From Psammoneis japonica (taxonomy: Eukaryota): a DNA stretch of 64,000 bases. The translations under genes were made by a program, and so were the position numbers. Location: assembly GCA_008632985.1 (NCBI GenBank), contig QPGO01000102.1, positions 186,001 to 250,000 on the forward strand. Reading direction: 5' to 3'. This document shows, one piece after another, positions 1 through 64,000 of this stretch. The number at the start of each line of letters is the position of its first letter. The first letter of the stretch is position 1. The notes under the pieces were generated by a model that saw only the letters and a program-made list of their open reading frames with translations, did not search any database and was not told where the DNA came from.

Positions 1-532
1 AGGACCGGGCGTGGCACCCGTCAATGTCGGTGCTGCCGCATTGCAGTCGGCTGCTAGTACTACTACTACAGCACCAGCCGTCAATGGTGCAGCTGCCACT
101 GCTGCTCCTGTAAATGGTGTACCGATTCCACCCGAAGTAGAAGCTGCGGATCATGGATTACGTTCCGATGGAAGTGTCGGTGGATTGACCCTGGCCGAAC
201 GAGTCGCCTTGGGTGCTACTACTACTACGAGTGGCTCAACAGCTGCTGCTGCTCCGCTTGCCATGCCGTCTCCCAAGACAATTCTATATCAAGGACGAAA
301 CAAAATGGTTGCTGCAGCCGGCAAAGCATCTCGTTGGGGTGAAATGGAAGTTCAAAAGGCAATCCAATTGGCGTCCGATGCGGCTGCTGCTGCAATCTCT
401 GGAGGAGCAAGCAGTAGTAGTAATGGTGTGGATGTACAAGCTGCCGACCATGGACTACGATCGGACGGTAGCGTCGGTGGTCCATCTCTGGCGGAGCGCG
501 TGAATTTGGGAGCTCAATTGTTGGGTCAGTAA
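1..532 (+). CDS. 3' part of an Ala/Thr-rich protein of unknown function with a duplicated ~28-aa motif
   Basis: Open frame from the window edge to TAA at 530-532. The motif (E/Q)AADHGLRSDGSVGGx(T/S)LAERVxLGA occurs twice. Confidence 0.7.
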   Translation, partial: GPGVAPVNVGAAALQSAASTTTTAPAVNGAAATAAPVNGVPIPPEVEAADHGLRSDGSVGGLTLAERVALGATTTTSGSTAAAAPLAMPSPKTILYQGRNKMVAAAGKASRWGEMEVQKAIQLASDAAAAAISGGASSSSNGVDVQAADHGLRSDGSVGGPSLAERVNLGAQLLGQ

Positions 533-562
533 TTGGACTGAAAGTCAGTAATTGGACTGAAA
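525..562 (+). repeat. 19-bp perfect tandem duplication spanning the stop codon
   Basis: GTCAGTAATTGGACTGAAA at 525-543 and 544-562. Confidence 0.9.
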
Positions 563-665
563 GAATTGTTTTGTGGAGGTAATCATAGAGTATGGCTACA
601 ATTCATAAGTATTGTAAAAGCGTGCCACTTTATCTTAATGATTGCTACTATATCCAATCTTCTCT

Positions 666-1244
666 TTACAATTGAATTTCGGTTCCATGTTGTTCCATCA
701 TGGCATGAAACCAGTCTTCCGCATCATGACTACTACAAATGAGCGAACACATGGGTGTTCCGGTATCTGTCAAGAATCGCATAACTCTCATGACTTGATC
801 CGAATTTGGCTGTTTTTGCTTTTCCGATAATGATATTTTGGAAACTTGTCCCAATTTGACATGAAATTCAAACGACTGATCTGCAGATGCCAACGTCATG
901 AGCGGTTCTCCCGTGGTGGGTGAACCTGAGACCTTGCACGTGGGTCCCAATTTGGACGTTGTTTCCAAAATGGCACCATTGCCCACCACCACGACACGAA
1001 ATTCCAAATCCGATTTGTGAATTTGAGTTAAAAAGTCACAAACGCGAGTTTGAGGAGGAGTCAATTCCAATTCTGTTGCAGTTGTTGTTGTTGTAGACCG
1101 AATCGTGCTTCTTGTTTTTGTTGGTATGTTTACTCTAGACCAGGACGGCGTCACGGTAAATCCATCAACTTGCGTTGTTGAACAAAGGATGATGAATAAC
1201 ACGCACAACGTCAAGGAACGACAGGGGTTGTTTGACTTCATCAT
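666..1244 (-). CDS. ChuX/HutX-family heme-utilization carrier-like protein, probably plastid-targeted
   Basis: Starts MMKS at 1244 with a hydrophobic signal peptide ending VDG|FT (ASAFAP-type) and a Ser/Thr/Arg transit region. Mature domain has the RVVV..GAILE, FEFHV, MRFL and WF..M.EQHG motifs recalled from cyanobacterial ChuX/HutX proteins. Confidence 0.7.
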   Translation of the reverse strand: MMKSNNPCRSLTLCVLFIILCSTTQVDGFTVTPSWSRVNIPTKTRSTIRSTTTTTATELELTPPQTRVCDFLTQIHKSDLEFRVVVVGNGAILETTSKLGPTCKVSGSPTTGEPLMTLASADQSFEFHVKLGQVSKISLSEKQKQPNSDQVMRVMRFLTDTGTPMCSLICSSHDAEDWFHAMMEQHGTEIQL

Positions 1245-1497
1245 GGTGAATAGCTTCTCGCAAATATCTTGTGTGACAACGCGAAGTCCCCGCTCAAAAC
1301 AGAAAAAGATCTTTTCAGCTTGGCACAGACACGTTCGGTTCAATGTGAGCAATCTCAGTCGAACTCTCGCACCGACAAATGTACCAGATAAACAGACAAG
1401 CCGATGCCAATGCCTTGTAGAAACAATACTGAGTTCTCTGTGGCCCAAAGATCGGTCATTATTTCATCTGCTTCTGACAAAATTGATCTCCATCACC

Positions 1498-4400
1498 ATG
1501 GCGCTGTCTTCGTCTCAACGGAGCGGCACCGAATCATCATCATCATCCGCCGTGGTTCGTCCCGCTCCAACAAATGAACAGCATCAGCAACAACAAGAAC
1601 AAAGTTCAGCAGCCGCCGCTACTGTCAAACTGCTACTCCAAGAAGACCCTCTGTTGACCCAACACGAGCTTCATGTCAATCATCATCATGACCATGACAA
1701 TGATCATGATGCGCATGTCTGTGCCTATGCCGCGGCTCTGCTACTACAAGACGATCATGAACAAGTAGTCGAAACCCGTGCTACACAAGCGTTGGAGGAT
1801 GTACAACGCAAATTGACACTTGTCGAAAGCTTGGCGGAACGTGTCTCGCGTACCAGTCCCGAAGCAGTTGCGGGGCCCTTGCTCAAGTTGCACGGATACA
1901 CTACACTACAACATGAACAACAAGACGAAAGCAGCGAGGAACAACAACAACAACCCATGACACTGGTGGCAACGCGCGAAAAGTGTCATCGTTTGGAACG
2001 ACAGGGACAAGTCCTCGAGGGTGTTGCGAATCGAGTCGAATCCTCTCTTACACGCGGATTGGTGCGAATGCAAAAGGCAACGAATCGATTGAAACGCGTG
2101 TTGGATTTGAGTTTTGTATTGAAACAAATTTTGAGACTCTTATTTGAATCTACCAAATTGCAGGGATATGATTTGGACGATTTACGGGATTTGACACGGG
2201 CGGCCGCGTCCGTAGCCATTTTGCAAGAATTAATGGCCAAACCGGAATTGTCTTGTGGTATTGACGTGGTGGAAGACATGAGGCCCTATGCCAATACCGT
2301 GTCGAATCAAGTACGACAAGCGGCAGCCACCTTGTTGGATCAATTCCATCAATCCAAATCATCGTCGGTAGTACAATTGGGTGCGACGCTGCAAGTCTAT
2401 TATCACTTGGGCGAATTGCCTCAAGCCGCTTGGAATTCGGTTCAACACGGACTCGACGCGGCGCAACAAGCCATGGAACAACTCTTTAGCAGTGCCAATT
2501 TACAAAAATTACAAGACACGGCTACAGCGCAAGCCAAGGCTGCCGTGGGGACCAAACACAAGCCGGGTGACACGGAACGAGCTCTTCAGAAAAAGCTACG
2601 AGAGCTACGTGCCCAAGCGGCCACGGCCTGGGCCACTCGCACACTGGAGGCGGCACGGTTGGTTTGGAATTTGCAGTTTGTGTTGTGTCGTAAATCGGAT
2701 CCCGTCACGCGACAGGTCTTTATCGATTTAGTCGCAGCGTCGCCCATTCCAAGTGAATTGTTGTTGTTGTTGCCACCACAAAAAACAACACTAGAGGAAT
2801 TTAGTGTCTTTGGTATTTATTGGCACAATCTCTGTGCCATTCTTGGAAACCAATTGAATCAAGTCTTGGAAGAAAGCGAAAAAGACAAATTCAAGCGTTC
2901 GTCCTTGAATGTGGCTGGCTTGTATCCCGCCGTTCGTGCCGCGGCACTCGACATGTTGAGTTCACTCTACGACACTATGCACGCCGGGTCCTTGGGGAGT
3001 TCTACTGCTAGCAGTGGATTGGCACTGGAAGACACGGCCGCATCCACCTCGACGACAAGTGGTGGTGTCTTGGGAGGATCTGCCGGACTGGCCGATTCGT
3101 TTCTCGAATGCAGCATTAGCAATCCTCAAGACGATGATCCCTATGCCTTTTTGGGAACCGCCACGGCCGACACGTGGACACGTGCTGACAATACAACGGC
3201 ATTACTGCTACAAGACGGTTCGTCGGATCGTTTGTTTTCATCCTCGGGTACTACAATGACAACGTCGTCTCTGTCTGCCATTTTTCAATCACCCGAATGG
3301 CAAGCTTTGCAAGGCAACAATACTATTGAAAATAACGAAGAATCCATGTCGTTGGGATTGTACGGTCTTCAACAAGCCTTTTTACAAGCTTCCCATGATC
3401 GCTTGTGTGAACCGCTCCAATACATGTTTCCCTCGTCGGGCGTTACACTCGACGATGACGGCCACGCCATTTCCGTCTTGCCGACACTGCCGTCTCGTTA
3501 TGATTTGCAACGACTCGATCAATCCATTCGGCAAGAATTGGCTCTGGCAGACCCACGAGAGGGCGGTGGCGAGTTGAGTATGGTGACCATGCTTTGCAAT
3601 GTCATTGTCGATATGGCCAAATTGTTTTGTGAACGAACCAAGGGTGTTGTCAGTGGAGCGGGACAAGGTGGATATCTCGTACCGTCCAAGGTTGCTCCGA
3701 CGGATGATTTGCTTCATGATTTGAAAGTGTCCAAGGTTATGGTAAGTGGGATCCTACTGGATGCTTTTTTTTTTCACTGGCGGCTGTCTAATTCACTTTC
3801 ATTGCTTCTATCTATTTTAATAGAACGCTCTCGCGGTTGCCGTGAGGAGTGCGCCCGAAAACACGTTTGTCGTGCCATACAGGCCAGCCACTTCGGTCCA
3901 GCACGAGGAGGCGGCCAACATGTGTCAGACGGCTCTTCTACCAGCTTTGGTGGAGATTGAAAACATGGTCAAGACTCTTATTCTTACGCCGCTGTGCCGC
4001 GCACTCAACCAGCGTGTGGCCGACGCGATTGCCAAGGTTCATCACGGAACGTATCTAGGCGAAAGCCTCGAGGGCATGGAGGGTACTGGCACGTCATTTG
4101 TGCAAAAGCATTTGGCCGAATTGTACGAAGGCATGGCAGACACGATTCTCTCCAAACTCCCCAAGGAATACGCCGGTATTGTGGCTTCCACCGTGGCGAC
4201 CTTTTCCATTTACACTTTTGTTTCCAACATTAGCATGATTCGTCCGCTGGGTGAAACGGCCCGGCTTCACATTACACAGGATCTCGCCGATTTTGAATTG
4301 GCACTCGAGCAGCTCGTCTTCAAGGCCAACAGCTCCATGACCTTGAGTCAAATGCACAATGGCAAACCGTATGCCGAACTGCGTGCCGTCCGTCAAATGC

Positions 4401-4768
4401 TATTTTGGACCGGCCTTGACGATCAAACAGCTTCTCCGGCGGTCTTGACCAAGTCCTTGTTGAGGGAATTATGGATCAAGGATGTGCGGCCTTCAACGGT
4501 TATTCATTTCTTGTTTTCCTTTGCTCCTCCTCTCCTGTCATCGCCACAGCATGCCAAGCGCACCACTCCCGAAAAATACATTCAAACTTTGGTGGAGTTG
4601 GACGGAACTATTGACGATGGTGAAGCAAGTGCATGGATGGTAACCATGGAGTGCTGCGAGTCGTACCAACAACGCGAAAGCGTGGGTCGTGGAGACGGCG
4701 GAGACGCACGCGTCGCAGCCATTCTCATGTCGCTAGGACCTGAGCTTTTACGTAGATATCGGCATTAA
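1498..4768 (+). CDS. COG5: Conserved oligomeric Golgi complex subunit 5; join(1498..3741,3824..4768)
   Basis: N-terminal coiled coil with LKQILRLLFESTKL..DLTRAAAS..GIDVV. C-terminal IRPLGETARLHITQDLADFELAL, GKPYAELRAVRQMLF and RPSTVIHFLFSFAPPLLSSP. A GTAAGT...TAG intron at 3742-3823 keeps the frame. Confidence 0.88.
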
Positions 4769-4874
4769 TTGTTTTACTTTATTACCATCGTGAATCTCGA
4801 CTATTTTACTTGCACTAGGTTTCTGTTGTTATCGTATGACTACCTGTGTTGTCTAGAGATAGCTATCCAGTCCT

Positions 4875-6894
4875 CTAGCTAGACGACCTCATGGCATCGT
4901 CAAGACTGAGCGACGCTTTCCAATCGTCAGCCGTACAGGAAAACTGAGATTCGCCCTGATTGTTCAAACCGACTCGACTCCTGGCTTGAAGACGCGTCAG
5001 AGTCAGCCAACGGTGAAAGTCCTCTTCTCCGGCCAACTCTTGCACATTGCTACTGCGCTGCTGGGTGCGTTTCTTGATGAAATCGTCTTGCGCCACCTCC
5101 AAGACCTGTTTGGAGAGACCAATGTTGTTGGCGCCGTGTGGGGATGGAGTACCGCGGCATTTGGACAGATACGACTGAATGGATTGGAGAGATTCTGGCG
5201 ATAATACACTCGGCGCTTCTTGGTGGTTTCTACCAGGGAGCGTCATGGAGAGGCACAATCAAAGATGGTCCGCTCCCAGAGGACAGAACAATGACACAAT
5301 AGTCCGCTTCAAAGTTATAAGATACACCACCATCAAATGTATAAGGCACGACGTGACTCTTGACCATGCTCGTCAAGGCCGACAAGCTCTCTTGAGCTTG
5401 TGCAGGTGGCGTCGTTGCCGTAACGTCGTGATGAATCAAAACGACGGATCCCTTGGGAAGCTGCAATGGACTCGGAACGAGACGACCAAATTCATTCTTG
5501 GCTGGAGCCTTCAACGTCCCATTCACCAAGGTTTCGTGATTGACATGCAAGACAGCCACGACGGGAACCACTTGTTTCAGCATGGCTTGTAGCCTCGTCA
5601 ACGTCGTTTGACACGCTTGTTGATTGGGAAGCTTGAAATGAAGTGATGCGCATCCCAGGGTAGAGTCTTGAGTTTTCTGAATAGGACAATAGACACCATT
5701 GTCCAATTGACGCTCTGCCATGGACATGAGTGCCATGAGGAGTGCTTCCGACGCAGTTTTATTGCCAGAAAAGACGTTTTCAGACAATGTGTCAATCGTT
5801 AAGGATCGAGCGTCCACACTATCTTCCTCCATTGGCATATCCTGAGCGGGAGATAACTGAGAAGCGGCAAGATTGACTTCTCGAAACGACAAGACATGAA
5901 GACGTGCCAATCGACTGGGTGGCGGGAGAACGACACCATCCAGCATGGCATCTCTAGACGACGAGTGATCGAACGAGGTGGCATCAAGTGGATTCAATGA
6001 AAGCACGGCAATCACATCCACAACTTGATTGAGTTTGAGACGGTTCTTGTCCTCGTCGTCATAATACATTTTTGCCAAAACAGGACACTGATTAGGATCG
6101 GATCCCATGTTGCCTGCAGGCCACCAATCCGAATCGTCCATTGTTGGGGCTGATACGACATCCTGTGAAAGGGACGCAACACTGGTGGGTGTCGATGAAT
6201 TCTTCTTTTCAGGCGTTTCATCGTTGGGAATCAATACCGGCTGCTTACGAACTGGAGACTCAGCAGCCATCACCATATCGTCCTTGGAGCGTTTCTTATT
6301 GTTTACAGCGGTCGTGTCCATGTCAGACTCTGCCAACGTGGCCGCCTCTGAAGTTTTCGTTGTTTCAGCAGTTGCATAAGGAATCGGCACTATGAATAAC
6401 AACTGACGTTCCTCCAAAAAGTTGTGATCGACTTGCATGGGATGTTCCTGATTGTCCGAATAGTAGTCACGGTACTTTGTTTGAACGCCGTTGACTTGGG
6501 ACAGATAAAACTCGGGTTCGAGCATGTCTTGCACCATGCCTCTGTAGCGTACTAATGTGACTCGGCCTGCCTCTGGAGGTAGAGTGCCACTCTTCAGCAA
6601 GTCCCGATCGAGATAAGGAATAACCTACTCGTAAAGACATAAAGGAGAGTTAAGGATTACGTAGTTAGTGTGTGTAGGAACGACTCATAGCAGGTATGCT
6701 TACAAAAATACTACTGTACGAGAGACTTACAGCGTCATTATTGTAACCGGCATGTCAAAGATACGGTCAAGTTGTTTCAGGTCAGACTCTGAAACGCTTT
6801 CTTGACCGCGCTGAATCTTGGAAGCAACAGTTTCTGCCGCATGTTTCACTTCTGCCACGAAAATGTCGGTAGGCTTTGACTGCGTCGTCGTCAT
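4875..6894 (-). CDS. MCMBP: Mini-chromosome maintenance complex-binding protein (one intron ~6625-6730; apparent frameshifts near 6750 and 5258)
   Basis: Motifs LVRYRGMVQDMLEPEFY, LEERQ, PPPSRLARLHV, G.LVPSPLQLPKGS, VPYTF and C-terminal QDDF...FHRWLTLTRL are typical of MCM-BP. Confidence 0.88.
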
Positions 6895-6971
6895 GGTTGG
6901 GTTTCGAGAGCATAAAAAGCTGTGAAGAAGAGAAATGAGAGGCGTGTTATGTTCCGCGGAAGTCCAAAGTC

Positions 6972-6994
6972 GCGCCAAAAAATGCGGCGGGAAA
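6972..6994 (-). promoter_or_regulatory. Two E2F consensus sites upstream of MCM-BP
   Basis: TTTGGCGC (rc of 6972-6979) and TTTCCCGC (rc of 6987-6994) match TTTSSCGC. They lie 80-100 bp upstream of the ATG of a DNA-replication gene. Confidence 0.65.
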
Positions 6995-7099
6995 CGAAAA
7001 CGATGATGCAATGATGACGTGTCATACTAAGTGTACGTAGAATTGTACAAAGCATCACGGTTTGATTCATTCGATGAAAGTGCTGTTGGAGTTACCAAC

Positions 7100-9750
7100 T
7101 GCAGGGCAGGGTTCAGGTTGAAGAACATTCTGAATGGCAGGAACAGAGTCTGAAGGGTGAGAAACTGTGGAAAAGAGAACCAAAAGTCATGTGATTGAAA
7201 CACTCCCAGGCTGCTGGCAGTGGGCAGCCATGCACCACCAAGGGGCATGCAACCTTTGTGTTCCAGCAGTTTCAAAATGGCAGTGTGGCGGGTGTTCGCT
7301 GGACTCCCTCCAACTTCCCGCCACAGTGCTGCCTCAAGGAAAGCAAAAAAATGGGCACCAACAGCACACCAAAGAACTGAGATCCAGCGGCAATTTCATG
7401 CTCAAAAAGAGCTGTGTGTCTCATGATGCTTCACTTCAGGATCACTCTGCAACAGCGGCTCTCTGCCATTGCACCCTGGTTGACAAGCTGCTGCAATTGT
7501 TCAATCAGAGGTGGCCCACATTGCAGAAAGAAACTTTGAAGCACATGCCATTGCATGCTCCACTGTGGCGCAGTGTGGTCTGTTTCAGCGCTCTTCACCA
7601 GCAGCTCCTGAGAGAGTTGAATGAGAGCTTGGAGCTTTTCTCTGGCTCATTGCCTCCTTGTGGCCCATCGGCACTTGCGCAACAGACTGTTTGCTGAAGG
7701 CATGTTCCTTTTTGTCCCCCTGCTCTGAGATTTGCATGTTTGTGCTCATGCAGCAGCTCAGGAAGAAAACGCCCACTTGCACCCCCCCCCAAAGCTCAGA
7801 GGATGTTTCAGCCCCAGCAATTGTTCACTCCAAGTGGTCACAATCATCACATGTCTTCTTGGACCACCACAGCAGCAGCTCTGCTGGACTTTGCTTGACC
7901 TGCCCAGCCAGCCTGGACACCTCTGTGCTCAGGAGAGAGAGGAGCTTTTTTGAAACACACTGTTGTGTGCTTGATGATCGTGACACCACAGTCTGTTGTG
8001 GTTTTTCATCAACTTGCCACAAGCCAGATTTCCAGCACCCACAAAGTTGTGTAAGAGTGTGAGAAAAAAGTGTTCTCTTTGGCACATTGCTGTGTGTCCC
8101 TTGTGGCTGGACAGCAGCTTTTGCATGACACCAGCCACTTTGTTTGTCTGGCAGGCTCTTTTTGTTGTTTTAACAGGATCCCTGCTTTACAAGATCTGTT
8201 GCACAGCTGTGAGCTCACATTCATGTGAGCTGTGGGGAGGTGAGCTGGTTGGGCAGCTGCTCAATGAATTTTTTTGTCCATTGAACATGACCTTGTGAGA
8301 CAAAATGGCAGCTTGTGCAGAGTTAGAGCCTGCAGCACACTTTCCATTGTGTTTGGGTTTTGAGACAAGTTTGTCATCTCACAGCAAAAAGCTGTGCACA
8401 ATGCTCAAATGTTGGTTTTGCATTTGCAAATGAAGTCACATGAGGTTTTCATTGAAAAGCAGCAGTCTTGAGGCAGAGATGGCAAAGCTGCTGACACAGA
8501 AAATGGCGCTTGTTTTTGCCTGTTGTTTTGGGCCTGGCAGCAGGGGCTCCATTTTTGGGTTTTTTGCTGGAGTCTGGCTTCAATGCAAGAGAGGCACACA
8601 TTCCCAGTTGCCAAGCCCCCCTGCTTCTCTGTCTGTGGAGCAGCACAAGTGGCCTTCTCTGTGAACTTGCAGAAATCATTCAAAAGAAGGGACAAGCCAG
8701 TGCTTGTTGTTTTCCTTTTTTTTCAAGAAATTGAGTGCAAGATTAACTGCCATCATCAAAGTCAAGGAGGATGGCACATTTGATGGCACATTTTTTGTGT
8801 CAAAAAAGTCTCTGACAACAAAACAAAGTGCCCTTCAGAAGATGCAGCACTTTTGTGGCAAAAGAGATGCTCAGACAACTGATTGAAGGGTGGGAGTTTT
8901 GGGCACTGTGGCTCAAATCCTGCACAGATTGTGGCGGGCATGCTGCCCAGATGTCGAGTGTGCTTTTTGTCAACCTGGGCAATGCCCTGCTCATCTGACC
9001 ATAACTGACCTTCTGTTTTGTGCACATTGTGAAGTTGCAGGGTCAATTTGCAGCATCAGAATCTCTTGTTGGTGGAGAACAGCACACTCAGAACAATGAA
9101 ACAAATCTTTTGGTCCAAATGCATTTTGCCTTCACTCCTTGCACCCAGTTTCTGCTTTGCAGCACCTCTGGAGGCTGCCAAGGTTCACATCAATTTTGCT
9201 GAAAAGAGAAAACAAGCAAAGAGTTCAAAAAGTTGGGGCTGTTGTGGAATGACTCCAAGAGAGTTGTCCAAAAATCTCTTTTGTTTTGATGCAGAGCTTG
9301 CAAACTTTTGACCCACAAATTGTGTGTAAACACCTTGCTTTGGTGCAAGACACCTGCTCTGATTGGCAAGCATGGTGCAGGTGTGGCTGGCATGCCATGA
9401 CGTTGCTCCCGAAATCGTTCACTTGCTCAGGAAAGAGGCTGTCCATGCAGGTGTTGCGGGTCTGTGCGCTGAAATGCTGGAGCAGCTCGGCTCATGTTCC
9501 GCGGACAGACTCAAGCAGATGAAGCTCTACAAGATCTATCCGCAAAACCGAGAACTTGAAGCTAAGACCGATACGCTTTTTGGTGCGAAGACTGGTTTCC
9601 TCAAGAACCTTGTCATCAACCGATGCACCAAGGCAGATGCCATGTTCCAGATTGAGTGGAGGGCAGTGATGGGATTTGGGCTTTGGCAACAGTTTGGGAA
9701 GACGAATTTTATTTTCTTGCTGTGAGAATGCTGGCATGCACTTTTCAGGA
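7100..9750. mobile_element. Degenerate repeat/TE relic, TpA- and CpG-depleted
   Basis: Almost no TA and few CG, with strong TG/CA excess and many overlapping Tyr-free ORFs. The right edge (~9480-9750) is less altered and still reads like coding sequence. Family not identifiable. Confidence 0.55.
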
Positions 9751-10440
9751 TCACACTGAATTACCAGCTCCTCAACATTTATAGGCCCAAATTTGCTTCA
9801 GCGTAGTGTCGTTTCACTGATCTGGTCACCGCCGCTTGCAGTTGGACAGCCACACAAGACTCGGCAGGGGCAACAGAAAACAACCAAGAGACAGTCACAG
9901 GCCGCGGTACAAAGTGCGATGCAGCATTGACACGGGAAGCAGCATATCCGTACACAACATCGTTGTTCATCTAGATCACTCATAAGTCTTCTTTGGATTT
10001 TGTTTGAAGTGGTAGTCAGCGAGAATCGAATGCTCGGTTTTGCTCTGTCTGTCTGCGTCTAGAGTACAGTATGTTTGTAGCTTTGTCTTGCTGGATGCTT
10101 GAGCTGTCAAGAGAGACTGTGTCTTTCTAGAGAATGGCGCAATTGCTTTTTGTGAGACAGAGAGAGAGTGACAAAGCCAAAAGGGTTTCCGTGAATGAAA
10201 CATGAGTCGTGACATTCCAAGATGTTCCGATGCCTGTTGTGAGCTGAGCTCGGTGTTATTGTTGAGTTCGCTTTCGGATTTCAGTCGTGCGTTGATCGCG
10301 CGCTACAGAATGGAGAACTTATCACCGCCACCCAGTGTCCAGTGAGATACTGCTCTTGAAGCATCGGCATGTGTACAATCATCCTCCACAAGGCAATTCA
10401 ACTGCACCTACTACACGTCAGGTAACACAAAATGAGACTT

Positions 10441-12423
10441 CTATTTCTGGGCCGCGCTAAGCAATTCTTCCCACGTTTTCGAGCTTCTCTCTAGGCTGAC
10501 GGTCACTTCGCTTTCGCGCTGGGTCTACTTCAACGGCATTAATCTTTTCATAGGATGACCAATCAACAACAGATACTCCTCTATCTCGTAAGATGTCGTC
10601 AAGGTTGCCTCTTGTCTTTGAACATGTTGCATGCTTATCCTTGGTAGTAATGTCTTTCATAATGGACCCTACGGTATCTTTGGCATCTGGAATGTTGGTA
10701 CCAATGATTCCAGTAGGACCACGTTTCAACCATCCAGACACGTACAAGCCGCCCAATGAATTTGTTGCATCGTCAACCTTGCCGTGAACGTTGCGTACTA
10801 TTCCGCGTCGGTGGTCGAAACAATTCACCTCATCCATTCCTGGTAGTGCAAGGCCCTTGTAGCCAATACTGACAAGCGCCTACCAAGAGGACATAGCAAG
10901 ATATGTTAGGATTGATCTTCTAGAAAGAGTCGAATGCTGCAAAAATCACGTACTAGCTGGGCTGGGACGGTTTCATATTCTCCAGTCCCGACCGCCACCT
11001 GCTGCTCGGCATCGCCTTCAAGCTTTGTTCGCTCACAGACGACAGCACCAAGACGTGATGGATCAGTATCACTCGGTTTGAATTCGACTGGATTCAAAAG
11101 GAATCTCAATGCTACCTGTTTTTGACAAGAATTGTCTACGCACGCAAGAGTGGCAGCCCATTAGAAGGCAAGTTAAAGGATCTGAACCCTTCGTACAAGA
11201 GATGGCTTTCTTACCCTTCTTCTTTGAAGCCTGCTGCAGCAACTTATTGATTCGCTTCTTTGGTCTCCCCTTAGGCCCATCTAGCTCCAATTTAGAGGCT
11301 TCCGTAGGCCCATTTCCAACTCATCGGGCAGAACAACAAAGGAGGCGTCGTATCCTTCTCCTGGAGTTTGACAAGCTCTCGTACTTCCTGTCACACGAGA
11401 GTGACACATTTAAGAGCAGTAAGTATTATAAAAATACGTGACACGGTGATGGAATTCGTGGCTGTTAAGCAAGAGTCCGAACTCACCTTTATTGTAAAGG
11501 CTCCCTGCACATGCCCTCGTCTTCCGACAACGGTAGTCTGATGCACACCCTGTTCAAAGATTGGCATGGCACGAGAGGCCATGTCGGTGTCAATCAACTT
11601 GATACCCCCCTTTGCCAATACGCGCGCACAATCTAATGCAACATTTCCCTGTCCGACAATAACAACCTGTGCATCCAATTCGGGTTGCGGACCCAAGGCA
11701 GCTGCGACCTCTGGTCCAATGTGTTCATAGTCGGGGTGGCCTTTGACAAACACAAACCGACGTCAGCGATAAGGGCTTGAACAAGACTCTAGACGGTTCT
11801 ACTGTTCACTTCCACTCACCATTGTACCATGCTACAAATTCTCGTGCTGACAATATTCCCTGCAATTCATCCTGTCCAGGAATGTTTAGTTTCGAATCCG
11901 ATTCACACCCATATGCCAACACAACTACATCAAAGCTGCTGCGCAGTTCTTGCAACGAGACATCCTGCCCGACATTTACGTTTCCCTTGAATTTGACAGA
12001 ATCAAAGAGCGAAGATTCAAAATCAAACTGTACATTCTTAACCTCGGGATGATCGGGCGCAACTCCACTTCGCACCAAGCCAAAGGGGGTTGGAAGGCGA
12101 TCCAGAATTTGAATATCACACTCCATGCCAATCTTTTTCATTGCCGAGCGCAAATATTTTGCTGTATAGCACCCAGATGGGCCGCTTCCCACAATCGCTA
12201 CAGACAATTCATTATTATTTTTTGGAGACTCGGTGCTGGAGAAGAATCTACCGGCATGTTTTGTAGCAAGCACACCCCGTTGGTTTCTTCTAGCGGAAGC
12301 TATTGTGTGTTCAGCTCGAAGAAGCAGCATCTGAGCAAGCGGCTTTGTACCATCATTATGAGTTGCATAAAGCAGCAAGCGACTTGTTCGACAGTATGAA
12401 AGACATTGTCTCAGCAGCGCCAT
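10441..12423 (-). CDS. FDXR: NADPH:adrenodoxin oxidoreductase (mitochondrial ferredoxin reductase), multi-exon
   Basis: Mitochondrial-type presequence. Motifs VAIVGSGPSG, PTPFGLVRSGVAPDHPEVK, SAREFVAWYNG|HP, IVGQGNVALDCAR, GRRG..QGAFTIK and GWLKRGPTGIIGTN. A 1-nt shift near the end restores ENVEELLSAAQK*. Confidence 0.93.
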
Positions 12424-12538
12424 TTCGGTGGTTTATTTTGTTGTTGCATCATCGTTACGTCGTCGGCCCACTTGGACCGTCCTGAGTTTTCACGAGCTCG
12501 CGCACGAGCTTTTAGCCTCCGACTGTAATTCACACACC

Positions 12539-13413
12539 ATGACGGAGAAAGCGGCGGAGAACTAGTCGATACGGGGCTGTTGTTGCAGGAGAGCTACTAT
12601 CACATACTTCAAGGCGGTAACAATGGTGAGAGAGTCCCTTGTGAAACGAATATGAATTTTGATCGTACGCAATTTCGTATCTCACCGACGCACTCATTCC
12701 ATCTTATCTCAGGCACCACGCAAGTCTTCGGGTGGAGGGAAGAAACGGAAACGTGTGAAATCTGCACAGAGCCCCGCGTCGCCAGCAGAGCAGGAGATTT
12801 CCTTACAAGACCAAGAACGAATCCGACAGGCTTTTGATGAGTTCGATGGAAATGACGACGGTGAGTCGTCGGTATTCGAGTTGCTGTTGGACTGCTGGAG
12901 GCCTTCTGACAGAGTCTCCTCACATATCAGAGTGGAGAGACTCTAGAAGATCGGGTGGAGTATTATATTGGCCTCCTTCTGGACGCTGTATGCTTATGAT
13001 TGCACCTCTCATGAATTTTTTTTTTTTCAGGTATCATCAACGGGAGACAAGCTAGAAATGCAATCAGGAACATGGTGGGTTTCGATATTGACAAGCACGA
13101 GATTCGACAGTGGTTCGTAAAGAATGACAAGAATGACCAGTCTTTGAAGCAGATTCAAGTAGATCTGGATGCCTTTGTTGAGTGTGCAAGTCACTACTGG
13201 ATTCAGCAACTTTCCGTCAAGCAAGCTTTCGCTTTGTTTGACGAAGAAAAGAAGGGATTTATCTCGATTCAAGACTTGAGGCGCGTAGCTCATGAACTCG
13301 ATCACGAGGATATTGCAGACGAGGAGCTTCAGGAGATGCTTGAAATCGGGGAAGATGGCATTATCAACCAACAAGACTTTTATCAAATTATGAAGAAGAT
13401 AAAACTGGTTTGA
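12539..13413 (+). CDS. Centrin/calmodulin-like EF-hand protein (2 introns)
   Basis: IRQAFDEFDGNDD|GII and QAFALFDEEKKGFISIQDLRRVAHEL..DEELQEML are centrin-like EF hands. GTGAG donors lie at ~12625 and ~12861. The start is uncertain because of an apparent 1-nt loss after the ATG. Confidence 0.75.
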
Positions 13414-15259
13414 TTTCATGTGTTCGTGCCGCAGCACGCATCCGAGCGAGATAGACATGTACGTAGACTTGTAGTTCTTCTTGCTTCTTAGGCACTCCAC
13501 TTACTAGATCCATCTGTCTTCATTGCAAACTGAATGAAACTAGGCAGCTCCTGAAACTGGTTCACTGCTCCTTGAGATTTAGGAATTCATCGCTCACAGC
13601 GCGGCATGACTCCCACGTACCGTACTGCATTGTCGGGTTTCCTGCGTTTGAATGTGGGCAACACTCCACCTCGTCGTACTGCACTGATCTGCAGGTCGAT
13701 CAACCTATAATCGGAGGGACAAGTCATTCTGCAGGAAGTACATGTACTTGTAAGATCAAGAGAGGGGAAACCACTTAGATAGAACTTGTTTCGAAAATGA
13801 TGCTAATTCGTCCGAACTGGTCTGGAATTACCGGTGTGTAACATCTAGACAAAAAAATCTGATCAGTGATCAACTGAAAAGAGCACCCCCTGAATGGTAC
13901 ACAGCTTTGCTTTGTTTTGGGTACACAAGCTCCCCGCATTCGTAATGCACATTTTTGACGACGTCACTGAAGGCCGTCCTTACATCGCGATGCCTGCGGA
14001 CGACAAGGACGTGTCCACAAATGTCCCTCCCTAGAAGCCATCGCAACAATTCAATTTTCGTGTCGCGAGGAAGCTTTTGAGATTTCTTTTTATATCTGCA
14101 ACATCCTCTTGGTTCTCTGCCGTAAAGTTGGCCATGTCTGGACATTCGCGACTAAACGGAACTTTCGTGTCGATATCTCATCTCCTAATTTCATAGTTCT
14201 TGTATTTGTCAAGGTCCGCCTGGGGCAGGATTTGGCGCCGCCCGCGTCGTGAGCGAGCATTTTTATCAATGTCCGGCTAAATGCCTTCATTCCAATATAA
14301 AGAGAATCCCTGTCTTTGCAAATCCTGGCAATCGCCTTTATCTCCTCGTCAGATGTAGCCAATCAAGTGGAGGGCGCGGCAAATCTCCATCGTTTTGCAG
14401 AGTAACGCACGAAGTCGAGCTGATCCGCAAATCCTGCACAACGTTTCGTTGAGAGCAACGAGGAAAGTAGCCCTGTCCAGTGTGTCTTCATCCAGTGTTT
14501 CCATTGTGGTGCTGCGACAGCAGAGCTGGGTCTTGCCTTGCCGAGGATGCTTCAAGCATGTTCCGAAAGTGCCGGTTGCGTAACAAGCATTGATACGAGT
14601 AAATCATTCGCCGAACCACCACCCAAAGCAAATGACTCGCAATGTTTCGTTATGTGATACTTCTCGCTTCTCGGTACTCGTGGCGTTCCGCCATTTCACG
14701 CCGAAAGGGAAACCCACCATGGTTTTGATTGTGACAGATTCATGATGGAAAAGTAGAGGAGAGGGAGAAGTGTCTCATGCCTTCTTCTATTATATTTTCC
14801 AGGAAGAGGAATATCCAAAAGGGGTCTACTGTACGTTGTCGAACGAACGCTACTGGATACCATATGAAATTGAAAATTTCAAATTCGATTTCTATCTCTT
14901 CAACCGAACTCCAATCCCGTTGGACCACCACATTTCCTTAAATGACTTAAGGAAGACAATTGCCCCTATAAGTCATTCTGCTCCCTAAACACGATTGGGC
15001 GGGCCGCGATTCGCGACTGGAACGCACGAGAAAGAACGAGGGTGTCAGGCGCTTATGCTGCTGTCACTCACAAACCACCTGTCAACGCGAACAATCCATT
15101 TCGAAGAACACTCTCGAAGCAAATACCATCTCAGGCTTCCTTCTTTGAGACCTGTGTCGCCCTTTAGAAAACAAGGAAAGAAGAAAAACTGCTGAGAGGA
15201 AAGCTTATACCGCTACGAACACCGATTGTGCCGATCGTAGACCACAGAATACAGAATTC

Positions 15260-16588
15260 ATGCCGAAGCTATCTCGATTTCACCTACTGTTTGTCATACC
15301 CTCCTTACTAGGAGGCTTATTCGCCGATGCTTGCAAGTGCAAACCACCTGATCTCCCAACAAAGTATAACGATGATTCGGTCTCCGATGTCATGCGCGTG
15401 AAAATCCTTTCTGGTTCCATAGCCAAAGATCTCAATGGCTTCGGGGACATGAGAGTTTATGCCGCACTCGTAACCCAACCTTACAAAGGAACCACAAAAA
15501 GAGGTGACTTTGTTATTCTAAAAACACGAACACAATCAGCGTCTTGCGGGACAAAACTATTGTTGAAGCAGCAGATGCTTGTGACGGCTTCGTCAGAAGG
15601 CGAAAGCCCGGGGAATTTCATGGTCAATTCGTGTGGCTACAACAAAAAGTGGAAACGCGTCAAAGGCAATCGCAGGGACAGAGAATTCCTCAGTACGCTC
15701 CCTGGTTGTTGTGAGGATCGTGAAGGAAATCCTGTGTGTGACCAGTCAGTGTGTGGTTGCAGAGACGGAGTCGAGGAAGTCAGATGCTTTGCGAACCCGT
15801 GTGATGTAGCAGAGTGTGACGAAGGCATGTGTACTGCTAACTATTGCGGCGGCTGCAACGATATTTGGACTACAGATTCTGGCTCGACTGTGTGTACCAG
15901 CTGTCGCAAAGACAGCGACTGCAACCAAGACATTCAGAAATGCGTTGACAAGCAGTGCCGGACATTGTGCTTCAATAACGAAACCTGCTCGGATGGCCAC
16001 TATTGTGACGCAGAACAGAGTATTTGTGAACGCGGGGATGAGGAGAAGGAGGAGGAGTCTACGTTCATGTACTACAAGACTTGTGGACTTCCAGTTTGTC
16101 GATATCCTCCACCTGACTTGGGGCTTCCCAAGTGCACGGTGAAGGAGGGATCAAGCTGCAGTGCAAAAGACGAGGGAAACCAGTGTGATCCCGGGATTGG
16201 TTGCGGCGTAAGTTTGAAGTGCACCGATTCGGATCCCACACTTGGGGGTAGAGGGTGTCCTAAATCTCGTCGCGCAACAAAACGAGACATCAACTACCTC
16301 AACGAGAATTCTAGAGAAGAGGTCGCGAACGACTTGATGAACATTCGCCTGGCAGAGTGGAACTACAAACAAGATCCTGACGAAACGGCTCCTCGCCTGG
16401 GCTTTATCATTGAAGATATTGAACCAAGCCCTGCTGTTGATTCAAAGCGAGATATGGTTGATCTATATGGCTACTTGTCAATGGCTGTTGCGGCTATCCA
16501 GACGCAGCAGGAGAAGATCAATCGTCTTGAGAAAGCCGTGAATGACCTGCAAACGCAAGACGAGCATGACAGCACAGCCCAATTTTAA
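15260..16588 (+). CDS. Secreted protein: TIMP/NTR-like domain + Cys-rich repeats + C-terminal peptidase S74 (intramolecular chaperone, phage tail-fibre type) domain
   Basis: Signal peptide ends ADA|CKC, followed by the TIMP-like YKG...T..SASCG...V.SC...W pattern. C-terminus has SRRATKRDI..L...WNYK..RLGFIIED..VDLYGYLSMAVAAIQ and a coiled coil. Single exon. Confidence 0.75.
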   Translation: MPKLSRFHLLFVIPSLLGGLFADACKCKPPDLPTKYNDDSVSDVMRVKILSGSIAKDLNGFGDMRVYAALVTQPYKGTTKRGDFVILKTRTQSASCGTKLLLKQQMLVTASSEGESPGNFMVNSCGYNKKWKRVKGNRRDREFLSTLPGCCEDREGNPVCDQSVCGCRDGVEEVRCFANPCDVAECDEGMCTANYCGGCNDIWTTDSGSTVCTSCRKDSDCNQDIQKCVDKQCRTLCFNNETCSDGHYCDAEQSICERGDEEKEEESTFMYYKTCGLPVCRYPPPDLGLPKCTVKEGSSCSAKDEGNQCDPGIGCGVSLKCTDSDPTLGGRGCPKSRRATKRDINYLNENSREEVANDLMNIRLAEWNYKQDPDETAPRLGFIIEDIEPSPAVDSKRDMVDLYGYLSMAVAAIQTQQEKINRLEKAVNDLQTQDEHDSTAQF

Positions 16589-16899
16589 GGGTGTTGTTTT
16601 TCATTACGTGCATATGTCAAGGGAAGCAGCAGCACTGGTAGCACCCTCCAGTAGCTACTGTGTAGAAATGGGATTTCCCTGACAAACTCCGAATTAGCAT
16701 ACATTATCTCGATTGTTTGTAGACGAATAAGCGAAGTACCTGTATGCAGTCTTTAGAATAACGCCACACTTTGCGACATGATAAGAAACTGTCTCTCGCT
16801 CTGTACTTTTGTCCTCTTTACAACGACACTCACTCATCCTCAGTCTCGTTAACGAGATCTATGCTGGTTTCACCAATGCATCCCTCCCCCTCAGGACCC

Positions 16900-19800
16900 A
16901 CCGTCGAATTTGTTTCTTTTCGTCTTCGAGGTTTGCAGCGTGGACACTGTCGATGTAAAACTCAATGGTCTCGTTTTGATCATCTCAGTTCCCTCAGTTG
17001 GATTGCCCAACACATGCTTGATGGTGCATTCACATGCAAAGTTCTCACAGAGGGCGCTGTCAGCTTGAAAGTCACTTGCTGCTTGCACATTGATGAAGCA
17101 TGACGCATCTGGCTCAGTCAAGGAGTCTTTCTGCATTGGCAAAATTAGAAAGCATGGCTGGCAGTGCTCAATCCCCACAGTTGCACTTTGAGGTTTAAAT
17201 CCAAAACCCACTTCAGGCTTCCACCAATGGCAAATGCATTCTCCTTCATTTTCCAAGGCACATTTCCACAAAGCTGTGCTCTTGGTGCAGGACCTGTTTC
17301 TTTGATCCATCCACAGTTTGTGCCCCCATCATGTGCTTGGTTTCTAGAATCCTTGTGTCTTTGACGGGGTTGCATTTCAGTGCTTGCAGTGCTTTTTCAG
17401 CAACATCCTGTGCCACCCATCTCACTTCTTTGCCATGTCCAGGTGTGACGGTGGTGCAAGAACAACTGCCACTTTCAATTGCTGAGCAGAAAGAACAGAC
17501 AGCAAACACAACATCAAACTGTGCCATTGCTGCTTTGCACAACTGTCTGAGTGGCCCCATGTTGTCATTCTTCACAAATCAAACAAACAGTGGTTTTCAG
17601 TCTCAGCAGCAGATTTTTTAAAAACAAGTGAGCATCAAAGGTGACTTGCTTGGATTGCTTGGACAAGTGAGGAGAATGATGCACAATCTGGGTTTGTCAG
17701 CCATGCATTTGCCAATGTGCACAGCCCTCAATTGATGAAACACCAAGCTCCAATGCCAGATGTTTCAAACAATCTGCACGCATCAAAAGGCCTCTCCTGG
17801 CAGCAGTGTGAGCAAGCCTGCTCCTGTTTCATTTTCAAAAAATGATTTTTGCCAAAAATCAACACGTGCAACAACTGGTGCCACTGCTTCTCCAAATGCA
17901 GCATGCTGCAGCACTTTTGCATCAGCACACCAAACCACATCACACCATGGGGGTGCTGATTGCTGATGAGCTGCTTGACTGCAGACACTCACTGAACATC
18001 TCAGCTGCATGAGTGACTTTCATGCCACCAGCCCACAATGCAACGGTGCTTGTTGCAAACAAAAAATTGATCAGCAAGGTGCTGTTGTGCCAATGTGTCA
18101 GTGTCTTGCAGTCATTCTACACCCAGGCTGCCAAACAGGTTAATTTGTGCACAGCAGCAGCACTGACAGAGTGAACAAAAAACTTGCCAAGACAACTGAG
18201 AAAATGGACAAGAAGACAGATTGCAGCAGGGCAACAAACAGGCTCTGCAGTGTGAAAGCACTGCTCCAGTTTGCCCTGTCAGTTGTTGGCAATCTTGCCC
18301 CATCCAAGTGCAGTTGGCAAGCAAACACTGGTGTTGTGTTGTTGACCCGCCCCTCTGTCTGACCACATGGTCGCACAATTTTTTTTGTGGAAGGTGGAAA
18401 AAGGGGTTTTTCCAGATGACACACACCATGGCAATCAAGCTGCACCAGCAGGCCAATGCAGTCTCTTGACAAATGAACATCATCACAGAGCACATCACAA
18501 GAGTGGATCAGCATGTGGGATTGTCACAAAGATGGATGTCTCTGCAGCCACTTTGTTGACTCAAAAAGCCAAGCATTGGCATGGAAACTTTTTGCAAAAC
18601 AGATCAAAGTCTCCCTCAGCAGATTTGCAAAGAAGGTGACTGACAGAATGGAATGTGGGGCATTGACAGATCCCTCATCTGAAAAAAGGTGGTCTGGCAG
18701 CATTGGATCTTGTCACTTTGCAGAGACAGATGAGCACACATTGTTGAAACGGCATTGCAAGCAAGAACCAACTTGCAGCCTTGGAAGCCATCAATGGCAG
18801 CAGCTTTTGTGACACACAGACACAGTGGCATCTGAAACAATGGTCTGTGTCAATGGCTTCTGGGCTGACTCAAAATCACAGGCAGGGTGTGCAGGAGCCA
18901 ACACCTTTGTTTCTTTTGGCAAACTCACTCTCTAGAGAGCCTGGTTTAGATGGAGAGATGCAAGATCATTGTCCATGATGTGGATCTTCAGCAGATCAAA
19001 TTTGGCAAGAATGAGAAACACTGATGAAGAGCCAATCTTGACTGCAATGTGTGCTGTTGTCCAGCTGACAGCATGTTGTCAGGGAGGTTCTTCTTGACCC
19101 AGAGTTTTGGGTGTGCACACACCACTTTTGATGTTGAAATCATGTGTGAAGCTCACATGAAGGTGCTTGCACTTGATTGTCACCTGGAACACAGAAATGT
19201 GCCAGTGCTGGTCACTGGAATCTCTTGATGACTGGCCTTTACAAATTTGGAATCTTGCTTCTTTTCTGCCAGCTGGCTTTCCCCAATTTAGCCACAGCCA
19301 CACAGAAGATGTGGCATGCACTGGCGAGGCAACCCACAAGCTAGAATCTTCAAGGTTCTTGTCCAGCACACCTGCTGCAGCTGCACCAGCTCATCAACAG
19401 CAGCATCACATCTGCACCATCCCACACATGACAAGTTGGTGCTCACAACCAATGGCAGCAAACCCTTTTTGGCTGCTTCAGCTGTCAATGGCACAGTCAA
19501 CAGCAGCGCCATTTGTTTGTGCCATCTTGTGAGAAGGTGTTTGTCTCTGCACATCATCCAGTCTGTTGCTCTGCACCCCACTCCCCACCGTCATTGTGAA
19601 GCACACATGATGACATTTGGGAGATCAGGTCAAAAGCCAGCTGCATTGTCTTGTTTCTTGTTGACTGTGTCACGCCACTCTTCTCCAGCTCATGGCTTCA
19701 TTCATTGCTGTTGTGCAATGATGAATCCCGCAAGCCTCTTTCAAGGCTTCACCATGCTTGCTTCTTGGATCTGCAGCCCCTTTTTGGAAAGAGGAGGAGG

Positions 19801-22390
19801 CCAGCTTGAGGGAGAAGATGATGATGTTGTTGACAAAGACAACAAAGACAAAGAAGATGAGTGGTGACTGTGCCTCTTCTTGTGACCATGGACGTGCTTC
19901 CTGAAGAGTGTTTCTTGCACACTTCTTGGAGCCAAGAAACAAGGCAGCAGCTCAGCGGGCCAAATCTGGAACCACATGTGTGCCAGATGCCAGCCTCCAA
20001 AAGTGCTGGTCTGTTCCTGTTGCTTGGCATTTTTCTTCTTCATCTTGCCCTCCTTGAGCTGTTGCTTCTGAGCAACAGCCTCCTTGGCTTTTTCTAACCA
20101 AGCATGCTGAGCGCTGACTTTTGCTTGGCTGTTGCTGAGTTGGTTCCCCTCTTGCTGTTCTTGTTTCTTGTGTGTGCCTGCACTCAAGATGTGTTGTTTT
20201 CATGGTGCTGAGAGTGTCTTTTATTTCATGCAGCTTCAATCAAAAGGTGCTGGTGCCTTGCCTCAGCCTCTGGGCTTGCACAGTGCTGCCAGACAACTTG
20301 TTTTCTTTCCCATTGCTGCTCTGTGCTGAAAGCAGAGCACTGCTGGCTCTTAGAAAGCTCCCGCCAGAGGTCCTCTTGTGTGGAAGAAAAGGGGGAAACA
20401 AAAACACAACCAGCAGCATGATGCAGGTGGGGAGGGCAGCTGTTGCCAATGCTCTGACAGCCACTTGCACCTCTCAACATCTCCAACTTTCCTGGGCACC
20501 AGCCAGCAGCACCCACAACATGTGGGCTGTGTGGTGCCCTGTTGCATTTTTTCTTTCAGAACAGTGGCACACCATTTTCACAAAAAACACTGTGCAAATC
20601 TCTTCAAATTCACTCAACCATGTGCCACCCACCACCCACGCCTTGATGCTCTTGCAAAATGCTGCTCTGTCAGCTCTGATCTGCCTTTTGCTGTAACATC
20701 CATTGCCCATTGCTGCTGCCATGTTGATCTGCAACACACCACATGTTGCACTGGCATGCCGGCAGCACTGTTGAACACTGAAGAAGCGAGCAAGTCACGT
20801 TTTGCACTGTTGTTTCACTCTGTCTTTTGTGACTCCATTTGTGCTTGCAGATGAATCAGCAGAGCAACCAATCTGCTGCTCCCCATCTGTCTTGCAAGCT
20901 AGATTGATTTTGGTGGTGCACACAGCAGCGGCAGCTCTGATGGAGTGCTGAGAGCAAACATGATGAAGATGGCCAATGAACAGCCAAAGAGACAGACTGC
21001 AGCATGACAACAAACAAGCTCTGACGTGCAATTGTGACAATTGCAGTTTGCCCAACTGCTGGCACAACAAAAGTGCCAAAGCAGTGAGTGCACACTTTCA
21101 GCCAGAAATCAGGGGAGTTGAGCATTGAGAGAGTCAGGTGGAACAGAAGTGGACAGTGGTGCACAGGTGAAAAGGTGAGAAAAAAGGGCAGGCTGGCAAC
21201 CTTGCCAGAACCGAAAAAGTTCACAAGGCAGTTGTCAAGGCAAAGGAAAAATTTTCAAAGGAAAGAAGGGGGGTGCATGAACTTGAAAGACAAAAGGGAG
21301 CAGAGGTTTGCCGCCAGCCATCATCACAGAGAGAGGAGCTGGCAAACAAGGAGGTGGGCAAGCTCTCTCTGTGGTGTGTGGCGGAGCATGAATTTGGGGG
21401 TCTGCGGTGCAAGCAAGGGCCAGGAAAGGAAAGAATGATGAGTTGCAAGTGCCAAGTTGGTGCAAAAAGTGGTGGACTTGAGGAGGGAAGTGAAAGGGTG
21501 GGAGCCTGGGGAGCAAGAACAGGGGAAGGATCAAAATGAGAAGAAAGAGGGCCAAAAATGGGGCGGGTGGTGGTGGAAGGATTGCAAATGGAGGAAGATG
21601 GGAAACAGGCAGAAAACTCATGCAGAAGGAAATTGGAGAAAGAACAGTGTCACACCAAGTGAGGTCTGGCAAGTCCGCACTGGAGTTGGGCTGTCAGTGC
21701 ACAGCAGAGGAAGAGGGGTGAGGCTGGTGCGGGAGAGAGTCTTGGCGACGCCAAGTTTGGGAATGCCACCAAATGTTGTGCTGGCATCACAACATGTGGT
21801 TGTTTCACCAGTGGTGGTGCAAACTGAAGAGAGAGAAGGAAGGGGGCAATTGGGATGGCAGAGAGGCTTGGAGGGGGGCTCAAGGGTGCAGCCACATTTG
21901 TCAGGGGGCAGGACAAAGAAAAAGCACAAAGGTCGTCAGAAGGATCATCAAACAATGGGTCCAGATCATCAAGGAAAAACTCATCCACGCCAAAGGAACA
22001 ATCAGCAAAGAGAACTGGCAGGTGAATGGTCAAAGATTGTGCTGAAGGAAAACTGTTGGCTTTCAATCCAGCACTGAACACAGTCTGGAGTCTGTGACCA
22101 GTGCAATGCCGGTAACTCGCAAACAACAATCGCAACGCATGATACGAACGAAGGGCAGGTCGTTTGGTGCGGTCGCAAGTAAAGTGAGACAGCGGCAAAA
22201 TAGAGAACGATGAACGATGTATTTACAGCACGATGATCTTTCGTCGTGACGCCGGCAACTTGCTGAAGCATATTTACAAGACGCGTTGCACTGTCTGTTG
22301 CTCTCTATCTTTGTGACTCTGTTTGTGTTTGCAGAATAAATCAGCAGAGCAACCTCTCCGCCGCCGCCATATTGCAAGCTACTAGAGCAA
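16900..22390. mobile_element. Degenerate repeat/TE relic, extreme TpA depletion
   Basis: About 16 TA dinucleotides counted by eye in 16981-22080. Contains an internal diverged direct repeat (~20760-20905 vs ~22250-22385). Confidence 0.6.
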
Positions 22391-22564
22391 CCTCATTCAC
22401 ATTATACCTTGTAGGTGTGGTGTGTTTATCGGTTCGTCATCCCGGGTTCACCACATCAGCACTGCTGTGATGTTAGAATTGGAAACAATTCACCAAGCCA
22501 TGAATACTAACAAAAGTCAGATTGACTCCTGTTTTGGGAGTCGCCATGCCGTCAGACGGTCGTC

Positions 22565-23350
22565 TTGCCCGGAGAGGAATTGTTATCAAAGTCAAAACGA
22601 GCACAACATAAGCGGATACAAGCTCCACCTCCTCCGCAATGCCCTCCACCAATCCCATCGAAAATGGTTCGATTGGTGGTTCTGGGCGATGCTCAGTCCG
22701 GCAAAACATCCTTGATACAGCAATTTCTGTTTCGTTTCCAAGTCGGACAAACAAATAATGGGGATCGAACCACCGCGTCCACACGAAAGAAAAAGTCTTG
22801 GTCCGTGGACTATTACAAAAAGGACATTTCGTACCGGCTCAACAATAATGAGTTTGCATGTACGCGTTTACAGCTATGGGATATTTCTGGATTAGACAGC
22901 TCTTTTATTGGAAGCGACACAAAGGACGACGAATTGAATCAGCTCCTTCAGAAAGCATCTGGCATAGTCTTGGTACTCTCGTGCGAACTCGGGTTTCAGG
23001 CGTTGATGGAAAGCATAAGCACATGGATAACGCGGCTGAAGAGGAATAGTTCAAAAGAGCAGCTTCCAAGAGTTGCACTGTTTGTGAATAAGCAAGATCT
23101 GTTGGACAAGATAAAAGAGAAACCTTCCACATGGATACGAATTGGTTCAGTCTTGTCAGAAGCATGCCAAAGACTGGGGATTCAAGAATGGTGTCTCTCC
23201 TCCTGCCATGGCAATACCCCAAATGACAGTGCGTTAATTGAAAGTGCCATGATGGGCTTTCTGAAGGGTTGTGTCAACGATGATTCTCATGGGAATACTC
23301 AAGAAGGGCGTTCACAAAGAATGGGGCCCCAATACCAACACCAACAGTAG
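22565..23350 (+). CDS. Rab-like small GTPase (divergent)
   Basis: G1 GDAQSGKTS, G3 LQLWDISG and G4 NKQD. Start uncertain (ATG 22499 with a frameshift, or ATG 22664). Confidence 0.8.
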   Translation: MPGEELLSKSKRAQHKRIQAPPPPQCPPPIPSKMVRLVVLGDAQSGKTSLIQQFLFRFQVGQTNNGDRTTASTRKKKSWSVDYYKKDISYRLNNNEFACTRLQLWDISGLDSSFIGSDTKDDELNQLLQKASGIVLVLSCELGFQALMESISTWITRLKRNSSKEQLPRVALFVNKQDLLDKIKEKPSTWIRIGSVLSEACQRLGIQEWCLSSCHGNTPNDSALIESAMMGFLKGCVNDDSHGNTQEGRSQRMGPQYQHQQ

Positions 23351-23824
23351 TATATTGAAGATGACCTCCGGCTTTGAGTCTGACCTTGGCTCTAGAGAGG
23401 AACTAGCAGAGAGTCGTCGTACAGGACTAGTCATGGATTGGTCAAGCTCGCAAGTTGGTATTTGCCTTTTGCTATCGTACTAGAGGCCTAGTAAATAGAG
23501 ACTAGCAAAATAGTGGTAGCAATTTCGTGTTGATGCATTGCTCGGGAATTTCCGTTTGACTTCTGGTAAGGTTATCCTTTTGCTGGAGGGGCTTTGGAGA
23601 AGACTGGAAGGAAAAACTCGCGTTGGAACCTGCCCATTACCTGTTGCACCGCACGTGATCTTGGATCTTGCTTTTGGTGATCTTTTCGTCTTCGTCATTC
23701 TCCAGTCGTGCCAAATTATTCCCAGAAATAAGCCAAAGCAGCAGCGCTCTATCATACCAGTACACTCTCTCTTAGAGCGGCAAAGAAAAGCAGCCACTGA
23801 TAACACATTAGGGGCTCTAGAGTC

Positions 23825-24847
23825 ATGGAAGGGACAGCCACTGTTAAGATGCTCACGTTAAAAGCCTCTCTGTTGTTGCTGATGGTTTGCCGCATGGACG
23901 CTTTCGTCGTTACACCTTCCCGTACTTTGCACTCCACGACAAGCAACAAGCCGTTATCGCAACTTTCTTTTTCGTTTACGAGTCACATGATGGAGACAAT
24001 TCCTGCTTCTGTGCTTGTTGGCGATGCCTCGATAGAGTCTACTGTTGCTGCGTTTGATCCTGTCATGCTTCTGGGAGGATTGACGGCCGTCTTTGTCGTG
24101 ATGGCACCGCTGCTTCTGGCTGCTACAGAAGTTTATAATGACGAAGATATCGTCAAAGGAGATGCAGAAGAAGCAGAACCTCCCAGGAGACTCACTTCAA
24201 AGAGTAGCAGGAAACGAGGAGAAATTATTGGAGGAGCTGTAGGGCGCCGGGGCACGCTCATGACTCTGCTGGGTGGTGCTGTAAGTCTTGCGGCTAGCGA
24301 TGTTCTGCTGGGAGCGGTCACCTCTAGTGTCTTTGGTGGCAGCGTTTTAGGCGGAAACGCTGCAATTTCTTCGTCCGTATACGGTGCTGAATGGAGTGCT
24401 CTGTATCAACGTATTGCAACCTTGGGTGCCAAGCATGAAGCTGCCGCAGCCGTTTCGCCAGAGCTGGTCTCATGGATTGCTCGATCACCCGCATTCTTTG
24501 CAAATCCTGAACTACGAGCATGGGTGGCTGCTCAACGGGCATTTCACAAAAGCAGACAAATACTGGGTGCTGCCGTGACTCTAGAAGAGGGCCTTGCAAC
24601 TGCTGGTGCAGTTGCTGCAGCGGCTGCTGCAACGAAGAGCGAGTCTACTGCGAAAGATAAGGTTGCCGAAGCTGACGTATCTGACGTTGTCGTTTCAGGT
24701 GGTGCTGTCCAGCCAGCTGAGAATTACGAATTGACTGATGTAGTCAACAACATGAAGACCGAGACAAATTCAACAACCTCCACAATAGTGAGTGACAAAC
24801 CGCTTGAAGAGAAGAGGCACAGACAGAATAACGCTGGCTACGACTAG
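23825..24847 (+). CDS. Hypothetical membrane protein with putative bipartite plastid presequence
   Basis: 340-aa ORF with normal composition, signal peptide ending MDA|FVV and hydrophobic segments. Confidence 0.6.
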   Translation: MEGTATVKMLTLKASLLLLMVCRMDAFVVTPSRTLHSTTSNKPLSQLSFSFTSHMMETIPASVLVGDASIESTVAAFDPVMLLGGLTAVFVVMAPLLLAATEVYNDEDIVKGDAEEAEPPRRLTSKSSRKRGEIIGGAVGRRGTLMTLLGGAVSLAASDVLLGAVTSSVFGGSVLGGNAAISSSVYGAEWSALYQRIATLGAKHEAAAAVSPELVSWIARSPAFFANPELRAWVAAQRAFHKSRQILGAAVTLEEGLATAGAVAAAAAATKSESTAKDKVAEADVSDVVVSGGAVQPAENYELTDVVNNMKTETNSTTSTIVSDKPLEEKRHRQNNAGYD

Positions 24848-25149
24848 AGGCGCTCAACCTTGGCGATTTCAGGTTGAAGAGTACAGTAGAGGAAGAGTCA
24901 AAGATGGAGGACTTGTCTGTGAAGGAATTGGAGCTCCAGGTGGTCTAGTTGGTGGGCCGGAGCTTTCGTGGGTGATACAATGCTTCTCGCTAGAGGGAGA
25001 CGCATGGATGGACTGTCGGTCTGTGTTGCAGTGAGCGAAAGTGGTATGGTAGAACGGTGTATTATTTAAACTTGTGGTAGATTCAGTCAACAAAGGTGTC
25101 GTAGACATCGTAGGCGGTAAACACCGTTACTAGGCTTGGGGACAACAAA

Positions 25150-27810
25150 ATAAAAGTGCACACGCGAGTGAGCACAGTGCCCTACACACAAGCACCCCAA
25201 TCACATTTTATGTCATTCAAGGAAATCCCCGTAGAAGCAGTTTTAAGCTTTGAAGGTAACTGGCCACAATCAATCAAAGATGAGGCATGTACAAGAAGCA
25301 ACAAAGAATCAAGCAGACAACCCAAGGCTGTCACCCTTGCAGTCTCTCATCTCACAGCATGTGGGTGGAACCCTCCTCTCTTTTTGGCTCGAATCTGATC
25401 TGGTGGCCAGCTCATGATTTTCAGCCAAAAATTTGTTTCCACACACTTGTGCAGCATGACAACCATGGCCAGTTTAGACAATCTAGGTGAACACAATGAA
25501 GATGGGGCTTCCATGTGCTTTCTTTACAGTGTGTTGTTTCTGATTTTTTTTGAGAACAAACTCAACATGGGGAAGCACGTTCACAGCTGTTTTGTTCACT
25601 CCCACCCCACATTTCATTCTTTGTTTCTGCCACACTTGTTCAGCAAAAATGCATCAAAATGCAAAAAGAAAAAGACACAACAAGATGAAAAGAAAAAGAG
25701 AAGTCATGACAAAACCAAAAACAAAAAGTGGGCTGCATTCTCATCCAAGATGCCAAGATTGATGCACAACATTTTTGCCATGTGCATGCCAAGGCTGACA
25801 GCAACAAGAATCCATGAAAATGGACAATCAAAAGAAATGAAGTCACTTTCACTGTTGGTTTGTGGATGATCTTTGCTTTGCAAAGGGTGCTGCCAGCAGC
25901 CAAGAAGAGCCACACAAGAAGAGCTCATTGGCTTCTTGCATCATTTCTGCTTCGTGGCCCAATGTGCACCTGAGAAGCTGCACAGTGAATTCCAAGAGTT
26001 CCGCAGACACCAATGGCAGAAGCAGCAACAAGAAAAGCAACAGCCGCGTGCTTGAAATGATGCACCCCCTCATGCTGGCTTGCCAGTGTGACATCTGGAG
26101 CTTCAACCTGTCATCATCTTTGTCAAACCAGCAAAAAAGCCAGAAAACTCTGACCCACAAACTCACCAAGTTTCCACTTCCCAGGCACATTGTGCAGCTT
26201 TTTGCGGCATCATGGCCCTGTTGTTGGCAGGTTTCATGTCGCAGTTGCACTGGCTTGTCACCGATGGTGAGGAACAGTGCATTGTGGGCATGAGCAACCT
26301 TTTCAGATGGAGGAAGGTGTTTTGCTGTTGATGCTGGCATTTTTCTTGTTGTTGCCCTTTTTTTCATTTGCCCGTGGAGCTGCTTTGTTTCTTTGTGTGC
26401 CCCTCCTCCAATGATGCCCACACTTTCTTTGCACACTGCTGCAGCTGCTGCTCAGCTGTCTGCAGTGCACATGCAACAAGAGGCTTGCACACAGGAGGTG
26501 TCATCATGGCAGCAGCTGGAGCTTCTCTTGCACTGCTGCATTGAGGAACCACAATTTGTGGGAGACAGCAGTGGTGTGACATGGTGTGTTTTGGATTTGG
26601 ACTTTGCCGTTTGCAGTGTCTCATGAAAATTGTTTTTGCTCATGGTGTTTTGGTGCATTTTTTTTCTTTCTCTGTCTCCTTCAGATTGCCCAACAGGGCT
26701 GGCCTCTCTTGTCACACAAGAACACTCAGCCTTGTGGACTTGACACCATTTGCAAATGAAGCAGTGCATTTTTTGATGATGCAGTGGTGTGTTTTTTGCA
26801 ACATGTCATCAGCACTGCAAGGCATTGCATGGACAACACTTTTTTGCTTTGTGGCATTGAATCAGACAAACACACCAAATTTGGTGCAGACAAAACAGCA
26901 ACCCTGTGCCCTGTGCTTGGCTTTGAGAGCACGCAACAACCGAGAAGCCCAGGAGGCACAAGTGCAGAAGGTCTGACACTGCAAAACAAAACAACAACAG
27001 CACTGGCATTGTGCAAGCATTATGGCCTTTTTGCTGCTTTCCAAGACAAGCTTGTGTTGCTCTTGTTTGAGCTTTGTGTCAATGTCTGTTGCCGTCACCT
27101 CATGTTCTTCAAGCTGCAGCGCTGCTCCTTTGTCTTGATGCTGTGCCATGCAGTCAACTCAAGATTTCCACACAGGTTGACTGGCCAGCTTGTCTCTAGC
27201 ACACAGATTGCATGCACAAAAAGCTGGAAGCTGGAGCTCTATTTTAACATGAACCAGCTCTCCGCGCAACACCACCCAAGAAAGAACAACACAGCCATTT
27301 GTCAAAAACAGCTGGGCTCAACAGAAGAAACACAGAAAAGCAGCTCAAAGTCACAGCTGAAGCAGCCTCATGCAGTTTCCCATTGTTTTTTGTTGTGAAA
27401 AATTGCTTGTTGAAAACTTTTCTTTTGTTGCTCATGCACTCAAAGCAGCCGGCCAAGAGCGCAGTTTTTGGCCGAATCTCTTCTCTCTCAGCAAAATGAC
27501 TGGATGATCTGAAGAAAGAGAAAAGCAGGGGGAAACTCCCAAGAAAGATTTGCTCCCAAAAAAGGTTTGGTGATGGAAGAAGGATTGACACAACACCTCA
27601 CCCCAGCATGGCGTGCACAACTCTCGTGTCTGTGTGGAGCAAGGCAGGGCACATCTCTGTTCTTCGGCCCTGCTGCCTCGAGAGGAAGAAGCCTCCTGGA
27701 GTGTACAGAGATGAGCATGACAGGGACAGGTCTTGATGTTGCTGAGGCACACTCACAACTGCCAACTGGAAATGACACAAAACATTGTTCTGCCATTGAC
27801 CAAAAAGCAG
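25150..27810. mobile_element. Degenerate repeat/TE relic, TpA- and CpG-depleted
   Basis: Same compositional signature, with a graded left edge at 25150-25300. Confidence 0.55.
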
Positions 27811-28543
27811 TGTAAAAGAAAACTGGAGTGCCATGCTAGAGCTCGAGAGTCCACACGAGCGAGGCATCATTCTGAATGAAGAACTATAACGCAGGCCGAC
27901 AGAGCTCGAAAAAAAATGATAACCGTGACGTTGGCTTCGTCCGACGTCTGTCACATTCAAATTTACTATCGAAAAATAAGTTTAGTATCCGGCAACACAC
28001 TCGCATTTCGAGCGTCACACCAGCTGTTTGACACCATTCTTCTCTGAGGGCAATACCACACGAAAAACAGAAATTATGCTGAAAAACGCACTTGTGTTCA
28101 ACGGGATCGACGTTAGGGCAATAGCATTTTTAGATTTTCTTTTAAGTAAATCACTTCGTGACGTAATGATGACTTAATAATAGCCCTTTATGCGTCAGAA
28201 TGTTACTCGCCGAACAGTTCTACTCCATATCTTTATTGTCAAACGTCATTTCTTCCTTTCATTTTGTTAACTAAATTATTCGACGGTTTTGAAAGAGATT
28301 TAACACCAAGTGAAGAACGTCGATTCTGATTGGCTGAGAGCTCTTACCCAGAAACGCCTCAGAAACGAAATGACGCTCACGCTTCCTGCAGCGTGTCACC
28401 CATCAAATCACGAACACAACATCCAAACTTCGTGCTGATCAACGAACACAATCACAAATAATCGCCATCAGCATCAACGCAATGCTCAAAGATCAATAAG
28501 AACAAGACCCACCCCCGACACCCTTTTACTCTCACTTTCTTTA

Positions 28544-28984
28544 ATGGCTCCGCAAAGCGAAATGATGATAATGGCAGGTGAATTCGACGTTCAGCATTCG
28601 TCTGTCTCTGAAGCGATTGACTCTATCATGAAATCTATCGTGGAGGAAAATGACGAACCGCTGCTGGCGAAGAACGACCGGCGGGAAATGAATCTTTGCT
28701 CTAGCAAACTCCAATCGTTCATTTCAGAACCGGTTGATCACCAAATAAACATGCACTTGTTGTCATGGGACCTCCTCGTGATGGCCTCCACGGAAGAGAA
28801 GGAGAGTCAAAAGGGTGTTGGGCGCGTCGGAAAGAGAAATTGGGACAAGCAAGAAGTGCCGAACAAGTTTGTCAACCTCTGTTCTCTACAAGAAAGATCA
28901 GACTTTATGAGTCCAAGAAAGCGACTCAGATCTTTTGAAGACTCTCCTCAAGGTTGGGGACACTTCATCGAAGCAAGAGAATGA
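28544..28984 (+). CDS. Hypothetical 146-aa protein
   Basis: Isolated ORF after an AC-rich 5' leader. Ends in a GWGHF motif. Upstream TGACGT and CCAAT-like motifs. Confidence 0.5.
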   Translation: MAPQSEMMIMAGEFDVQHSSVSEAIDSIMKSIVEENDEPLLAKNDRREMNLCSSKLQSFISEPVDHQINMHLLSWDLLVMASTEEKESQKGVGRVGKRNWDKQEVPNKFVNLCSLQERSDFMSPRKRLRSFEDSPQGWGHFIEARE

Positions 28985-29993
28985 ACATATGCTATTGTAA
29001 TTAGGGAAAGGAAGAAGAAGGACTGTAAATACTCGGGTGGAGGAAGGAACAAGATAGACTTCGTGCTGCCGTGTCACGGGGCAGCGCACTGTACAAAATC
29101 AAATCGTGAAGTTTTCGTAGATACAAGGGTTTCCCTCAGTTGCTTTGACAAGAACATATTCCAAAGCAACACTACTTGTAAATATTCTATTATAGAGCTA
29201 AGAACCCCTGCGTTTCAACAATGATTATCTACTTCGTATCATATATTAGTTTACCGAATTTGAGTTAGCTTTATGATTGAGCTTAATCGTATTCTCCTGA
29301 TGGCTGAGTACATAGAGCAACTGCCTCTATGAATAGGAGTCCTGTTCGAGGACGTACCACATCAGGAGATTAAAAGTAGGAGAATAGACCTTCGTAGCAG
29401 CACTGACACTCCGGAAGCTTGATTCTAACAAGTAACGGTTGCCTCTGTTTCTAATACTGCTAGGCAAGCTTTCTTTGTGAACATATTGCAGACTCTATAT
29501 CTACTTTAATGCGCTCTTTCTAGTTGAAAGAGCAGAATTCTGCAAGCCGTGTTCCCTTCTCTATCATAAACTAACAATGTCAATAGATTGGTGTCTCCTG
29601 GACTAGGAGCGTTGCCACGTTGGTCCTAGAGGGTCTTTGCGGCGGCTACCAGCACCTTTGCTATCTTTCGAAAACGAACACACACGAAATCATGCGGCCT
29701 GTGCGTCGCCTCCACTTCCGGGCTGTGCCCAGAATTCATCTCAAAACGAATCTGCTTACGGTAGCTTTTCTCGACATTGGTAGATGTTCTCGAACATGCG
29801 TTTTCGTCCCTGAGCCTATTGTTGTGAGACACTAAGAGGCAGCAACACTCTCACTGTTGGGCTATGCGATTACATCTTTGTGTATTACCTGATATTATGT
29901 AATGTCTATTTTTGTCTATTACTGAAAATCAAATTGTAAACGAAATGAAACTGTCATGAACGCATGCAAGTCATACGAAACCACCGTTTCAAA

Positions 29994-31082
29994 TTATCCA
30001 TAACACCGAATCGGTTCCTTGCTTCCCTTCTTGGCGCTTTGACCGCCCTTGAGCAAGTACTGTTGATGATAATCTTCCGCATCGTAAAAGGTCACTGCGG
30101 GTTTAACTGAAACTTGAAACTTGTTCTTGTCCTCCTGTATTCTTTCTTCTGCCAACGTGCGCTGCTCATCGCTGTGATAGAAAACACCATGTTGATACTG
30201 CATGCTGCTGGCGTCGGTCTCGAACAGATTCATGGTCATTTGTTGGTACTGAGGACCTGACGTTGCGGCTAATCTTTCCATGGCAACATCCAGCAAGGTT
30301 GCATAGGAGACGACTCGAGTGTCGTGAATTACCAAGATTGATTCGATATGTTGACTGTCTCCTTCGCACACTTCTTGATATGATGGATGAGCCGTCCGTC
30401 CTTGTGTGTATCCAACTTTTGTTCCCACAACGCCTGGTGTGCGCATAAAGGCCAATTCTCCACCCCAAAAGCAGCCCAAGGCAAACGTCGCAGCTTGATA
30501 CGGAGATGAAAACTCCTGTGCGTTCGAGATTCCTTGTGAATATACCAACGACTGCTTAGATAACGACGAGTCGATTGAAAGTATCTTTACCCGGCAAGCA
30601 AAGCTCGCCCCAGCAAGCGGAGGATTTCCATCGACAACGATAGCATCATCAGTCACCTCGGTCACATACACCTGGATTCCACCCTCTAGAAAGATTTTCG
30701 ACCCCACCTTGAGAAGATTAATGTCTTTTACGGATCGGATCTTCTTCTTGGCCACCTTAACAACGAGGCTGGGATTTCTTTCTCCCCAACCGGCATCAAT
30801 TGAATCTTCAACTTCTTCTCCCACAGTCATGCCTGTGATGAGTGAGTGCAGTCCCGGGAGATAATTACCCCAGCCTAAAACTAGACTTATAGTGCCCTCT
30901 GTATCAAAGAGGGGATCTGGGACATAACCGTTTTCTGGTGTCATGCTGAATTCCACGGTTACAACATCGCCGGGCTGAGCTGTGATGATGGGTGAGTTCA
31001 TCGAACTGTTCTTCTTTTCGTCTTCGAGATGAAGAGCTGCAGTTTCGATGGTTTCACATAATGTGGTTTCGTCGTATCTCAT
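29994..31082 (-). CDS. msrA: FKBP-type PPIase (SlyD-like) fused to peptide methionine sulfoxide reductase A
   Basis: N-terminal GDVVTVEF..LPGL..GM.VGE..WGERNP..VDGNPPLAG (SlyD/FKBP). C-terminal ALGCFWG, GYTQG, Y.EVC and FYDAEDYHQQYL (MsrA). True start may be further upstream. Confidence 0.88.
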   Translation of the reverse strand: MRYDETTLCETIETAALHLEDEKKNSSMNSPIITAQPGDVVTVEFSMTPENGYVPDPLFDTEGTISLVLGWGNYLPGLHSLITGMTVGEEVEDSIDAGWGERNPSLVVKVAKKKIRSVKDINLLKVGSKIFLEGGIQVYVTEVTDDAIVVDGNPPLAGASFACRVKILSIDSSLSKQSLVYSQGISNAQEFSSPYQAATFALGCFWGGELAFMRTPGVVGTKVGYTQGRTAHPSYQEVCEGDSQHIESILVIHDTRVVSYATLLDVAMERLAATSGPQYQQMTMNLFETDASSMQYQHGVFYHSDEQRTLAEERIQEDKNKFQVSVKPAVTFYDAEDYHQQYLLKGGQSAKKGSKEPIRCYG

Positions 31083-31747
31083 CTTTCTGTGAAAGTGATT
31101 TTAGCATAGGATCTACGAGTAATAAGTCCGCTGTCGTCTTCTGGTCATGGCGAAAAAGTGAACCATCGCAAGTGCAAGCCACGCAAGCGCCGTTGTTGCT
31201 TTCCCGGATCGCCCGCGCACTTCGCCGTGCATAGAGATCTTGTGTAGGAACAATACTGATGCCTACTGCTCTGTAGAAGCTACGAAGAACTCCGTATCTT
31301 AGAATTCTCCGCGAATCAAATCGAACAAAATCGAACGTCGAACAGGCCGGAACAGAATTTTCAAAAAGATGCCCGTGCAAGATCAGTCTTGGAAATCCCA
31401 GTATTGAATTTACTGACCTCTCTACGTAGAAAATGAATGGCCAATAGCATTTCAGCACCACGTCAGCGTATTGAGGGGAAAGTACTCGCGTACGTACGGT
31501 ACGTACCTACGCATAGGAGATTTTTTACAGTATGTTTATGAGGTCATGATGACATCATAGTATCTTCGCTCTTGGCACGCCGTTTCTTCCCTCCGACACG
31601 ACTGAAAGATCCGCGGATACATCAAGATGGTGTTCATTTTGTGAAGGGACAAGGACGGAAGCGCGTATGTAGTCATCTCTTTGCTCCTTGGTACGACTAA
31701 AAAATGTATCTCATAGGACTACAGTACGGTAAGCAATAGATATCAAG

Positions 31748-32615
31748 ATGAAGATCGAGGTTGAGTTCTTGGGTGGATTATCCGATGAGCAAAAGAAGGC
31801 GTTTACCGAAGCATCCAAGAGGTGGATGGAAATCATTCCCGGAGAGCTTTCTCCCGTGACGATTGATGGTCACAAGGAAACGAATGGAGTAGTTATTAGC
31901 GCCCAAGGTAGTCGAATCGATGGATCGGGCGGCGTGCTGGGACGTGCCGGTCCAACCGAAGTACGTGTCAAATCTGGTCTTCCTTTCCGTGGACGCATGG
32001 AGTTTGATACCGGGGACTTAAATCGCATGGAACAAAACGGCACATTGAAATCCGTCATCTTACACGAAATGGGCCATGTATTAGGTCTTGGAACATTGTG
32101 GGATCGATTCGACCTGCTGAAAGGACAAGGTATGATACCGGCTTTTGCAACTCTAGCAGATACTGACGCACTCTCACATTATCTCACATTTTGCAGGCAC
32201 AGACAATCCTGAATACACAGGAACGAATGCAATGAGGGAGTACGCATCCTTGTTGGGGTCAAAGCAGCCTCGTGCTGTCCCTGTTGCAAACGAGGGCGGT
32301 CCTGGCAGACGTGAAGGTCACTGGCGTGAATCCGTGTTTGATCACGAGCTCATGACTGGCTTAGCTGAGCCTGCAAACATGCCGATTAGTCGCATGACAA
32401 TTGCGGCTCTGGAAGATTTAGGATACCAAGTAAACTACCGAAAGGCGGATCAGTACAAGCTTCCAGGAGGAAACGCTGTGACGGGTCTTCAGTCTCGGCC
32501 AGCTTCTGTTGTTGACAGTCGCAAGCTCTGTCAGGTTGACTTTCCTGATGTTTATGAAGGAAGACGCCGGCGTTCATGTTGTTGTCTACGCGTGACTGAG
32601 CACGGGGCAGCCTGA
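31748..32615 (+). CDS. Leishmanolysin-like (M8-type) zinc metallopeptidase; join(31748..32129,32197..32615)
   Basis: HEMGHVLGLG zinc motif, downstream GHWRE and ELMTG (Met-turn), IDGSGGVLGRAGP. In-frame GT-AG intron at 32130-32196. Confidence 0.85.
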
Positions 32616-33512
32616 TGGTAGAAAAATATAACAAGATGCATCTCTGATATATATTATAATAATTTTTCGAAGTATTGGTTTTATTTTGAGCTACCTGTAT
32701 GTTGTTGGTTTCTACCCACGGTATGTGAGGAGGAGTGTAGTTTCACCCCACAAAATACTGGTCCCACGAAGCCATTAAAAGTGCAACGCATAGTTGAATC
32801 AATCATCGCGACTTGGCTGGCTGGACACCCTATGCCAGTCACAGATTACCGTCCTTCGCTCACATTTCTCAGCGCACAACCTGAAAAAGAACCGCAAGAA
32901 GACCTGAGAAAGAGTGATGAGTTGGGATTTAGAGATCGCGAAGAGCACTAGTTTACTGCTCAAAAAGTACCCGATAATACCGTGACGATACCAATTAAGG
33001 TCAGTGGAAAATGGAAAATGTGAGAGGGGAATAGCACATCACATCTCAAACTCAACGGTCAGAACCGCAATTCCAATCGCTATTATCACTCATTTAGAGC
33101 AAAGACGTTAATTCAACGGATTCAGAATTGGTGGGAAATTTCGAAATTTCGCGGCTCGATGATGATTGATGATTGATTCTTCCTCCCTCGACGATGACGA
33201 TTGCCACAGTACTGCATACAAGTATTGATATAGCAGCGCAAACGCTAAACTGACTGACTATTATAACCAGCTCCGCCTTTTACAACACACCCGCAATAGT
33301 CAATAATTGATCACAGTTGCCCTACGTTGTACCGTGTCACGGAGAAGACCACCGCATTTCACAGAAGAATGCAGCAATTGTCGCATCGGATGAAAGCAGC
33401 ACTATATGAGCTAGGTGAGTTTGGCTGCAGCGACTTGAAATGGAAAGGAAGGTGATCGCTTTTCTCACACAAACTTTCTCTGTCTGACGACTTAAGCATC
33501 GAACCCCAAATC

Positions 33513-35101
33513 ATGTGCTACTCGGTTACTTCGGATGCTTGTTGTTATAACCTTCTTCTTTCAGCTCATTATCTACAACCAATTTCAACAGGAGTACATG
33601 AACACGGATCATCATCAACTCGGAAGGCTTCGGTCGAACAACAACCAGAGACCAGACGGGACGCTGAATGGCATAAATATCTATTATCACAAGAGTGAGG
33701 AGACACCCCTGCATTCATCGGCTCACTGTGTGGGAGAAAACTATCAGGACACGGCTTGGATTCACAAATCTTGCAGCTTTCAGAATTTGTGCTTTGACAT
33801 GGAAGCGAAAGAATACGTCTTGTTTCGTTCTAGGGAGCAAGAGCAACTCGAAGCTAGAGTGAAACGAGAGCCACTAGCTTCTACTGCCTTCACGATGCAG
33901 GATGCGAAGATTGCAATTGGCGGTGTTAATCCTCAATGGTCGTGGGAGTCAACCGGCGTTCCTCGAATGAAGTGGTTTCCCCAGATCTTATCACAAAGTG
34001 TATTAGAAACGGACGGATATTACCAGCTGGAATCCGACGTTGTATGGGTACCGTTCCATTCCTTGGCTGGCTTCAATCCCGGGCATTTGGTGTGGGATGA
34101 TCTCTTGCCTATATACACCCTGCTATCCATGTTCCAAATGCTACATGGTCGTAATGGAAAGCGACTGTTGCTTACCCGCTACGTACTTGATGGCGAACCG
34201 CTTTGGGCGACTTGCGACTCCAACGATAAGAATAAACAACGATGTATGTCCATGTTTGACAAGTTCCTGCCTCTCATGGGAGTTTTTGACCGAGAAGAAA
34301 CCTTCACAACAAATCAAGAGATGAATCTTGTTGTACCCGATGGCATCCCCCGTTCAAAGTACGTGTGTGCCTCACAAGGCGCAGCGGGATTGGGAATGCT
34401 TACAGACCATGGGATTAAACAACACGGGCGGGAACCTCCAGACTACGAGACTACACACAACATTGGACGAGGTGCGATGCTTTACTCTTTTCGTAACTTC
34501 ATGCTGCAAAATATCAACATGCCAAACATACCACGTAAGTGCCCGCCTTGCTTCAACAGAATAACCTACAGGATGCGCCAACTCTCATCCTGTCCATGTT
34601 CATCTCCCGTTGACTATATTGCGTCGTTCCATCAAAAGTGAACGAGCGAAAAGGACCACTCAAGATTACGTTCTCCATATACTCATCGCATACGAAAGCC
34701 CGGGCCACCGATTTCGCGGAACAGCTCAAAGTGGTGCAAAACCATTTTTGGTGGAATCGTCAAGTTATCGTTGAGTCATACTTCATGCAGAACCTCTCAC
34801 TCGAGGAACAAGTTCGTATCGCTACAGAATCTTCCATCTTTGTCACCGTGTGTGGTGGTGGAGCGGTGACAGCACATTCTTACCGGAAGGATCGAGTTTG
34901 TTTGTGTTTTATGAAGGGCAAGGTGCCAAATTAAACGGGGAAATCATTCCGTTCCCAGCAAGACTAGATTGGGACATGGTAAACAACATGTCTTACCTAC
35001 GGGCCCATTGGGTGCCTCTTGAAACAAAGGATGTCCCAGACCAGCTCAACTTTTTCGTCGATCTCGTCCAGCATGAAGTTGACACCATAATGGCCATGTG
35101 A
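33513..35101 (+). CDS. GT61-like glycosyltransferase (type II membrane; intron ~34535-34637, apparent frameshifts)
   Basis: N-terminal TM, SC.FQNLC, NPGHLVWDD.LPIYTL, LSLEEQV...SIFVTVCGGGAV. Confidence 0.7.
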
Positions 35102-35355
35102 AGCAGTGAGTCACTCGCTATGCTACCTGAAGTAAACCCTCTCTCACAGGTTCCTGCCTTCGCACCGATAACGTGCGGCGAAAGCGAGTTGTGCCCTTTA
35201 CACTGAAGAGGCCTTGGCGTTGTTGCACCCATCCCCATCTCAATCCACTTGTTAGTTCGTCCGGTCCACTTCAGACTCTGGAGTTTTGAGATTCCAGACA
35301 CGATCCTAGCCAACGTATTTCCAGAGGAAAAAGCCATTCTGAGTCTACCAACATT

Positions 35356-36785
35356 CTACTCAACACACTCGGCCAATTTTAAAGCACGTAGAACCGAATC
35401 CATAGCTGTCAACGGTACATCAAATGCTTTCGAATTGCTTGCAGCAAAGTGTATTCTCCAGTACGGTTGCCCTAAAGCATTCGAGTTGTGCCAGATGGAT
35501 CGATGAGCAAGTTGAGGTGTAGACCGATTGGTCATTTGCCCGTGAATAAGTCCCTTGTCGTTAACAGGGAACAACTCAATAATGTTAGTCGGTGCTCGCT
35601 TCTCAGAATGAGTGGCAAAGAACTGATTGTATAGTCCACCGCCATGAATCCCCACAATGGCGCAAACGTCAGCAAAGTAGTCGACGAGTTGAGATACTGT
35701 TGTTAATTTCTTGGCAGAAGGATTGTACAAAGTGAGCTCCGTCTGACCTTGTCCTGTCGTTTGATTCAGACGAGCAATAACTGCATTCTCGTTGGTACAT
35801 TGCCTTGCAAAAGTCCCCTTTAGCTGCGCTCCTTGTCGACTAATCCAAATAATTCTCTTTTGTTGAGGATATTGTTTAGTAGGCTGTGGAAGATTACTCT
35901 GAAACCACTGTGCATGAGTAGGGTGCAGCCGTACTTGATCAGCGTCTCGTGGATATCGTTTTCGTACAATGGACACTCCACCGTCACGGCTGGTGACCTC
36001 TTTGAATCGCGTCGTTGGGTAGAGACGTTCCTTTGGAAACCCCAGCATGGACCATTCTTCGTGAAGAATTTCAGATCCTCTAGCAGGTCGTTCGTACAGT
36101 ATGCGTTCTTCGAAACGATAATTGGTTGTCGAAACAAAGTTCAAAACAGCGTCCAGACCCTGTCGTGCTTGATAGAGAAACGACAGGCATTGTCATGAAA
36201 ATGTTGAAACCAAAAACTTTGAACTCCAACGATGCGGGCCGTGACTATAGCAGAATTGTTTTCGTGCTCAAGAGGGAAAAAGACAAAACAAGTTTCCCAA
36301 GATGTGTCCATCCAGTCTGGGGACATGGAGTTTGTATTTTCTGGTTGCAAGAGGAATAAGTCTTTGTCCTTTGTGCCCGGGACAAAGTTGGGCAGCACGT
36401 GTCGAAAGGGCGGCAGTGTCCCATTGACACAAACTGTAGTATTTGGTTGTATGATTGCGTTTTGCGCACTGTACGTAGAGATTGATTGAACCAATCGAGC
36501 AAACTCTGGTTCACCGGGGTTGAGAAAATCGATGCCATCGCTGTTTGGGAGACTCCACTTAAGTCGCCCCGATTCTCCAACAAGTGATGCCGGCTTCTTT
36601 ATCCTTGTTCTAGTTGGCTTGGAGCGCAAAAGAGCGATTTGAAGGGGCGACTGTAGAGTACTCTGGAGTGTCAACGCGTTGTACCAACAGGACACGAGGG
36701 TCACAACAGCTGGTAAACCAAAAATGAGGTAGCGGTAGTTTCTGTAGCACGGGTGATGATGCTTCTTTCTTTCAGGATTCTTCAT
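35356..36785 (-). CDS. Second GT61-like glycosyltransferase (frameshift near 36143)
   Basis: N-terminal TM, FWFQHFHDN, IIWISR...RQCTNE, F...AIVGIHGGGLYN.F...IIELFP. Confidence 0.7.
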
Positions 36786-37149
36786 AATCGCCTGCTTGGA
36801 TGGTACATTGATAAAGACATGTAGTTCGTTTGCGATGCTCTGGCAGTAAGAGAGAGAACGCTCGTCACCACCGTCTTTTCACCATGGTTCTTGCTTTTTC
36901 TCGTCGCTTGTGCCGCCGCGGAAGAATCGGATGCTCAAAAGCAGGACAAGTTTCACGTGAATTTCTACGGAACTTCAGCTATGACTCTTGCGCCGCTGTT
37001 TCCCCGCCAATTTCGAATTGCCCAATCTGCAGATCATTTTGGATTTTCATGTCACCACCGCCACTTACTCGCATCATCTGTCGCACCGCAAGCCGTTCAG
37101 CAATGCTGTAAGAGGACGGGACTTGCCATTGCTTCACCCCGCTCCCCGG

Positions 37150-40100
37150 TGAAATGAAAGTGGAAAGCAGGGAATGCTGTGTGCAGTCAAAAATCCATTG
37201 TTGCACAGTCGCAACGGATCCGTGGACACCCTTCACTCTTTGACGCAGGTCCCGTGCGCAGAGTCTGGTTTGCCAACAGGTGTGGACTTGGGGTGCGTGA
37301 TGGAATGCATGCAATTAATCCAGAGGACAGCTGAATCAAAAAAGGTTGTCCAAGCAGAAAATTGGTGCTCATGTCAGGAGATCATGAAGTTCTTGGGGAC
37401 AGCTGAGCGAGCGTCAATCTGCGTGACCCGTCTGCACTGCAGCCCAATTTTTGATGACTGAGCCCATCACCAAAAGGTTCAGTCATGAAACATGGCTTTG
37501 ATTCCCTGGAACTTGTTTTGCAATCCAAGGCAAAAGCATTGAAAAAGGCAATGAAGAGGTTTTCGGACCTTGCTGTCAGCTTGTGGAGATGCCTTTTGCC
37601 GCCACGTCGTCAATTTGTTGTGCATCATCTGACAAGTTTGGCAGATGGGAGAGAGCAAAGTGGTCATTCAGAAATGAATTTCCCATGCCAGATGAGGCCA
37701 TTTCCTGCAGTTTGGGTGGCAGCTTGAGTTGCGTGCTGCACAAAGTTGTGCAGATGCATCAGCACATCCACGCTGGTGGCTGACGGCGCACTCTCCGCAT
37801 CTTTGAGAATGGCCAAACTCAGCCATGCAAGGGGGGTTGTCATTTGTCTTGTGCACCAAATTCTTGAACATCAACTCATCTTTCAAGCACTGTCCCCACA
37901 TTTGGCTTTTCCCATTCCCGCTGGGCACAAAAACTGTGCCGGTGCTCTGCCTCCTGGTGATGAGCAAATGCAGGAATGACGGAGCTCTCAAAGCCAACAG
38001 CATGTGCCAGCTAAGTGCAGCAAGGTTGACCCAATTGCAAAAATCAAGCATCCCAGCCAGATTTGCATTTAGAGCAATCATGGCAAGTTGACACAAGCCA
38101 TCACTTGGGTCGCTGCAAATGCCATTTTCACAGCTTGCAAAACAATCCCTTGGTCTGAAGACGCAGCAGTGCACGCAAATGTGAAGCATGTCTTCAAGAG
38201 GTGAAAAATTGTTGCAAAAGTTGTGCACACAGATCTTGGGCTAAAAATGATCTGGAACAAAGTGCCCCCAATTCAGGCTCTTGTCTTTGGTCTGTGCACA
38301 AAGTCGCTGCTTTTTTTCTCACATTGCATGCTCCCAAAAGTCAATGGCTGCTTGGACCACACCTTCAGATCACTTGACATGGGAGACCTGCATGTTCTTT
38401 GTTGTGCAATGCGCCAGTTGAATTTTTAAGGCAGAATTTCCATGACACTTTGCAGGCAGCTTCCAATCACAGCATGGGTTGTCGAGTGCAGCTGACTCCT
38501 GATGAGGGTCATTCCAAGCCTCTTGTCCATTCATGCTTGATGTCTGACAAGGGCATGGCAACCACGTGAGAAAAAACAAAAGGCAAACATCAACTGGTCC
38601 ATTCTCATGCACACTGAGCAAGAAATGGTGGCTTGTTTCAAATCAAGCAAAGTGAGTTCAGCTGAAACTGGAAGGGTGTGATTTTTTGGAGCTGACATGG
38701 ATGACTGAAATGGGTCCATGGGACTGCAAAAAAGTGACAGCAATGCAACATTGTTCAATCGGAAGCTGGAGCAGAGCTGACTGCAAGTCCCACATGGCCC
38801 GTGAGTGATGCAAAAGTGTTTGATTGGGAGCCAGAGCAGAGCTGACTGTGAGCCCCACATGGCCCACAACCAAAGTTGTGGTTGAATTGTGTGTGTCAAT
38901 TCAAGGATGGATCTGCGTGCTGCGGTCTAATTTAAAACAGCTTGCATTTCCCGCACTTCACCGTGTTGTTTTGACATGCCTCGGAACACCCCCGAACACT
39001 CACGCGTTCGTCAAACCCTCATGGGGGCTGTTGGACGGCTATAAGAAATGCACATTTGGCACTTCAAATGCCACTTGTCGACCTGTGCCCTGTTGTCAGG
39101 TCGAAAAAACCGCCAATTTTTGCTAAAATCGGGCTTCTTGTGGGAGATTGGTGGCAACTTTCCGGGAAATGCCGACAAGTGGCATTTGACTGGCCATTGA
39201 CATGTCTGCAGTCGTCAAGGTAAAACTGGCGCATGGTCACACCTGTCGTTTGAGCACTCTGGGGTGTCTGGCGAATGGACAAAGTTCGACCCATCGCTGA
39301 AATTTTTTTTGCAAACGGCGCGCGCATTTGCTGCGATTCATCCGGGCCATTTTCATAAAAATTGCGAGCTCCCAAAAAACAGACCGCAGCACGTAGATCC
39401 ATCCTCAAAGCTCAGAGCCCCACACTTTGGTGGTGCTTTTGTCCTGTCCAGACTTTGCATCTCCACACAGCTGTTGGGTGTTTGACTTTTGTCAAAGCAA
39501 CAAGACCATCGGCAATCCAAGCAACAGCAGCAGCCACACCCACAGTGCCAATTTGTGCCCCAACCCCAATCACTTTGTTCTCCACTGGCTTGTGCCTTTC
39601 TTTCTGGATTTGCCAAATCACAAAAGGAGAAGATCCAAGCAGTGCAGATTGAAATGTTGTGGTGCACACTGCTTTGAGAACAACTCACAACAGCACCTGT
39701 GTGGCAAAAGCAATGTTGGTTGCATCTCTTGCAGAGAACCTTGTCATCACTCTGATCCCATCAAACCCCCTTTCCTCTCTTTGACATCTCATTTGCAGAA
39801 ATTTTTCTCTTCACATCTTGGCAAGGTGCGACAAAGGATTTCTAAGATGACAAAAACTGAACAGCACCACAGCTGAAACCCGCAAATTCCAAGCCATGAT
39901 GTCAGCACTCAGATGATGAGGGCAAGCCAACAGCAGTTAAAACTCAATGACTCCAGCTTTGGCTGATGAGCACAGCTGAAATGCCGCGGTGCCTGATGAG
40001 TTGCACTCTGGTTCCTCCTTGAGCAACCACACACTCTGGCCAACATGGCAAGGCTGGAGGTTGCTGCAGCTGTCACAAGAAGCCAAAACATGGGCACACA

Positions 40101-40800
40101 ACAGGGTGTTGCTGTGTGGGAGTGCACAAAATTCTCCAAGTGAACAAGGCGAACTCAATGGCTCTGCAAGACCAGTGAAAAGAGAACAAAGCAACATGAT
40201 GAGTGCTCAAAGAGCACATTTTTGGAGCAAAGCTCTGCGTGGAACTCCAAGGGTCAAAAGCCAGAGCCAGAGTTGAGGCCAACACAAACACCAAACAAGT
40301 TGGCAGGGGGGAGGGGGGTGTTGAATGTGCGGAACATTGTTGCTGTTGCGGCGCGCGCATCAAATTTGTCTCAAGTTCATTTCCTGTTGGCCATTGGAAG
40401 GAACAAGATTGGACAGTGGGGGCAAGAGCCAAAACTGTCCCCCCCGAGCAAAAAACCCTGCAAAACAAAACAGAGGCAGCGCAGGCAACAAAACAAGTGT
40501 TCATCCATTTTCAGCGCACAAGTCTCTCAGATCACAACCACCTCAGGTGAGGTGTCTTTTGTCAGCAGCAAGCAGCAACACCCAGATTTTGGTTGGGTTG
40601 GCAGGGGTGCGAGAGAAGAGACAAGTTGTCCTGGCAGCTTGGGTGGAGTCATGGACCACACTGGCCCATCATCCTTGTTGCTGTGGTTCAGCCAAGCGCA
40701 ACCCCAAGGTGGAAAAATGTGCTGCCTGGATCTCGGATTGTGGTGTTCATGTTGAGAGGACATTGGCAGGTCTGTTTGATCGCAGATTTGTGTTTTTGCA
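37150..40800. mobile_element. Degenerate repeat/TE relic, TpA-depleted, with a CpG-retaining island at ~38920-39400
   Basis: Compositional signature and Tyr-free remnant ORFs. Confidence 0.55.
39064..39189. repeat. 17-bp perfect inverted repeat, 92-bp spacer
   Basis: TCAAATGCCACTTGTCG (39064-39080) / CGACAAGTGGCATTTGA (39173-39189). Confidence 0.85.
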
Positions 40801-40813
40801 CAATTTACAGACT

Positions 40814-40932
40814 TCCGGTGTGATGCAGGTGGTTAGCACACTTGCCTTTCACGCAGGATGCCGAGTCTCTGCACACAACATGTGCGCAATAAAAAAAATC
40901 CTGCCACTCTACCAGGGTTCGAGTTTCTGTAC
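40814..40932 (+). pseudogene. Fragmented tRNA-Glu pseudogene copies (5' two-thirds at 40814-40861, T-arm fragment at 40910-40932)
   Basis: Aligns to the intact tRNA at 40968. The 5' fragment differs only at TA sites. Confidence 0.85.
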
Positions 40933-40967
40933 ACCTCATGTAATAAAAATCCTGCCGGTCTACTAAT

Positions 40968-41040
40968 TCCGGTATGATGTAGGTGGTTAGCATACTTGCC
41001 TTTCACGCAGGATACCAGGGTTCGAGTCCCTGTACCGGAA
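40968..41040 (+). tRNA. tRNA-Glu(TTC)
   Basis: Acceptor stem TCCGGTA/TACCGGA, anticodon arm CTTGC-CTTTCAC-GCAGG, T arm CAGGG-TTCGAGT-CCCTG. 73 nt. Confidence 0.93.
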
Positions 41041-43289
41041 AATCACTTTTAGGCGGTTGTGCTTTTGCAGGATTTGAAGCATCACGATGTGTCGATTCGA
41101 CATCGCTTTGTCACTGCTCTTTTGCGCTGCACTGTGCTAAAATAAATGCACAAGACTCCTGCAAGTGACACGGTGTAGTGGCATTTGCATTTAAAGTCAT
41201 GCATGTCACTGACATGGTTGTCTTCTTGTCACCATTGTTTGCACTCAGCCTTGGTGCGCCGAGTGAAGGCTCGCATGGATGGAGCGCGCGCGTTTGTTTT
41301 CGCACGTTGATGCGCGTGGATATAACACTGCTCATTCACAGGTGTTTGTGCTTTTCAAGACAAATTCTGATGGTGCGTACGTGCGTCGTGCGTGCGTTGG
41401 CGGGGCTTGATGATGATTCGAAATCTGTTCGAGCGAGCAAGCCGCGCACAAGCGAGCGAGCTGGCGAGTGCCATCCAAGAAACTGCTGCCTTCCTTGCTT
41501 TCCCTTGGTCAATTTGGCCAAAAACCTCAAGTTCGCCCTCAACTCTCAACAAATCAATGCACATCAAAACATGCACCGGTCCACAAACATCATGCATACT
41601 GTGTGTGGATGAGTCTCGACACGATTCATCGTTGCGTTCTTGCCTTGCTCCTGGACTCTTCTTCATTCTTCATTCGGCACATTTGGCAGAGTCGTCATGA
41701 TGCGATGCACGCTTTACAAGTTGCAAGTAACAACGTTTTGGAGCTACTGTATATACAGTATTGATTTGCATTTTGCAGCAGAAGCACCGGTGTGCATTGC
41801 AAATGTAACGCTCGAAAAATGGTAAGGCAACGATGCTATATATCTTTCTGTTTGTCATGGGCATCTTATACTATTTGCTTTGTTTGTATTTTGTACATGT
41901 GTTATTGCCTGCGTGTTGATGTGATTTGAGACATGCTACTTGCTTTGATTGACATATCATTGTTGTTTTTTGAATATGGTGAGTATGTAATATCTGATGA
42001 ATCACGAGGACGACGAATAAATTTTGTGAATCTAACAAGTACTCCTTTTTCTTTTTTCAGACAATCAATGATACTGGTACAAGTCTATCCTCTAACATCA
42101 CCGCTCCGACTGAAGTGATACGCGTGTTGATGATATTCCAAGTCTATCCTCCAAGAATGCTGCTCCGACTGAAGCGCCGCGTGTTGAAGATTGTGACAAT
42201 CTTTCCCATCAAGGCGGTGTCTGATTTTTTGTGCTTGTTGCATTTCTGATCTACAGAGAAAGGCCACCGAACGACTCGTACCTCATCAATCTAGGGTTGT
42301 CGTCACAGGTCAACACTTTGTCGTGACGAGTGTCAGCGAGTAACAGAAACTACAAAAGCACCTACCGCAAGACGTACTACCTCAAGACATGCTGTGCCTC
42401 TACATGCCCTGCTTCTGTGGCGGAGTTTTAGAGATTTTGACACTGTCCGACTTATACACGGGCGTTGCTGATTTTTCATTCATTTTATTTGTTTGGGCTT
42501 TGCGTTGCGTTCGGCTATCTTAACACAAACAACAATGTAACATCTTGTTGTGTTTGACGAGATGAAATAATGTTGTGATGCCGACGAAAAACCGGTAGTA
42601 CGAGGACAGACTGTCCGTGACTGAGCAAGTGGGATTGACGAGTGGCAAAAGATCCACGAAATTGGCGCGCCGGAATTCCGCGGTCATCAATCTCAGAATC
42701 GACGAAAAGAAGGCGACTGTCGCATCGAGCTGCTTTGTTTTGTGAGTGCACTTTGAAAGGTAAGCCTTTATCTCCGTTCATGTCAATTTCTTGTGTCGTT
42801 TATACTTTGAATATATTCTCACTTCTCGTGTTTGGTTTGCCGTCGTGCTGATCGTTTCAACGATATTGATAGAGTCGACTCCATCGGCACACGAGGTGCG
42901 TCGGACGACAAGAGACTCCTATTGACAGTATCATACCAACAGCGTCATCCCCATGTGAGTGTTCAATCGACAATACTTTTCTTCAATTTCCTCTTTACAA
43001 AATAATGTATTGCTCATTGACTCTTTTGTTCCGTGTTGATTGTTGGTTCGATATCGTTCAGCGTGTCGGTAACGATCGAATTGCAGTACAACGCGCACGC
43101 TGCACTCGGCTCGGTATTGGTGGCATTACACCAATCGCTATCATTTGACACGGTGAGTACTCAATCATATTGTTATTTATACTGCATCACTCTTTGTTTT
43201 TGATGTACTTCTAACCATTCGTCGTTTGCTCTCGTGATGCCGATGGATTCGCACGTGATTCGCACCGCAGCTAAATATATCGCATCATC

Positions 43290-45906
43290 ATGCCTCCCAA
43301 GCAAAACAAGCCCCTGGTCAAAGGGCAAAAGACTATTGGCAGCTTTTTTAGTCCCCGTGCCGAGGCCAATGCAACGACTACGACGACCGCCAAGACACCA
43401 TCCAATGCGCCACTGAAACGAAAAGCCTCGGAAACGCCTGCAGGCAGGAAGGCCAAGGTATCCAAAATTACTGAATTGTCCACTGCGCCAATCAGTAGTT
43501 TCTTTCTGTCTCCGCCACCTGCTCCTACTCTCAAGTCGCCTTCTACTATTGTTGCCGACTATCGTCCTACTGGCGACGAATCATCTACCAAGAATGCCGA
43601 TACCACTGGTAACGTCAGCAGTGACGAAAACGACAAATCGTACATTCGAGAAGACGATGGGTCCGACACCAACACCCATGGCAATGAGATGTCACACGAC
43701 GAGGAGTGCTTTTTCGAGCGATTGATCATGCCAATGTTTAGCTCCAACGTGGCGCGAGAAACAGCCAAGCCGTATTGTGAAGCCATGGTAGCACTTGCAG
43801 AAAAGCACCACGTCATTGAGCGTCCAGACGGATACTATTCCAACCAAATGCTCACCCGAGCTGTCACCAAGAGCCCTGGTCTTTACGGTATTCAAAAGGA
43901 AGCACTGGAAAAGATTGGTGCAAGCAGCAACATGCACAACCGCTGCAACATTTCAAAAGACATCGAGCAATACGACCAATTTCGTGTCATGATGAATCTT
44001 GATTGTACTGATGCCGAATTTGATGCAGAGATGCAAGTTGTTTACGAGAACTTTATTGATGCTTTTGACAAAGCTGAGGGATTGAGTGGGTTTCAACATT
44101 TCTTTTTTGTTGAGCTATTGCGAGACCGCCATGGGGAAAGCCTGGGACCCAAGAAAATGATTTGGTTATTAATGTTGGAATTCGGCCTGCAACAGAGAGA
44201 GAATCTTCCGGCGCCGTTTGAGTGTATGATGTACAAGGAATCTGTTGCGCAACTCTATTATGATTTGGCGGAATCAAACTGTAACTCGGTCACCAATCAT
44301 CTTTCCAAGATCATTGGTTGTGCAAGGGAGAATCCGTCGCTTCTATTCGTTTTCGCCATCTCTAGTTGGAAGACTGGACACGATGGTTTGTCCAGCAAGA
44401 TCTTGGCCACCCTTTGCATTGTTTTGCACGAGCATCTACAATGTGATACGCTCCCTTATCCAGCAGTCCATAACGCCGTGACTGCTGAAGAGAAGTACTC
44501 GACGGCGTACTCGGACCAACAGAAGGCTACCGCTCGGCTTGTCTTGTACTACCATGTGCAACAGTTGATTGAATCACCATTTGGGGTTTTATTCTTGGAC
44601 TCAAACAACTTGATATTTCGTGATGACCCCAATTTCCATCGGAGCGCAGCTCAGGTTCTTGAGGACCATGGCTTTCGAGAGGTTGAATGTATCCTATTTG
44701 GCGAGATTCGTCTATTTTTGGATTCGAGCGATCTTCATGCGGTTTTCTTGCACAAGCCGCTGTGCATTGCGAGTGACAGTCGGGCGTGCATTCCAATGAT
44801 GTTTCGTGTTCGCCGTGCATTGTCACTGTCAGTACTCTGTAACGTTGCTCGAGTGCTTCGGGACGAGGAACTTCTGAACCCAAGCATTAAGTTTCGCAAT
44901 CCCATCAATGGCATTCTTGGGTTCCAGGTGGGTCGACTTGGTCTTCATCAAAACCTGTTTGTGTGTTCAGCCATTGGCAAGGATTGTTTCTCTGGAGCTG
45001 AAACGAATGCTTTGGTTGAGAATAACCTTGCTAAAACGGTTGGAAAAGACGCGCCTGTGTCAAAAAGGTTCGCAAAGAGTGTTCGGCAAGGTGAGTCTGT
45101 CGTTGCATTTGCTTTTGTTCTTTTGCGTCGTTGTGTCAGACTAACAGCAGCTTTTTTTGTGTTTTCGTTTGTTGCCAAGCGGGAAGAAACGTGCAGCAGA
45201 TGTATTGCGCCCTGTTGATCGAGTCTTGCCATTCCAGTTCCGCTCCATCATCAGCCATGCTCAGCAAGGCGAGGAAGAGCAAATGTATCTTGAGATGCGT
45301 GAGCTTGCCAAGAAGGGTTTGGGTGGCACAACTGCAGACATGAAAACTTTCAACTATAGACTCAAAGAGACCATCATGAACCAAGCCATTCCTGGTTCGG
45401 CTTTGGCACTACACCTCATTTCTCTTCATGAGCGACATGCGCAAAACACGGGCAATCGTCAATCTGGACCTGGCAAGGGTAAAAGTAGAGCAGAGGTTGC
45501 GGACAACGATGCAATGGTGAGGAATCTCGTGGATGCTTGCCAACCAACGGCAAGTGGTGTGCCTGGACGTACATTTTGGGCAAAGGAGGTAAGCGGAGAA
45601 CGCTTTGTAGAACCAATGGGGCGCTCGTTGTCGGATTGCGGGGACCATCTTTTTCCCGGCGACAGCTACAATGAAGTTGCAGGCATGACATGTGAAGGCA
45701 TTAGAGAGCGTTGCAAGTCTTGCCGAACGTTCAAGGGAAACGCCAATTCTGTCACTTGCGAGCGGCATCCTCATTTGGACATCAAGAAGGTGAAATGCAA
45801 GAGGGACAAGAGACGCAAGGTCAGAGTCACTGTGGGTGGAATGCAGGGTGGAGTTGCGAACGGACATGTGTTGTGTCAATTTGTGTTCAGTGATTGCCAA
45901 AGCTGA
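43290..45906 (+). CDS. Repeat-borne gene copy A: ~840-aa unknown protein with N-terminal PIP-box-like motif (intron 45091-45179)
   Basis: Long ORF MPPKQNKPLVKGQKTIGSFF. GTGAGT donor and CTAAC branch site. 1-nt loss in the A-run at ~45062 relative to copy B. Least mutated copy. Confidence 0.7.
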
Positions 45907-48900
45907 GCATGACTTCTTTGATTGGAGCAAAAGTTGCCGTGCTGGGAAAGAAGCCCCATTTGGTTGTTGAGCTTGTGTTTGGTGATCCTCGTGAATGCGA
46001 AAAAGGTGCTGCAGCACAGTGGGGTGTTGCAGACTCTGCTGCAGAGAAGTGGACCGTGCTGCAGACATTTGATTGATCCTCGTGAATGCAAACAAAGCAA
46101 TTTCATTTGATCTTCATTGTGCAGTGTGCAGCAGTTGGCTGTGCATTTGCTCAGTGGAAAGGGTGCATTTCTGATTTGAAGTTTTGTTCCTTTTTTCATG
46201 TCTCGCTGTGTGGAGGTGCGCAATCTTTGCTGTCAAAAATTGCGCTTCAAGCAGTTGTGCTTTTGCAAGAAGAAATTGATGCCTGTGCAGTGCTTTTGCA
46301 ACTTTTGAAACATCGCCTTGCGACAAACGTGCCGGTGCAGCAATTGCAAACACTCCATCAGAGTCGTCGTGACGGGTTGCTCATTGTTTTCTCACACGCT
46401 CCAGACACAACACACACATTTTTCATGAAGTGACAATGAAACTGGAGACGCTGTTTCACCACGGTTGATTCCTCATGCAAGGTGAGATGCTGGTGAGATG
46501 ATCCCCCCCATTTGTGCAAATGATGTGTGTGCACAAGCTCTGTCTTGACATGTGCTGACAGTGTGTCTTTCTGCTTTTTTCTTTCCGCTTGTCTCAGTGC
46601 AGTTGCTTTTGATTGTGTCTCTCATCTTGTCCAAGGTGGAGTCTTCTCTTGGGTTCCGAAAGCTTCAGATCTGTGGACAAGGGCCAGAATGTGACTCCCT
46701 CCTTGCCAATCCAGGGCTGTCGCCAGCAAGTCCCCAGCTTGTGTGACGAAGTGTCGGCAAGTTACAAAAATTGAAGACCCATCTCATGACAAGCAGAGCA
46801 CATCAAGACACGCTTCAAGGCTCGCCAACTGGAGCGCAGCAGCATGAAATCAAAGTTCTCCGAATCTTTTTCATCTCAAGTGATGGCAAAGAGGCTGTCA
46901 GATGCAAAACACAAACAGCACATGTGCTGCATCAATGGCGGTGGGATCTAAAAAGGGAGCTGTTTTAGCATGGGAAAAGGCTGGCAGAGCAAAGGTCAAC
47001 AGGATGAGCTCAAAGCATGGTCGCCACATGGAAGGTGTCGGAGCAAAGGTTGACAGGATGCGCTCAAAACGCAAGCACCGAATGGAAGGTGGCAAGGCTG
47101 GCAGATCAAGTGGAAAGAGTGGTTTGAAGCACAAGAGCAACTTGCCTGTTGCTGAAAAAAGTGAAAAGTTCAAGAAACGTCACTCCCAGCTGGGAGGTCT
47201 GCAAAGGAGAAATGTGCTTGTTGTGGTGCTTGGCCCGGTTGTGCTTTTTTTTTTTGTTGTGCGCATGCATCGCGCATCATTGAGCTCTGTCGTGTGTCGG
47301 CAACGGTGCTTTTTGTTTTGCACATGCATGGTCCGGGGTGGTGGAAGGATGCAGAAAACCAAGGCAAGGGAAGCGAGTGAGCCAAAAACAAGGAAGGATG
47401 GCAGGATTTGGATTGCATCACAAAAAACAGCGGTGGCATCATCATCTCATCAAGCGATGTGCATCGCCTGTCTTCCTTCGGCATTGCGGTTGCCTGCCCG
47501 GCGCACTTGTGCATGTTCTCACCATCAATCTGATTTGTTGAGCCAGTGCTGCAGTGGTCAAGCTGCTGCATGAGCAAGACTCTGAAATGACACACCAAGA
47601 AGTGACAACCGACGCGCTCCAGCCCTGGGCGGGACTCCGTGTGACATTCGGCCGTAGAAGCCTGCGCACGAGCTCTTTCAAATGTGACACCCGAATCTCA
47701 GGAAACAAATGATCTCAATGAATGCATTCAAAACGAACAAAAAAATGATGGAAATGTTCTCCTGGTGACTTGGGATGTTGACAAAAACCAAGACTCGCCC
47801 CTGGCAAAAATTCGCCTCATGCATTCTCCAACAGCGACGAAGCCTTCTTGGCCATGACAGTCGTCTTTGCGTTGGTCTTTTGTTGACCATCCTTTTCATG
47901 TGTCCATTTTTCTTTTTTGTGGGCTGTTGTCCAAATGATGATTGCACCACATCTGGCGGGCATTGAACGCACGCTCTTTTGAGCTTTTGTGGTCTCTCCA
48001 GCAGCACCCCATTTTTTGCCCACATTGTTCTCTTGTGCTCTTTGTTCTTTTCTTCAGATTGAGACCATGATGAGAGAAATCATGCATCTTGCCTTGTTGA
48101 TGGACAAGGCAAAATGACTGCCGTTGAGTCTCAGCATGCTTTTCACTGTGTGGCGGCATTTGGATTCTTTGACTTTGAGGGTCAGTGTTTCACGCAGGCA
48201 CTGCAGCAACACAATGGACCATGGCATCATGGCAACAACTCCTTTTGGTGGCTTGACACAGAGAGACATCCTTTTCTGCCAGAGTTGCCAGTCTGTGGTC
48301 ATTGGTGAGAACGAGCGGCATTGAAGAGAGAACAATCTCTCCATCTGCCAGCTGCCGGTGCATTGTAGATTGCTGCGCTTGTGTTGTTGGCAAGCAGCAG
48401 CACACCATTTCACTCTCAGCATTGTTTCATCATTTTAGTCACCATTTGTCTCACACTCAGTCCACTCTGTTTTTGCTGACAATGTCAGATTGGATGAAAT
48501 CAACATGCAGAGGGGAGACGTCATGCATCGTGCACTGTGCCTCATGGACTGCAAAATGGTTGCCGTGTCATCATCAGTGACAAGAAAAGCCACGCTGCGC
48601 AATGATGTCAACGAGCGGCACTGCTGATCAGAGTGGTGTCTCAATTTCCAATTTCTGCATCTTGCTGTGCCATCAGATCTGCAGATTGTCATGCACATGG
48701 ATGAGTCTCAACACAACTCATCATTGTGTTCTTGCCTCACTCTTGGACTCTTCTTCATTCTGAACTCATCATGCCAGCATTTGGCAGAATCATCATGATG
48801 TGATGAACACTTTGCAAGTCACAAGTGATGATGTTTCAGAGTTTGCTGTTTGTGCAGCACGGCATTGATTTGTTTCCTGTTCAGCATTTTGCAGCAGAAG

Positions 48901-49580
48901 GACCGGCATGCATCACAAATGAAACACTCAAAAAATGGCATGGCAGCAACACTGCAAATCTTTCCATGTGTCGTGGGCATCTCATGCTGTTTGCTTTGTT
49001 TGCATTTTGCACACATGCTGTTGCTTGCGTGCTGGTGTGCTTTGAGACGTGCTGCTTGCTTTGATTGACACATCATTGCTCTTCTTTGAATGTGGTGAGC
49101 ATGCAACATGTGATGAATCACAAGGATGACAAACAAATTTGTGCATCTGGCCAGCACTCTTTCTTCTCTTTTTTGCAGACAATCAACGATTCTGGTCCAA
49201 GTCTGTCCTCCAAGAATGCCACTCTGACTGAAGTGCTGTGTGTGTTGATGGTGGTCCAAGTCTGTCCTCCAACATCAGAGTGCACGAAATGTTAAAAATG
49301 TGCAGATTTGCGTGATGACAATTTGTTTAAATGTTGCAAAATGTTGTTGTCGTGTGATGACAGGCCAACCTCTGGTTGCAAGTTTGGCACACCAACATTG
49401 CAACAACTTGTTGAGAATTGTGCACGCTGTTTTTCACTGCACCCACATCGCCATTTCTGCCTCCACCTTGTTGCCATGTGCCAATGCGTGATTGCATTGC
49501 CACACAAACCTTGGTTTGTCAATTTTTGCAAACATCATTTTAAACAAGAAAAACATTTCATCGGCCAAGTCAATTCCTTG

Positions 49581-51600
49581 TCACGTCTGCAGTGCAATGA
49601 CCGAGTGCCATGTCAACTGTGCACACATTTTCTTGCTGTGCAACTCTCTCAAACCAAGCTGACAATCATCATCGGACTCGTCTTCATTGGACTCGTCTTC
49701 ATCGGATTCGTCTCCTCCATTGTTCGTTTTTCCTTTTGCGCCTTCCTCCTGCTCATCGTCATCACCATTGTCGTCCCTGCTGCTCTCCACCATTGGGCTG
49801 TTCATTGCCTTCACCTTCTCTGCATCACCGGTCGGTGCTGTCTTCTTCTTCTTTTTTGCTTCTCCAGACTTCTCGTGCTTGCTTTTCTTGATCTCCACAT
49901 GCCACTTTTCAAACTCCTTGCCCTCCTTGGAGTCTCTGTCTTTCGTCACCTCTGTGCACAAATCGTTGAACCGAATGATTCCGTCGTCTCCCCAAGACTC
50001 TCGTTGTTTCTTTGGCTTTGTGCACCAAGGGGCAGGCCTTGTTTCTTCGGGCTCCATTTCCTCACCCAATTCTTCCACCGCCTCCTCCTTGTTCCTGCAT
50101 GCCCACACCTGCCAACAATTCTCCATGGCCAACAGCGCCAAAGCTTCGTCACCTGCCGCAAACAACTGTGAGACCTGTGCATTCCCAGTTTTGATGGCGC
50201 AACTCCATGCCTGCTTTTGCTTGGTTTGAGGCAGGATGTGATCACAGAACCACTTGCATGCCTGCTTGTTCCTTCGTTTGCCGCCAGCGACAGTGCCCAG
50301 GCTGAACGGATCCCATGTCGGCACAAATGGGGTGTCATTCTCTTCATTCTTGTCATGGCTTGACTTTTTCCTGTTTTGCTTTTTCCTCCTGACTGCCGCT
50401 TTGAGTTTCTTTTCTTTTTCCTTTCCCTCTTCCTTGGTGACAACGCCTGTGTGGACAAAGCATCACCGTCATCCTCTTGTGAGATGCGCGCAACTCTTGA
50501 ATCACACACATTGGTCACTTGACTTGCGGGCCATTGCCTCTGCCCCAACAGCCGAACACACCGTGTTTCTGCGATTGTTGATTTGCCTTTTTGCCGCCTT
50601 TTTTGCCCATTCCTCCCAAGTTCCTGACCAATTTGAAGTGTCCATGTTGCCACCAGCAATCTGTTTCTTGACAAACATTGAGACGCTCCCATTGCTTGCC
50701 AATTCTGATGGACTGAGAAACTTCACCTGTGGAAAGAGATCATTTCTGGCCACCTTCTCTGCTTCTGATTTCAATGCACCATGCGCTGCCTGCGCACCTG
50801 TTCTCTTCAACACTGCCTGAAGTCTCAGGCTCATTGGCTTGATGGTCTCATTTTTCTTTCTCTTCTTTGCCGGTGGTGCTGGAGACGACATCTTGATCTT
50901 TGCACGGCAGCAATGAGAGCAGTGTCACTGTTCGACAGTGCAGCCGTCGTCTGGGTCATGTTGAGACAGCCAGCCACTCTGTTTTTCTCTGCAACACTGC
51001 ACAAATCATTGTCAGCAACACTGAAATTTGAAAACACATTTGTGTGCAACAATGAACAGCCCAACTTGCTTTTTGACATGGCTGTCATTGCGTTCCAACG
51101 GAGACAATGTCCTTTGTTTTGACAGCAAATAAAAAAGAACAATGTCCACTGCAAATGCCAGATGAAAAATCAAAATGCAGACACGTCATGCCCATGAGAA
51201 TCATCCAAATCTGGAAGACAATGCAATGTTTGCCATTTTCCCGCCATTTTTTGCGTGTTGTTCTTCTTTTCCCTTCTCATCCACAAGACAAGGACGACGA
51301 GTGTGAGTCTTGATGAAGGCCCTGTCAACATTGACCAGAGAACCATGAGGCAACGGCATCAGCACACAGACTTGGTCAGTCGCTGGCAGCTTGATCACAA
51401 ACAAAGCAACTGGCTTTCAACGCCTGAGAAGACTCAGCACTCACCTGAGTTGCGGGTTGTCCCTGTCAAAGCAATTGGGGACAATGTTTTGGTTTGTGAA
51501 CAATGTCCAGGAGCAGCAGAAGCACAAGAAAAGGCCCCATTTGTTTGGGCTGCACAGGACAGAAGGAAGTGTTGGTCAGATTTGTTTCTAAAATGGGGTG
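49581..51600. mobile_element. Relic of a Plavaka/CMC-like DNA transposon (accessory gene on minus strand, possible transposase C-terminus on plus strand)
   Basis: Minus-strand remnants LFPQVKFL..W...RQINNRRN and GDEALALLAMENCW..W...W...GI.RFN.L...V..DR. Plus-strand remnant LRVVPVKAI...V...R..WSDLF. These resemble proteins I recall from such elements in diatoms; not verified. Confidence 0.45.
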
Positions 51601-51614
51601 CGCGTGTCAATCTG

Positions 51615-53688
51615 TCATTCACTCACAGTGATCACCCAACTCTTTCTTGCAAACATGATGAATTTGATCCTTTCAGAATTGGCAAAGTCATTGCAGCACA
51701 CGTGAAGCAGTGCGGTGCGAGCACCTTCCGTTGCTTTTGTTCTGATGTCTTCTTCAGAAACTCCAAAATGAGCTTCTTCCTGATTGGAGGGCTTTCCCAA
51801 CCACCGTTCTCGTTGTTCTTGGGTTGCAAGGTTGCTTGCAAAGAACATGCTCGCACAGCTCTTTGCAGCATCCTTGTCCATTGTGCATGTGTCGAACACA
51901 GCCGACAATTTCTTCCATTGTTTGACAACCTGGAAGAAGGTTGCAAGAGCAAAGGGAATCACCATGTTCCCCCCTTCTTCATTTTTGGAGAGCAAGGCCC
52001 GAAGATCAATTAGATTTTGGAAAAATTGAGTCGTCCCAAAATGACTGTCGCACCACTCTCCATCTGGCATCCAGCGGCAGTCCAACATGATTTGGTCGAA
52101 CCCATGATTGTCAAAATCAACAAGTTTCTCAAACTGCTGCTTGACTCTCTTGATGAAATCTCTTTTTTTCACATTGCAATTCAAACGCAGATCAGGATGT
52201 CCATCTTGGAGAGAAACTGTTGGAACGATGTTTGTGGTTGTTTTGTTAGATTCCTCAAATGCCATTGCGCGGGCCTCGTCTCGCCTGAGTTGGTCGGACA
52301 ACACCAAGGCCACCCCCTTCTCAGAGCACAATTCTTGAGAAGATGGTTGCCTTGCATTGAGCGGATGGGTCATCCCCAACCACAGCACATTGTGTGTTTC
52401 CCCGTTGGCTTCGTCACTTGTGAAACAATCTCCTGAGTCGCTGTGGTCCTCTTCACCCTCGGAGCAATGTGCAACTTGGTTGTGCTCATCATCAACAGGC
52501 TCTTCGCTTTTGTCCTCTTCACCCATGCAAGCAGTTGGAAGTTTGCTTGTTTTCTCGTCAATTGACTCCTCCTCGCAATCGTCACTTTTGTTCATTGCGA
52601 ATGACAACAAATCACCGGCGGCCTTCTTCCTGTTAGAACGAGAAATCAATGTGACAATGTTGGCACAATCAGACAGAAAACAAATGTGATTGCCATGAAA
52701 AAGCAACCTCTCTTTGCCATTCCAGCTCGGCTCGAACTTCATCAATCGACACGAATGGGACTGGCTCCCATTCACACCTTCCAAACCGCGTGATCATTGA
52801 TTGCCCATCAGAGAACAAGAGCAACAGATGCTGTCCGCAACAAAAGACATCGCAGATTCCCATCTTTTCACGAGCTGCACTCAGGTCACACAGTGAAGAC
52901 TCTGGGCCATTCTTTCCATGGTCTTCCAAATCAAAATCACCCTCTGTCCATTCCAAGAGCAAATCGCGCTTCTCCACCGGGACCTTCATTTCCTCCATTT
53001 GCTTTGCCACTCCCAACTTGGCTGCTGGATGGACAAGATTACGAAGGTCAGGGTGAGGATGGATCCCCATGCCACACAGCATCAATGTCTGCATGGAGTT
53101 CATGCATCTGAGCTCTCCACAATCAGCACCTGCATGATCCCATGTTTGGACCACGGTTTGAAACATGTCCTCGATCGCCTTGTGGCCAAACGTTGGCTTG
53201 CCAACATTGCCATTGATCCTGTCGATGACAACAACCAGTCCGCCAACAAGCAAATCCATCAAACCATTGAGTTTCATCCCGCACTCTGCCACATGAACCT
53301 CCTCGAAATCGAGTCCCAGGCTCTGCATGTGTCGGTTGTTGCGATCCCCCGCAATGCTGCCGAGTGGCCTCGCAGCTTCTCTGAAGCAATGAAGGACACG
53401 ATCGCCAGCCACGAAAGGATGCTTCACAGCATCTGTGTTGCACAACAAGCAGCAAAAATGGGAGAATCCGGTTTGACACCCAGCCACAATGGCGCAACGA
53501 AAGCAATCGTGTGCTTTGTCATTTTTTTGCGCACACATCCCATCGCACGTGCGTTGTGCGTGCTGCACGCGCACGTGGTCAGGATGGCGGAAGGACGCAG
53601 AAAACCAAGGGAAGCAAGGAAGGCAGGATTTTTGGATTGTTTCATAAAAAGTTTCTGCCACTGTCATCAAGCGACATGCATCGCCCAT
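51615..53688 (-). pseudogene. TpA-eroded remnant of a large unknown gene (two overlapping frames, 339 + 389 aa)
   Basis: Protein-like composition with an acidic linker, but almost no Tyr and excess Cys/His. Paralogous fragments at 47230-47600 and 58620-58740. Confidence 0.55.
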
Positions 53689-55572
53689 CTTCCTTTACAG
53701 CAGCCTCAGGGTTGCCTGCTGCTCGGCACACTTGTGCTGACTGCAATGACACATGTTGTCTCCATCAATCTGATTTTCTGAAGCAGAGCTGCAGCAAGCG
53801 GTCAAGTGCCACATTGTCATTTGCAAGATGATTCTGAAACGACACAGAAGTGACATCCGAACTCTTGTGGCATCCACATTCTTTTGATGGATTGTCATCT
53901 TGAATGATCGCATCGCATCTGGCGAGCATTGAGTGTGTGCTCTTTTGAGCTTCTGCTTTCAGTCCAGTGCTCCATTCTTTGCCAGCATTGTTTTCTCTTG
54001 TGCTCTTCATTTCTTTTCTTCAGATTGTGCCAACAAGAGATGACATGCGCTGTCCCTTGTTGACAAACAAGACGAAATGACTGTTGTGTTCATTGAGTCT
54101 CCACACGCTTTTTGCTGTGTGTTGGCACTCAGACTCTTTGGTTTTGTTGAAGATCAGTGTTGCGACTTTGGGTGTGGCAGTGGTGCCTTTTGGTGGCTTG
54201 ACACAGAGAGACATCCTTTTCTGCCAGAGTTGCCGGTCTGCAGTCATTGGTGAGAACATGCTGCATTGAAGAGAACAATCTCTCCATCTGCTGGCTGCCG
54301 GTGGATTGTAGATTGCTGTGTTTGCATTGTTGGCAAGCAACGCACCATTTCACTCTCGGCAACATTTCATCATTTCAATTGCTGTTTGTCTCTCACTCTG
54401 TCTATTCTGTTTTTATCAACATTGTCAGATTGGATGAAATCAACACGTGGAGGGGAGACGCCATGCGTCGAGCATCGCACCTCATTGTCTGCAAAATGGT
54501 TGCCTGCGCAATGTCGACAAACGGCACTGACAGAGCGGTGAGCGGTGTCTTAATTTCTGTGTCTTGCTGTGCATTTGGATCTACAGAGAAAGACCGCTGA
54601 ACGACTTGCACCTTGTCAATCTAGGGTTGTCGTCATGCGCGAACACTTTGTGGTGACGAGTGTCAGTGAGTTGCAGAAACTGAAGGTGCACCTCACGGCG
54701 TGCCGGCCCAAGACAAAAGCCATCATTCAAAGCACAGTCACATTTGTCAACCAGAGCGCACGGCATTCACACCAAGTGATCTCCCTGTCTGCTGCAAATT
54801 GTGGAAATCTCTGCATTTTTGGCAAGTTGATCACCATCTGCAAGAAAGATCCTTTCTCTCTCGGCGTTGTTTTGATTTCTTGATCGTTGCTGCTTGTCTC
54901 ACTGTGCTTTGGATTCTCCATCATTGGGGCCCAAAGCCCAGCTGCCGACACCAGCACTGCAGTGGAGAGTGGGAGAATCACAGCAAGCAATGCAGTCAAT
55001 GAATGCCAGCCATCGCTGTCCATTGGTGGCAAGTGCCGGCAGAGGTGCACCCGCCTGTCTCCGCGCCTCCGAATCATGATTGACTCTCATGACTGAGAGA
55101 TGAAAGATGCACATCATGTCATGTGCAAAATGAACATGTTCAATCCAGATTGGCTTTTTTTGGGCGCGTTTCGCTTCGCTCATCAAACACAAAACAAAGC
55201 GAGACATCACGCTGCTCTCGTCATTGCCCTTGCTTTTGGTGTGGCATGCCGTCTTTCTCTCGTTGCGTTTCCTCATTCCGCCATTTACACATGATGCTCA
55301 CATCAGTTGTTGCTTGTAGTTTGTCTGGCCATCTCACAAGTGAAGGGAGACGAGCGCGAGATGCGAAACTCTTCACACCGCTCGGCATTGGTGGCAGTGC
55401 ACCAATCGCCGTCATTTGACACGGTGAGCACTCGATCATGTCACTGTTCACACTGTGTTGCTCTTTTTCATTGATGCGTTTCTAATCATTTGTTGTTTGT
55501 CATGTTGTTTGCTGTTGTGATGCCGAAGGATTCGCACGTGATTTGCACTGCAGCTCAATGTGTCGCATCATC

Positions 55573-58337
55573 ATGCCTCCCAAGCAACACAAGAATCTTG
55601 ACAAAGGACAAAAGACCATTGGCACCTTTTTCAGTCCCAGTGCCAAGGCTGATGCAACGACTGCCATGACCGCCAAGACACCAGCCAACACGCAACCGAA
55701 ACGAAAAGCGGCAGAAACGCCTGCAGCGAGGAAGGCCAAGGTGCCCAGAATTGCCGAATTGCCCACTGTGTCAATCAGCAGTTTTTTCCAGAGTCCACCA
55801 GCTGATCCCACTCTCAAGACACCCTCTGCTGTCATTGCCAATTGTTGTCCCATCGGCACCGGTGCTGCAACTTTGCTGGACAAACCATCCACCATGAATG
55901 CCGATGCTGTTGGCACACATGTTGCCACCAAGTCCAGCTGCGAGGCTAAATCAGCCATCAGTCCATCTGACTCCATCATTGCTGCAAATGGATCATCATT
56001 GGACGCAGCCCTAAAAGAAGCAACCGCGAAAAGCAGCAACGCCAACAGCTGCAAGGACGACGAATCGTACATTCGAGAGGATGATGAGTCCGACTGCAAC
56101 GAGAACCAACACAAGACAATTTGTGAGATGCCACACAACGAAAAGGACTTTTACAAGCAATTGATCATGCCAACGTTTGGCTCCAACGTGGCCAGAGAAA
56201 CTGCCAAGCCACGTTGTGAAGCCATGGTGGCAATTGCTGAAAAACACCACTTCATTGAACGTCCAGACGGGCATCATTCGGACCAAATGCTCACCCGAGC
56301 TGTCACCAAGAGCCATGGTGTTTGTGGCATTCAAAAGGATGCACTGGCAAAGATTGGTGCAAGCAGCAACATGCACAACCATTGCAACCTTTCAAAAGAT
56401 GTCGAGCAATGCGACCAATTTCGTGTCATGGTCAATCTCGACTGCACCGACGCCGACTTTGATGCAGAGATGCAAGTGCTTTGCCGGAACTTCATTGATG
56501 CCATTGACAAAGCTGATGGATTGAGCGAGTTTCAGCATTTTTTTTTCATCGAGCTGTTGCGAGACCGGCACGGGGAAAGCCTGGGACCCAAGAAAATGAT
56601 TTGGTTGCCAATGTTGGAATTCGGCCTGCAACAGAGAGAGAATCTTCCTGCGCCGTTTGAGTGCATGATGCACAAGGAATCTGTTGCAGAACTCCACTGT
56701 GATTTGGCGGAATCAAACTGCAACTTGGTCACCAATCATCTTTCCAAGATCATTGGTTTTGCAAGGGAGAATCCGTTGCTTCTGTTCGTTTTTGCCATCT
56801 CTAGTTGGAAGACTGGATGTGATGGTTTGTCCAGCAATGTCTTGGCCACCCTTTGCATTGTTTTGCATGAGCATCTACGATGTGATGCGCTCCCTTGTCC
56901 AGCGGTCCATGACGCCGTGACTGCTGAAGAGAAGCACTCGAAAGCGCACACGGACCAACAGAAGGCTGCCGCTTGGCTTGTCTTGCACTGCCACATGCAA
57001 CACCTGATCGAGTCACCGTTTGGAGTTGCACTCTTGGACAAGAACAACTTGACATTTCGTGATGACCCCAATTTCCATCGGAGCGCAGCTCAGGTTCTTG
57101 AGGACCATGGCTTTCGAGAGGTTGAATGCATCCCATTTGGCGAGATTCGTCTGTTTTTGGATGAGAGCAAGCTTCACGCAGTTTTCTTGCACAAGCCACT
57201 GTGCATTGCAAGCGACAGTCGGGCGTGCACTCCAATGATGTTTCATGTTTGGCATGCATTGTCACTGTCAGTTCTCTGCAACGTTGCTTGAGTGCTTCGG
57301 GGCGACGAACTTCTGAACCCAAGTGTCAAGTTTTGCAATCCCATCAATGGCATTCTTGGGTTCCAGGTGGGTCGACTCGGTCTTCATCAAAATCTTTTTG
57401 TGTGTTCAGCCATTGGCAAGGAATGTTTCTCTGGAGCTGAAACGAATGCATTGATTGAGAATGACCTTGCGAAAACGGTTGGAGAAGACGCGCCTGTTTC
57501 AAAGATGGTTCGCGTAGAGCGCTCGGCAAGGTGAGTCTGTCTGCTTTTGTTCTTTTGCATCATCACATCCTGCTGACAGCAGCCTGTTTGTGCCATCCTC
57601 TGTTGCCAAGTGGCAAGAAACGGGCAGCAGATGCATTGCGTCCTGTTGATCGAGTCTTGCTGCACCAGCTCCGCTCTGTCATTGGCCATGCTCAGCAAGG
57701 CGAGGAAGAGCAAATGTGTCTTGAGATGCGCGAGCTTGCCAAGAAGGGTCCAGGCAGCACAACTGCGGACAAGAAAACGTCCAACTGTGGACTCAAAGAG
57801 ACCATCATGAACCAAGCCATCCCTGGTTCGGCTTTGGCACTGCACCTCATTTCTCTGCATGAGCGACATGCGAACAACACGGGCAATCGTCAATCTGGAC
57901 CTGGCAAGGGTAAAAGCAGAGCAGAGGTTGCAGACAACGATGCAATGGTGAAGGATCTTGTGGATGCTTGCCAATCCACTGCAAGTGGCAAGCCTGGACT
58001 GGCATTCTGGGCAAAGGAGGCAAGCGGAGAACGCTTTGTAGAGCCAACGGGGCGCTCGTTGTCGGGTTGCGGGGACCATCTTTTTCCCGGCAACAGCTGC
58101 AATGAAGTTGCAGGCATGACATGTGAAGGCATTAGAGAGCGTTGCAAGTCTTGCCAAACGTTCAAGGGAAATGCCAACTCTGTCACGTGCGAGCGGCATC
58201 CTCATTTGGACATCAAGAAGGTGAAATGCAAGATGGACAAGAGACGCAAGGTCAGAGTCACTGCGGGTGGAATGCAGGGTGGAGTTGCGAACGGATGTGT
58301 GTTGTGTCAATTTGTGTTCAGCAATTGCCAAAGCTGA
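55573..58337 (+). pseudogene. Repeat-borne gene copy B, heavily TA-mutated, premature TGA at 57289-57291
   Basis: Colinear with copy A. The stop is CGA->TGA. Tyr codons are converted to Cys/His. Confidence 0.85.
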
Positions 58338-58875
58338 GTGTGACTTCTTTGATTGGAGCAAAAGTTGCCGTGCTGGGAAAGAAGCCCCATTTGGTTGTTG
58401 AGCTTGTGTTTGGTTGATCCTCGTGAATGCGAAAAAGGTGCTGCAGCACATTGGGGTGTTGCAGACTCTGCTGTGGAGAAGTGGACCACACTGCAGACAT
58501 TTGATTGATCATCATAAATGCAAAAACACTTTCAGGCGGATGTGCTTTTGCCAAATGGGAGGCATTGTTAGCACAGAGACACGTTCTTGTTTCTTGGTTG
58601 CCATTTTCCATGTTTGAGGCATTTTTTGTCGCGCGCATTTATCGCGCATCATTTCGCTCTATCGTGTGTCGGCGTCGGTGCCTTTTTTTTACGCGTGCGT
58701 GGTCCGGGGTGGCGGAAGGATGCACAAAACAGAAAACCAAGGGACGCACCCCTGTGGCAGGGGAGCTGTGTGTGTGTGCGTGGTTGTGCGCGCACGGCTT
58801 CGCCGTGCGTTGAGTTTTAATGTCAACATCCACACGAATGTGCACATTCCACAAGCAAAAATTCCCATTCCACAG

Positions 58876-60994
58876 CTCCCCTAAAACTCTAACCACCAAA
58901 AACCGAGGGGTCGGAAGCGCACTTTTGGGAGCTCTTTTTCTCCGCACAAAAAACACGCGTTTCGTCGACTCGACCATGATGATGCCTCGTGGTTCTTCCC
59001 CATCGCCTTCCCAGGACGCCGATCCTGCTGACACCGTTGCTGATGACACTGATGCAACAGGCAATGTCATCACTCCGGTTCTCGTGGGTGTGACACGCAC
59101 AAAATAAGATGCTACAAACTCACACTGTTGTTTGCACGCTCCACCGCCTCCCACAGATGCTGTCACGAATTCCAACGCCGCACCTGCGTTTCGGCCCCCT
59201 GGCATGCCCGATGCTGTTGCTCCTGCCCTCACTGCCGCAGGTGCTGTTGACACTGTTGTTGCATTTTGCCAACAACGTCCACAATAAAATGCCAATGACT
59301 CACACTTCTTTCATTCTCGCCCCACCGCCTCCCACAGATGCTGTCACGAATTCCAACGCCGCACCTGCGTTTCGGCCCCCTGGCATGCCCGACACTGTTG
59401 CTCCTGCCCTCACTGCCGCAGGTGCTGTTGATGCTGTTGTTGCATTTTGCCAACAACGTCCACAATGAAATGCCAACAACTCACACTTCTTTCATTCTCG
59501 CCCTGCCGCCTCCCACAGATGCTGTCACGAATTCCAACGCCGCACCTGCGTTTCGGCCCCCTGGCATGCCCGACACTGTTGCTCCTGCCCTTGCTGCCAC
59601 AGATGCTGTTGATGCTGTTGTTGCATTTTGCCAATGACGTCCACAATGAAATGCCAACAACTCACACTTCTTTCATTCTCGCCCCACTGCCTCCCACAGA
59701 TGCTGTCACGAATTCCAATGCCGCACCTGCGTTTCGGCCCCCTGGCATGCCCGACACTGTCAATCCTGCCCTTGCTGCTGCAGTCACTGTTGACACTGTC
59801 ATTGTTTTTGCTTTGGAAGGAACACAATGGATGACGGATGACGGCGGACCAGGAAACCCACGCAACCACGGCCTGCTGATGGACGACACATCAATGGACA
59901 TGAATGGTGCCTCTTGGCCAGCTCTCGAGTGCAGTCTAATCTTTAGAATGTGCAGACACATTGTGCAGCTCTCTGTAAATTAGAAACCTGATGACAATTA
60001 GATGGCAGGCATGCTTTCACAGTTTTTCAGTTTCAAGTTGGAGAGGTCAGCGAATTGGCATTTGTTTGCAGGCGACTTGGCAAGGTTTCAAATGGTGCAT
60101 GTGACTTGGACACTGCTCTGTTTTCCAGGACTGGGTCATTGTGTGCAATTCCACAAGAGGCCACTCTCGCCGTTTGAATTCTACATGTGATGCACAACAC
60201 ACTGTTTTTGCATGTTGCTAAAATGGAGGCAGGCAGCAACGTGCTTTTGGCAAATGCTCACCATGTTTGTCACTGTTAGACCTTCAAAACTGGTGCCTTG
60301 TCGACAGCCATGCTGCCACTTTGCATGACGGCACCTTCTCTGCCCGCATTCCATCAGCTGCATCCTCCTTCACATGTTGCTGCGGTTCATCTTGACACTT
60401 GTTGTTGGCTCCGATTGGTTCCGCTGGGCTCTGGGTGAGTCTCAATCACCTGCAGACAGACAAGGTTCTGCTTGGGAATGATCATCCTGAGAAAGGTTGT
60501 CACCATGCCTCCTGTCATAGATGCTCCTCTGCCACGCCCACTGAACCTTGACGTCGGTTTGTTGCTTTTGTTTTTTGACCTGGTTTCGGAGCTGCACCCC
60601 AGACCGTTTGAGAGAAGGCTCATCAGTGCCTTCCACAACACGGCGATGCAAACGAGAATCCAGTTTCTCCGGGGACGCAATGACAGGAGTGGACCAATCA
60701 CGGCGCTGTGTTTGTGTTTCAGGCACAGGATCCGGCGAACAGAAGCCCAAATCCTCTGGATGGCAAATCGGCTGTGTTTGGGTAACGACAGCGGGTGCAA
60801 CGGTGCCGTCCAATGCAGGAGGGACTGCCGCATCAGATGTGGCAGGCGGGGATGCGTCAGGTGGTGTGGGGGACGAAGAACGGGAGGTCGTCATGGTCGA
60901 GTCGACGAAACGCGTGTTTTTTGTGCGGAGAAAAAGAGCTCTCAAAAGTGCGCTTCCGACCCCTCGGTTTTTGGTGGTTAGAGTTTTAGGGGAG
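58876..60994. mobile_element. 2.1-kb element bounded by ~105-bp near-perfect terminal inverted repeats
   Basis: CTCCCCTAAAACTCTAACCACCAAAAACCGAGGGG...GACTCGACCATGA at 58876-58980 and its reverse complement ending at 60994 (1-2 mismatches). No convincing TSD and no transposase. Confidence 0.75.
59100..59810 (+). repeat. 181-bp tandem repeat, ~4 units
   Basis: CCACAGATGCTGTCACGAATTCC recurs at 59151, 59332, 59513 and 59694. Confidence 0.95.
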
Positions 60995-61747
60995 AATGTG
61001 GTTCAGGATTTTTCTCCATTGCTTCATTCGTTGCTCACATTATTCTCTTGTGCTCTTAATTCTTTTCTTCAGACGTCATACGTTATACCTTATTGACGGA
61101 CAAGGAGAAATAACTATGATTGAGTCTCAGCACGCTTTTGACTGTGAGTTGGCATTTGGACTCTTTGGTTTTGAAGATCAGTGTTGCACGCAGGCACTGT
61201 AGCAACACAATGGACTTATGGTATGGCAATAATTCCTTTTGGTGGCTTGATGCAGAGAGACGTCCTTTTCTGCCAGAGTTACCGGTCTATAGTCATTAGT
61301 GAGAACGAGCGGTGTTGAATAGAATGATCTACTGGTGTATTGTGGAATGCTGTGTTTGTAATATTGGTAAGTAACGTACCACTTCACTCTTGGCATCGTT
61401 TCGTTATTTCAATTGCTATTTATCTCACACTCTGTCTATTCTGTTTTTACCGACAATATCAGATTGGATGAAGACAACACGTGGAGGGGAGACGTCATGC
61501 GTTGTGCCTCATTCACTGCGAAATGGTTACCATGTCATCGCCAGCAATAAGAAAAGCTACATTACGTAATAATATCGACGAACGGCACTGAACAGAGTGG
61601 CGTCTGATTTTTTTTTGTTTCTTGCTGTGCATTCGGATCTACAGAGAAAGACCGCTGAACGACTCGTACCTTATCAATCTAGGGTTGTCGTCATAGGTCA
61701 ATACTTTGTGGTGACGAGTGGCAACGAGTAACAGGAACTTAAAAAGC

Positions 61748-61802
61748 ACCTCAAGACGCAGTACCTCAAGACGCAGTACCTCAAGACGCAGTACCTCAAG
61801 AC
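61748..61802 (+). repeat. 15-bp tandem repeat, ~3.7 units
   Basis: ACCTCAAGACGCAGT x3 plus a partial unit. The paralogous site near 42360 has only ~2 degenerate units. Confidence 0.9.
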
Positions 61803-62686
61803 ACACCTCTAAATGCCCTGCTTCGACAGTGCTGCAGAGTTTCAGAGATTCGGACACACTGTCTGCCTCACAGGCGTTGTTGATTTTTGCATTCACTTTA
61901 TTCATTTGGGCTTTACGACGCGTTCGGCTATCTTAATACAAACAGCAATGTATCATCCATGTTATGGGTGACGAGATGAGAATGATGCCGACGAAAACCG
62001 GTAGTACGAGGACAGACTGTCCGTGACTGAGCACGCGGGTTTGATGACTCGAAAAAGATCTGCAAAATTGGCGCGCCGGAATTCTCCGGTCATCAATCTC
62101 AGAATCGACGAAAAGAAGGCGAGAGTCGCATCGAGCTGCTCTGTGTTGTGACTGATCTTTGAAAGGTAAGCCTTTATCTCTGTTCATATCAATATCTTGT
62201 GTTGCTTATACTATGAGTATGATTCTCACTTCTCATGTTTGGTTTGTCGTCGTGTCGATCGTTTGGACGCAAGAGTCGACTCTATCGGCACACGAGGTGC
62301 GTCGGACGTCAAGAGACTCCTCATGACAGCATCATACCCGCAGCGTTATCACTAGGTGAGTATTGAATCGACACAATGCTATTCTTCAATTTCCTATTTA
62401 TAAAATGTATTGCTCATTGACTGTTTTGTTCCTTGTTGATTGTTGGTTCGATGTCGTTCAGCCCTGAAGAACGAACGAATTGCAATAACACGCATACACT
62501 GCACTCGGCTCGGCATTGGTGGCTGTGTACCAATTGCTATCATTCGACACAGTGAGCACTCAATCACACCATTGTTCATACTGAACTCTTTTGTTTCTGA
62601 TGCACTTCCAACCATTCGTCGTTTGCTGTTGTGATGCCGAAGGAGTCGCACGTGTTTCGTATTGCAGCTAAATATGTCGCATCACC

Positions 62687-64000
62687 ATGCCTCCCAAGCA
62701 ACACAAGAATCTTGACAAAGGACAAAAGACCATTGGCACCTTTTTCAGTCCCCGTGCCATGGCTAATGCGGCAGCTGGCATCACAAGCAAGTTCAAGACA
62801 ACTGCCAGAACTCCTGCCATTGCGCTACCACTGAAACGAAAAGCAGCTGATGCACCGGCCGGAAAAAAGTCCAAAATGCCCAAATATACCGTGCAATCCA
62901 CACTGCCAATCGGAAGTTTTTTTCAGAGTCCACTACCCGCTCCTTCTCTCAAGACGCCTTCTGCTATTGTTGCGGACCATCGTCCTACTGGCGACGAATC
63001 ATCTACAGAGAATGCCGACACTACCGGTGCACATGGTGCTACCAAGTCCGATGGCGAGACTGAATCAGCTACCAGCCCATCTGACTCCATTGTTGCTACA
63101 AATGGATTGTCGTTGGACGAAGCTCTAAAAGAAGCAACCGAGAATGGCAGCAACGAGGACGACAAATCGTGTGTTCAGGAAGACAATGAGTCCGGCAGCT
63201 ACACCCATGGCAAAGAGATGCCACACAACGAAAAGGACTTTTACAAGCGATTGATCATGCCAACGTTTAGCTCCAACGTGGCCAGAGAAACTGCCAAGCC
63301 GCATTGTGAAGCCATGGTGGCAATTGCTGAAAAACACCACTTCATTGAACGTCCAGACGGGCATTGTTCGGACCAAATGCTCACCCGAGCTGTCACCAAG
63401 AGCCCTGGTGTTTATGGTGTTCAAAAGGATGCACTGGTAAAGATTGGTGCAAGCAGCAACATGCACAACCGTCGCAACATTTCAAAAGATATCGAGCAAC
63501 ACGACCAATTTCGTGTCATGATCAATCTCAACTGCACCGACGCCGACTTTGATGCAGAGATGCAAGTAGTTTACCGGAACTTTATTGATGCTATTGACAA
63601 AGCTGATGGATTGAGCGAGTTTCAGCATTTTTTTTTCATCGAGCTGTTGCGAGACCGGCATGGGGAAAGCCTGGGACCCAAGAAAATGATTTGGTTATTG
63701 ATGTTGGAATTCGGCCTGCAACAGAGAGAGAATCTTCCGGCGCCGTTTGAGTGTATGATGCACAAGGAATCTGTTGCGCAACTCTATTATGATTTGGCGG
63801 AATCAAGCTGTAACTCGGTCACCAATCATCTTTCCAAGATCATTGGTTGTGCAAGGGAGAATCCGTCGCTTCCATTCGTTTTCGCCATCTCTAGTTGGAA
63901 GACTGGACACGATGGTTTGTCCAGCAAGATCTTGGCCACCCTTTGCATTGTTTTGCACGAGCATCTACAATGTGATGCGCTCCCTTGTCCAGCGGTCCAC
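62687..64000 (+). CDS. Repeat-borne gene copy C (runs off window), intermediate TA mutation
   Basis: ATG CCT CCC AAG CAA CAC at 62687 with an open frame to the window end. Colinear with copies A and B. Confidence 0.75.
   Translation, partial: MPPKQHKNLDKGQKTIGTFFSPRAMANAAAGITSKFKTTARTPAIALPLKRKAADAPAGKKSKMPKYTVQSTLPIGSFFQSPLPAPSLKTPSAIVADHRPTGDESSTENADTTGAHGATKSDGETESATSPSDSIVATNGLSLDEALKEATENGSNEDDKSCVQEDNESGSYTHGKEMPHNEKDFYKRLIMPTFSSNVARETAKPHCEAMVAIAEKHHFIERPDGHCSDQMLTRAVTKSPGVYGVQKDALVKIGASSNMHNRRNISKDIEQHDQFRVMINLNCTDADFDAEMQVVYRNFIDAIDKADGLSEFQHFFFIELLRDRHGESLGPKKMIWLLMLEFGLQQRENLPAPFECMMHKESVAQLYYDLAESSCNSVTNHLSKIIGCARENPSLPFVFAISSWKTGHDGLSSKILATLCIVLHEHLQCDALPCPAVH

Follow-up and report, generated by a model that had tools for sequence, protein, structure and literature searches.

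Results

TA-poor domains in the window

The window analysed here is a 64,000-nucleotide stretch of the Psammoneis japonica genome (contig QPGO01000102.1). Domains depleted in the dinucleotide TA were called with a two-state HMM, host DNA having P(A|T) = 0.155 and P(G|C) = 0.228. TA was counted per T position and each domain was compared with the host value of 0.155 by a binomial test. The features referred to below are the following (extended coordinates continue beyond the window end).

7112-9510: domain 1, TA at 7 of 654 T, TA and CG both erased
16881-22101: domain 2, TA at 17 of 1286 T, TA and CG both erased
25329-27784: domain 3, TA at 8 of 657 T, TA and CG both erased
36889-40803: domain 4, TA at 19 of 960 T
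38901-39408: MITE of about 500 bp with terminal inverted repeats and a TTAA target duplication, both halves now TCAA
40813-40862, + strand: partial copy of the 5' half of tRNA-Glu, at the edge of domain 4
40967-41041, + strand: intact, TA-normal tRNA-Glu(TTC), some 160 bp beyond the edge of domain 4
40968-47610, + strand: tandem unit A, 5' part TA-normal, progressive TA loss from about 44.6 kb
41219-41698: additional small TA-poor block
43275-45218: open frame of the unit A gene, with a spliced contig at 43151-43270
45718-60969: domain 5, TA at 57 of 4172 T, TA erased, CG partly lost (0.147)
49257-53514: 4.26-kb insertion with copies on contigs C12 (92%) and C1
55368-58534, + strand: gene copy of tandem unit B, erased, most Tyr codons now Cys or His
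58746-61014: multi-copy TIR element with a 181-bp internal array and, in other copies, a target duplication of about 9 bp
61015-64000, + strand: tandem unit C, TA-normal until about 63.8 kb
from about 63.8 kb to 17.7 kb beyond the window end (81.5 kb, extended coordinates): sixth domain

The five domains had been proposed in a sequence-only reading of the window and all of them are real: P(A|T) is 0.011-0.020 across them versus 0.155 in host DNA, with binomial p <= 1e-35 in each. The small block and the sixth domain were absent from that reading. Inside/outside ratios were 0.10 for TA, 1.50 for CA and 1.45 for TG, and the erased state is near saturation over 46% of the 504 kb sampled. Intergenic DNA is TA-normal over kilobases (o/e 0.99 at 29.0-29.5 kb), and the spliced, RNA-like contigs of run X2 (GT..AG joints) map to TA-normal genes. 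One of these contigs stops at 36831, 58 bp short of domain 4, whose TA loss begins slightly upstream of the start codon of a glycosyltransferase-61 gene. The TA-poor state of domain 3 and of most of domain 4 recurs in contigs of a separate public run, X1 (28 differences in 5253 bases and 33 in 8995), so the depletion is not an assembly artefact. TA versus TG/CA differences between X1 and the assembly lie both inside domain 3 and beyond its right edge; outside the domain they make up 7 of the 16 differences listed (the listing covers 40 of all 85 differences), with 27984, 28131 and 28171 just beyond the edge.

Domain 1 consists of old repeat-derived DNA, its 8.5-9.4 kb portion matching elsewhere in the genome at 66-72%, and domain 5 is a patchwork of tandem units and inserted elements. 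No Pfam match over the cut-off was found inside domains 1-4 (149 of 155 frames), inside domain 5 (100 of 137 frames from this domain and the downstream DNA) or, with 44 long frames, within any of the five domains. The sole transposon match in these frame searches, to a Copia reverse transcriptase, lies past the window end; the Copia element there belongs to the sixth domain and has its TA erased and its CG near normal. The gene of units A, B and C had no homologue (lengths 355-1133 searched) and no Atlas match.

Nature and timing of the change

TpA is converted to TpG or CpA on either strand, in chromosomal DNA after insertion. Between tandem copies A and B, 53 TA sites correspond to 22 TG, 22 CA, 6 TA and 3 others, the TG and CA products being roughly equal. 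The youngest clean pair (41718-42718 and its copy on contig C83) shows 50 differences, among them 46 A>G changes (43 of these preceded by T), 3 C>T changes at CG and 1 transversion; its losses amount to 43 of 52 TA and 3 of 50 CG. If A is the attacked base, TAC and TAT are preferred over TAG and TAA, with odds of TAY over TAR of 2.7 and 2.0 in two data sets (p < 1e-6). Rates were also counted in MITE copies, leaving out 16 of 35 loci (3 reference, 6 partial and 7 with background divergence of at least 0.04). A>G outside TA is scarce there (60 of 3560, 15 of these at one site), while the per-base rate of TA changes is no less than 26 times the background, a lower bound owing to saturation. Neighbouring changes were alike in 198 of 370 cases versus 188.5 expected; strand runs were thus not seen within MITE copies, there is no sign of a processive single-strand event, and strand-coherent bursts were dropped as a candidate.

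The MITE at 38901-39408 retains 8 of 33 TA and 26 of 34 CG, and run X1 lacks it, showing an empty site that is still TTAA. Among 52 target-duplication halves from 26 MITE copies, 31 were TTGA or TCAA, 13 TTAA and 8 other, and the halves had mutated independently. These mutated duplications, together with the TTAA of the empty site, place the change after insertion. The 4.26-kb insertion differs from its copy at 79 TG-versus-CA sites and by 22 transversions, indicating that the two were erased independently. The substrates include non-coding DNA transposons, target-site duplications, a tRNA fragment and tandem gene copies, on both strands. The partial tRNA-Glu copy has 4 differences from the gene, all TA to TG/CA, and the LTRs of one element disagree at TA-derived sites. 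The claim that the process is not the element's own replication therefore stood.

Dependence on chromosomal position

The TIR element provides paired ends whose neighbours differ (3 of 32 possible ends were not found and one flank measured 149 bp only). Ends adjoining TA-normal DNA kept 234 of 272 TA (18 ends), whereas those adjoining depleted DNA kept 34 of 142 (11 ends); the two classes do not overlap (Mann-Whitney p 7e-6). In all six copies whose two ends have different neighbours, TA is better retained at the end facing normal DNA, whichever way the copy lies. Over its terminal 100-250 bp an element is usually spared next to ordinary DNA and erased next to DNA that is itself erased. That the neighbour decides the fate of one and the same transposon end points to local chromosome state, rather than transposon copying, as what steers the process; the positional claim thus holds, with limits. 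The core is TA-poor in all copies examined (0-6 TA per 200 bp), and over the inner 1150 bp of 15 copies TA kept follows neither the flank nor CG kept (rho -0.35, p 0.20 for the latter).

Neighbours also matter for MITEs. The share of TA kept was 0.26 in copies with both flanks depleted (10 copies) versus 0.43 in those with a normal flank (9 copies; p 0.007), background divergence being equal between the groups. Copies with one normal flank had the boundary within the element in 4 of 6 cases and carried independent products (35 of 63 shared sites alike). MITEs L042, L045 and L083 are erased though normal DNA flanks them on both sides, and the approximately 500-bp MITE within normal DNA has lost 53-78% of its TA; element identity therefore seeds the process. 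Exceptions to the neighbour effect were L048 and the truncated L095, erased next to normal DNA, and L038, weakly protected. A two-class, all-or-none state of MITEs was rejected, as further copies kept 2 to 21 TA and three were intact. A possible halo, with TA lost around MITEs that lie in normal DNA, proved weak and inconsistent across 11 flanks (means of 4.0, 3.3, 2.1, 2.1 and 4.2 TA per 100 bp outward).

Edges matching element termini exactly, with no correlation to methylation, had been named as evidence against positional guidance. This pattern was seen only in part, at two edges: the right edge of domain 2 falls where a dispersed repeat (21.2-22.1 kb) breaks off, at 22073-22096, and the TIR element at 58746-61014 is without the last approximately 130 bp of its right end, this junction (61014) being the right edge of domain 5.

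The loss of TA toward the 3' end of copy A noted in the sequence-only reading was confirmed, with estimates of TA kept of 0.80 (43630-44630), 0.47 (44630-45630) and 0.17 (45630-46092). By composition a step and a ramp fit equally (log-likelihood -216.0 vs -217.1). Copy A and its tandem partners are mosaics (0-12 transversions per 250 bp), so recombination of erased and intact units could have shaped this gradient. Contig C83 carries an erased 93% copy of 40968-43361, in which TA was kept at 77 sites in the window only, at 2 in C83 only and at 20 in both. The same tRNA on C83 retains its own TA inside DNA erased on both sides. A role of tRNAs as general barriers was rejected because the C83 tRNA sits in erased DNA and 400 kb with 27 domains held no tRNA.

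CpG loss relative to TA loss

CpG loss is nested within TA loss and slower, which makes it a fellow-traveller rather than a trigger. In domains 1-3 P(G|C) is 0.035-0.041; domain 4 has 0.107 and domain 5 has 0.147, the host value being 0.228. The sequence-only reading had TA and CG lost together over edges graded across 100-400 bp. Coincidence holds for the six edges of domains 1-3, where the two are at most about 150 bp apart (offsets -154 to +120). It fails at the left edge of domain 4, where CG loss begins 574 bp inward of the TA edge, in copy A, where TA drops 1-2 kb ahead of CG, and at 61.0 kb, where CG is back to normal while still inside domain 5. The gradation suits CG better than TA, whose edges are mostly sharp. 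At 37 edges in the 504 kb, P(A|T) jumps from 0.168 to 0.019 within a single 100-bp bin, a step partly produced by construction because edges were called on TA; at the same edges P(G|C) runs 0.214, 0.182, 0.128, 0.107, 0.090 and then about 0.055 at 1.2-1.4 kb. A simulated ramp of 300-1000 bp with TA lost 4 times faster gives this profile, and a step does not.

Of the CG-poor 500-bp windows, 224 of 226 were TA-poor and none was TA-normal, while 123 of 443 TA-poor windows retained normal CG. TA loss is 4 to about 28 times faster than CG loss. In 19 MITE copies TA kept correlates with CG kept (rho 0.90, p 2e-7), and neither follows background divergence. The signature of passive 5mC decay, CpG to TpG/CpA, is present in repeats and accounts for the CG loss alone; as a source of TA loss it was rejected on the youngest pair (43 of 52 TA versus 3 of 50 CG lost) and on the 123 TA-poor, CG-normal windows.

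Candidate enzymes

The genome yielded 9 deaminase matches of ordinary kinds (dCMP deaminase, organellar TadA, one ADAT2, guanine deaminases and RibD), and no fusion of a chromatin reader to a deaminase was present in the frames read. C5 methylase matches numbered 27, an unusually large set. A DNMT3-like gene and a DNMT1/DIM-2-like gene with a chromodomain were recognised, and none of the loci examined could be assigned to DNMT5. Two weak methylase matches were followed, one being DNMT3-like and the other unplaced, and no SNF2 domain lay downstream of those examined. An endonuclease V gene is present in the genome, and a search for an AAG/MPG glycosylase found none.

Discussion

Our preferred explanation, which we hold with moderate confidence, is a host mutator of TpA acting in repeat-seeded silent chromatin, with CpG decay as a slower by-product. 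The data show a host process that converts A:T to G:C at TpA, in place and on either strand. All kinds of repeat-derived DNA serve as substrate, a lone 500-bp MITE being enough to attract the process, and the neighbour sets how far erasure reaches into element ends. The simplest carrier of the neighbour effect may be silent chromatin that nucleates on repeats, extends through repeat clusters and is restrained by active DNA over roughly the length of a nucleosome. Methylated heterochromatin, the guide suggested earlier, is plausible in this role, and CpG decay could represent the slow passive trace of 5mC within the same domains. A single graded field in which TA disappears several-fold faster than CG would give both the sharp outer TA edge and the inner CG ramp. 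Chemically, deamination of adenine to hypoxanthine by an enzyme of the TadA/ADAT2 fold, fixed at replication, seems most likely and is the weakest step. The outcome is ruined transposons and spared genes.

It is unlikely that paired homologous copies are recognised and mutated as in RIP, with some spread into flanks and chromatin secondary. Every identified substrate is repeated (MITE, TIR element, tandem gene units, tRNA fragment), the lone MITEs L042, L045 and L083 are erased in normal DNA, a chromodomain DNMT1/DIM-2-like gene is present, and diatom DNMT4 may be kin of fungal RID according to the available text of PMC9998398. However, ends of one family are equally homologous and yet their fate differs by neighbour, and only one of the copies at 41718-42718 and C83, 50 differences apart, is erased. 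Much of domains 1 and 3, and likewise of domain 4, was without a close copy in genome searches, whose counts are lower bounds, and the Bigelowiella target is described as single-copy in the available preprint text. Quite unlikely, in our view, is a TpA lesion arising everywhere and repaired, for example by endonuclease V or in a transcription-linked manner, only in or next to active DNA. Such protection would fit the sparing of 100-250 bp of elements from the active side, the TA-keeping tRNA island in erased C83 DNA, the 7 of 16 listed X1 differences outside domain 3 that are TA versus TG/CA, and a genome with endonuclease V in which AAG/MPG was not found. Against it, kilobases of intergenic DNA are TA-normal and yet a 500-bp MITE within normal DNA loses 53-78% of its TA, and the Bigelowiella change is limited, in the preprint text available, to two regions and some lines.

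We consider it improbable that TA change is a side effect of 5mC handling (error-prone patch repair at T:G mismatches, methylase damage) or of a modified adenine in TpA. CG loss never occurs without TA loss, the two correlate per MITE copy and the methylase set is large (27 matches), but the youngest pair lost 43 of 52 TA and only 3 of 50 CG, both the downstream Copia element and a large part of domain 5 have lost their TA while CG stays near normal, and the scarcity of A>G outside TA (60 of 3560) is unlike a patch-repair error spectrum. Hardly credible is an origin in the element's own replication, by RNA editing or reverse-transcriptase error, with domains as clusters of such elements. TA-poor cores are inherited and moved, as in the TIR element, and two window edges lie at element junctions; against this, the mutated sequences include DNA transposons, target-site duplications, tRNA fragments and tandem gene copies, the strands are affected equally, the ends of a single copy fare differently depending on their neighbours, and the LTRs of one element differ at TA-derived sites. 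As the main source it was refuted by the target-duplication and paired-end counts.

The closest known case is the TpA hypermutation of integrated NCLDV and virophage DNA in Bigelowiella natans, with a local rate raised about 1000-fold and switched on in some lines only, according to the available text of the preprint (Mettrop et al., bioRxiv 10.64898/2026.01.13.699255). As described there, it shares the conversion of TpA to TpG/CpA on both strands of chromosomal DNA, a restriction to foreign or silent regions, and TpA-poor clusters that carry transposon domains; ADAT2 is proposed there also. In the diatom we likewise find A:T to G:C at TpA only, on both strands, region-confined and with genes spared. 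The differences are that the diatom belongs to another supergroup, is near saturation over 46% of the 504 kb sampled, has MITEs, TIR elements, Copia, tRNA fragments and tandem genes as substrates, and is known from the scar only, whereas in the preprint text available the rate was measured. The words CpG, diatom, boundary and gradient do not occur in the preprint text, and in its available parts neighbour dependence, TAY bias and nested CpG loss have no counterpart.

RIP, in Neurospora and other ascomycetes (RID, DIM-2), consists of repeat-directed, post-insertion dinucleotide transitions that ruin transposons, leak past repeats and involve C5 methylase-like genes. The diatom transitions are likewise post-insertion, dinucleotide-specific and transposon-ruining, and every substrate identified is repeated. 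In contrast, RIP makes TpA from CpA, whereas here TpA is lost and TG/CA gained; one near-identical partner of a duplication can be spared, only the other being erased, and no strand runs were seen. Natural TadA targets U-A-C-G in tRNA, which matches the TAC preference of the diatom, and the proposed process shares the A to I to G chemistry of TadA/ADAT2. We know of no adenine deaminase of this group with targeting to repeats. In the available text of PMC10354150, amphioxus ADAT2/3 is the sole natural ADAT2 shown to deaminate A in DNA, favouring GAA rather than TA and also deaminating C; in that of PMC11983243, some engineered TadA variants prefer pyrimidine-A and TadA-8e has no clear motif. 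Diatom transposable elements form CG-methylated islands overlapping H3K27me3/H3K9me marks, as reported in the available part of PMC9998398, and decay of such DNMT5-methylated elements involves the same substrate class and island pattern and explains CG loss. Unlike the process described here, DNMT5-linked decay cannot yield TA>TG/CA, is slower and is nested in TA-poor domains.

No paper on diatom TpA depletion with CpG depletion in transposable elements was found in open-access text, and the matches for TpA in diatom repeats were unrelated. Among the open-access matches listed, none concerned TpA to TpG A-to-G hypermutation by title or abstract start, and none 'TpA depletion' with transposable elements, CpG depletion and genome defense. 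The single earlier report of a targeted A-to-G mutator acting on chromosomal DNA is the Bigelowiella preprint, whose available text gives neither targeting rule nor enzyme. The present data offer such a rule: repeats seed the process, neighbours confine it at 100-250 bp, TAY is the favoured context, and the decay of CpG lags behind. Paired transposon ends constitute built-in controls for methylation mapping. Erasure hides transposons from annotation, as in domains 1-5, where no Pfam match passed the cut-off; removal of TAA/TAG lengthens false open frames, and transposon dating would be distorted. If the enzyme were found, it would be a natural DNA adenine editor. It is possible, though somewhat short of probable, that a dedicated, chromatin-guided DNA adenine deaminase system exists in both diatoms and Bigelowiella, recruited by silent repeat chromatin, converting TpA to TpG, stopping within about one nucleosome of active DNA and erasing close to half of the sequence sampled in this genome. 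Were this true, the system would serve as a naturally occurring, targeted A-to-G editor and as a genome defence opposite to RIP in its chemistry, shared across SAR lineages.

TA-poor domains and host DNA

The rate at which T is followed by A was 0.011-0.020 in all five TA-poor domains and 0.155 in host DNA (p <= 1e-35 for each). The sequence-only reading had described these domains, and its coordinates agreed with ours to within 300 bp.

7112-9510, domain 1
16881-22101, domain 2
25329-27784, domain 3
36889-40803, domain 4, with a MITE (non-coding DNA transposon of about 500 bp) at 38901-39408
45718-60969, domain 5
40968-47610, tandem unit A, with copy A of an orphan gene
55368-58534, copy B of that gene
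58746-61014, TIR element (multi-copy DNA transposon)
61015-64000, unit C

Because contigs of a separate public sequencing run (X1) showed the same TA-poor sequence for domain 3 and the greater part of domain 4, the domains are not an assembly error. The rate of G after C was 0.035-0.041 in domains 1-3, 0.107 in domain 4, 0.147 in domain 5 and 0.228 in host DNA. The window is 64 kb of a 91.4-Mb assembly; in a 504-kb sample (three contigs, 1008 windows of 500 bp), TA-poor segments of at least 1 kb made up 46%. All the Pfam-matched host genes (COG5, MCM-binding, oxidoreductase, Roc, FKBP-MsrA and glycosyltransferase 61) lay within TA-normal DNA. The named relatives of the MCM-binding protein (5230-6624) were diatoms only (Attheya, Chaetoceros, Nitzschia, Fistulifera). 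Upstream of the Roc gene, 100 bp (22286-22381) have a 79% copy within domain 2 (20802-20901), and a small block directly after the tRNA (41219-41698) was TA-poor and CG-rich, its copy on contig C83 being TA-poor too.

Contigs of a second run, X2, were GT..AG-spliced and lay on TA-normal genes, including the 5′ part of copy A and the glycosyltransferase gene as far as 36831, which fits protection by active DNA; absence of X2 cover elsewhere was not counted as evidence. Though listed, by a guess, as DNA, X2 is probably RNA, as it skips GT..AG introns and follows genes. Among 40 listed of 85 X1 differences, at least three TA/TG-CA differences lay outside domain 3 but no more than 400 bp from its edge, which hints at an active fringe there.

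The tandem array at 41-64 kb continues to 71.8 kb in units of 6-7 kb with tRNA-Glu at the head, and a related cluster lies at G000:C83:224-232.6 kb. For the orphan gene (about 650 or more codons), whose copy A has a spliced contig, neither a search of 5.8 billion proteins (lengths 355-1133) nor one of Atlas gave a homologue. A Copia element at extended coordinates 71820-78896 has 279-bp LTRs that are 92% alike, erased TA, near-normal CG and a GC content of 56-59%. TA-poor blocks with normal CG lie downstream of the window at 72.5-78.5 kb and also make up much of domain 5.

CG loss is nested inside TA loss

Among the 1008 windows, 226 were CG-poor, of which 224 were TA-poor and none TA-normal, while 123 of 443 TA-poor windows had normal CG; CG loss is thus nested inside TA loss. 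At the 35 of 37 edges where both TA and CG were callable, the two were at most 100 bp apart in 15; the CG edge was the inner one in 17 and the outer one in 3, with a median offset of +100 bp. The claim that TA and CpG edges coincide held for domains 1-3, where they were near-coincident, and failed at the left of domain 4, where TA was lost 574 bp before CG, and in copy A, where it was lost 1-2 kb before. Edges had also been described as graded: when profiles were aligned on the TA edge, CG ramped over 0.3-1.4 kb but TA stepped within one 100-bp bin. Simulated edges, called in the same way, matched for a single field with a 300-1000-bp ramp in which TA disappears 4x faster than CG, while a pure step gave a first-bin CG of 0.076 against 0.182 observed; a mixture of young and old edges could contribute to the CG ramp. 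The progressive TA loss toward the 3′ end of copy A was real, with estimated retention of 0.80, 0.47 and 0.17 in three successive zones. Recombination may have shaped this gradient, the tandem units being mosaics.

TA is changed to TG or CA in place

Of 53 TA sites in copy A, 22 were TG and 22 CA in copy B, where most Tyr codons of copy A had become Cys or His. In the youngest clean pair (41718-42718 and its C83 copy), 43 of 50 differences were A>G after T; TA was lost at 43/52 sites and CG at 3/50, a hazard ratio near 28. Across 19 of 35 MITE copies, 208/615 TA, 491/644 CG and 6272/6403 other sites were kept (TA:CG loss ratio 4.0, with TA near saturation). If A is taken as the changed base, TAC/TAT had changed more often than TAG/TAA, both in the tandem units (163/302 vs 51/168) and in the MITEs (189/414 vs 189/632). 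Surviving sites agreed with this TAY bias (ATAT at 0.003 and TTAA at 0.46 of normal density).

The MITE at 38.9-39.4 kb duplicated TTAA upon insertion, and its site in X1 was empty with TTAA intact. Among 26 MITE copies, 31 of 52 target-duplication halves were now TTGA or TCAA, often different between the two sides. A tRNA-Glu fragment (40813-40862) differed from the gene at four positions, all TA to TG/CA, and a 4.26-kb insertion compared with its copy on contig C12 had 79 sites that were TG in one and CA in the other. Target duplications, the tRNA fragment and independent TG/CA products rule out an origin at an RNA stage or by reverse transcriptase, bearing out the sequence-only reading that the element's own replication is not responsible. 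The MITE at 38901-39408 is polymorphic: X1 lacks the insert, with about 0.4-1% divergence nearby, and the inserted copy has lost 25/33 TA. The tRNA-Glu copy at G000:C83:232530-232602, counterpart of the one at 40967-41041 in the window, has anticodon CTC, not TTC, and keeps 4/6 TA inside erased DNA; its two TA changes lie on opposite acceptor-stem arms, with pairing kept.

Neighbouring DNA and repeats both shape the domains

We compared 29 ends of 16 TIR-element copies, taken from near-full-length top matches. TA was kept at 234/272 sites beside TA-normal DNA and at 34/142 beside depleted DNA, the groups not overlapping. Six copies had ends of both kinds, and in every one of them the end adjoining normal DNA was better kept; pairing ends of one copy controls for age. 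CG followed weakly (left ends, 59/59 vs 63/75 kept). MITEs kept 0.26 of TA with both flanks depleted and 0.43 with a normal flank (p 0.007) at equal background divergence, and TA kept correlated with CG kept (rho 0.90), neither tracking divergence.

Positional guidance, as had been proposed, is supported by ends that follow their neighbour's TA state, but several copies count against a pure position rule. MITEs L042, L045 and L083 sit between normal flanks and are erased, the young copy L037 is intact within an erased domain, and L048 and L095 are without protection; in the interior of the TIR element, TA correlated neither with CG nor with the flank. Boundaries exactly at element termini and uncorrelated with methylation had been set against positional guidance. 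Junctions form two of the edges in the window: the end of domain 2 is the cut-off point of a repeat, and that of domain 5 is where the TIR element, whose TA-poor core is inherited and whose last 130 bp are lost, meets unit C. In MITEs L044, L079, L080 and L082 the boundary lies inside the element, with independent products. Together, neighbour tests, exceptions and junction edges indicate that repeats seed the change and neighbours set its reach, and that old TA-poor DNA can also reach new places by transposition.

Candidate enzymes

A deaminase family search of the genome gave nine matches at seven places, in which no chromatin-reader domain was seen in the frames read. Labels other than TadA and ADAT2 were assigned by reading of motifs.

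tandem dCMP deaminase (two places)
TadA with an N-terminal extension
one ADAT2
two guanine-deaminase-like genes
RibD

Relative to the human enzyme, ADAT2 (G000:C26:119851) carries about 55 extra residues between HAE and PCxxC, and at G000:C79:88506 a deaminase domain and a 2OG-Fe(II) dioxygenase are fused in one 491-codon frame. The C5 methylase matches, including a DNMT3-like gene, number 27, which is many for a diatom, and some of them may be mobile or viral; several on G000:C297, C301 and C28 (L153-L155, L159, L162) lie in TA-erased DNA and are erased themselves. At G000:C34:43451-45664 a chromodomain precedes a DNMT1/DIM-2-like catalytic domain, an architecture reported for some diatom DNMT4 in PMC9998398. 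DNMT5 was not identified among the methylase loci examined. An endonuclease V gene was present, and AAG/MPG was not found in the genome search. The inventory of deaminase, methylase and repair genes does not name the mutator.

Discussion

We conclude with high confidence that TpA is changed to TpG/CpA in place and on both strands, by a process that is repeat-seeded, neighbour-bounded, and both faster than CpG loss and enclosing it. Silent chromatin is probably its guide, and adenine deamination is an evenly balanced proposal for its chemistry. RIP was rejected as the identity of the process, since here the change runs in the opposite direction and one of two near-identical copies is spared. 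A Bigelowiella preprint (bioRxiv 10.64898/2026.01.13.699255) describes TpA-only A:T>G:C change in two viral regions integrated in the genome, puts its rate at about 6e-7 per site per generation and suggests ADAT2 as the enzyme; as far as sequence can tell, the window behaves in the same way and shows both sequence-level features. We found no description of TpA erasure in diatoms in open-access text. A process of this kind has been reported once before, in Bigelowiella, and in P. japonica the polymorphic MITE could calibrate the rate of TA loss.

Follow-up and report, generated by a model that had tools for sequence, protein, structure and literature searches.

Near-saturating TpA-specific hypermutation as the probable origin of five TA-erased blocks in a pennate diatom chromosome

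Analysis of a 64-kb stretch of a chromosome of the pennate diatom Psammoneis japonica (contig QPGO01000102.1, positions 186,001 to 250,000; hereafter the window, numbered from its first letter) revealed five discrete, chromatin-sized blocks from which the dinucleotide TpA has nearly vanished. We consider it probable that these blocks underwent a DNA-level, TpA-specific A:T to G:C hypermutation close to saturation. As described below, the data show the skewed composition of the blocks, the direction and the sequence context of the change, the arrangement in blocks, damaged coding sequence and alleles that differ in the same way.

The region at 16981–22080 (5100 bp) contains exactly 16 TA steps, where base composition predicts 335.5 and extrapolation from the TA density of normal domains in the window gives ~203 (Poisson P = 4e-65). 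A previous sequence-only reading had reported a near-total erasure of TpA in this region, with about 16 sites in place of a few hundred, and our recount is in line with it. The surviving contexts are TTAG (four), CTAG (four), TTAA (three), CTAA (one) and single CTAC, TTAC, TTAT and GTAA sites. Twelve of the 16 survivors are YTAR (binomial p = 1.8e-7 compared with 15.5% in normal domains) and 15 are preceded by a pyrimidine (p = 1e-4 compared with 46.6%); both counts, as well as the contexts listed in that reading, proved exact. Its statement that A-runs are untouched likewise agrees with an observed/expected ratio (O/E) of 1.22 for AA. In addition, CpG is nearly absent (36 compared with 301 expected) and TG/CA are in 1.8-fold excess. 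These two features had been missed by the earlier reading, as had four further blocks.

Block boundaries were obtained by HMM segmentation of the window, which placed the block in question at 16862–22107 (observed/expected TA 17/345, CG 43/310, TG 578/326, CA 608/329). The other four blocks span 7100–9526 (TA 7/161, CG 22/142), 25309–27811 (TA 8/178, CG 24/136, including a TA-free run of 1496 bp at 25525–27021), 36862–40805 (TA 19/255, CG 104/238) and 45711–60978 (TA 57/974, CG 571/928), the latter being the largest and the one with the least CpG decay. The five sharp-edged blocks sum to 29,388 bp, nearly half of the window, and hold 108 TA compared with ~1913 expected. All of them are CpG-poor and TG/CA-rich with one common context hierarchy, and the pooled rho values are 0.06 for TA, 1.67/1.74 for TG/CA and 0.44 for CG. 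As a specificity control, the same HMM was run on 313,109 bp of environmental diatom sequence (40 loci) and yielded no such block of at least 500 bp, so that the blocks may not be general among diatoms.

Block 16862–22107 is bordered by two transcript-like contigs of read set X2, which map beside its left edge (15130–16762, plus strand) and its right edge (22211–23447), the latter corresponding to a Roc-GTPase gene (Pfam Roc). Moreover, a tRNA-Glu(TTC) gene at 40967–41041 on the plus strand (Rfam 59.8 bits, ARAGORN) marks the boundary of the block ending at 40805. The edges lie ~100–300 bp from the transcript-like contigs and 160 bp from the tRNA gene.

The direction of the change was read from four tandem repeat copies on the plus strand, identified by self-BLAST and alignments. 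Copy c1 (41606–46092), TA-normal to ~45.7 kb, served as proxy for the ancestral state; the partial copy c2 (47938–49272) and copy c3 (53904–58524, 88% identity to c1) are hypermutated and lie in the largest block, and copy c4 (61015–64000) is TA-normal according to the HMM yet partly converted relative to c1. At the TA sites of c1, copy c3 reads CA 22 times, TG 21 times, TA five times and another dinucleotide four times. Taken over all 181 TA sites of normal copies, the hypermutated copies carry TG at 83, CA at 66, CG at three, TA at 12 and other letters at 17 sites; that is, among the 169 lost sites 149 show a single transition, three a double transition and 17 another outcome. The A to G rate per strand is 0.436 at TA, compared with 0.109 at CA, 0.078 at AA (baseline 0.047) and 0.043 at GA, so that AA to AG change falls far below TA to TG change. 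These results support the notion that TA was lost from the blocks by A:T to G:C transition at TpA.

The order of TG and CA outcomes along the alignments resembles shuffles in six of six cases (runs tests, P(sim<=obs) 0.38–0.83); strand choice at neighbouring sites is independent. As c2 and c3 agree on 20 of 25 TG/CA choices, a large part of their conversion goes back to inheritance or homogenisation, and counts using both copies are not fully independent. Five discordant outcomes and three sites that are still TA in c3 indicate that hypermutation went on after the c2/c3 duplication. Since the tandem copies c1 and c4 were spared by the HMM criterion, though partly converted, homology alone is insufficient as a trigger. 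For block 16862–22107 self-BLAST found no second copy in the 64-kb window, and we therefore infer the direction there from the identical signature and from three allelic sites.

Conversion depends on the base that follows the TA step. Among the survivors of all five blocks YTAR accounts for 56 of 108, compared with 212 of 1372 in normal domains (Fisher p = 9e-17), and is thus enriched over the genic background, whereas RTAY accounts for two of 108. Of the two outcomes that the earlier reading had named as refuting it, a lack of such enrichment and an AA to AG rate comparable with that at TA, neither was observed. The enrichment is likewise seen separately in the three CpG-poorest blocks and in the other two. 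Hazards fitted on survivors are 0.36 for a 3′ A, 0.78 for G, 1.86 for C and 2.53 for T (LRT chi2 = 116.6), and the paralog alignments give per-strand conversion rates of.60 for TAC,.48 for TAT,.32 for TAG and.24 for TAA (TAY versus TAR odds ratio 3.1, p = 3e-6). Strand choice follows the same pattern, with YTAY converted to TG and CA 46 and 18 times and RTAR 12 and 17 times, respectively (Fisher p = 0.006). A model of the +1 base fitted on survivors forecasts strand choice (AUC 0.64, p = 0.0015, n = 149), whereas a +1,+2 model does so poorly (AUC 0.57, p = 0.08), and the apparent +2 effect among survivors is not confirmed by the strand-choice data. The proposed 5′-TAY-3′ target is thus borne out by survivors, per-strand rates and strand choice alike, and it is, as suggested, a preference rather than a rule, given per-strand conversion rates of 0.24–0.32 even for TAA and TAG. 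Because an A with a 3′ C or T is struck more readily, the survivors mostly carry a 3′ purine on both strands, which is YTAR. Nevertheless, a simple flank rule is incomplete: GTAC palindromes became GCAC in 12 of 12 cases while bulk GCAC/GTGC counts are symmetric. The word TACG, with a relative survival of 0.056 compared with 0.005 for TACT, is not the most depleted one.

The blocks have also lost CpG. CG to TG changes amount to 83 of 395 (0.21), compared with 18–41 of 342–673 (0.05–0.06) for other C to T contexts. Across the blocks CpG O/E ranges from 0.14 to 0.62, a 4-fold variation in CpG loss, whereas every one of the five is saturated for loss of TpA. Loss of CpG to TG/CA is the usual footprint of cytosine methylation, and its decay suggests that the blocks are methylated. 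The likeness to CpG decay of methylated DNA comprises the CG to TG/CA changes in the blocks and allelic CG/TG and CG/CA differences. However, this decay accompanies the loss of TpA and cannot cause it.

In RIP of ascomycete fungi CpA/TpG is converted to TpA, and all copies of a duplication are struck. Like the process studied here, RIP saturates discrete blocks with dinucleotide-specific transitions, ruins coding sequence and goes with cytosine methylation. However, it runs the opposite way to the TpA to CpA/TpG change of the diatom blocks, where moreover only two of the four tandem copies are saturated. Fungal RIP was rejected as explanation, as there is no TpA excess: TpA lies 10-fold below the normal domains and CpA/TpG above them.

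In the chlorarachniophyte Bigelowiella natans, viral DNA integrated in the genome is hypermutated at TpA (Mettrop et al., bioRxiv 10.64898/2026.01.13.699255). The main text of this preprint reports, for two regions of integrated viral DNA, de novo TpA to TpG/CpA changes at a rate of ~6e-7 per site and generation, about 1000-fold over background, together with 124 TpA-depleted clusters, and puts the process forward as deaminase-based genome defence. As in the diatom, the changes described there are almost solely A to G/T to C, all on TpA, yielding TpG/CpA in discrete regions. However, B. natans is a rhizarian, whereas the flanking genes assign the window to a pennate diatom, a stramenopile of a different supergroup branch; the actively mutating regions of B. 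natans are described as still TA-rich (rho 0.45; 3.3–9.2% TpA), whereas the diatom blocks are saturated (rho 0.06); and its reported targets can be recognised as being of viral or transposon origin, whereas no such origin is recognisable in the diatom blocks. Since 'context', 'flank', 'trinucleotide' and 'CpG' do not occur in the main text of the preprint, that main text covers neither the 3′-pyrimidine preference nor the CpG co-decay, though the supplements may bear on them.

We propose that each TA step was converted on one or the other strand to TG or CA; an A followed by C or T was struck more readily, and neighbouring sites were hit independently. In the simplest reading, the hypermutation would be aimed at silenced, methylated DNA between expressed genes, and whatever is encoded in the targeted DNA would be degraded. 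Targeting may be led by methylation or heterochromatin, and the process may serve genome defence. As to the chemistry, we give roughly even chances to an enzyme that deaminates adenine in DNA to hypoxanthine. Among the window ORFs scanned, no deaminase domain was found. Native TadA is described as dependent on UACG, TadA-8e as retaining a UA preference and TadA-family enzymes as having an intrinsic 5′-U preference (PMC12296453), and amphioxus and trypanosome ADAT2 are said to act on DNA (cited in 10.64898/2026.01.13.699255). Judged by the footprint alone, TadA/ADAT2 and the TadA-derived base editors resemble the diatom process in the 5′-T(U) requirement and in TAC as best context (0.60 per strand), but TAT comes close to TAC (0.48 compared with 0.60) and other words survive more rarely than TACG. 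The TadA-like DNA adenine deaminase favoured by the earlier reading is at most a candidate for the agent. Moreover, the natural TadA substrate is a tRNA loop, whereas here both strands of chromosomal DNA are affected site by site.

The rival that survives best, though we regard it as rather unlikely, is that the T of TpA is enzymatically modified by a TET/JBP-type oxygenase (to hydroxymethyl-uracil or a base-J-like form, for instance) and mispaired or misrepaired to C. In dinoflagellates and kinetoplastids, T is modified preferentially in certain dinucleotides. As TA is palindromic, TA to CA on one strand equals TA to TG on the other; every count presented here fits A or T as the starting base equally, and read from the T strand the preference becomes a purine 5′ of T. 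A glycosylase route would be expected to give more transversions than the 17 other outcomes seen beside 149 single and three double transitions. Furthermore, the optimum of 5′ T and 3′ C, with TAC highest, resembles the native TadA substrate UACG as described (PMC12296453), and the B. natans authors read the sole experimental precedent as deamination of A, without proof.

The blocks were compared with contigs of read set X1, which shares its sample with X2 and could be the very data used to assemble the window, so that the comparison is not fully independent. The contig of X1 record 4 covers 12562–23789 with 27 differing letters. A separately built contig (k-mer depth ~60) reproduces the 5.2-kb block, and only one of the 17 letter differences listed restores TA. 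Among 28 differences listed inside blocks, seven are TG/CA in the window versus CG, two are CG versus TG, one is CA versus TA and two are adjacent doubles of CA versus TG. In each double, an ancestral TA was converted on one strand in one haplotype and on the other strand in the other; together with the CA/TA difference, the doubles lie inside block 16862–22107. Ten of 17 X1 contigs fall only partly on the 64-kb stretch, a hint of dispersed repeats.

These comparisons bear on the idea that TpA modification and 5mC at CpG in heterochromatin make a long-read basecaller write TG/CA. Each of the two depleted dinucleotides could plausibly carry a modification, the records do not state which type of library the runs used, and X1 may, as stated, not be a separate source; even so, we deem such an artefact very improbable in view of the reproduced block. 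Moreover, each site has one fixed outcome that is correlated with the flank, the paralogs also differ by indels and other substitutions, and the same signature is reported from Illumina data in B. natans.

In line with a mutational process, the coding sequence in the blocks is ruined. The ORF at 55486–57288 (plus strand) in c3 is the hypermutated paralog of the c1 ORF at 43290–45092; 15 of 16 tyrosines of the latter are lost (seven Cys, seven His and one Arg, with one Tyr retained). The ORF at 51618–52793 (minus strand) belongs to an unnamed family with 52 homologues (best 53% identity, E = 1.7e-78), and its predicted fold is class I methyltransferase-like (Z 8–9.5 versus SAM methyltransferases). 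It contains no Tyr in 392 amino acids, the conserved motif LDYYWMP reads LDCRWMP, and five of the seven tyrosines of its closest homologue are replaced by Cys, His or Arg. Judging from these conserved tyrosines, conversion appears not to be shielded by selection. None of the 52 homologues was found in viral contigs. None of the 141 block ORFs, including those of block 16862–22107, reached the Pfam threshold, with neither a reverse transcriptase nor any other domain detected, and by Pfam and viral-contig comparison the block targets are not demonstrably foreign or repetitive.

The same observations weigh on the proposal that TA was purged by selection against a TA-targeting transposase or nuclease, or that the blocks are foreign DNA that arrived TA-free. 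The ancestral state of block 16862–22107 is not directly visible, as it has no paralog in the window, which leaves room for this proposal there. However, selection against TA would take any substitution, whereas 152 of 169 losses are transitions, and conserved tyrosines were destroyed by them. Given, in addition, the allelic CA/TG doubles and the CA/TA difference within this very block and the context hierarchy common to all five blocks, we see hardly any chance for it.

ADAR prefers U as 5′ neighbour, and Pol eta acts preferentially at WA; both preferences match the TA context. ADAR-like RNA hyperediting followed by reverse transcription and integration, or repair errors of Pol eta at WA, is nevertheless the least credible explanation, and the previous reading, too, had found ADAR and Pol eta a poorer fit than a TadA-like DNA adenine deaminase: edited cDNA would carry changes of one strand, whereas strands alternate as in shuffles without coordination in six of six alignments, the 3′ preference is C/T over G, the changes lie in tandem, in-place paralogs, the block ORFs lack a reverse transcriptase, and the AA to AG rate of 0.078 is far from the 0.436 of TA to TG. 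The B. natans preprint also remarks on the 5′-U preference of ADAR (10.64898/2026.01.13.699255).

Our literature search found no report of such hypermutation in diatoms; for targeted A:T to G:C hypermutation of chromosomal DNA, the 2026 preprint on a single chlorarachniophyte is so far the sole report. If a pennate diatom carries the same footprint in saturated form, the process would extend beyond one peculiar species. The flank preference, TA followed by C or T, is a property that any candidate enzyme must reproduce, and the process is tied to CpG-decaying, presumably methylated DNA with expressed genes and a tRNA gene at its borders. The blocks also matter for genome annotation, as they account for stretches of long, stop-poor ORFs without matches, which arise because TAA/TAG stops and Tyr codons are erased. 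Several diatoms are transformable, which could open the question to knock-outs and reporters. Tentatively, and with the odds against it, we suggest that diatoms and chlorarachniophytes have in common an ancient heterochromatin-guided 'reverse RIP', in which a natural dsDNA adenine deaminase acting at 5′-TA-Y would be recruited to methylated silent chromatin and erase foreign or surplus genes. If true, genome defence of a new eukaryotic class would extend across SAR lineages, and a natural DNA adenine deaminase whose sequence preference is defined would matter to base-editing work.

The interval 16981-22080 contains exactly the 16 TA steps counted in the sequence-only reading, where its base composition (5100 bp, 48.7% G+C) predicts 335.5 and the density of the window's normal parts about 203 (Poisson P = 4e-65). 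The steps lie in the contexts TTAG (four), CTAG (four), TTAA (three), CTAA, CTAC, TTAC, TTAT and GTAA. The excess of YTAR and of a pyrimidine 5′ of the step, both first noted by eye, held up: 12 of the 16 are YTAR compared with 15.5% in the normal domains (p = 1.8e-7), and 15 of the 16 are preceded by a pyrimidine (p = 1e-4). A-runs are intact, as had likewise been described, with AA/TT slightly high. In addition, we observed 36 CG where 301 are expected, together with TG + CA at 1.8x, GC at 1.33x and AT at 0.74x.

Block calling with a two-state HMM on 'T followed by A', alongside one-kb bins, revealed five TpA-erased blocks in the window, at 7100-9526, 16862-22107 (which encloses the interval described here), 25309-27811, 36862-40805 and, the largest, 45711-60978. 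Together they comprise 29,388 of the 64,000 bp and retain 108 TA compared with about 1913 expected, TA observed/expected being 0.04-0.08 in each. CpG observed/expected is 0.14-0.18 in the first three blocks and 0.44 and 0.62 in the last two; in the normal domains rho is 0.57 for TA and 0.96 for CG. Since TpA loss is saturated in all blocks and CpG loss is not, TpA is lost faster than CpG decays. The same HMM found no block of at least 500 bp in 40 environmental diatom loci around a COG5 gene (313,109 bp; TA O/E 0.52-1.13), contigs that are short and genic and say little on the repeats of other diatoms; thus, the TpA-erased pattern does not represent ordinary diatom composition.

The blocks also show local features of other kinds. 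At 21001-22000 the plus strand is purine-rich (GC skew +0.36, AT skew +0.35), and 49001-51000 is pyrimidine-rich (GC skew -0.17, AT skew -0.24 to -0.29). At its right edge, the largest block carries an inverted repeat of 126 nt (58876-59001 and 60869-60994, 1867 nt apart), the arms of which are 93% identical, with about 99% identity over the central ~105 nt. It is CpG-rich, retains two CTAA steps, and may represent either the termini of a small DNA transposon or an element that is conserved and escapes decay. Between the arms, at 59100-59811, lie roughly four copies of a tandem repeat of ~181 nt (82-95% identity).

A further tandem family, with units of roughly 6-7 kb, occurs twice in normal DNA, as c1 (41606-46092) and c4 (61015-64000), and twice, hypermutated, in the largest block, as c2 (47938-49272) and c3 (53904-58524). 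With stretches below 60% local identity excluded and homologous c2 and c3 sites each counted, 181 sites with TA in the normal copies are read in the hypermutated copies as TG (83), CA (66), CG (3), TA (12) or other (17). Per strand, A->G conversion amounts to 0.436 at TA, 0.078 at AA, 0.109 at CA and 0.043 at GA, compared with a baseline between the normal copies of 0.213, 0.047, 0.078 and 0.031, respectively. C->T changes occur at 0.21 in CG and at 0.05-0.06 in other contexts. The number of TG/CA runs along the alignment equals that of shuffles in 6/6 alignments, indicating that either strand was converted site by site.

The high TA baseline indicates that the 'normal' copies, too, have undergone some TA loss when compared with one another. 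Correspondingly, c1 (41606-45702) and c4 differ mainly at TA (0.21 per strand, compared with 0.03-0.08 at other A), and the tyrosines of the c1 ORF (43290-45092, plus strand; paralogs at 55486-57288 and 62687-64000) are read in c4 as His (5), Cys (3) and Tyr (4), that is, 8/12 as His or Cys. Because of these differences and tyrosine losses, TpA conversion seems to be graded, not all-or-none. Of the 25 sites converted in both c2 and c3, these hypermutated copies agree at 20 (p = 0.004 against 0.5) and differ at 5; moreover, c3 retains TA at 3 sites converted in c2. Their conversion is mostly older than their duplication, or was homogenised, and in part later. At 45.7-46.09 kb, c1 is nearly identical to c3 and neither contains a TA. 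Synonymous and nonsynonymous changes number 73:81 between c1 and c3 and 54:53 between c1 and c4, counts that fit selection on the copies as well as its absence.

The surviving steps reveal a pronounced flanking preference. YTAR accounts for 56/108 survivors and 212/1372 TA of the normal domains (odds ratio 5.9, p = 9e-17), RTAY for 2/108 and 406/1372, respectively. Relative survival declines from CTAA/TTAG (0.41) and TTAA (0.35) over CTAG (0.14) and GTAA/TTAC (0.135) to GTAC (0.02), ATAC/GTAT (0) and ATAT (0), an order shared by the three CpG-poorest blocks and the other two. The survivors are well fitted by a two-strand hazard model that assigns a single parameter to each 3′ base (A 0.36, G 0.78, C 1.86, T 2.53; likelihood ratio test, chi2(3) = 116.6). 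The alignments lead to the same preference: per strand, TAC was converted at 61/101 sites, TAT at 51/106, TAG at 18/57 and TAA at 17/70, which bears out the TAY target proposed from sequence alone (TAY vs TAR odds ratio 3.1, p = 2.8e-6), and does so, as proposed, as a preference rather than a rule, since TAR is converted too.

The 3′ base is also reflected in the choice of strand. YTAY yields TG and CA at 46 : 18, RTAR at 12 : 17 (Fisher p = 0.006); TTAC became TG at 10 sites and CA at 0, while GTAA became CA at 10 and TG at 2. The model fitted to the survivors with the first 3′ base forecasts the converted strand (AUC 0.64, p = 0.0015, n = 149). At the second 3′ position the survivors show a strong effect, with A protective, TAAA and TAGA surviving best and TACT worst (likelihood ratio test, p = 3.5e-11). 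This effect is absent from strand choice (rates by second base: A.41, C.50, G.52, T.39), and the survivor model including both positions does worse and does not predict the strand (AUC 0.57, p = 0.08), so that we refrain from ascribing it to the process. GTAC palindromes of the normal copies (48403-56986, c2 and c3) were converted to GCAC in 12/12 cases, some of them homologous between the two copies, and never to GTGC (p = 0.0005); these include 3/3 at AGTACT. The flank rules do not account for this strand asymmetry, and bulk tetramer counts show none, GCAC and GTGC being symmetric.

The window was further compared with X1, a separate data set from the same sample, of which record 4 (11,244 nt) covers 12562-23789 and departs from the window by 27 letters and 18 gaps. 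Among at least 40 differences between the window and X1, 28 of those listed lie in blocks and 12 in normal DNA. The listed block differences include seven with TG/CA in the window and CG in X1, two with CG in the window and TG in X1, and one CA vs TA at 19427 in the context ATAT; 3 of the 12 in normal DNA are TA vs TG. Two adjacent pairs read CA vs TG (18113/4 and 25911/2), the footprint of a single TA hit on one strand in one haplotype and on the opposite strand in the other.

Conversion has consequences for coding capacity. The 16 tyrosines of the c1 ORF became Cys (7), His (7) and Arg (1) in c3, with one Tyr left. For this ORF, a search of 5.8 billion proteins gave no homologue of 330-1052 aa at E <= 0.001, and the Atlas gave no usable match; its start, QKTIGSFF, presumably resembles a PCNA-interacting (PIP-box) motif. 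An ORF of 392 aa in the largest block (51618-52793, minus strand) has 52 homologues, the best with 53% identity (E = 1.7e-78), and contains zero tyrosines: the family motif LDYYWMPxGxW reads LDCRWMPDGEW, and where the closest homologue has 7 aligned Tyr, the ORF has Cys (3), His, Arg, Phe and Val (1 each). The family has no relative in viral contigs, a metagenome scan with a closer alignment found none either, no PDB sequence matched at E <= 1, 8 members had no Pfam match at E <= 1, and Foldseek returned nothing at E <= 0.001. A BMT5-like methyltransferase was dismissed as its identity, the Atlas lead scoring only 0.75. The predicted structure of an intact member (pLDDT 72, core >90) aligned in VIA-align to class I SAM methyltransferases with Z 8-9.5, a middling value that is evidence of a fold, not of a function. 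Among 141 stop-to-stop block ORFs (>=90 aa), none reached a Pfam gathering score, 10 sub-threshold matches (E 0.0025-0.0091) were taken as noise, and there was no sign of a viral or transposon origin of the blocks.

The normal domains contain eukaryotic housekeeping genes, including COG5, MCM-binding protein, MsrA-FKBP, GT61 and a Roc GTPase. All species-named significant matches of the MCM-binding protein ORF (3/3) are diatoms, as is every named relative of COG5, with Cylindrotheca (51-52%) followed by Nitzschia, Pseudo-nitzschia, Seminavis, Fistulifera, Mayamaea, Attheya and Chaetoceros. The window belongs to a pennate diatom rather than to Bigelowiella. Contigs of X2, a second data set of the sample, are transcript-like in that they skip two GT..AG intervals; the corresponding introns, 12624-12712 (87 nt) and 12859-13030 (170 nt), belong to a gene encoding a pyridine-nucleotide oxidoreductase domain. 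X2 contigs at 15130-16762 and 22211-23447 end 100 bp off either edge of the block at 16862-22107; none lies on 16806-22145 or 25350-28000, an absence that does not indicate silence. The sequencing runs listed include no RNA set, and X3 gave no contig on the window. The gene at 23784-25009 has an X2 word depth of about 1270, compared with 10-70 for its neighbours, and its 340-aa ORF (23825-24847) is without Pfam match. Moreover, a tRNA-Glu(TTC) gene (40967-41041) is located 160 bp beyond the end of the block at 36862-40805. Yeast tRNA genes serve as heterochromatin barriers, and by this analogy its position would fit chromatin-guided targeting.

Taken together, these data are best read as a block-targeted hypermutation at the DNA level, which would convert TpA to TpG or CpA, would be fastest where TA precedes a pyrimidine, and would act on DNA in which CpG decays as well. 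Of the chemistries considered, adenine deamination is the most economical; a route via modified thymine would be a less likely alternative. Selection against TA is unlikely because 152 losses are transitions vs 17 others, and because tyrosines were destroyed. RNA editing followed by retro-copying is likewise unlikely, as the coordination of strands that it implies is absent and no reverse transcriptase was found among the block ORFs. Polymerase eta is unlikely, as argued in the sequence-only reading, since AA is spared (AA->AG 0.078 vs TA->TG 0.436). A basecalling artefact is unlikely as well, given that a second contig carries the sequence and that the fixed outcomes depend on the flank.

A precedent for hypermutation at TpA exists in B. 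natans, where, according to the main text of Mettrop et al. (bioRxiv 10.64898/2026.01.13.699255), 231 mutations arising de novo in two integrated viral regions were almost all A->G or T->C, every such one at TpA. The same text describes 124 clusters depleted of TpA and enriched in CpA+TpG, and its authors propose an ADAT2-like deaminase; supplements aside, the terms 'context', 'flank', 'trinucleotide' and 'CpG' have 0 occurrences in it. For diatoms, the openly searchable literature and the main text of the preprint yielded no account of TpA-erased blocks or of hypermutation at TpA. The window displays the same TpA->TpG/CpA signature as B. natans, here in another lineage and saturated. Measured against the main text of that preprint, the flank preference, the link to CpG, and blocks bounded by genes and a tRNA are additions to the precedent.

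Follow-up and report, generated by a model that had tools for sequence, protein, structure and literature searches.

The window, by which is meant the whole 64-kb stretch of DNA that was analyzed, contains a gene for tRNA-Glu at 40968-41040 on the + strand, called with the anticodon ttc by ARAGORN. The same segment scores 59.8 bits against the Rfam tRNA family RF00005 in cmscan (gathering score, 29), and it includes six TA dinucleotides. A TTTT run at 41047-41050 (+ strand), 7 nt past the 3' end of the tRNA, is presumably the Pol III terminator. Thirteen environmental copies of tRNA-Glu(UUC) are identical to this gene. With a cloverleaf scoring above the gathering score, and with conservation that is accompanied by compensatory changes in the stems (below), 40968-41040 has the sequence features to be expected of an intact tRNA-Glu(UUC) gene.

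Two partial copies lie upstream on the same strand. Copy A begins with 48 nt from the 5' end of the tRNA (40814-40861; 50 nt at 92% in a repeat search), offset from the intact gene by 154 nt. An earlier, sequence-only reading of this DNA had drawn attention to the differences between the two, and the intact and copy sequences that it quoted both match the window exactly. All four differences within the 48 nt fall at a TA of the gene, two being TA>TG (A>G at 40820 and at 40860) and two TA>CA (T>C at 40826 and at 40839). As had also been pointed out, the TTAG of copy A (40833-40836, with its TA at 40834) keeps the TA, and both CpGs (in CCGG and ACGC) are the same as in the gene. The remainder of copy A (40862-40909, + strand) lacks 7 nt of the T arm after 40862. 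Beyond the deletion it resumes as GAGTCTCTGCAC, which includes C>T at 40868 and, at 40872, a fifth TA loss (TA>CA, GTAC>GCAC); it then continues into a spacer that it has in common with copy B, and the earliest TA kept in this remainder is at 40890. The contexts lost in copy A are consequently GTAT, GTAG, ATAC, ATAC, and GTAC, and the one kept is TTAG. Copy B (40910-40966, + strand) consists of 26 nt from the 3' end of the tRNA together with the spacer, which the repeat search finds to be the same as that of copy A. All of its TAs are retained, and it serves as an internal outgroup for the changes in copy A. At 40924-40925, copy B has two neighboring C>T changes (TCCC>TTTC), one of which is present in copy A (TCTC, 40868); the shared C>T suggests that the 3' part of A and copy B come from one altered unit by a 51-nt tandem duplication. 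When tRNA finders were run on the intact gene and on its copy, as the earlier reading had proposed, only the intact gene was called; copy A was missed both by ARAGORN and by cmscan (E<=1).

The direction of these changes can be judged from relatives of the gene. Metagenome contigs were searched with a pattern made up of the D loop and the anticodon arm only, so that all four variable sites were left free. The search yielded 81 tRNA-Glu(UUC) copies at 70 loci or contigs, with 12 distinct sequences among them. The acceptor and T stems of these copies vary in pairs (GGT/ACC, GAT/ATC, CGT/ACG, and others). A7, T13, T25, and A46 are present in 81 of the 81, and the states of copy A are found in none of them. 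Furthermore, copy B has the TA of the intact gene at two of the sites that are TG or CA in copy A. Because none of the relatives carries the states of copy A, and because copy B agrees with the gene, comparison of these sequences confirms TA as the ancestral state at the copy A sites, from which it has since been lost. The argument of the earlier reading, that the foldable tRNA is ancestral and TA has been lost rather than gained, is thus borne out by the environmental copies and by copy B together. Functional isodecoders carrying the TG or CA variants, which that reading had named as evidence to the contrary, do not occur among the 81 environmental copies, a comparison that the host's other tRNA-Glu genes lie outside.

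Eleven of the environmental loci (L003, L011, L015, L018, L019, L024, L027, L034, L053, L055, and L063) carry two intact tRNA-Glu(UUC) copies in tandem, 144-194 nt apart, and for this reason the window, too, probably had a tandem pair ancestrally. Broken tRNA-Glu copies were seen at two further environmental loci, L009 and L042. The flanks of the environmental tRNA loci have no homology to the flanks in the window, and hence there is no orthologous spacer to serve as an outgroup; these flanks are not comparably TA-poor (TA o/e 0.46-1.36). It would follow from this arrangement that two tRNA-Glu(UUC) genes formerly stood in tandem about 154 nt apart, and that the upstream one now lies inside a hypermutated block.

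That copy A sits on the edge of a larger TA-free domain is a point beyond the earlier reading. Across the whole 64-kb window, TA o/e is 0.34, CA 1.46, TG 1.44, and CG 0.71, and about 28 kb of the window is taken up by sharply bounded TA-free blocks. Such blocks lie at 7101-9500 (TA o/e 0.04-0.06, CG 0.12-0.14), 17001-22200 (TA o/e 0.05-0.06, CG 0.08-0.18), 25301-27200 (TA o/e 0.04, CG 0.15), and 37001-40880 (TA o/e about 0.07, CA/TG about 1.7, CG 0.3-0.44). The largest, at 45601-59900 (TA o/e 0.04-0.09), contains the paralogue c2 and the partial fourth copy of the same family, high-depth dispersed repeats, and a 181-bp tandem array, all of which are described below. Overall, TA o/e is 0.06 inside the domains (0.04-0.09 among blocks) vs 0.55 outside. 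The corresponding values are 1.75 vs 1.24 for CA and 1.68 vs 1.25 for TG (range inside, 1.6-1.9), and 0.43 vs 0.94 for CG (range inside, 0.08-0.8). The lowest 2-kb bins in the blocks have 2 TAs.

At the tRNA locus the boundary can be placed closely. The interval 39939-40805 is without any TA; copy A comes next, with its one TA kept, and TAs are dense from 40890. Copy A therefore forms the final 70 nt of the domain that ends at about 40880. Its 3' unit is without TAs up to 40872, whereas the tandem duplicate of that unit in copy B, 51 nt downstream, has lost none, and the right edge of the domain must consequently fall at 40873-40889, inside copy A. This edge is about 80-95 nt upstream of the intact tRNA-Glu gene, a position from which it may be speculated that the gene acts as a domain barrier. 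In the other direction, the TA-free state of the largest block begins at about 45.6 kb, inside the paralogous unit c1 and about 400 nt past its ORF; block edges, then, do not follow the edges of duplications.

That paralogous unit provides a second polarized test. It is about 4.5 kb long, and three copies and a partial fourth are present in the window. Paralogue c1 (41606-46105, + strand) is TA-normal and has an ORF at 43275-45215. Paralogue c2 (about 53500-58534, + strand) is the hypermutated one and lies inside the largest TA-free block. Paralogue c3 (61000-64000, + strand) runs off the end of the window, is little affected, and polarizes the changes in c2; a fragment of the same family is found at 47250-49272. 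Between c1 and c3, dN/dS is 0.31 in the frame of the long ORF vs 0.63 and 1.11 in the two alternative frames, and by the value of 0.31 both look like real genes. The 647-aa ORF of c1 has no relatives in a large protein database and no usable Atlas match. The ORF of c1 and c3 may accordingly be classed as an apparent orphan under purifying selection, of which c2 would be the dead paralogue.

A first three-way alignment (2.2-2.4 kb) was a mosaic and partly misaligned, and its counts were set aside; those given here come from cleaner alignments of 853 nt and 2.5 kb. Over 2.5 kb, c1 has 54 TAs and c2 has 9. TA in c1 has become CA or TG in c2 at 44 sites, and the reverse is seen at 1. At the 11 sites that are TA in both c1 and c3, c2 is still TA at 2 and has TG or CA at 9; of the 32 CG sites common to c1 and c3, c2 keeps 21 and loses 11. 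The loss of TA in c2 thus exceeds both that of CpG (9/11 vs 11/32, p=0.012) and that of other dinucleotides, 8.9% of which are lost (p=3e-8). TA losses and gains number 15 and 1 on the c2 branch and 6 and 2 on the c3 branch. In addition, the ORF has 17 Tyr codons in c1 but 2 in c2, where His and Cys codons are more numerous. Together, the three paralogues support the direction of loss and also support a faster loss of TA than of CpG. The latter had been put forward in the earlier reading on the basis of copy A, where the difference in fact is not significant (5/6 TAs vs 0/2 CpGs lost, p=0.11); it holds in c2. Since c1 and c3 are themselves repeats, yet little affected, duplication alone is insufficient as the trigger. 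In both the direction, TA>TG/CA, and the regional confinement, the loss seen in copy A and c2 matches what would be expected of TpA-targeted hypermutation.

The neighbors of TA also seem to matter. Among the TAs that survive in the blocks (n=100), CTAA/TTAG accounts for 29, TTAA for 14, and CTAG for 8. Measured against a baseline outside the blocks that is mostly coding DNA, these Y-T-A-R contexts make up 51 of the 100 survivors (218 outside), and R-T-A-Y contexts (ATAC/GTAT, GTAC, and ATAT) make up 2 of the 100 (407 outside). The survivor counts indicate that R-T-A-Y is lost most readily and Y-T-A-R least. In the polarized c1/c2 set this context effect is a trend only (R-T-A-Y 15/18 lost vs Y-T-A-R 4/7, p=0.30). 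The losses in copy A and its retained TTAG fit the same order.

Within the TA-free blocks, none of 106 ORFs of at least 100 aa reaches the Pfam cut-off; there are only 8 sub-threshold matches, and no viral or transposon protein domain is found among these ORFs by Pfam. Long open frames on both strands of the blocks (for example, 51618-52793 and 57390-58508) exist because TAA and TAG are nearly absent, and such spurious frames would mislead gene finders. The ORFs of the gene blocks match common eukaryotic families, namely COG5, an MCM-binding protein (MCMBP), an FKBP-MsrA protein, a pyridine-nucleotide oxidoreductase, and an EF-hand protein, as well as a Roc GTPase, metalloprotease domains, and GT61; one domain scan took in 80 of the 114 ORFs listed. 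For both MCMBP and FKBP-MsrA, every relative that carries a name is a diatom, from Attheya, Chaetoceros, Nitzschia, Fistulifera, or Seminavis (35-46% identity), and the best unnamed matches are at 42% and 65% identity. These relatives lead us to regard the host as diatom-like and as having no near neighbor among sequenced species. The FKBP-MsrA fusion ORF (29997-31100, - strand) has a two-domain architecture that is the same in many relatives.

Contigs of a public sequencing run, designated X1, were aligned to window positions 33001-53000. Their summed depth, which is not equivalent to copy number but does reveal dispersed repeats, is about 10-400 times that of single-copy sequence at 38.3-39.7, 47.0-47.7, and 49-53 kb, all within domains. 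Of two further runs, X2 gave contigs on parts of this stretch only, and X3 gave none. At 49009-53000 the summed depth is 4,000-25,000 vs about 56 for single-copy sequence, marking a high-copy dispersed repeat without a Pfam domain. One X1 contig omits the 505-nt segment at 38902-39406, and summed depth is very high in the bins that include this segment (38337-39670); the insertion polymorphism probably reflects the presence or absence of a small mobile element at the locus. A 181-bp tandem repeat (3.6 copies, 94% matches) lies at 59137-59783, inside the largest TA-free block.

Three single-copy X1 contigs match the window at 99.3-99.8% and give a view of more recent change. X1 is possibly from the same sample as the window assembly (another haplotype, for example) and so is not independent of it, and with this proviso, differences between the two are 4-fold denser in the domain than in the gene block (22/3170 vs 7/4000, p=6e-4). 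Eight of the 22 domain differences are CG<>TG/CA; TA in the window is matched by TG or CA in X1 at 2, and the opposite is seen at 1. Relative to the TAs available, 2/11 differ in the domain vs 2/164 in the gene block (p=0.02). One X1 contig has CCAG in place of the TTAG of copy A, and by the ancestry of the tRNA this is a further TA>CA change that has removed the last TA of the copy. The X1 difference there is TT>CC at 40833-40834, of which the second change removes the TA and the first is outside a TA context. CpG decay is at present commoner than TA loss, as is expected when TA is nearly exhausted, and the hypermutation is probably acting in place and still active.

The hypothesis that we favor, to which we would give a probability of roughly 0.8, is one of TpA>TpG/CpA hypermutation that takes place in situ, is targeted to domains, and is presumably enzymatic. 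In this model, the A of 5'-TA-3' would be converted to G on either strand, so that TA becomes TG or CA. The process would be restricted to sharply bounded, repeat-rich domains without genes, from which about 95% of TAs have been removed, and CpG decays to TG or CA in these same domains. The intact tRNA-Glu gene and the Pol II genes nearby are spared; R-T-A-Y would be the best substrate and Y-T-A-R the worst. The comparisons show the direction of change, its regional confinement, its context, action on both strands, the decay of CpG, and, between near-identical sequences, the higher divergence inside a domain. As to chemistry, the likeliest candidate by analogy is an enzyme that deaminates adenine in DNA to hypoxanthine, which has been proposed for the alga Bigelowiella natans, although we would put it at somewhat below even odds. 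The signal for targeting is most likely a silenced or methylated state of the chromatin, the methylation probably being of cytosine.

A different chemistry could produce the same direction and the same targeting. If the thymine of TpA were oxidized by a TET/JBP-like enzyme, yielding a modification of the 5-hydroxymethyluracil (5hmU) or base-J type, mispairing or misrepair would give T>C; since TA is self-complementary, T>C and A>G at TA are indistinguishable from sequence. Precedents for such a modification do exist, base J being located on thymines that precede an A in the telomere repeats of kinetoplastids, and 5hmU favoring TpA in dinoflagellates. However, we know of no modification of this type in diatoms, and no TET/JBP domain is found in the window ORFs scanned, among which there is no deaminase domain either. 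Furthermore, the only description of this signature that was found puts forward adenine deamination, which in the portion of the preprint available is likewise unproven (Mettrop et al., bioRxiv 10.64898/2026.01.13.699255). Thymine oxidation is consequently regarded as rather unlikely.

It can also be asked whether any targeting is needed at all. A neutral TA>TG/CA bias might operate genome-wide, with TA kept only by selection, and the domains would then simply be unconstrained DNA at equilibrium. Such a bias would account for the coincidence of TA-normal blocks with recognizable genes and of TA-free blocks with the lack of any, and the gene blocks too have a TA o/e of only 0.5-0.65. Yet in COG5, MCMBP, and MsrA, the TAs whose loss could be synonymous (those at codon phases 2-3 and 3|1) have an o/e of 0.40-0.66, vs 0.04-0.07 for the same phases in the c2 ORF and 0.00-0.12 across ORFs of the TA-free blocks. 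Short intergenic stretches within gene blocks are TA-normal as well. In addition, the edges are sharp to about 15 nt, and the TAs kept from 40890 onward lie in a spacer that is apparently unconstrained. The retention of synonymous TAs, the normal TA content of non-coding DNA in gene blocks, and the failure of the edges to coincide with duplications all indicate a process that is aimed at the domains, and a general bias is therefore considered very unlikely.

Still less probable is an artefact of assembly or base-calling, in which modified TA would have been read as TG or CA by a signal-based sequencer. Nanopore data are indeed subject to systematic consensus errors at modified motifs, but the X1 contigs (built of exact 31-letter words, at a depth of about 56) are equally TA-free, with 0.2-1.3% differences, and contigs of this kind are unlikely to arise from noisy signal-based reads. 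Two other origins were rejected on compositional or mutational grounds: GC-biased gene conversion, since GC in the domains is 0.46-0.55, about as elsewhere, and only TA is affected; and UV TA-photoproducts, since the changes are transitions restricted to domains.

A reversed reading of the tRNA pair, in which a RIP-like process has turned CpA into TpA and copy A either preserves the old state or derives from another isodecoder, has in its favor that fungal RIP does leave TA vs CA/TG differences between duplicates. However, the environmental relatives and copy B both side with the intact gene, RIP enriches TA whereas the affected DNA here is at 0.06, and the c2 branch shows losses of TA with a single gain; this reading is hardly credible. 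Chance clustering in an ordinary decaying tRNA pseudogene, for which it can be said that just 4-6 substitutions are involved, may be dismissed, since position alone gives p=0.0011 for all 4 differences falling among the 10 of 48 positions that belong to a TA and p=0.0005 for 5 or more of 6 substitutions falling among 12 such positions of 65 alignable, and since the same signature extends over 28 kb and recurs in an independent paralogue.

Domain-targeted loss of TpA, then, has a close parallel in one known system. In B. natans, DNA of integrated giant viruses and virophages undergoes TpA-specific hypermutation, and in mutation-accumulation lines two integrated viral regions took 231 single-nucleotide mutations, of which 230 were A>G or T>C, every one of these on TpA (Mettrop et al., bioRxiv 10.64898/2026.01.13.699255). 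Elsewhere in that genome there are clusters of windows that are poor in TpA and rich in CpA and TpG; adenine deamination is proposed as the cause, and an ADAT2-like protein is named as a candidate, without proof, in the portion of the preprint available (bioRxiv 10.64898/2026.01.13.699255). That portion makes no mention of diatoms or stramenopiles (bioRxiv 10.64898/2026.01.13.699255). It was the only account of this signature found, with none for diatoms, in a literature search that covered few subscription journals.

As far as the available portion of the preprint goes, the two cases are alike in that A>G and T>C fall almost exclusively at TpA, giving TpG and CpA, and in that only particular regions are affected, beside DNA that mutates normally, with TA depletion and CA/TG enrichment in clusters. 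They also differ in several respects. The host here is, by the named relatives of MCMBP and FKBP-MsrA, a diatom-like stramenopile, whereas B. natans is a rhizarian (chlorarachniophyte) alga. The targets here are without viral or transposon domains by Pfam and include a dead paralogue of host type, in contrast to the viral insertions described in that portion. The loss is near saturation in the window, with TA o/e at 0.04-0.09 in the blocks vs a Rho of 0.45 reported there for the NCLDV region. CpG decay alongside, a visible preference for R-T-A-Y, and boundaries defined at the level of single bases are features of the present case when set against what is available of the other. Conversely, de novo events were seen in B. 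natans, whereas here the process is known from sequence comparison.

Other systems share parts of this pattern. Fungal RIP converts C to T at CpA, creates TA, and lowers GC. The present process resembles it in being regional, in disabling repeated or non-genic DNA through a dinucleotide-specific transition, and in leaving visible compositional islands. However, the flow here is the opposite, TA>CA/TG, and the resulting composition is opposite as well; furthermore, RIP hits all copies, whereas here c1 and c3 are largely spared and c2 is saturated. Deamination of 5-methylcytosine, which causes CpG decay in methylated repeats, cannot remove TA. It does correspond to the low CpG of the same domains (o/e 0.08-0.8) and to the CG<>TG/CA class of differences between the window and X1 (8/22), but in c2 the loss of TA outpaces that of CpG (9/11 vs 11/32). 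Enzymes of the ADAR and TadA type have a neighbor preference in which A>G follows a 5' T or U. ADAT2/TadA, ADAR, and APOBEC are thus comparable in the conversion of A to G after T or in the hypermutation of unwanted sequences as a defense; unlike in those cases, both DNA strands of the chromosome are affected here, in place, rather than one strand of RNA or cDNA.

The window appears to hold a second, independent case of TA>TG/CA hypermutation, in a genome of stramenopile type and on DNA that is apparently non-viral, and the tRNA pair within it is a compact marker both of the direction of mutation and of the boundary of a domain. A broader model can be offered tentatively, as a possibility that we consider on balance doubtful. 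In this model, diatom-like algae would possess a chromatin-directed A-to-I defense that acts at R-T-A-Y, removes nearly every TA from repeat-rich domains that are silenced, and destroys any genes trapped there, while stopping within about 15 nt at active transcription units, possibly including a Pol III tRNA barrier. The system might be ancient or widespread across SAR, because the same signature is present in a chlorarachniophyte. Should TA-erasing hypermutation prove to be general, it would form an A-directed counterpart to fungal RIP and to defense of the APOBEC type. It would also account for the extreme TA poverty and the long spurious ORFs in parts of such genomes, which matter for gene prediction, and it would suggest that an enzyme exists in nature for the editing of adenine in double-stranded DNA of chromosomes.

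What the first reader, a model, noticed from the sequence alone, without database searches (positions are those of the whole stretch)
43290..64000. Repeat-targeted TpA->TpG/CpA (A:T->G:C) hypermutation, a 'reverse RIP', seen between paralogous gene copies
Seen: of 16 Tyr codons in exon 1 of copy A (43290), copy B (55573) has 7 Cys (TGY), 7 His (CAY), 1 Arg (CGT, both bases) and 1 Tyr. Examples: DGYYS->DGHHS, QLYYD->ELHCD, EKYSTAY->EKHSKAH, VLYYH->VLHCH. Copy C (62687) was hit independently (EQYD is EQCD in B and EQHD in C; DGYYS is DGHCS in C). The rest of the core protein is highly similar. Established: fungal RIP creates TpA (CpA->TpA) and 5mC decay only removes CpG, so neither removes TpA. 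Inference: a strand-symmetric A->G process acts on repeated or silenced DNA, a candidate genome-defence system. I do not know of a published description in diatoms, but could not search.
Basis: partly seen in the sequence, partly recalled or inferred. Interest (0 to 1): 0.93.

Follow-up and report, generated by a model that had tools for sequence, protein, structure and literature searches.

The report
TpA-erasing hypermutation in diatom repeats
In this diatom-like genome, silent repeat-rich stretches have had nearly every TA step changed to TG or CA, the footprint of a mutation process so far described only in a 2026 preprint on an unrelated alga and possibly a genome defence.

Summary
The 16 Tyr codons of copy A are 7 Cys, 7 His, 1 Arg and 1 Tyr in copy B.

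Polarity is settled: TA is ancestral. Copies B and C often carry different derivatives (TG against CA) at one site. In 143 outside relatives the conserved Tyr columns are Tyr where B has Cys or His.

The effect is much larger than three gene copies. 28 of the window's 64 kb lie in sharply bounded blocks with TA observed/expected 0.06 and CG 0.43, against TG 1.68 and CA 1.75. The background has TA 0.55.

The blocks contain high-copy repeats and no recognisable gene families. Housekeeping genes lie between them.

Surviving TAs are almost all YTAR and almost never RTAY. The target is therefore T-A-Y read on the strand of the changed A.

Repeat copies A and C outside the blocks are largely spared, so the process follows a domain state rather than homology.

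It is not unpublished. A 2026 bioRxiv preprint shows the same TpA-to-TpG/CpA hypermutation arising de novo in Bigelowiella natans. My searches found no report for diatoms. Verdict: a real new member of a very recently described kind.

The parts
41600..46092 (+). Repeat unit A. It carries the least-mutated gene copy: exon 1 ORF 43290-45218, and a second ORF 45157-45906 matching the C-terminal part of relatives. TA density falls along the unit (O/E 0.61, 0.43, 0.23) and it enters the low-TA domain at about 45600-45700.
   Evidence: Self-blastn and purine/pyrimidine (RY)-coded blast; ORFs; TA profile; exon 2 homology in alignment A2.
53879..58524 (+). Repeat unit B, wholly inside the low-TA domain. 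The gene copy at 55573-57291 is hypermutated: 0.3% Tyr, 9.4% Cys+His, and the conserved Tyr of the GVY motif is Cys. It is a likely pseudogene whose frame stays open because TAA and TAG are erased.
   Evidence: Exact X1 contigs cover 55164-55536, 55609-56154, 56729-57017 and 58481-58774.
61009..64000 (+). Repeat unit C, cut by the window end. The gene copy starts at 62687. It is partly hit: of 12 Tyr sites, 5 are His and 3 Cys. TA O/E falls 0.70, 0.50, 0.34 towards the 3' end. The start of the unit coincides with the end of the low-TA domain (TA density is normal from about 60979).
47911..49272 (+). Partial fourth copy (D) of the unit's 5' part, inside the low-TA domain. Of 38 TA steps in C aligned to D, 21 are TG, 13 CA and none TA.
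45600..60980 (.). Largest low-TA domain, about 15 kb. TA O/E is 0.00-0.17 per kb, CG 0.32-0.88, and TG and CA 1.4-2.3. It contains the 3' end of unit A, copy D, a high-copy repeat, unit B and a tandem array.
49090..53786 (.). High-copy repeat inside the domain. The ORF at 51618-52793 (-) has one outside relative, P0275 (53% identity over 253 aa). P0275's 7 Tyr are Cys, Arg, Cys, Phe, Val, His and Cys in the window, and the window ORF has no Tyr in that stretch.
   Evidence: Summed contig depth is 2284-27510 here, against about 54-274 in most other bins; 3262 contigs were laid in all..
7101..9200 (.). Low-TA, low-CG block: 6 TA and 14 CG in 2100 nt.
   Evidence: No Pfam family reaches its cut-off in its ORFs.
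16901..21900 (.). Low-TA, low-CG block: 17 TA and 41 CG in 5000 nt. The right edge is sharp, with regular TA from 22113.
25301..27500 (.). Low-TA, low-CG block: 7 TA and 20 CG in 2200 nt. It holds a TA-free run at 25525-27021.
36901..40800. Low-TA, low-CG block: 19 TA in 36901-40600's segments, including a 300-nt stretch not called low. TA density is normal from 40806.
59137..59783 (.). Tandem array of a 181-nt unit, 3.6 copies, 94% matches, inside the low-TA domain.

Best explanation
Shown: a DNA-level process acting in place has converted nearly all TpA steps to TpG or CpA inside sharply bounded, repeat-rich domains of a diatom-like nuclear genome. Genes between the domains keep normal TA. 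The same domains have lost CpG to TpG/CpA. TA loss runs faster: 89% of TA against 35% of CG became TG, CA or CG between copies A and B.

Shown: the target is longer than a dinucleotide. Read on the strand of the changed A, T-A-Y (C more than T) is hit and T-A-R resists. YTAR sites therefore survive and RTAY sites vanish.

Inferred: the domains are the CpG-methylated, silenced repeat compartment known from other diatoms. The process is tied to that chromatin state, not to sequence homology.

Inferred, and the least certain step: the chemistry is enzymatic deamination of adenine to hypoxanthine in DNA by a TadA/ADAT-type deaminase. Hypoxanthine then templates C at replication. It acts on either strand.

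Consequence: TAA and TAG stops, Tyr codons and TA-rich signals are erased. The copies become missense-riddled pseudogenes with spuriously long open frames. This is the same signature that arises de novo in integrated viral DNA of Bigelowiella natans.
For: Context and direction:
- Fates of 71 TA steps of A in B: 31 TG, 30 CA, 2 CG, 5 TA, 3 other. None of B's 7 TA steps aligns to TG or CA in A.
- Rates are 0.46 and 0.45 at TpA, against 0.04-0.13 elsewhere.
- Three-way patterns with different derivatives: (TA,TG,CA) 5, (TA,CA,TG) 3, (TA,CG,CA) 2, (CA,TG,TA) 3. No site has TA only in B.

Outgroups:
- Y199 is Tyr in 73/82 relatives, Y252 in 53/88 and Y407 in 77/102. B has Cys, Cys and His there.
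- A second family shows the same: P0275's 7 Tyr correspond to Cys, Arg, Cys, Phe, Val, His, Cys.

Domains:
- 28,000 nt have TA O/E 0.06, CG 0.43, TG 1.68, CA 1.75. The other 36,000 nt have 0.55, 0.94, 1.25, 1.23.
- Edges are sharp.
- 27 of 64 1-kb windows meet the preprint's cluster criteria. Spearman correlation of TA with CA+TG is -0.84, and of TA with CG is +0.72.
- Normal blocks hold COG5, MCM_bind, PMSR and GT61. None of 118 ORFs in four low blocks reaches a Pfam cut-off.
- Repeat content: 3262 contigs laid, with very high depth at 49.1-53.8 kb.

Motif:
- Residual TA steps are RTAY in 1/106 (normal 29.5%) and YTAR in 57/106 (normal 15.4%), chi-square p = 7e-25.
- In polarised events, a C after the changed A wins 34:10, p = 4e-4.
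- TGY+RCA rise in the blocks while TGR+YCA hardly change.

Both strands are hit almost equally: TGY 978 against RCA 812 in the big domain.

Literature:
- The preprint reports 230 of 231 de novo mutations as A>G or T>C. It states that all of these fall on TpA.
- Cyclotella cryptica has binary CpG-methylated repeat blocks up to 30 kb, with gene-body methylation rising towards the 3' end (passages). This parallels the TA and CG gradient along copies A and C.
Against: - No enzyme was seen. No genome is held for this window, so no deaminase could be sought.
- TpA is palindromic, so a thymine-directed chemistry at R-T-A gives identical footprints.
- Methylation and silencing of the blocks are inferred from CpG loss and from other diatoms, not measured. 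No RNA run was listed.
- Only one of the five blocks was tested for repeat content.
- The four other blocks have no paralogue in the window. For them, in-place conversion is argued by analogy.
- The flank statistics pool events from B and D against the same C sites, so they are not fully independent.
- TAC preference as a TadA trait rests on my recall of the tRNA-Arg UAC loop and on one review passage about an engineered variant. Eukaryotic ADAT2/3 substrates, as I recall them, do not share a pyrimidine after A34.
- Shared TG/CA states in B and C (14 concordant against 8 discordant) could partly reflect common ancestry or gene conversion.
Confidence: 0.6

Rival explanations
1. Same domain-restricted hypermutation, but the chemistry acts on thymine. 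An enzyme modifies or oxidises T in R-T-A (for example to a hydroxymethyl-uracil-type base), and the product mispairs or is mis-repaired to C.
For: TpA is self-complementary, so every count and 57 reads equally well as T>C with a purine before the T (G more than A). Thymine hypermodification with a TpA preference is known from dinoflagellates; this is recalled and was not checked here.
Against: I know of no thymine-modifying system in diatoms, and none could be sought because no genome is held. As far as I recall, modified thymines that still pair with A are not strongly mutagenic. The B. natans authors favour adenine deamination, also without proof.
Confidence: 0.15
2. There is no dedicated enzyme. 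TpA steps suffer spontaneous damage everywhere, and the compacted, methylated repeat compartment simply fails to repair it. The transitions therefore accumulate passively.
For: Genome-wide TA O/E is already low (0.55) in the normal parts. The blocks coincide with CpG decay, another passive process.
Against: - TA was lost about 4.5 times as fast as CpG and more than 10 times as fast as TG or CA (-ln(1-p) of 2.65 against 0.59, 0.23 and 0.17). This is hard to reach without catalysis.
- The strict flank rule (RTAY 1/106) looks like enzyme recognition.
- In B. natans the rate is about 1000-fold above background and is switched on in only some lines.
Confidence: 0.12
3. RNA editing followed by reverse transcription. 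Transcripts of retroelements are A-to-I edited at UA, and the edited copies are reinserted.
For: A U before the edited A is the usual preference of RNA adenosine deaminases (stated in the preprint's discussion).
Against: - Both strands are hit about equally inside one copy (31 TG, 30 CA).
- The effect fills a contiguous 15-kb domain spanning unrelated sequences and starts part-way through copy A.
- No reverse transcriptase or other Pfam family reaches its cut-off in the ORFs tested: 118 from four low blocks and the ORFs of 150 aa or more elsewhere.
- ADARs are, as I recall, confined to animals.
Confidence: 0.04
4. Reversed polarity. TG/CA is ancestral, and copies A and C gained TA by an ordinary RIP-like C-to-T process.
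For: Some sites have the same TG or CA in both B and C while A has TA (14 sites).
Against: - 13 sites carry different derivatives in different copies, which needs extra steps under this model.
- Outside relatives have Tyr or Phe where B has Cys or His.
- A's TA level equals the genomic background.
- B's 9 TA steps in 2480 nt and 0.3% Tyr are abnormal for any gene.
Confidence: 0.01
5. Assembly or base-calling artefact at modified bases, or foreign DNA with an odd native composition.
For: Heavily modified DNA can cause systematic long-read miscalls (recalled). The blocks have no recognisable genes.
Against: - Contigs of run X1, at word depth 22-38, match copy B with 0 differences over 1502 nt in four pieces. 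The run may be the same sample.
- Paralogues inside and outside the domain show site-by-site conversion rather than a different origin. Identity between A and B is 96.2% with purines and pyrimidines collapsed, against 88.5% in full.
Confidence: 0.03

Closest known systems
TpA hypermutation of integrated giant-virus and virophage DNA in Bigelowiella natans (Mettrop et al., bioRxiv 10.64898/2026.01.13.699255; I read the abstract, Results and Discussion, and word-searched the main text)
   Same: - Changes are almost only A>G and T>C, at TpA, giving TpG or CpA.
- They are confined to particular regions of non-host-like or repeated DNA.
[quoted passage not shown] 27 of 64 windows here meet their thresholds.
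- Many affected ORFs are unannotatable.
   Different: - The host is a diatom-like stramenopile, not a rhizarian.
- The footprint is saturated here (TA O/E 0.06 over 28 kb). Their giant-virus (NCLDV) region has Rho TpA 0.45.
- It coincides with CpG decay. 'CpG' does not occur in the preprint's main text (0 hits).
- The T-A-Y / YTAR flank rule: 'trinucleotide', 'flanking' and 'context' have 0 hits in their main text. I could not see their figures or supplements.
- No viral origin is shown here.
- Here there is only the historical footprint, with no de novo mutations observed.
Repeat-induced point mutation (RIP) of Neurospora and other fungi
   Same: Hypermutation by transitions in a dinucleotide context. 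It ruins repeated or selfish DNA and leaves compositionally aberrant blocks beside normal genes.
   Different: - The direction is opposite. RIP makes TpA from CpA; this removes TpA.
- It raises rather than lowers local GC at the hit sites.
- It removes stop codons instead of creating them.
- It does not hit all copies of a repeat, since A and C are largely spared.
5-methylcytosine decay of CpG in methylated diatom repeats (Cyclotella cryptica methylome, PMC5124317; passages read)
   Same: Binary block structure of repeat-rich DNA against gene-rich DNA. CpG is lost to TpG/CpA in the same blocks.
   Different: It cannot remove TpA. Here TpA loss is the faster and more complete of the two processes.
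TadA/ADAT tRNA adenosine deaminases and TadA-derived DNA adenine base editors
   Same: A to I read as G, with a T/U before the target. A pyrimidine-A-C preference is reported for an engineered TadA variant (review passage). The native UAC loop of tRNA-Arg is recalled.
   Different: No such enzyme was identified here. Natural enzymes act on tRNA. Action on chromosomal DNA of a chromatin domain would be a new natural function.

Membership tests
TpA-to-TpG/CpA regional hypermutation (as in B. natans) | Excess transitions are A>G/T>C confined to TpA | tested here: met
   33/71 and 32/71 at TpA, against 0.04-0.13 in other contexts. 61 of the 66 changed TA steps became TG or CA. CpG transitions occur in addition.
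TpA-to-TpG/CpA regional hypermutation (as in B. natans) | [quoted passage not shown] | tested here: met
   27 of 64 windows, in 7 runs of 1-6 kb.
TpA-to-TpG/CpA regional hypermutation (as in B. natans) | Targets are foreign or selfish DNA (virus, transposon) | tested here: inconclusive
   High-copy repeat at 49.1-53.8 kb and multi-copy units. No transposase, reverse transcriptase or viral family was found.
TpA-to-TpG/CpA regional hypermutation (as in B. natans) | Arises de novo at a rate about 1000-fold above background, episodically | not testable with these tools
   Needs mutation-accumulation or pedigree sequencing.
Fungal RIP | C-to-T at CpA, creating TpA | tested here: not met
   The direction is TA to TG/CA.
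Fungal RIP | All sufficiently similar repeat copies are mutated | tested here: not met
   A and C (82-97% identical over the 5' 2-3 kb) keep TA O/E 0.43-0.70 there, while B is at 0.03-0.09.
Fungal RIP | RID-type DNA methyltransferase homologue, premeiotic timing | not testable with these tools
   No genome is held.
CpG decay through 5-methylcytosine | CpG depleted with gain of TpG/CpA in repeats | tested here: met
   CG O/E is 0.43 in the blocks against 0.94 outside. 43 of 124 CG steps of A are TG or CA in B. Methylation itself was not measured.
ADAR-type hyperediting of retroelement RNA | Changes on one strand relative to the transcript, bounded by the element | tested here: not met
   31 TG against 30 CA within one copy. 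The domain spans unrelated sequences.
TadA/ADAT-type adenine deamination | T/U before the target A and a C-biased base after it | tested here: met
   A C after the changed A wins 34:10. RTAY is 1/106 among survivors. This is a footprint only and fits R-T-A thymine chemistry equally well.
TadA/ADAT-type adenine deamination | A CDA-fold deaminase (HxE...PCxxC) encoded by the organism and acting on DNA | not testable with these tools
   No genome is held. None was seen among the window's ORFs scanned.
GIY-YIG nuclease superfamily (for the repeated gene itself) | GIY...YIG-type motifs and the alpha/beta fold | tested here: inconclusive
   - The family consensus reads GVYxI...KIGxTxNxxxR.
- In the model (pLDDT 91.6), residues 60-172 match I-TevI at Z 4.8 (rmsd 2.0, 61 aligned) and UvrC at Z 4.7 (rmsd 3.1, 67 aligned).
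- Foldseek gives 2lwf with probability 0.93 over 77 columns.
- There is no Pfam hit.

The most novel reading that the evidence does not exclude
Diatoms, and by extension much of the stramenopile-alveolate-rhizarian (SAR) group, possess a natural DNA adenine deaminase. It reads 5'-T-A-Y-3', is recruited to CpG-methylated silent chromatin and erases TpA from transposons and other invaders. This would be a widespread genome-defence pathway mirroring fungal RIP, and a natural counterpart of laboratory adenine base editors.
Probability: 0.35. Interest if true: 0.88.

Novelty: new member of a known kind. Interest (0 to 1): 0.74.

Why it matters
If this holds genome-wide, a second and very distant algal lineage carries the TpA-erasing hypermutation first reported in 2026. 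That would make it a candidate ancient or recurrent eukaryotic genome defence rather than a curiosity of one species.

The window adds three testable points:
- The process saturates. 44% of this window (28 of 64 kb) is nearly TA-free.
- It shares territory with CpG decay, which points to recruitment by the methylated or silent chromatin state.
- It obeys a three-base rule (T-A-Y hit, YTAR spared), which gives a direct biochemical assay for candidate enzymes.

There are practical consequences too:
- Gene finders will call long false ORFs in such DNA, because TAA and TAG are gone.
- Repeat-family consensus building, dating by divergence and composition-based binning in diatoms will all be biased.
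- A natural DNA adenine deaminase would interest genome-editing work.

Tried and rejected
- Whole-genome access: none is held. No genome-wide scan or deaminase search was possible.
- Word-index homologue search with copy A: no hit among 7278 candidates in the 353-1124 aa range. The exhaustive search then found 143 relatives.
- Atlas look-up of the MCM-binding ORF gave no useful taxon.
- Pfam on ORFs of the low-TA blocks: 0 of 118 reach a cut-off, with six sub-threshold hits that I take as chance. Nineteen relatives of copy A have no family.
With a 7-sequence alignment it returned one metagenome locus, L001, of normal composition (TA 0.47, CG 1.28). It found nothing in viral contigs.
- Purine/pyrimidine-coded self-comparison found no similarity among the four smaller blocks. 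Their repeat status is untested.
- Sequencing runs: no RNA holder was listed. X3 laid nothing and X2 only 14 contigs.
- The 40 listed differences to other genomic copies are mostly CpG-type and add little.
- Foldseek against the PDB gave nothing at E <= 0.001. MoeA/gephyrin, MogA and uracil-DNA-glycosylase-like matches to residues 191-430 are middling (Z 5-7.1) and I make no call.
- Earlier notes of this scan held nothing relevant.
- Literature: searches returned the B. natans preprint, and no listed title or abstract concerned TpA hypermutation in diatoms. The library lacks most subscription journals.
- A first look for 'YAC' hit yeast artificial chromosomes.

Full report
**1. The observation**

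The three copies exist. Self-blastn pairs 43630-46092 with 56057-58524 at 88.5% identity. It pairs 43618-44470 with 63147-63999 at 90.9%, and 55368-56909 with 62496-63999 at 82.1%.

A codon-level alignment gives exactly the reported numbers: 16 Tyr codons in A, against 7 TGY, 7 CAY, 1 CGT and 1 TAC in B. Of the 12 sites that can be aligned in C, 5 are His, 3 Cys and 4 Tyr.

At DNA level, 71 TA steps of A (43161-45570) are 31 TG, 30 CA, 2 CG, 5 TA and 3 other in B. None of B's 7 TA steps faces TG or CA in A.

The change depends on context. A>G occurs at 33/71 sites after T, against 0.04-0.10 after other bases. T>C occurs at 32/71 before A, against 0.05-0.13. Copy B has 9 TA steps in 2480 nt.

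**2. Polarity**

Three lines of evidence agree that TA is ancestral.

- *Discordant derivatives.* In the three-way alignment, 13 sites carry different derivatives in different copies: (TA,TG,CA) 5, (TA,CA,TG) 3, (TA,CG,CA) 2 and (CA,TG,TA) 3. Each is one step per lineage from TA but needs extra steps from any other ancestor. No site has TA only in B.
- *Outside relatives.* An exhaustive profile search found 143 relatives of the copy A protein, 76 of them at E <= 1e-10. Named members come from the diatoms Seminavis robusta, Nitzschia inconspicua and Amphora. Y199 of A is Tyr in 73/82 relatives, Y252 in 53/88 and Y407 in 77/102. B has Cys, Cys and His at these columns, and no relative has more than one Cys or His there.
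- *A second family.* The ORF at 51618-52793(-) in the same domain has one outside relative, P0275. P0275's 7 Tyr are Cys, Arg, Cys, Phe, Val, His and Cys in the window. The window ORF has no Tyr over 253 aligned residues.

**3. What is really there**

The paralogue contrast is a local view of a domain-scale feature. Per-kb dinucleotide ratios show blocks with TA O/E of 0.00-0.27, low CG, and TG and CA at 1.4-2.3. At 400-nt resolution the blocks are 7101-9200, 16901-21900, 25301-27500, 36901-40600 and 45601 to about 60700.

| Part of window | Length | TA O/E | CG O/E | TG O/E | CA O/E | GC |
|---|---|---|---|---|---|---|
| Low-TA blocks | 28,000 nt | 0.06 | 0.43 | 1.68 | 1.75 | 0.488 |
| Remainder | 36,000 nt | 0.55 | 0.94 | 1.25 | 1.23 | 0.473 |

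Edges are sharp. TA occurs every 10-30 nt up to 7093 and next at 8052. There is no TA from 20900 to 22113, after which the density is normal. TA-free runs reach 1589 nt, with a chance of about 4e-27 at the background rate.

The normal parts carry ordinary eukaryotic genes: COG5, MCM-binding protein, a Roc GTPase, MsrA-FKBP and GT61. None of 118 ORFs from four low blocks reaches a Pfam cut-off.

TAA and TAG fall from 7.5 per kb each to 1.6 and 1.25 per kb, while TGA is unchanged. That explains the many overlapping long ORFs on both strands in 46-61 kb. They are artefacts of stop-codon erasure.

**4. Repeats, and whether repetition is the trigger**

Contigs of a public DNA run were laid on 46101-58900. 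In total 3262 contigs were laid at 90% likeness or more. Summed depth is 2284-27510 over 49090-53786, against about 54-274 in most other bins. That stretch is therefore a high-copy family.

The window holds four copies of the unit: A, B, C and a partial D. With purines and pyrimidines collapsed, A and B are 96.2% identical, against 88.5% in full. Most of their divergence is therefore transitions.

Repetition alone does not decide the outcome. A and C are 82-97% identical to each other over 2-3 kb, yet they keep background TA over most of their length. B and D, which lie inside the domain, are saturated. C's TA steps at 61014-61655 are 18 TG, 7 CA and 3 TA in B, and 21 TG, 13 CA and 0 TA in D.

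The domain also begins part-way through copy A, at about 45.6 kb, and ends within about 30 nt of the start of unit C. A and C are lightly hit in both directions. They show a 5'-to-3' decline of both TA and CG.

In Cyclotella cryptica, CpG methylation is binary. It covers repeat blocks of up to 30 kb and rises towards the 3' end of genes (passages). I infer that the blocks here are that methylated, silent compartment and that the TpA process follows it. In this window TA correlates with CG at rho = +0.72.

**5. A longer motif**

Among 106 TA steps that survive in the blocks, RTAY classes (ATAC, ATAT, GTAC) number 1, against 29.5% of TA steps in normal DNA. YTAR classes (CTAA 34, TTAA 15, CTAG 8) number 57, against 15.4% (p = 7e-25).

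In polarised events the strand whose A is followed by C wins 34:10. A G before the TA gives CA 21 times against TG 4 times.

TGY+RCA rise from roughly 75 to 130 per kb in the blocks, while TGR+YCA barely change.

Read on the strand of the changed A, the target is T-A-Y with C preferred. Read as a thymine change, it is R-T-A. Both strands are used almost equally: TGY 978 against RCA 812 in the large domain.

The words 'trinucleotide', 'flanking' and 'context' do not occur in the preprint's main text. I could not see its figures or supplements.

**6. Rates**

Between A and B, -ln(1-p) is 2.65 for TA, 0.59 for CG, 0.23 for TG and 0.17 for CA. TpA is lost several times faster than CpG. In the large domain TA is saturated while CG O/E is still 0.3-0.9. 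In the smaller blocks CG falls as low as 0.06-0.25 in the most depleted kilobases, which suggests they are older.

**7. Mechanism**

- *Shown:* an in-place, DNA-level, strand-symmetric, domain-restricted TA to TG/CA conversion with a T-A-Y rule.
- *Inferred:* recruitment by the methylated or silent state.
- *Least certain:* deamination of adenine by a TadA/ADAT-type enzyme, as the B. natans authors also propose. The C after the target A recalls the UAC loop of tRNA-Arg (recalled) and the YAC preference of an engineered TadA (review passage).

A thymine-directed chemistry cannot be excluded from sequence. Passive damage without repair seems too slow and too unspecific. RNA editing followed by reinsertion is contradicted by the strand symmetry and the domain structure. 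Reversed polarity is contradicted. An assembly artefact is unlikely, because accurate contigs match B exactly over four pieces. That run may, however, come from the same sample.

**8. Comparison with what is known**

The closest case is the 2026 preprint on Bigelowiella natans. There, 230 of 231 de novo mutations in two viral insertions are A>G or T>C. The authors state that all of these fall on TpA. The genome holds 124 clusters of TpA-poor, CpA+TpG-rich windows.

By their thresholds, 27 of the 64 windows here qualify.

The window is not B. natans. The best hit of its MCM-binding protein is 42% identical, and all named hits are diatoms.

Seven literature searches returned no paper whose listed title or abstract concerned TpA hypermutation in diatoms. 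I file the finding as a new member of a very recently described kind. It adds three features: saturation, co-location with CpG decay, and the three-base rule.

**9. The gene itself**

The repeated gene belongs to an unannotated diatom family. Its N-terminus carries QKTIGSFF, which resembles a PCNA-binding motif (consensus recalled).

A confident model (pLDDT 91.6) shows a small domain weakly matching GIY-YIG nucleases. It also shows an alpha/beta domain without a clear match.

Copy A looks intact. Copy B has lost the conserved Tyr of the GVY motif.

Noticed in passing
window 43290-45906 (copy A); also 55573-58337 and 62687-64000: The repeated gene belongs to an unannotated family with 143 relatives; the named ones are from diatoms. 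It starts with QKTIGSFF, a PCNA-binding-like motif (consensus recalled). Its consensus reads GVYxI...KIGxTxNxxxR, and residues 60-172 of the model weakly match GIY-YIG nucleases (Z 4.7-4.8). Its function is unknown.
   Followed up: partly
window 45600-61000, both strands: Dozens of overlapping ORFs of 100-390 aa lie in all six frames. They exist because TAA and TAG have been erased (1.6 and 1.25 per kb against 7.5), leaving TGA as the only common stop. Gene finders would over-call here.
   Followed up: yes
proteins P0180 (254 aa) and P0191 (204 aa), relatives of copy A from metagenome and other public assemblies: Both have no Tyr at all and 9.1% and 7.4% Cys+His. P0180 has Cys at 2 of the 3 conserved-Tyr columns it covers. 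They may be hypermutated copies in other organisms. Their DNA could not be fetched.
   Followed up: partly
window 49090-53786: This stretch is a very high-copy family in the same sample. Thousands of diverged contigs lay on the 12.8-kb stretch, with by far the greatest depth here. It has no recognisable transposase or reverse transcriptase, and only one database relative was found for its longest ORF.
   Followed up: partly
window 59137-59783: A 181-nt tandem repeat (3.6 copies, 94% matches) lies inside the low-TA domain. It has a strong local TG over CA excess (TG O/E 2.17, CA 1.47 in 59001-60000).
   Followed up: no
window 43722-44471 against the matching parts of B and C: Relationships among the copies are mosaic. 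B and C are 94% identical over 43722-44221, where A-C is 90-91%. A and C are 97% identical over 44222-44471. This suggests gene conversion or recombination between copies.
   Followed up: no
whole window, normal parts: Even outside the blocks TA O/E is only 0.55, with TG and CA about 1.24. A low level of the same process genome-wide is possible but was not tested.
   Followed up: no
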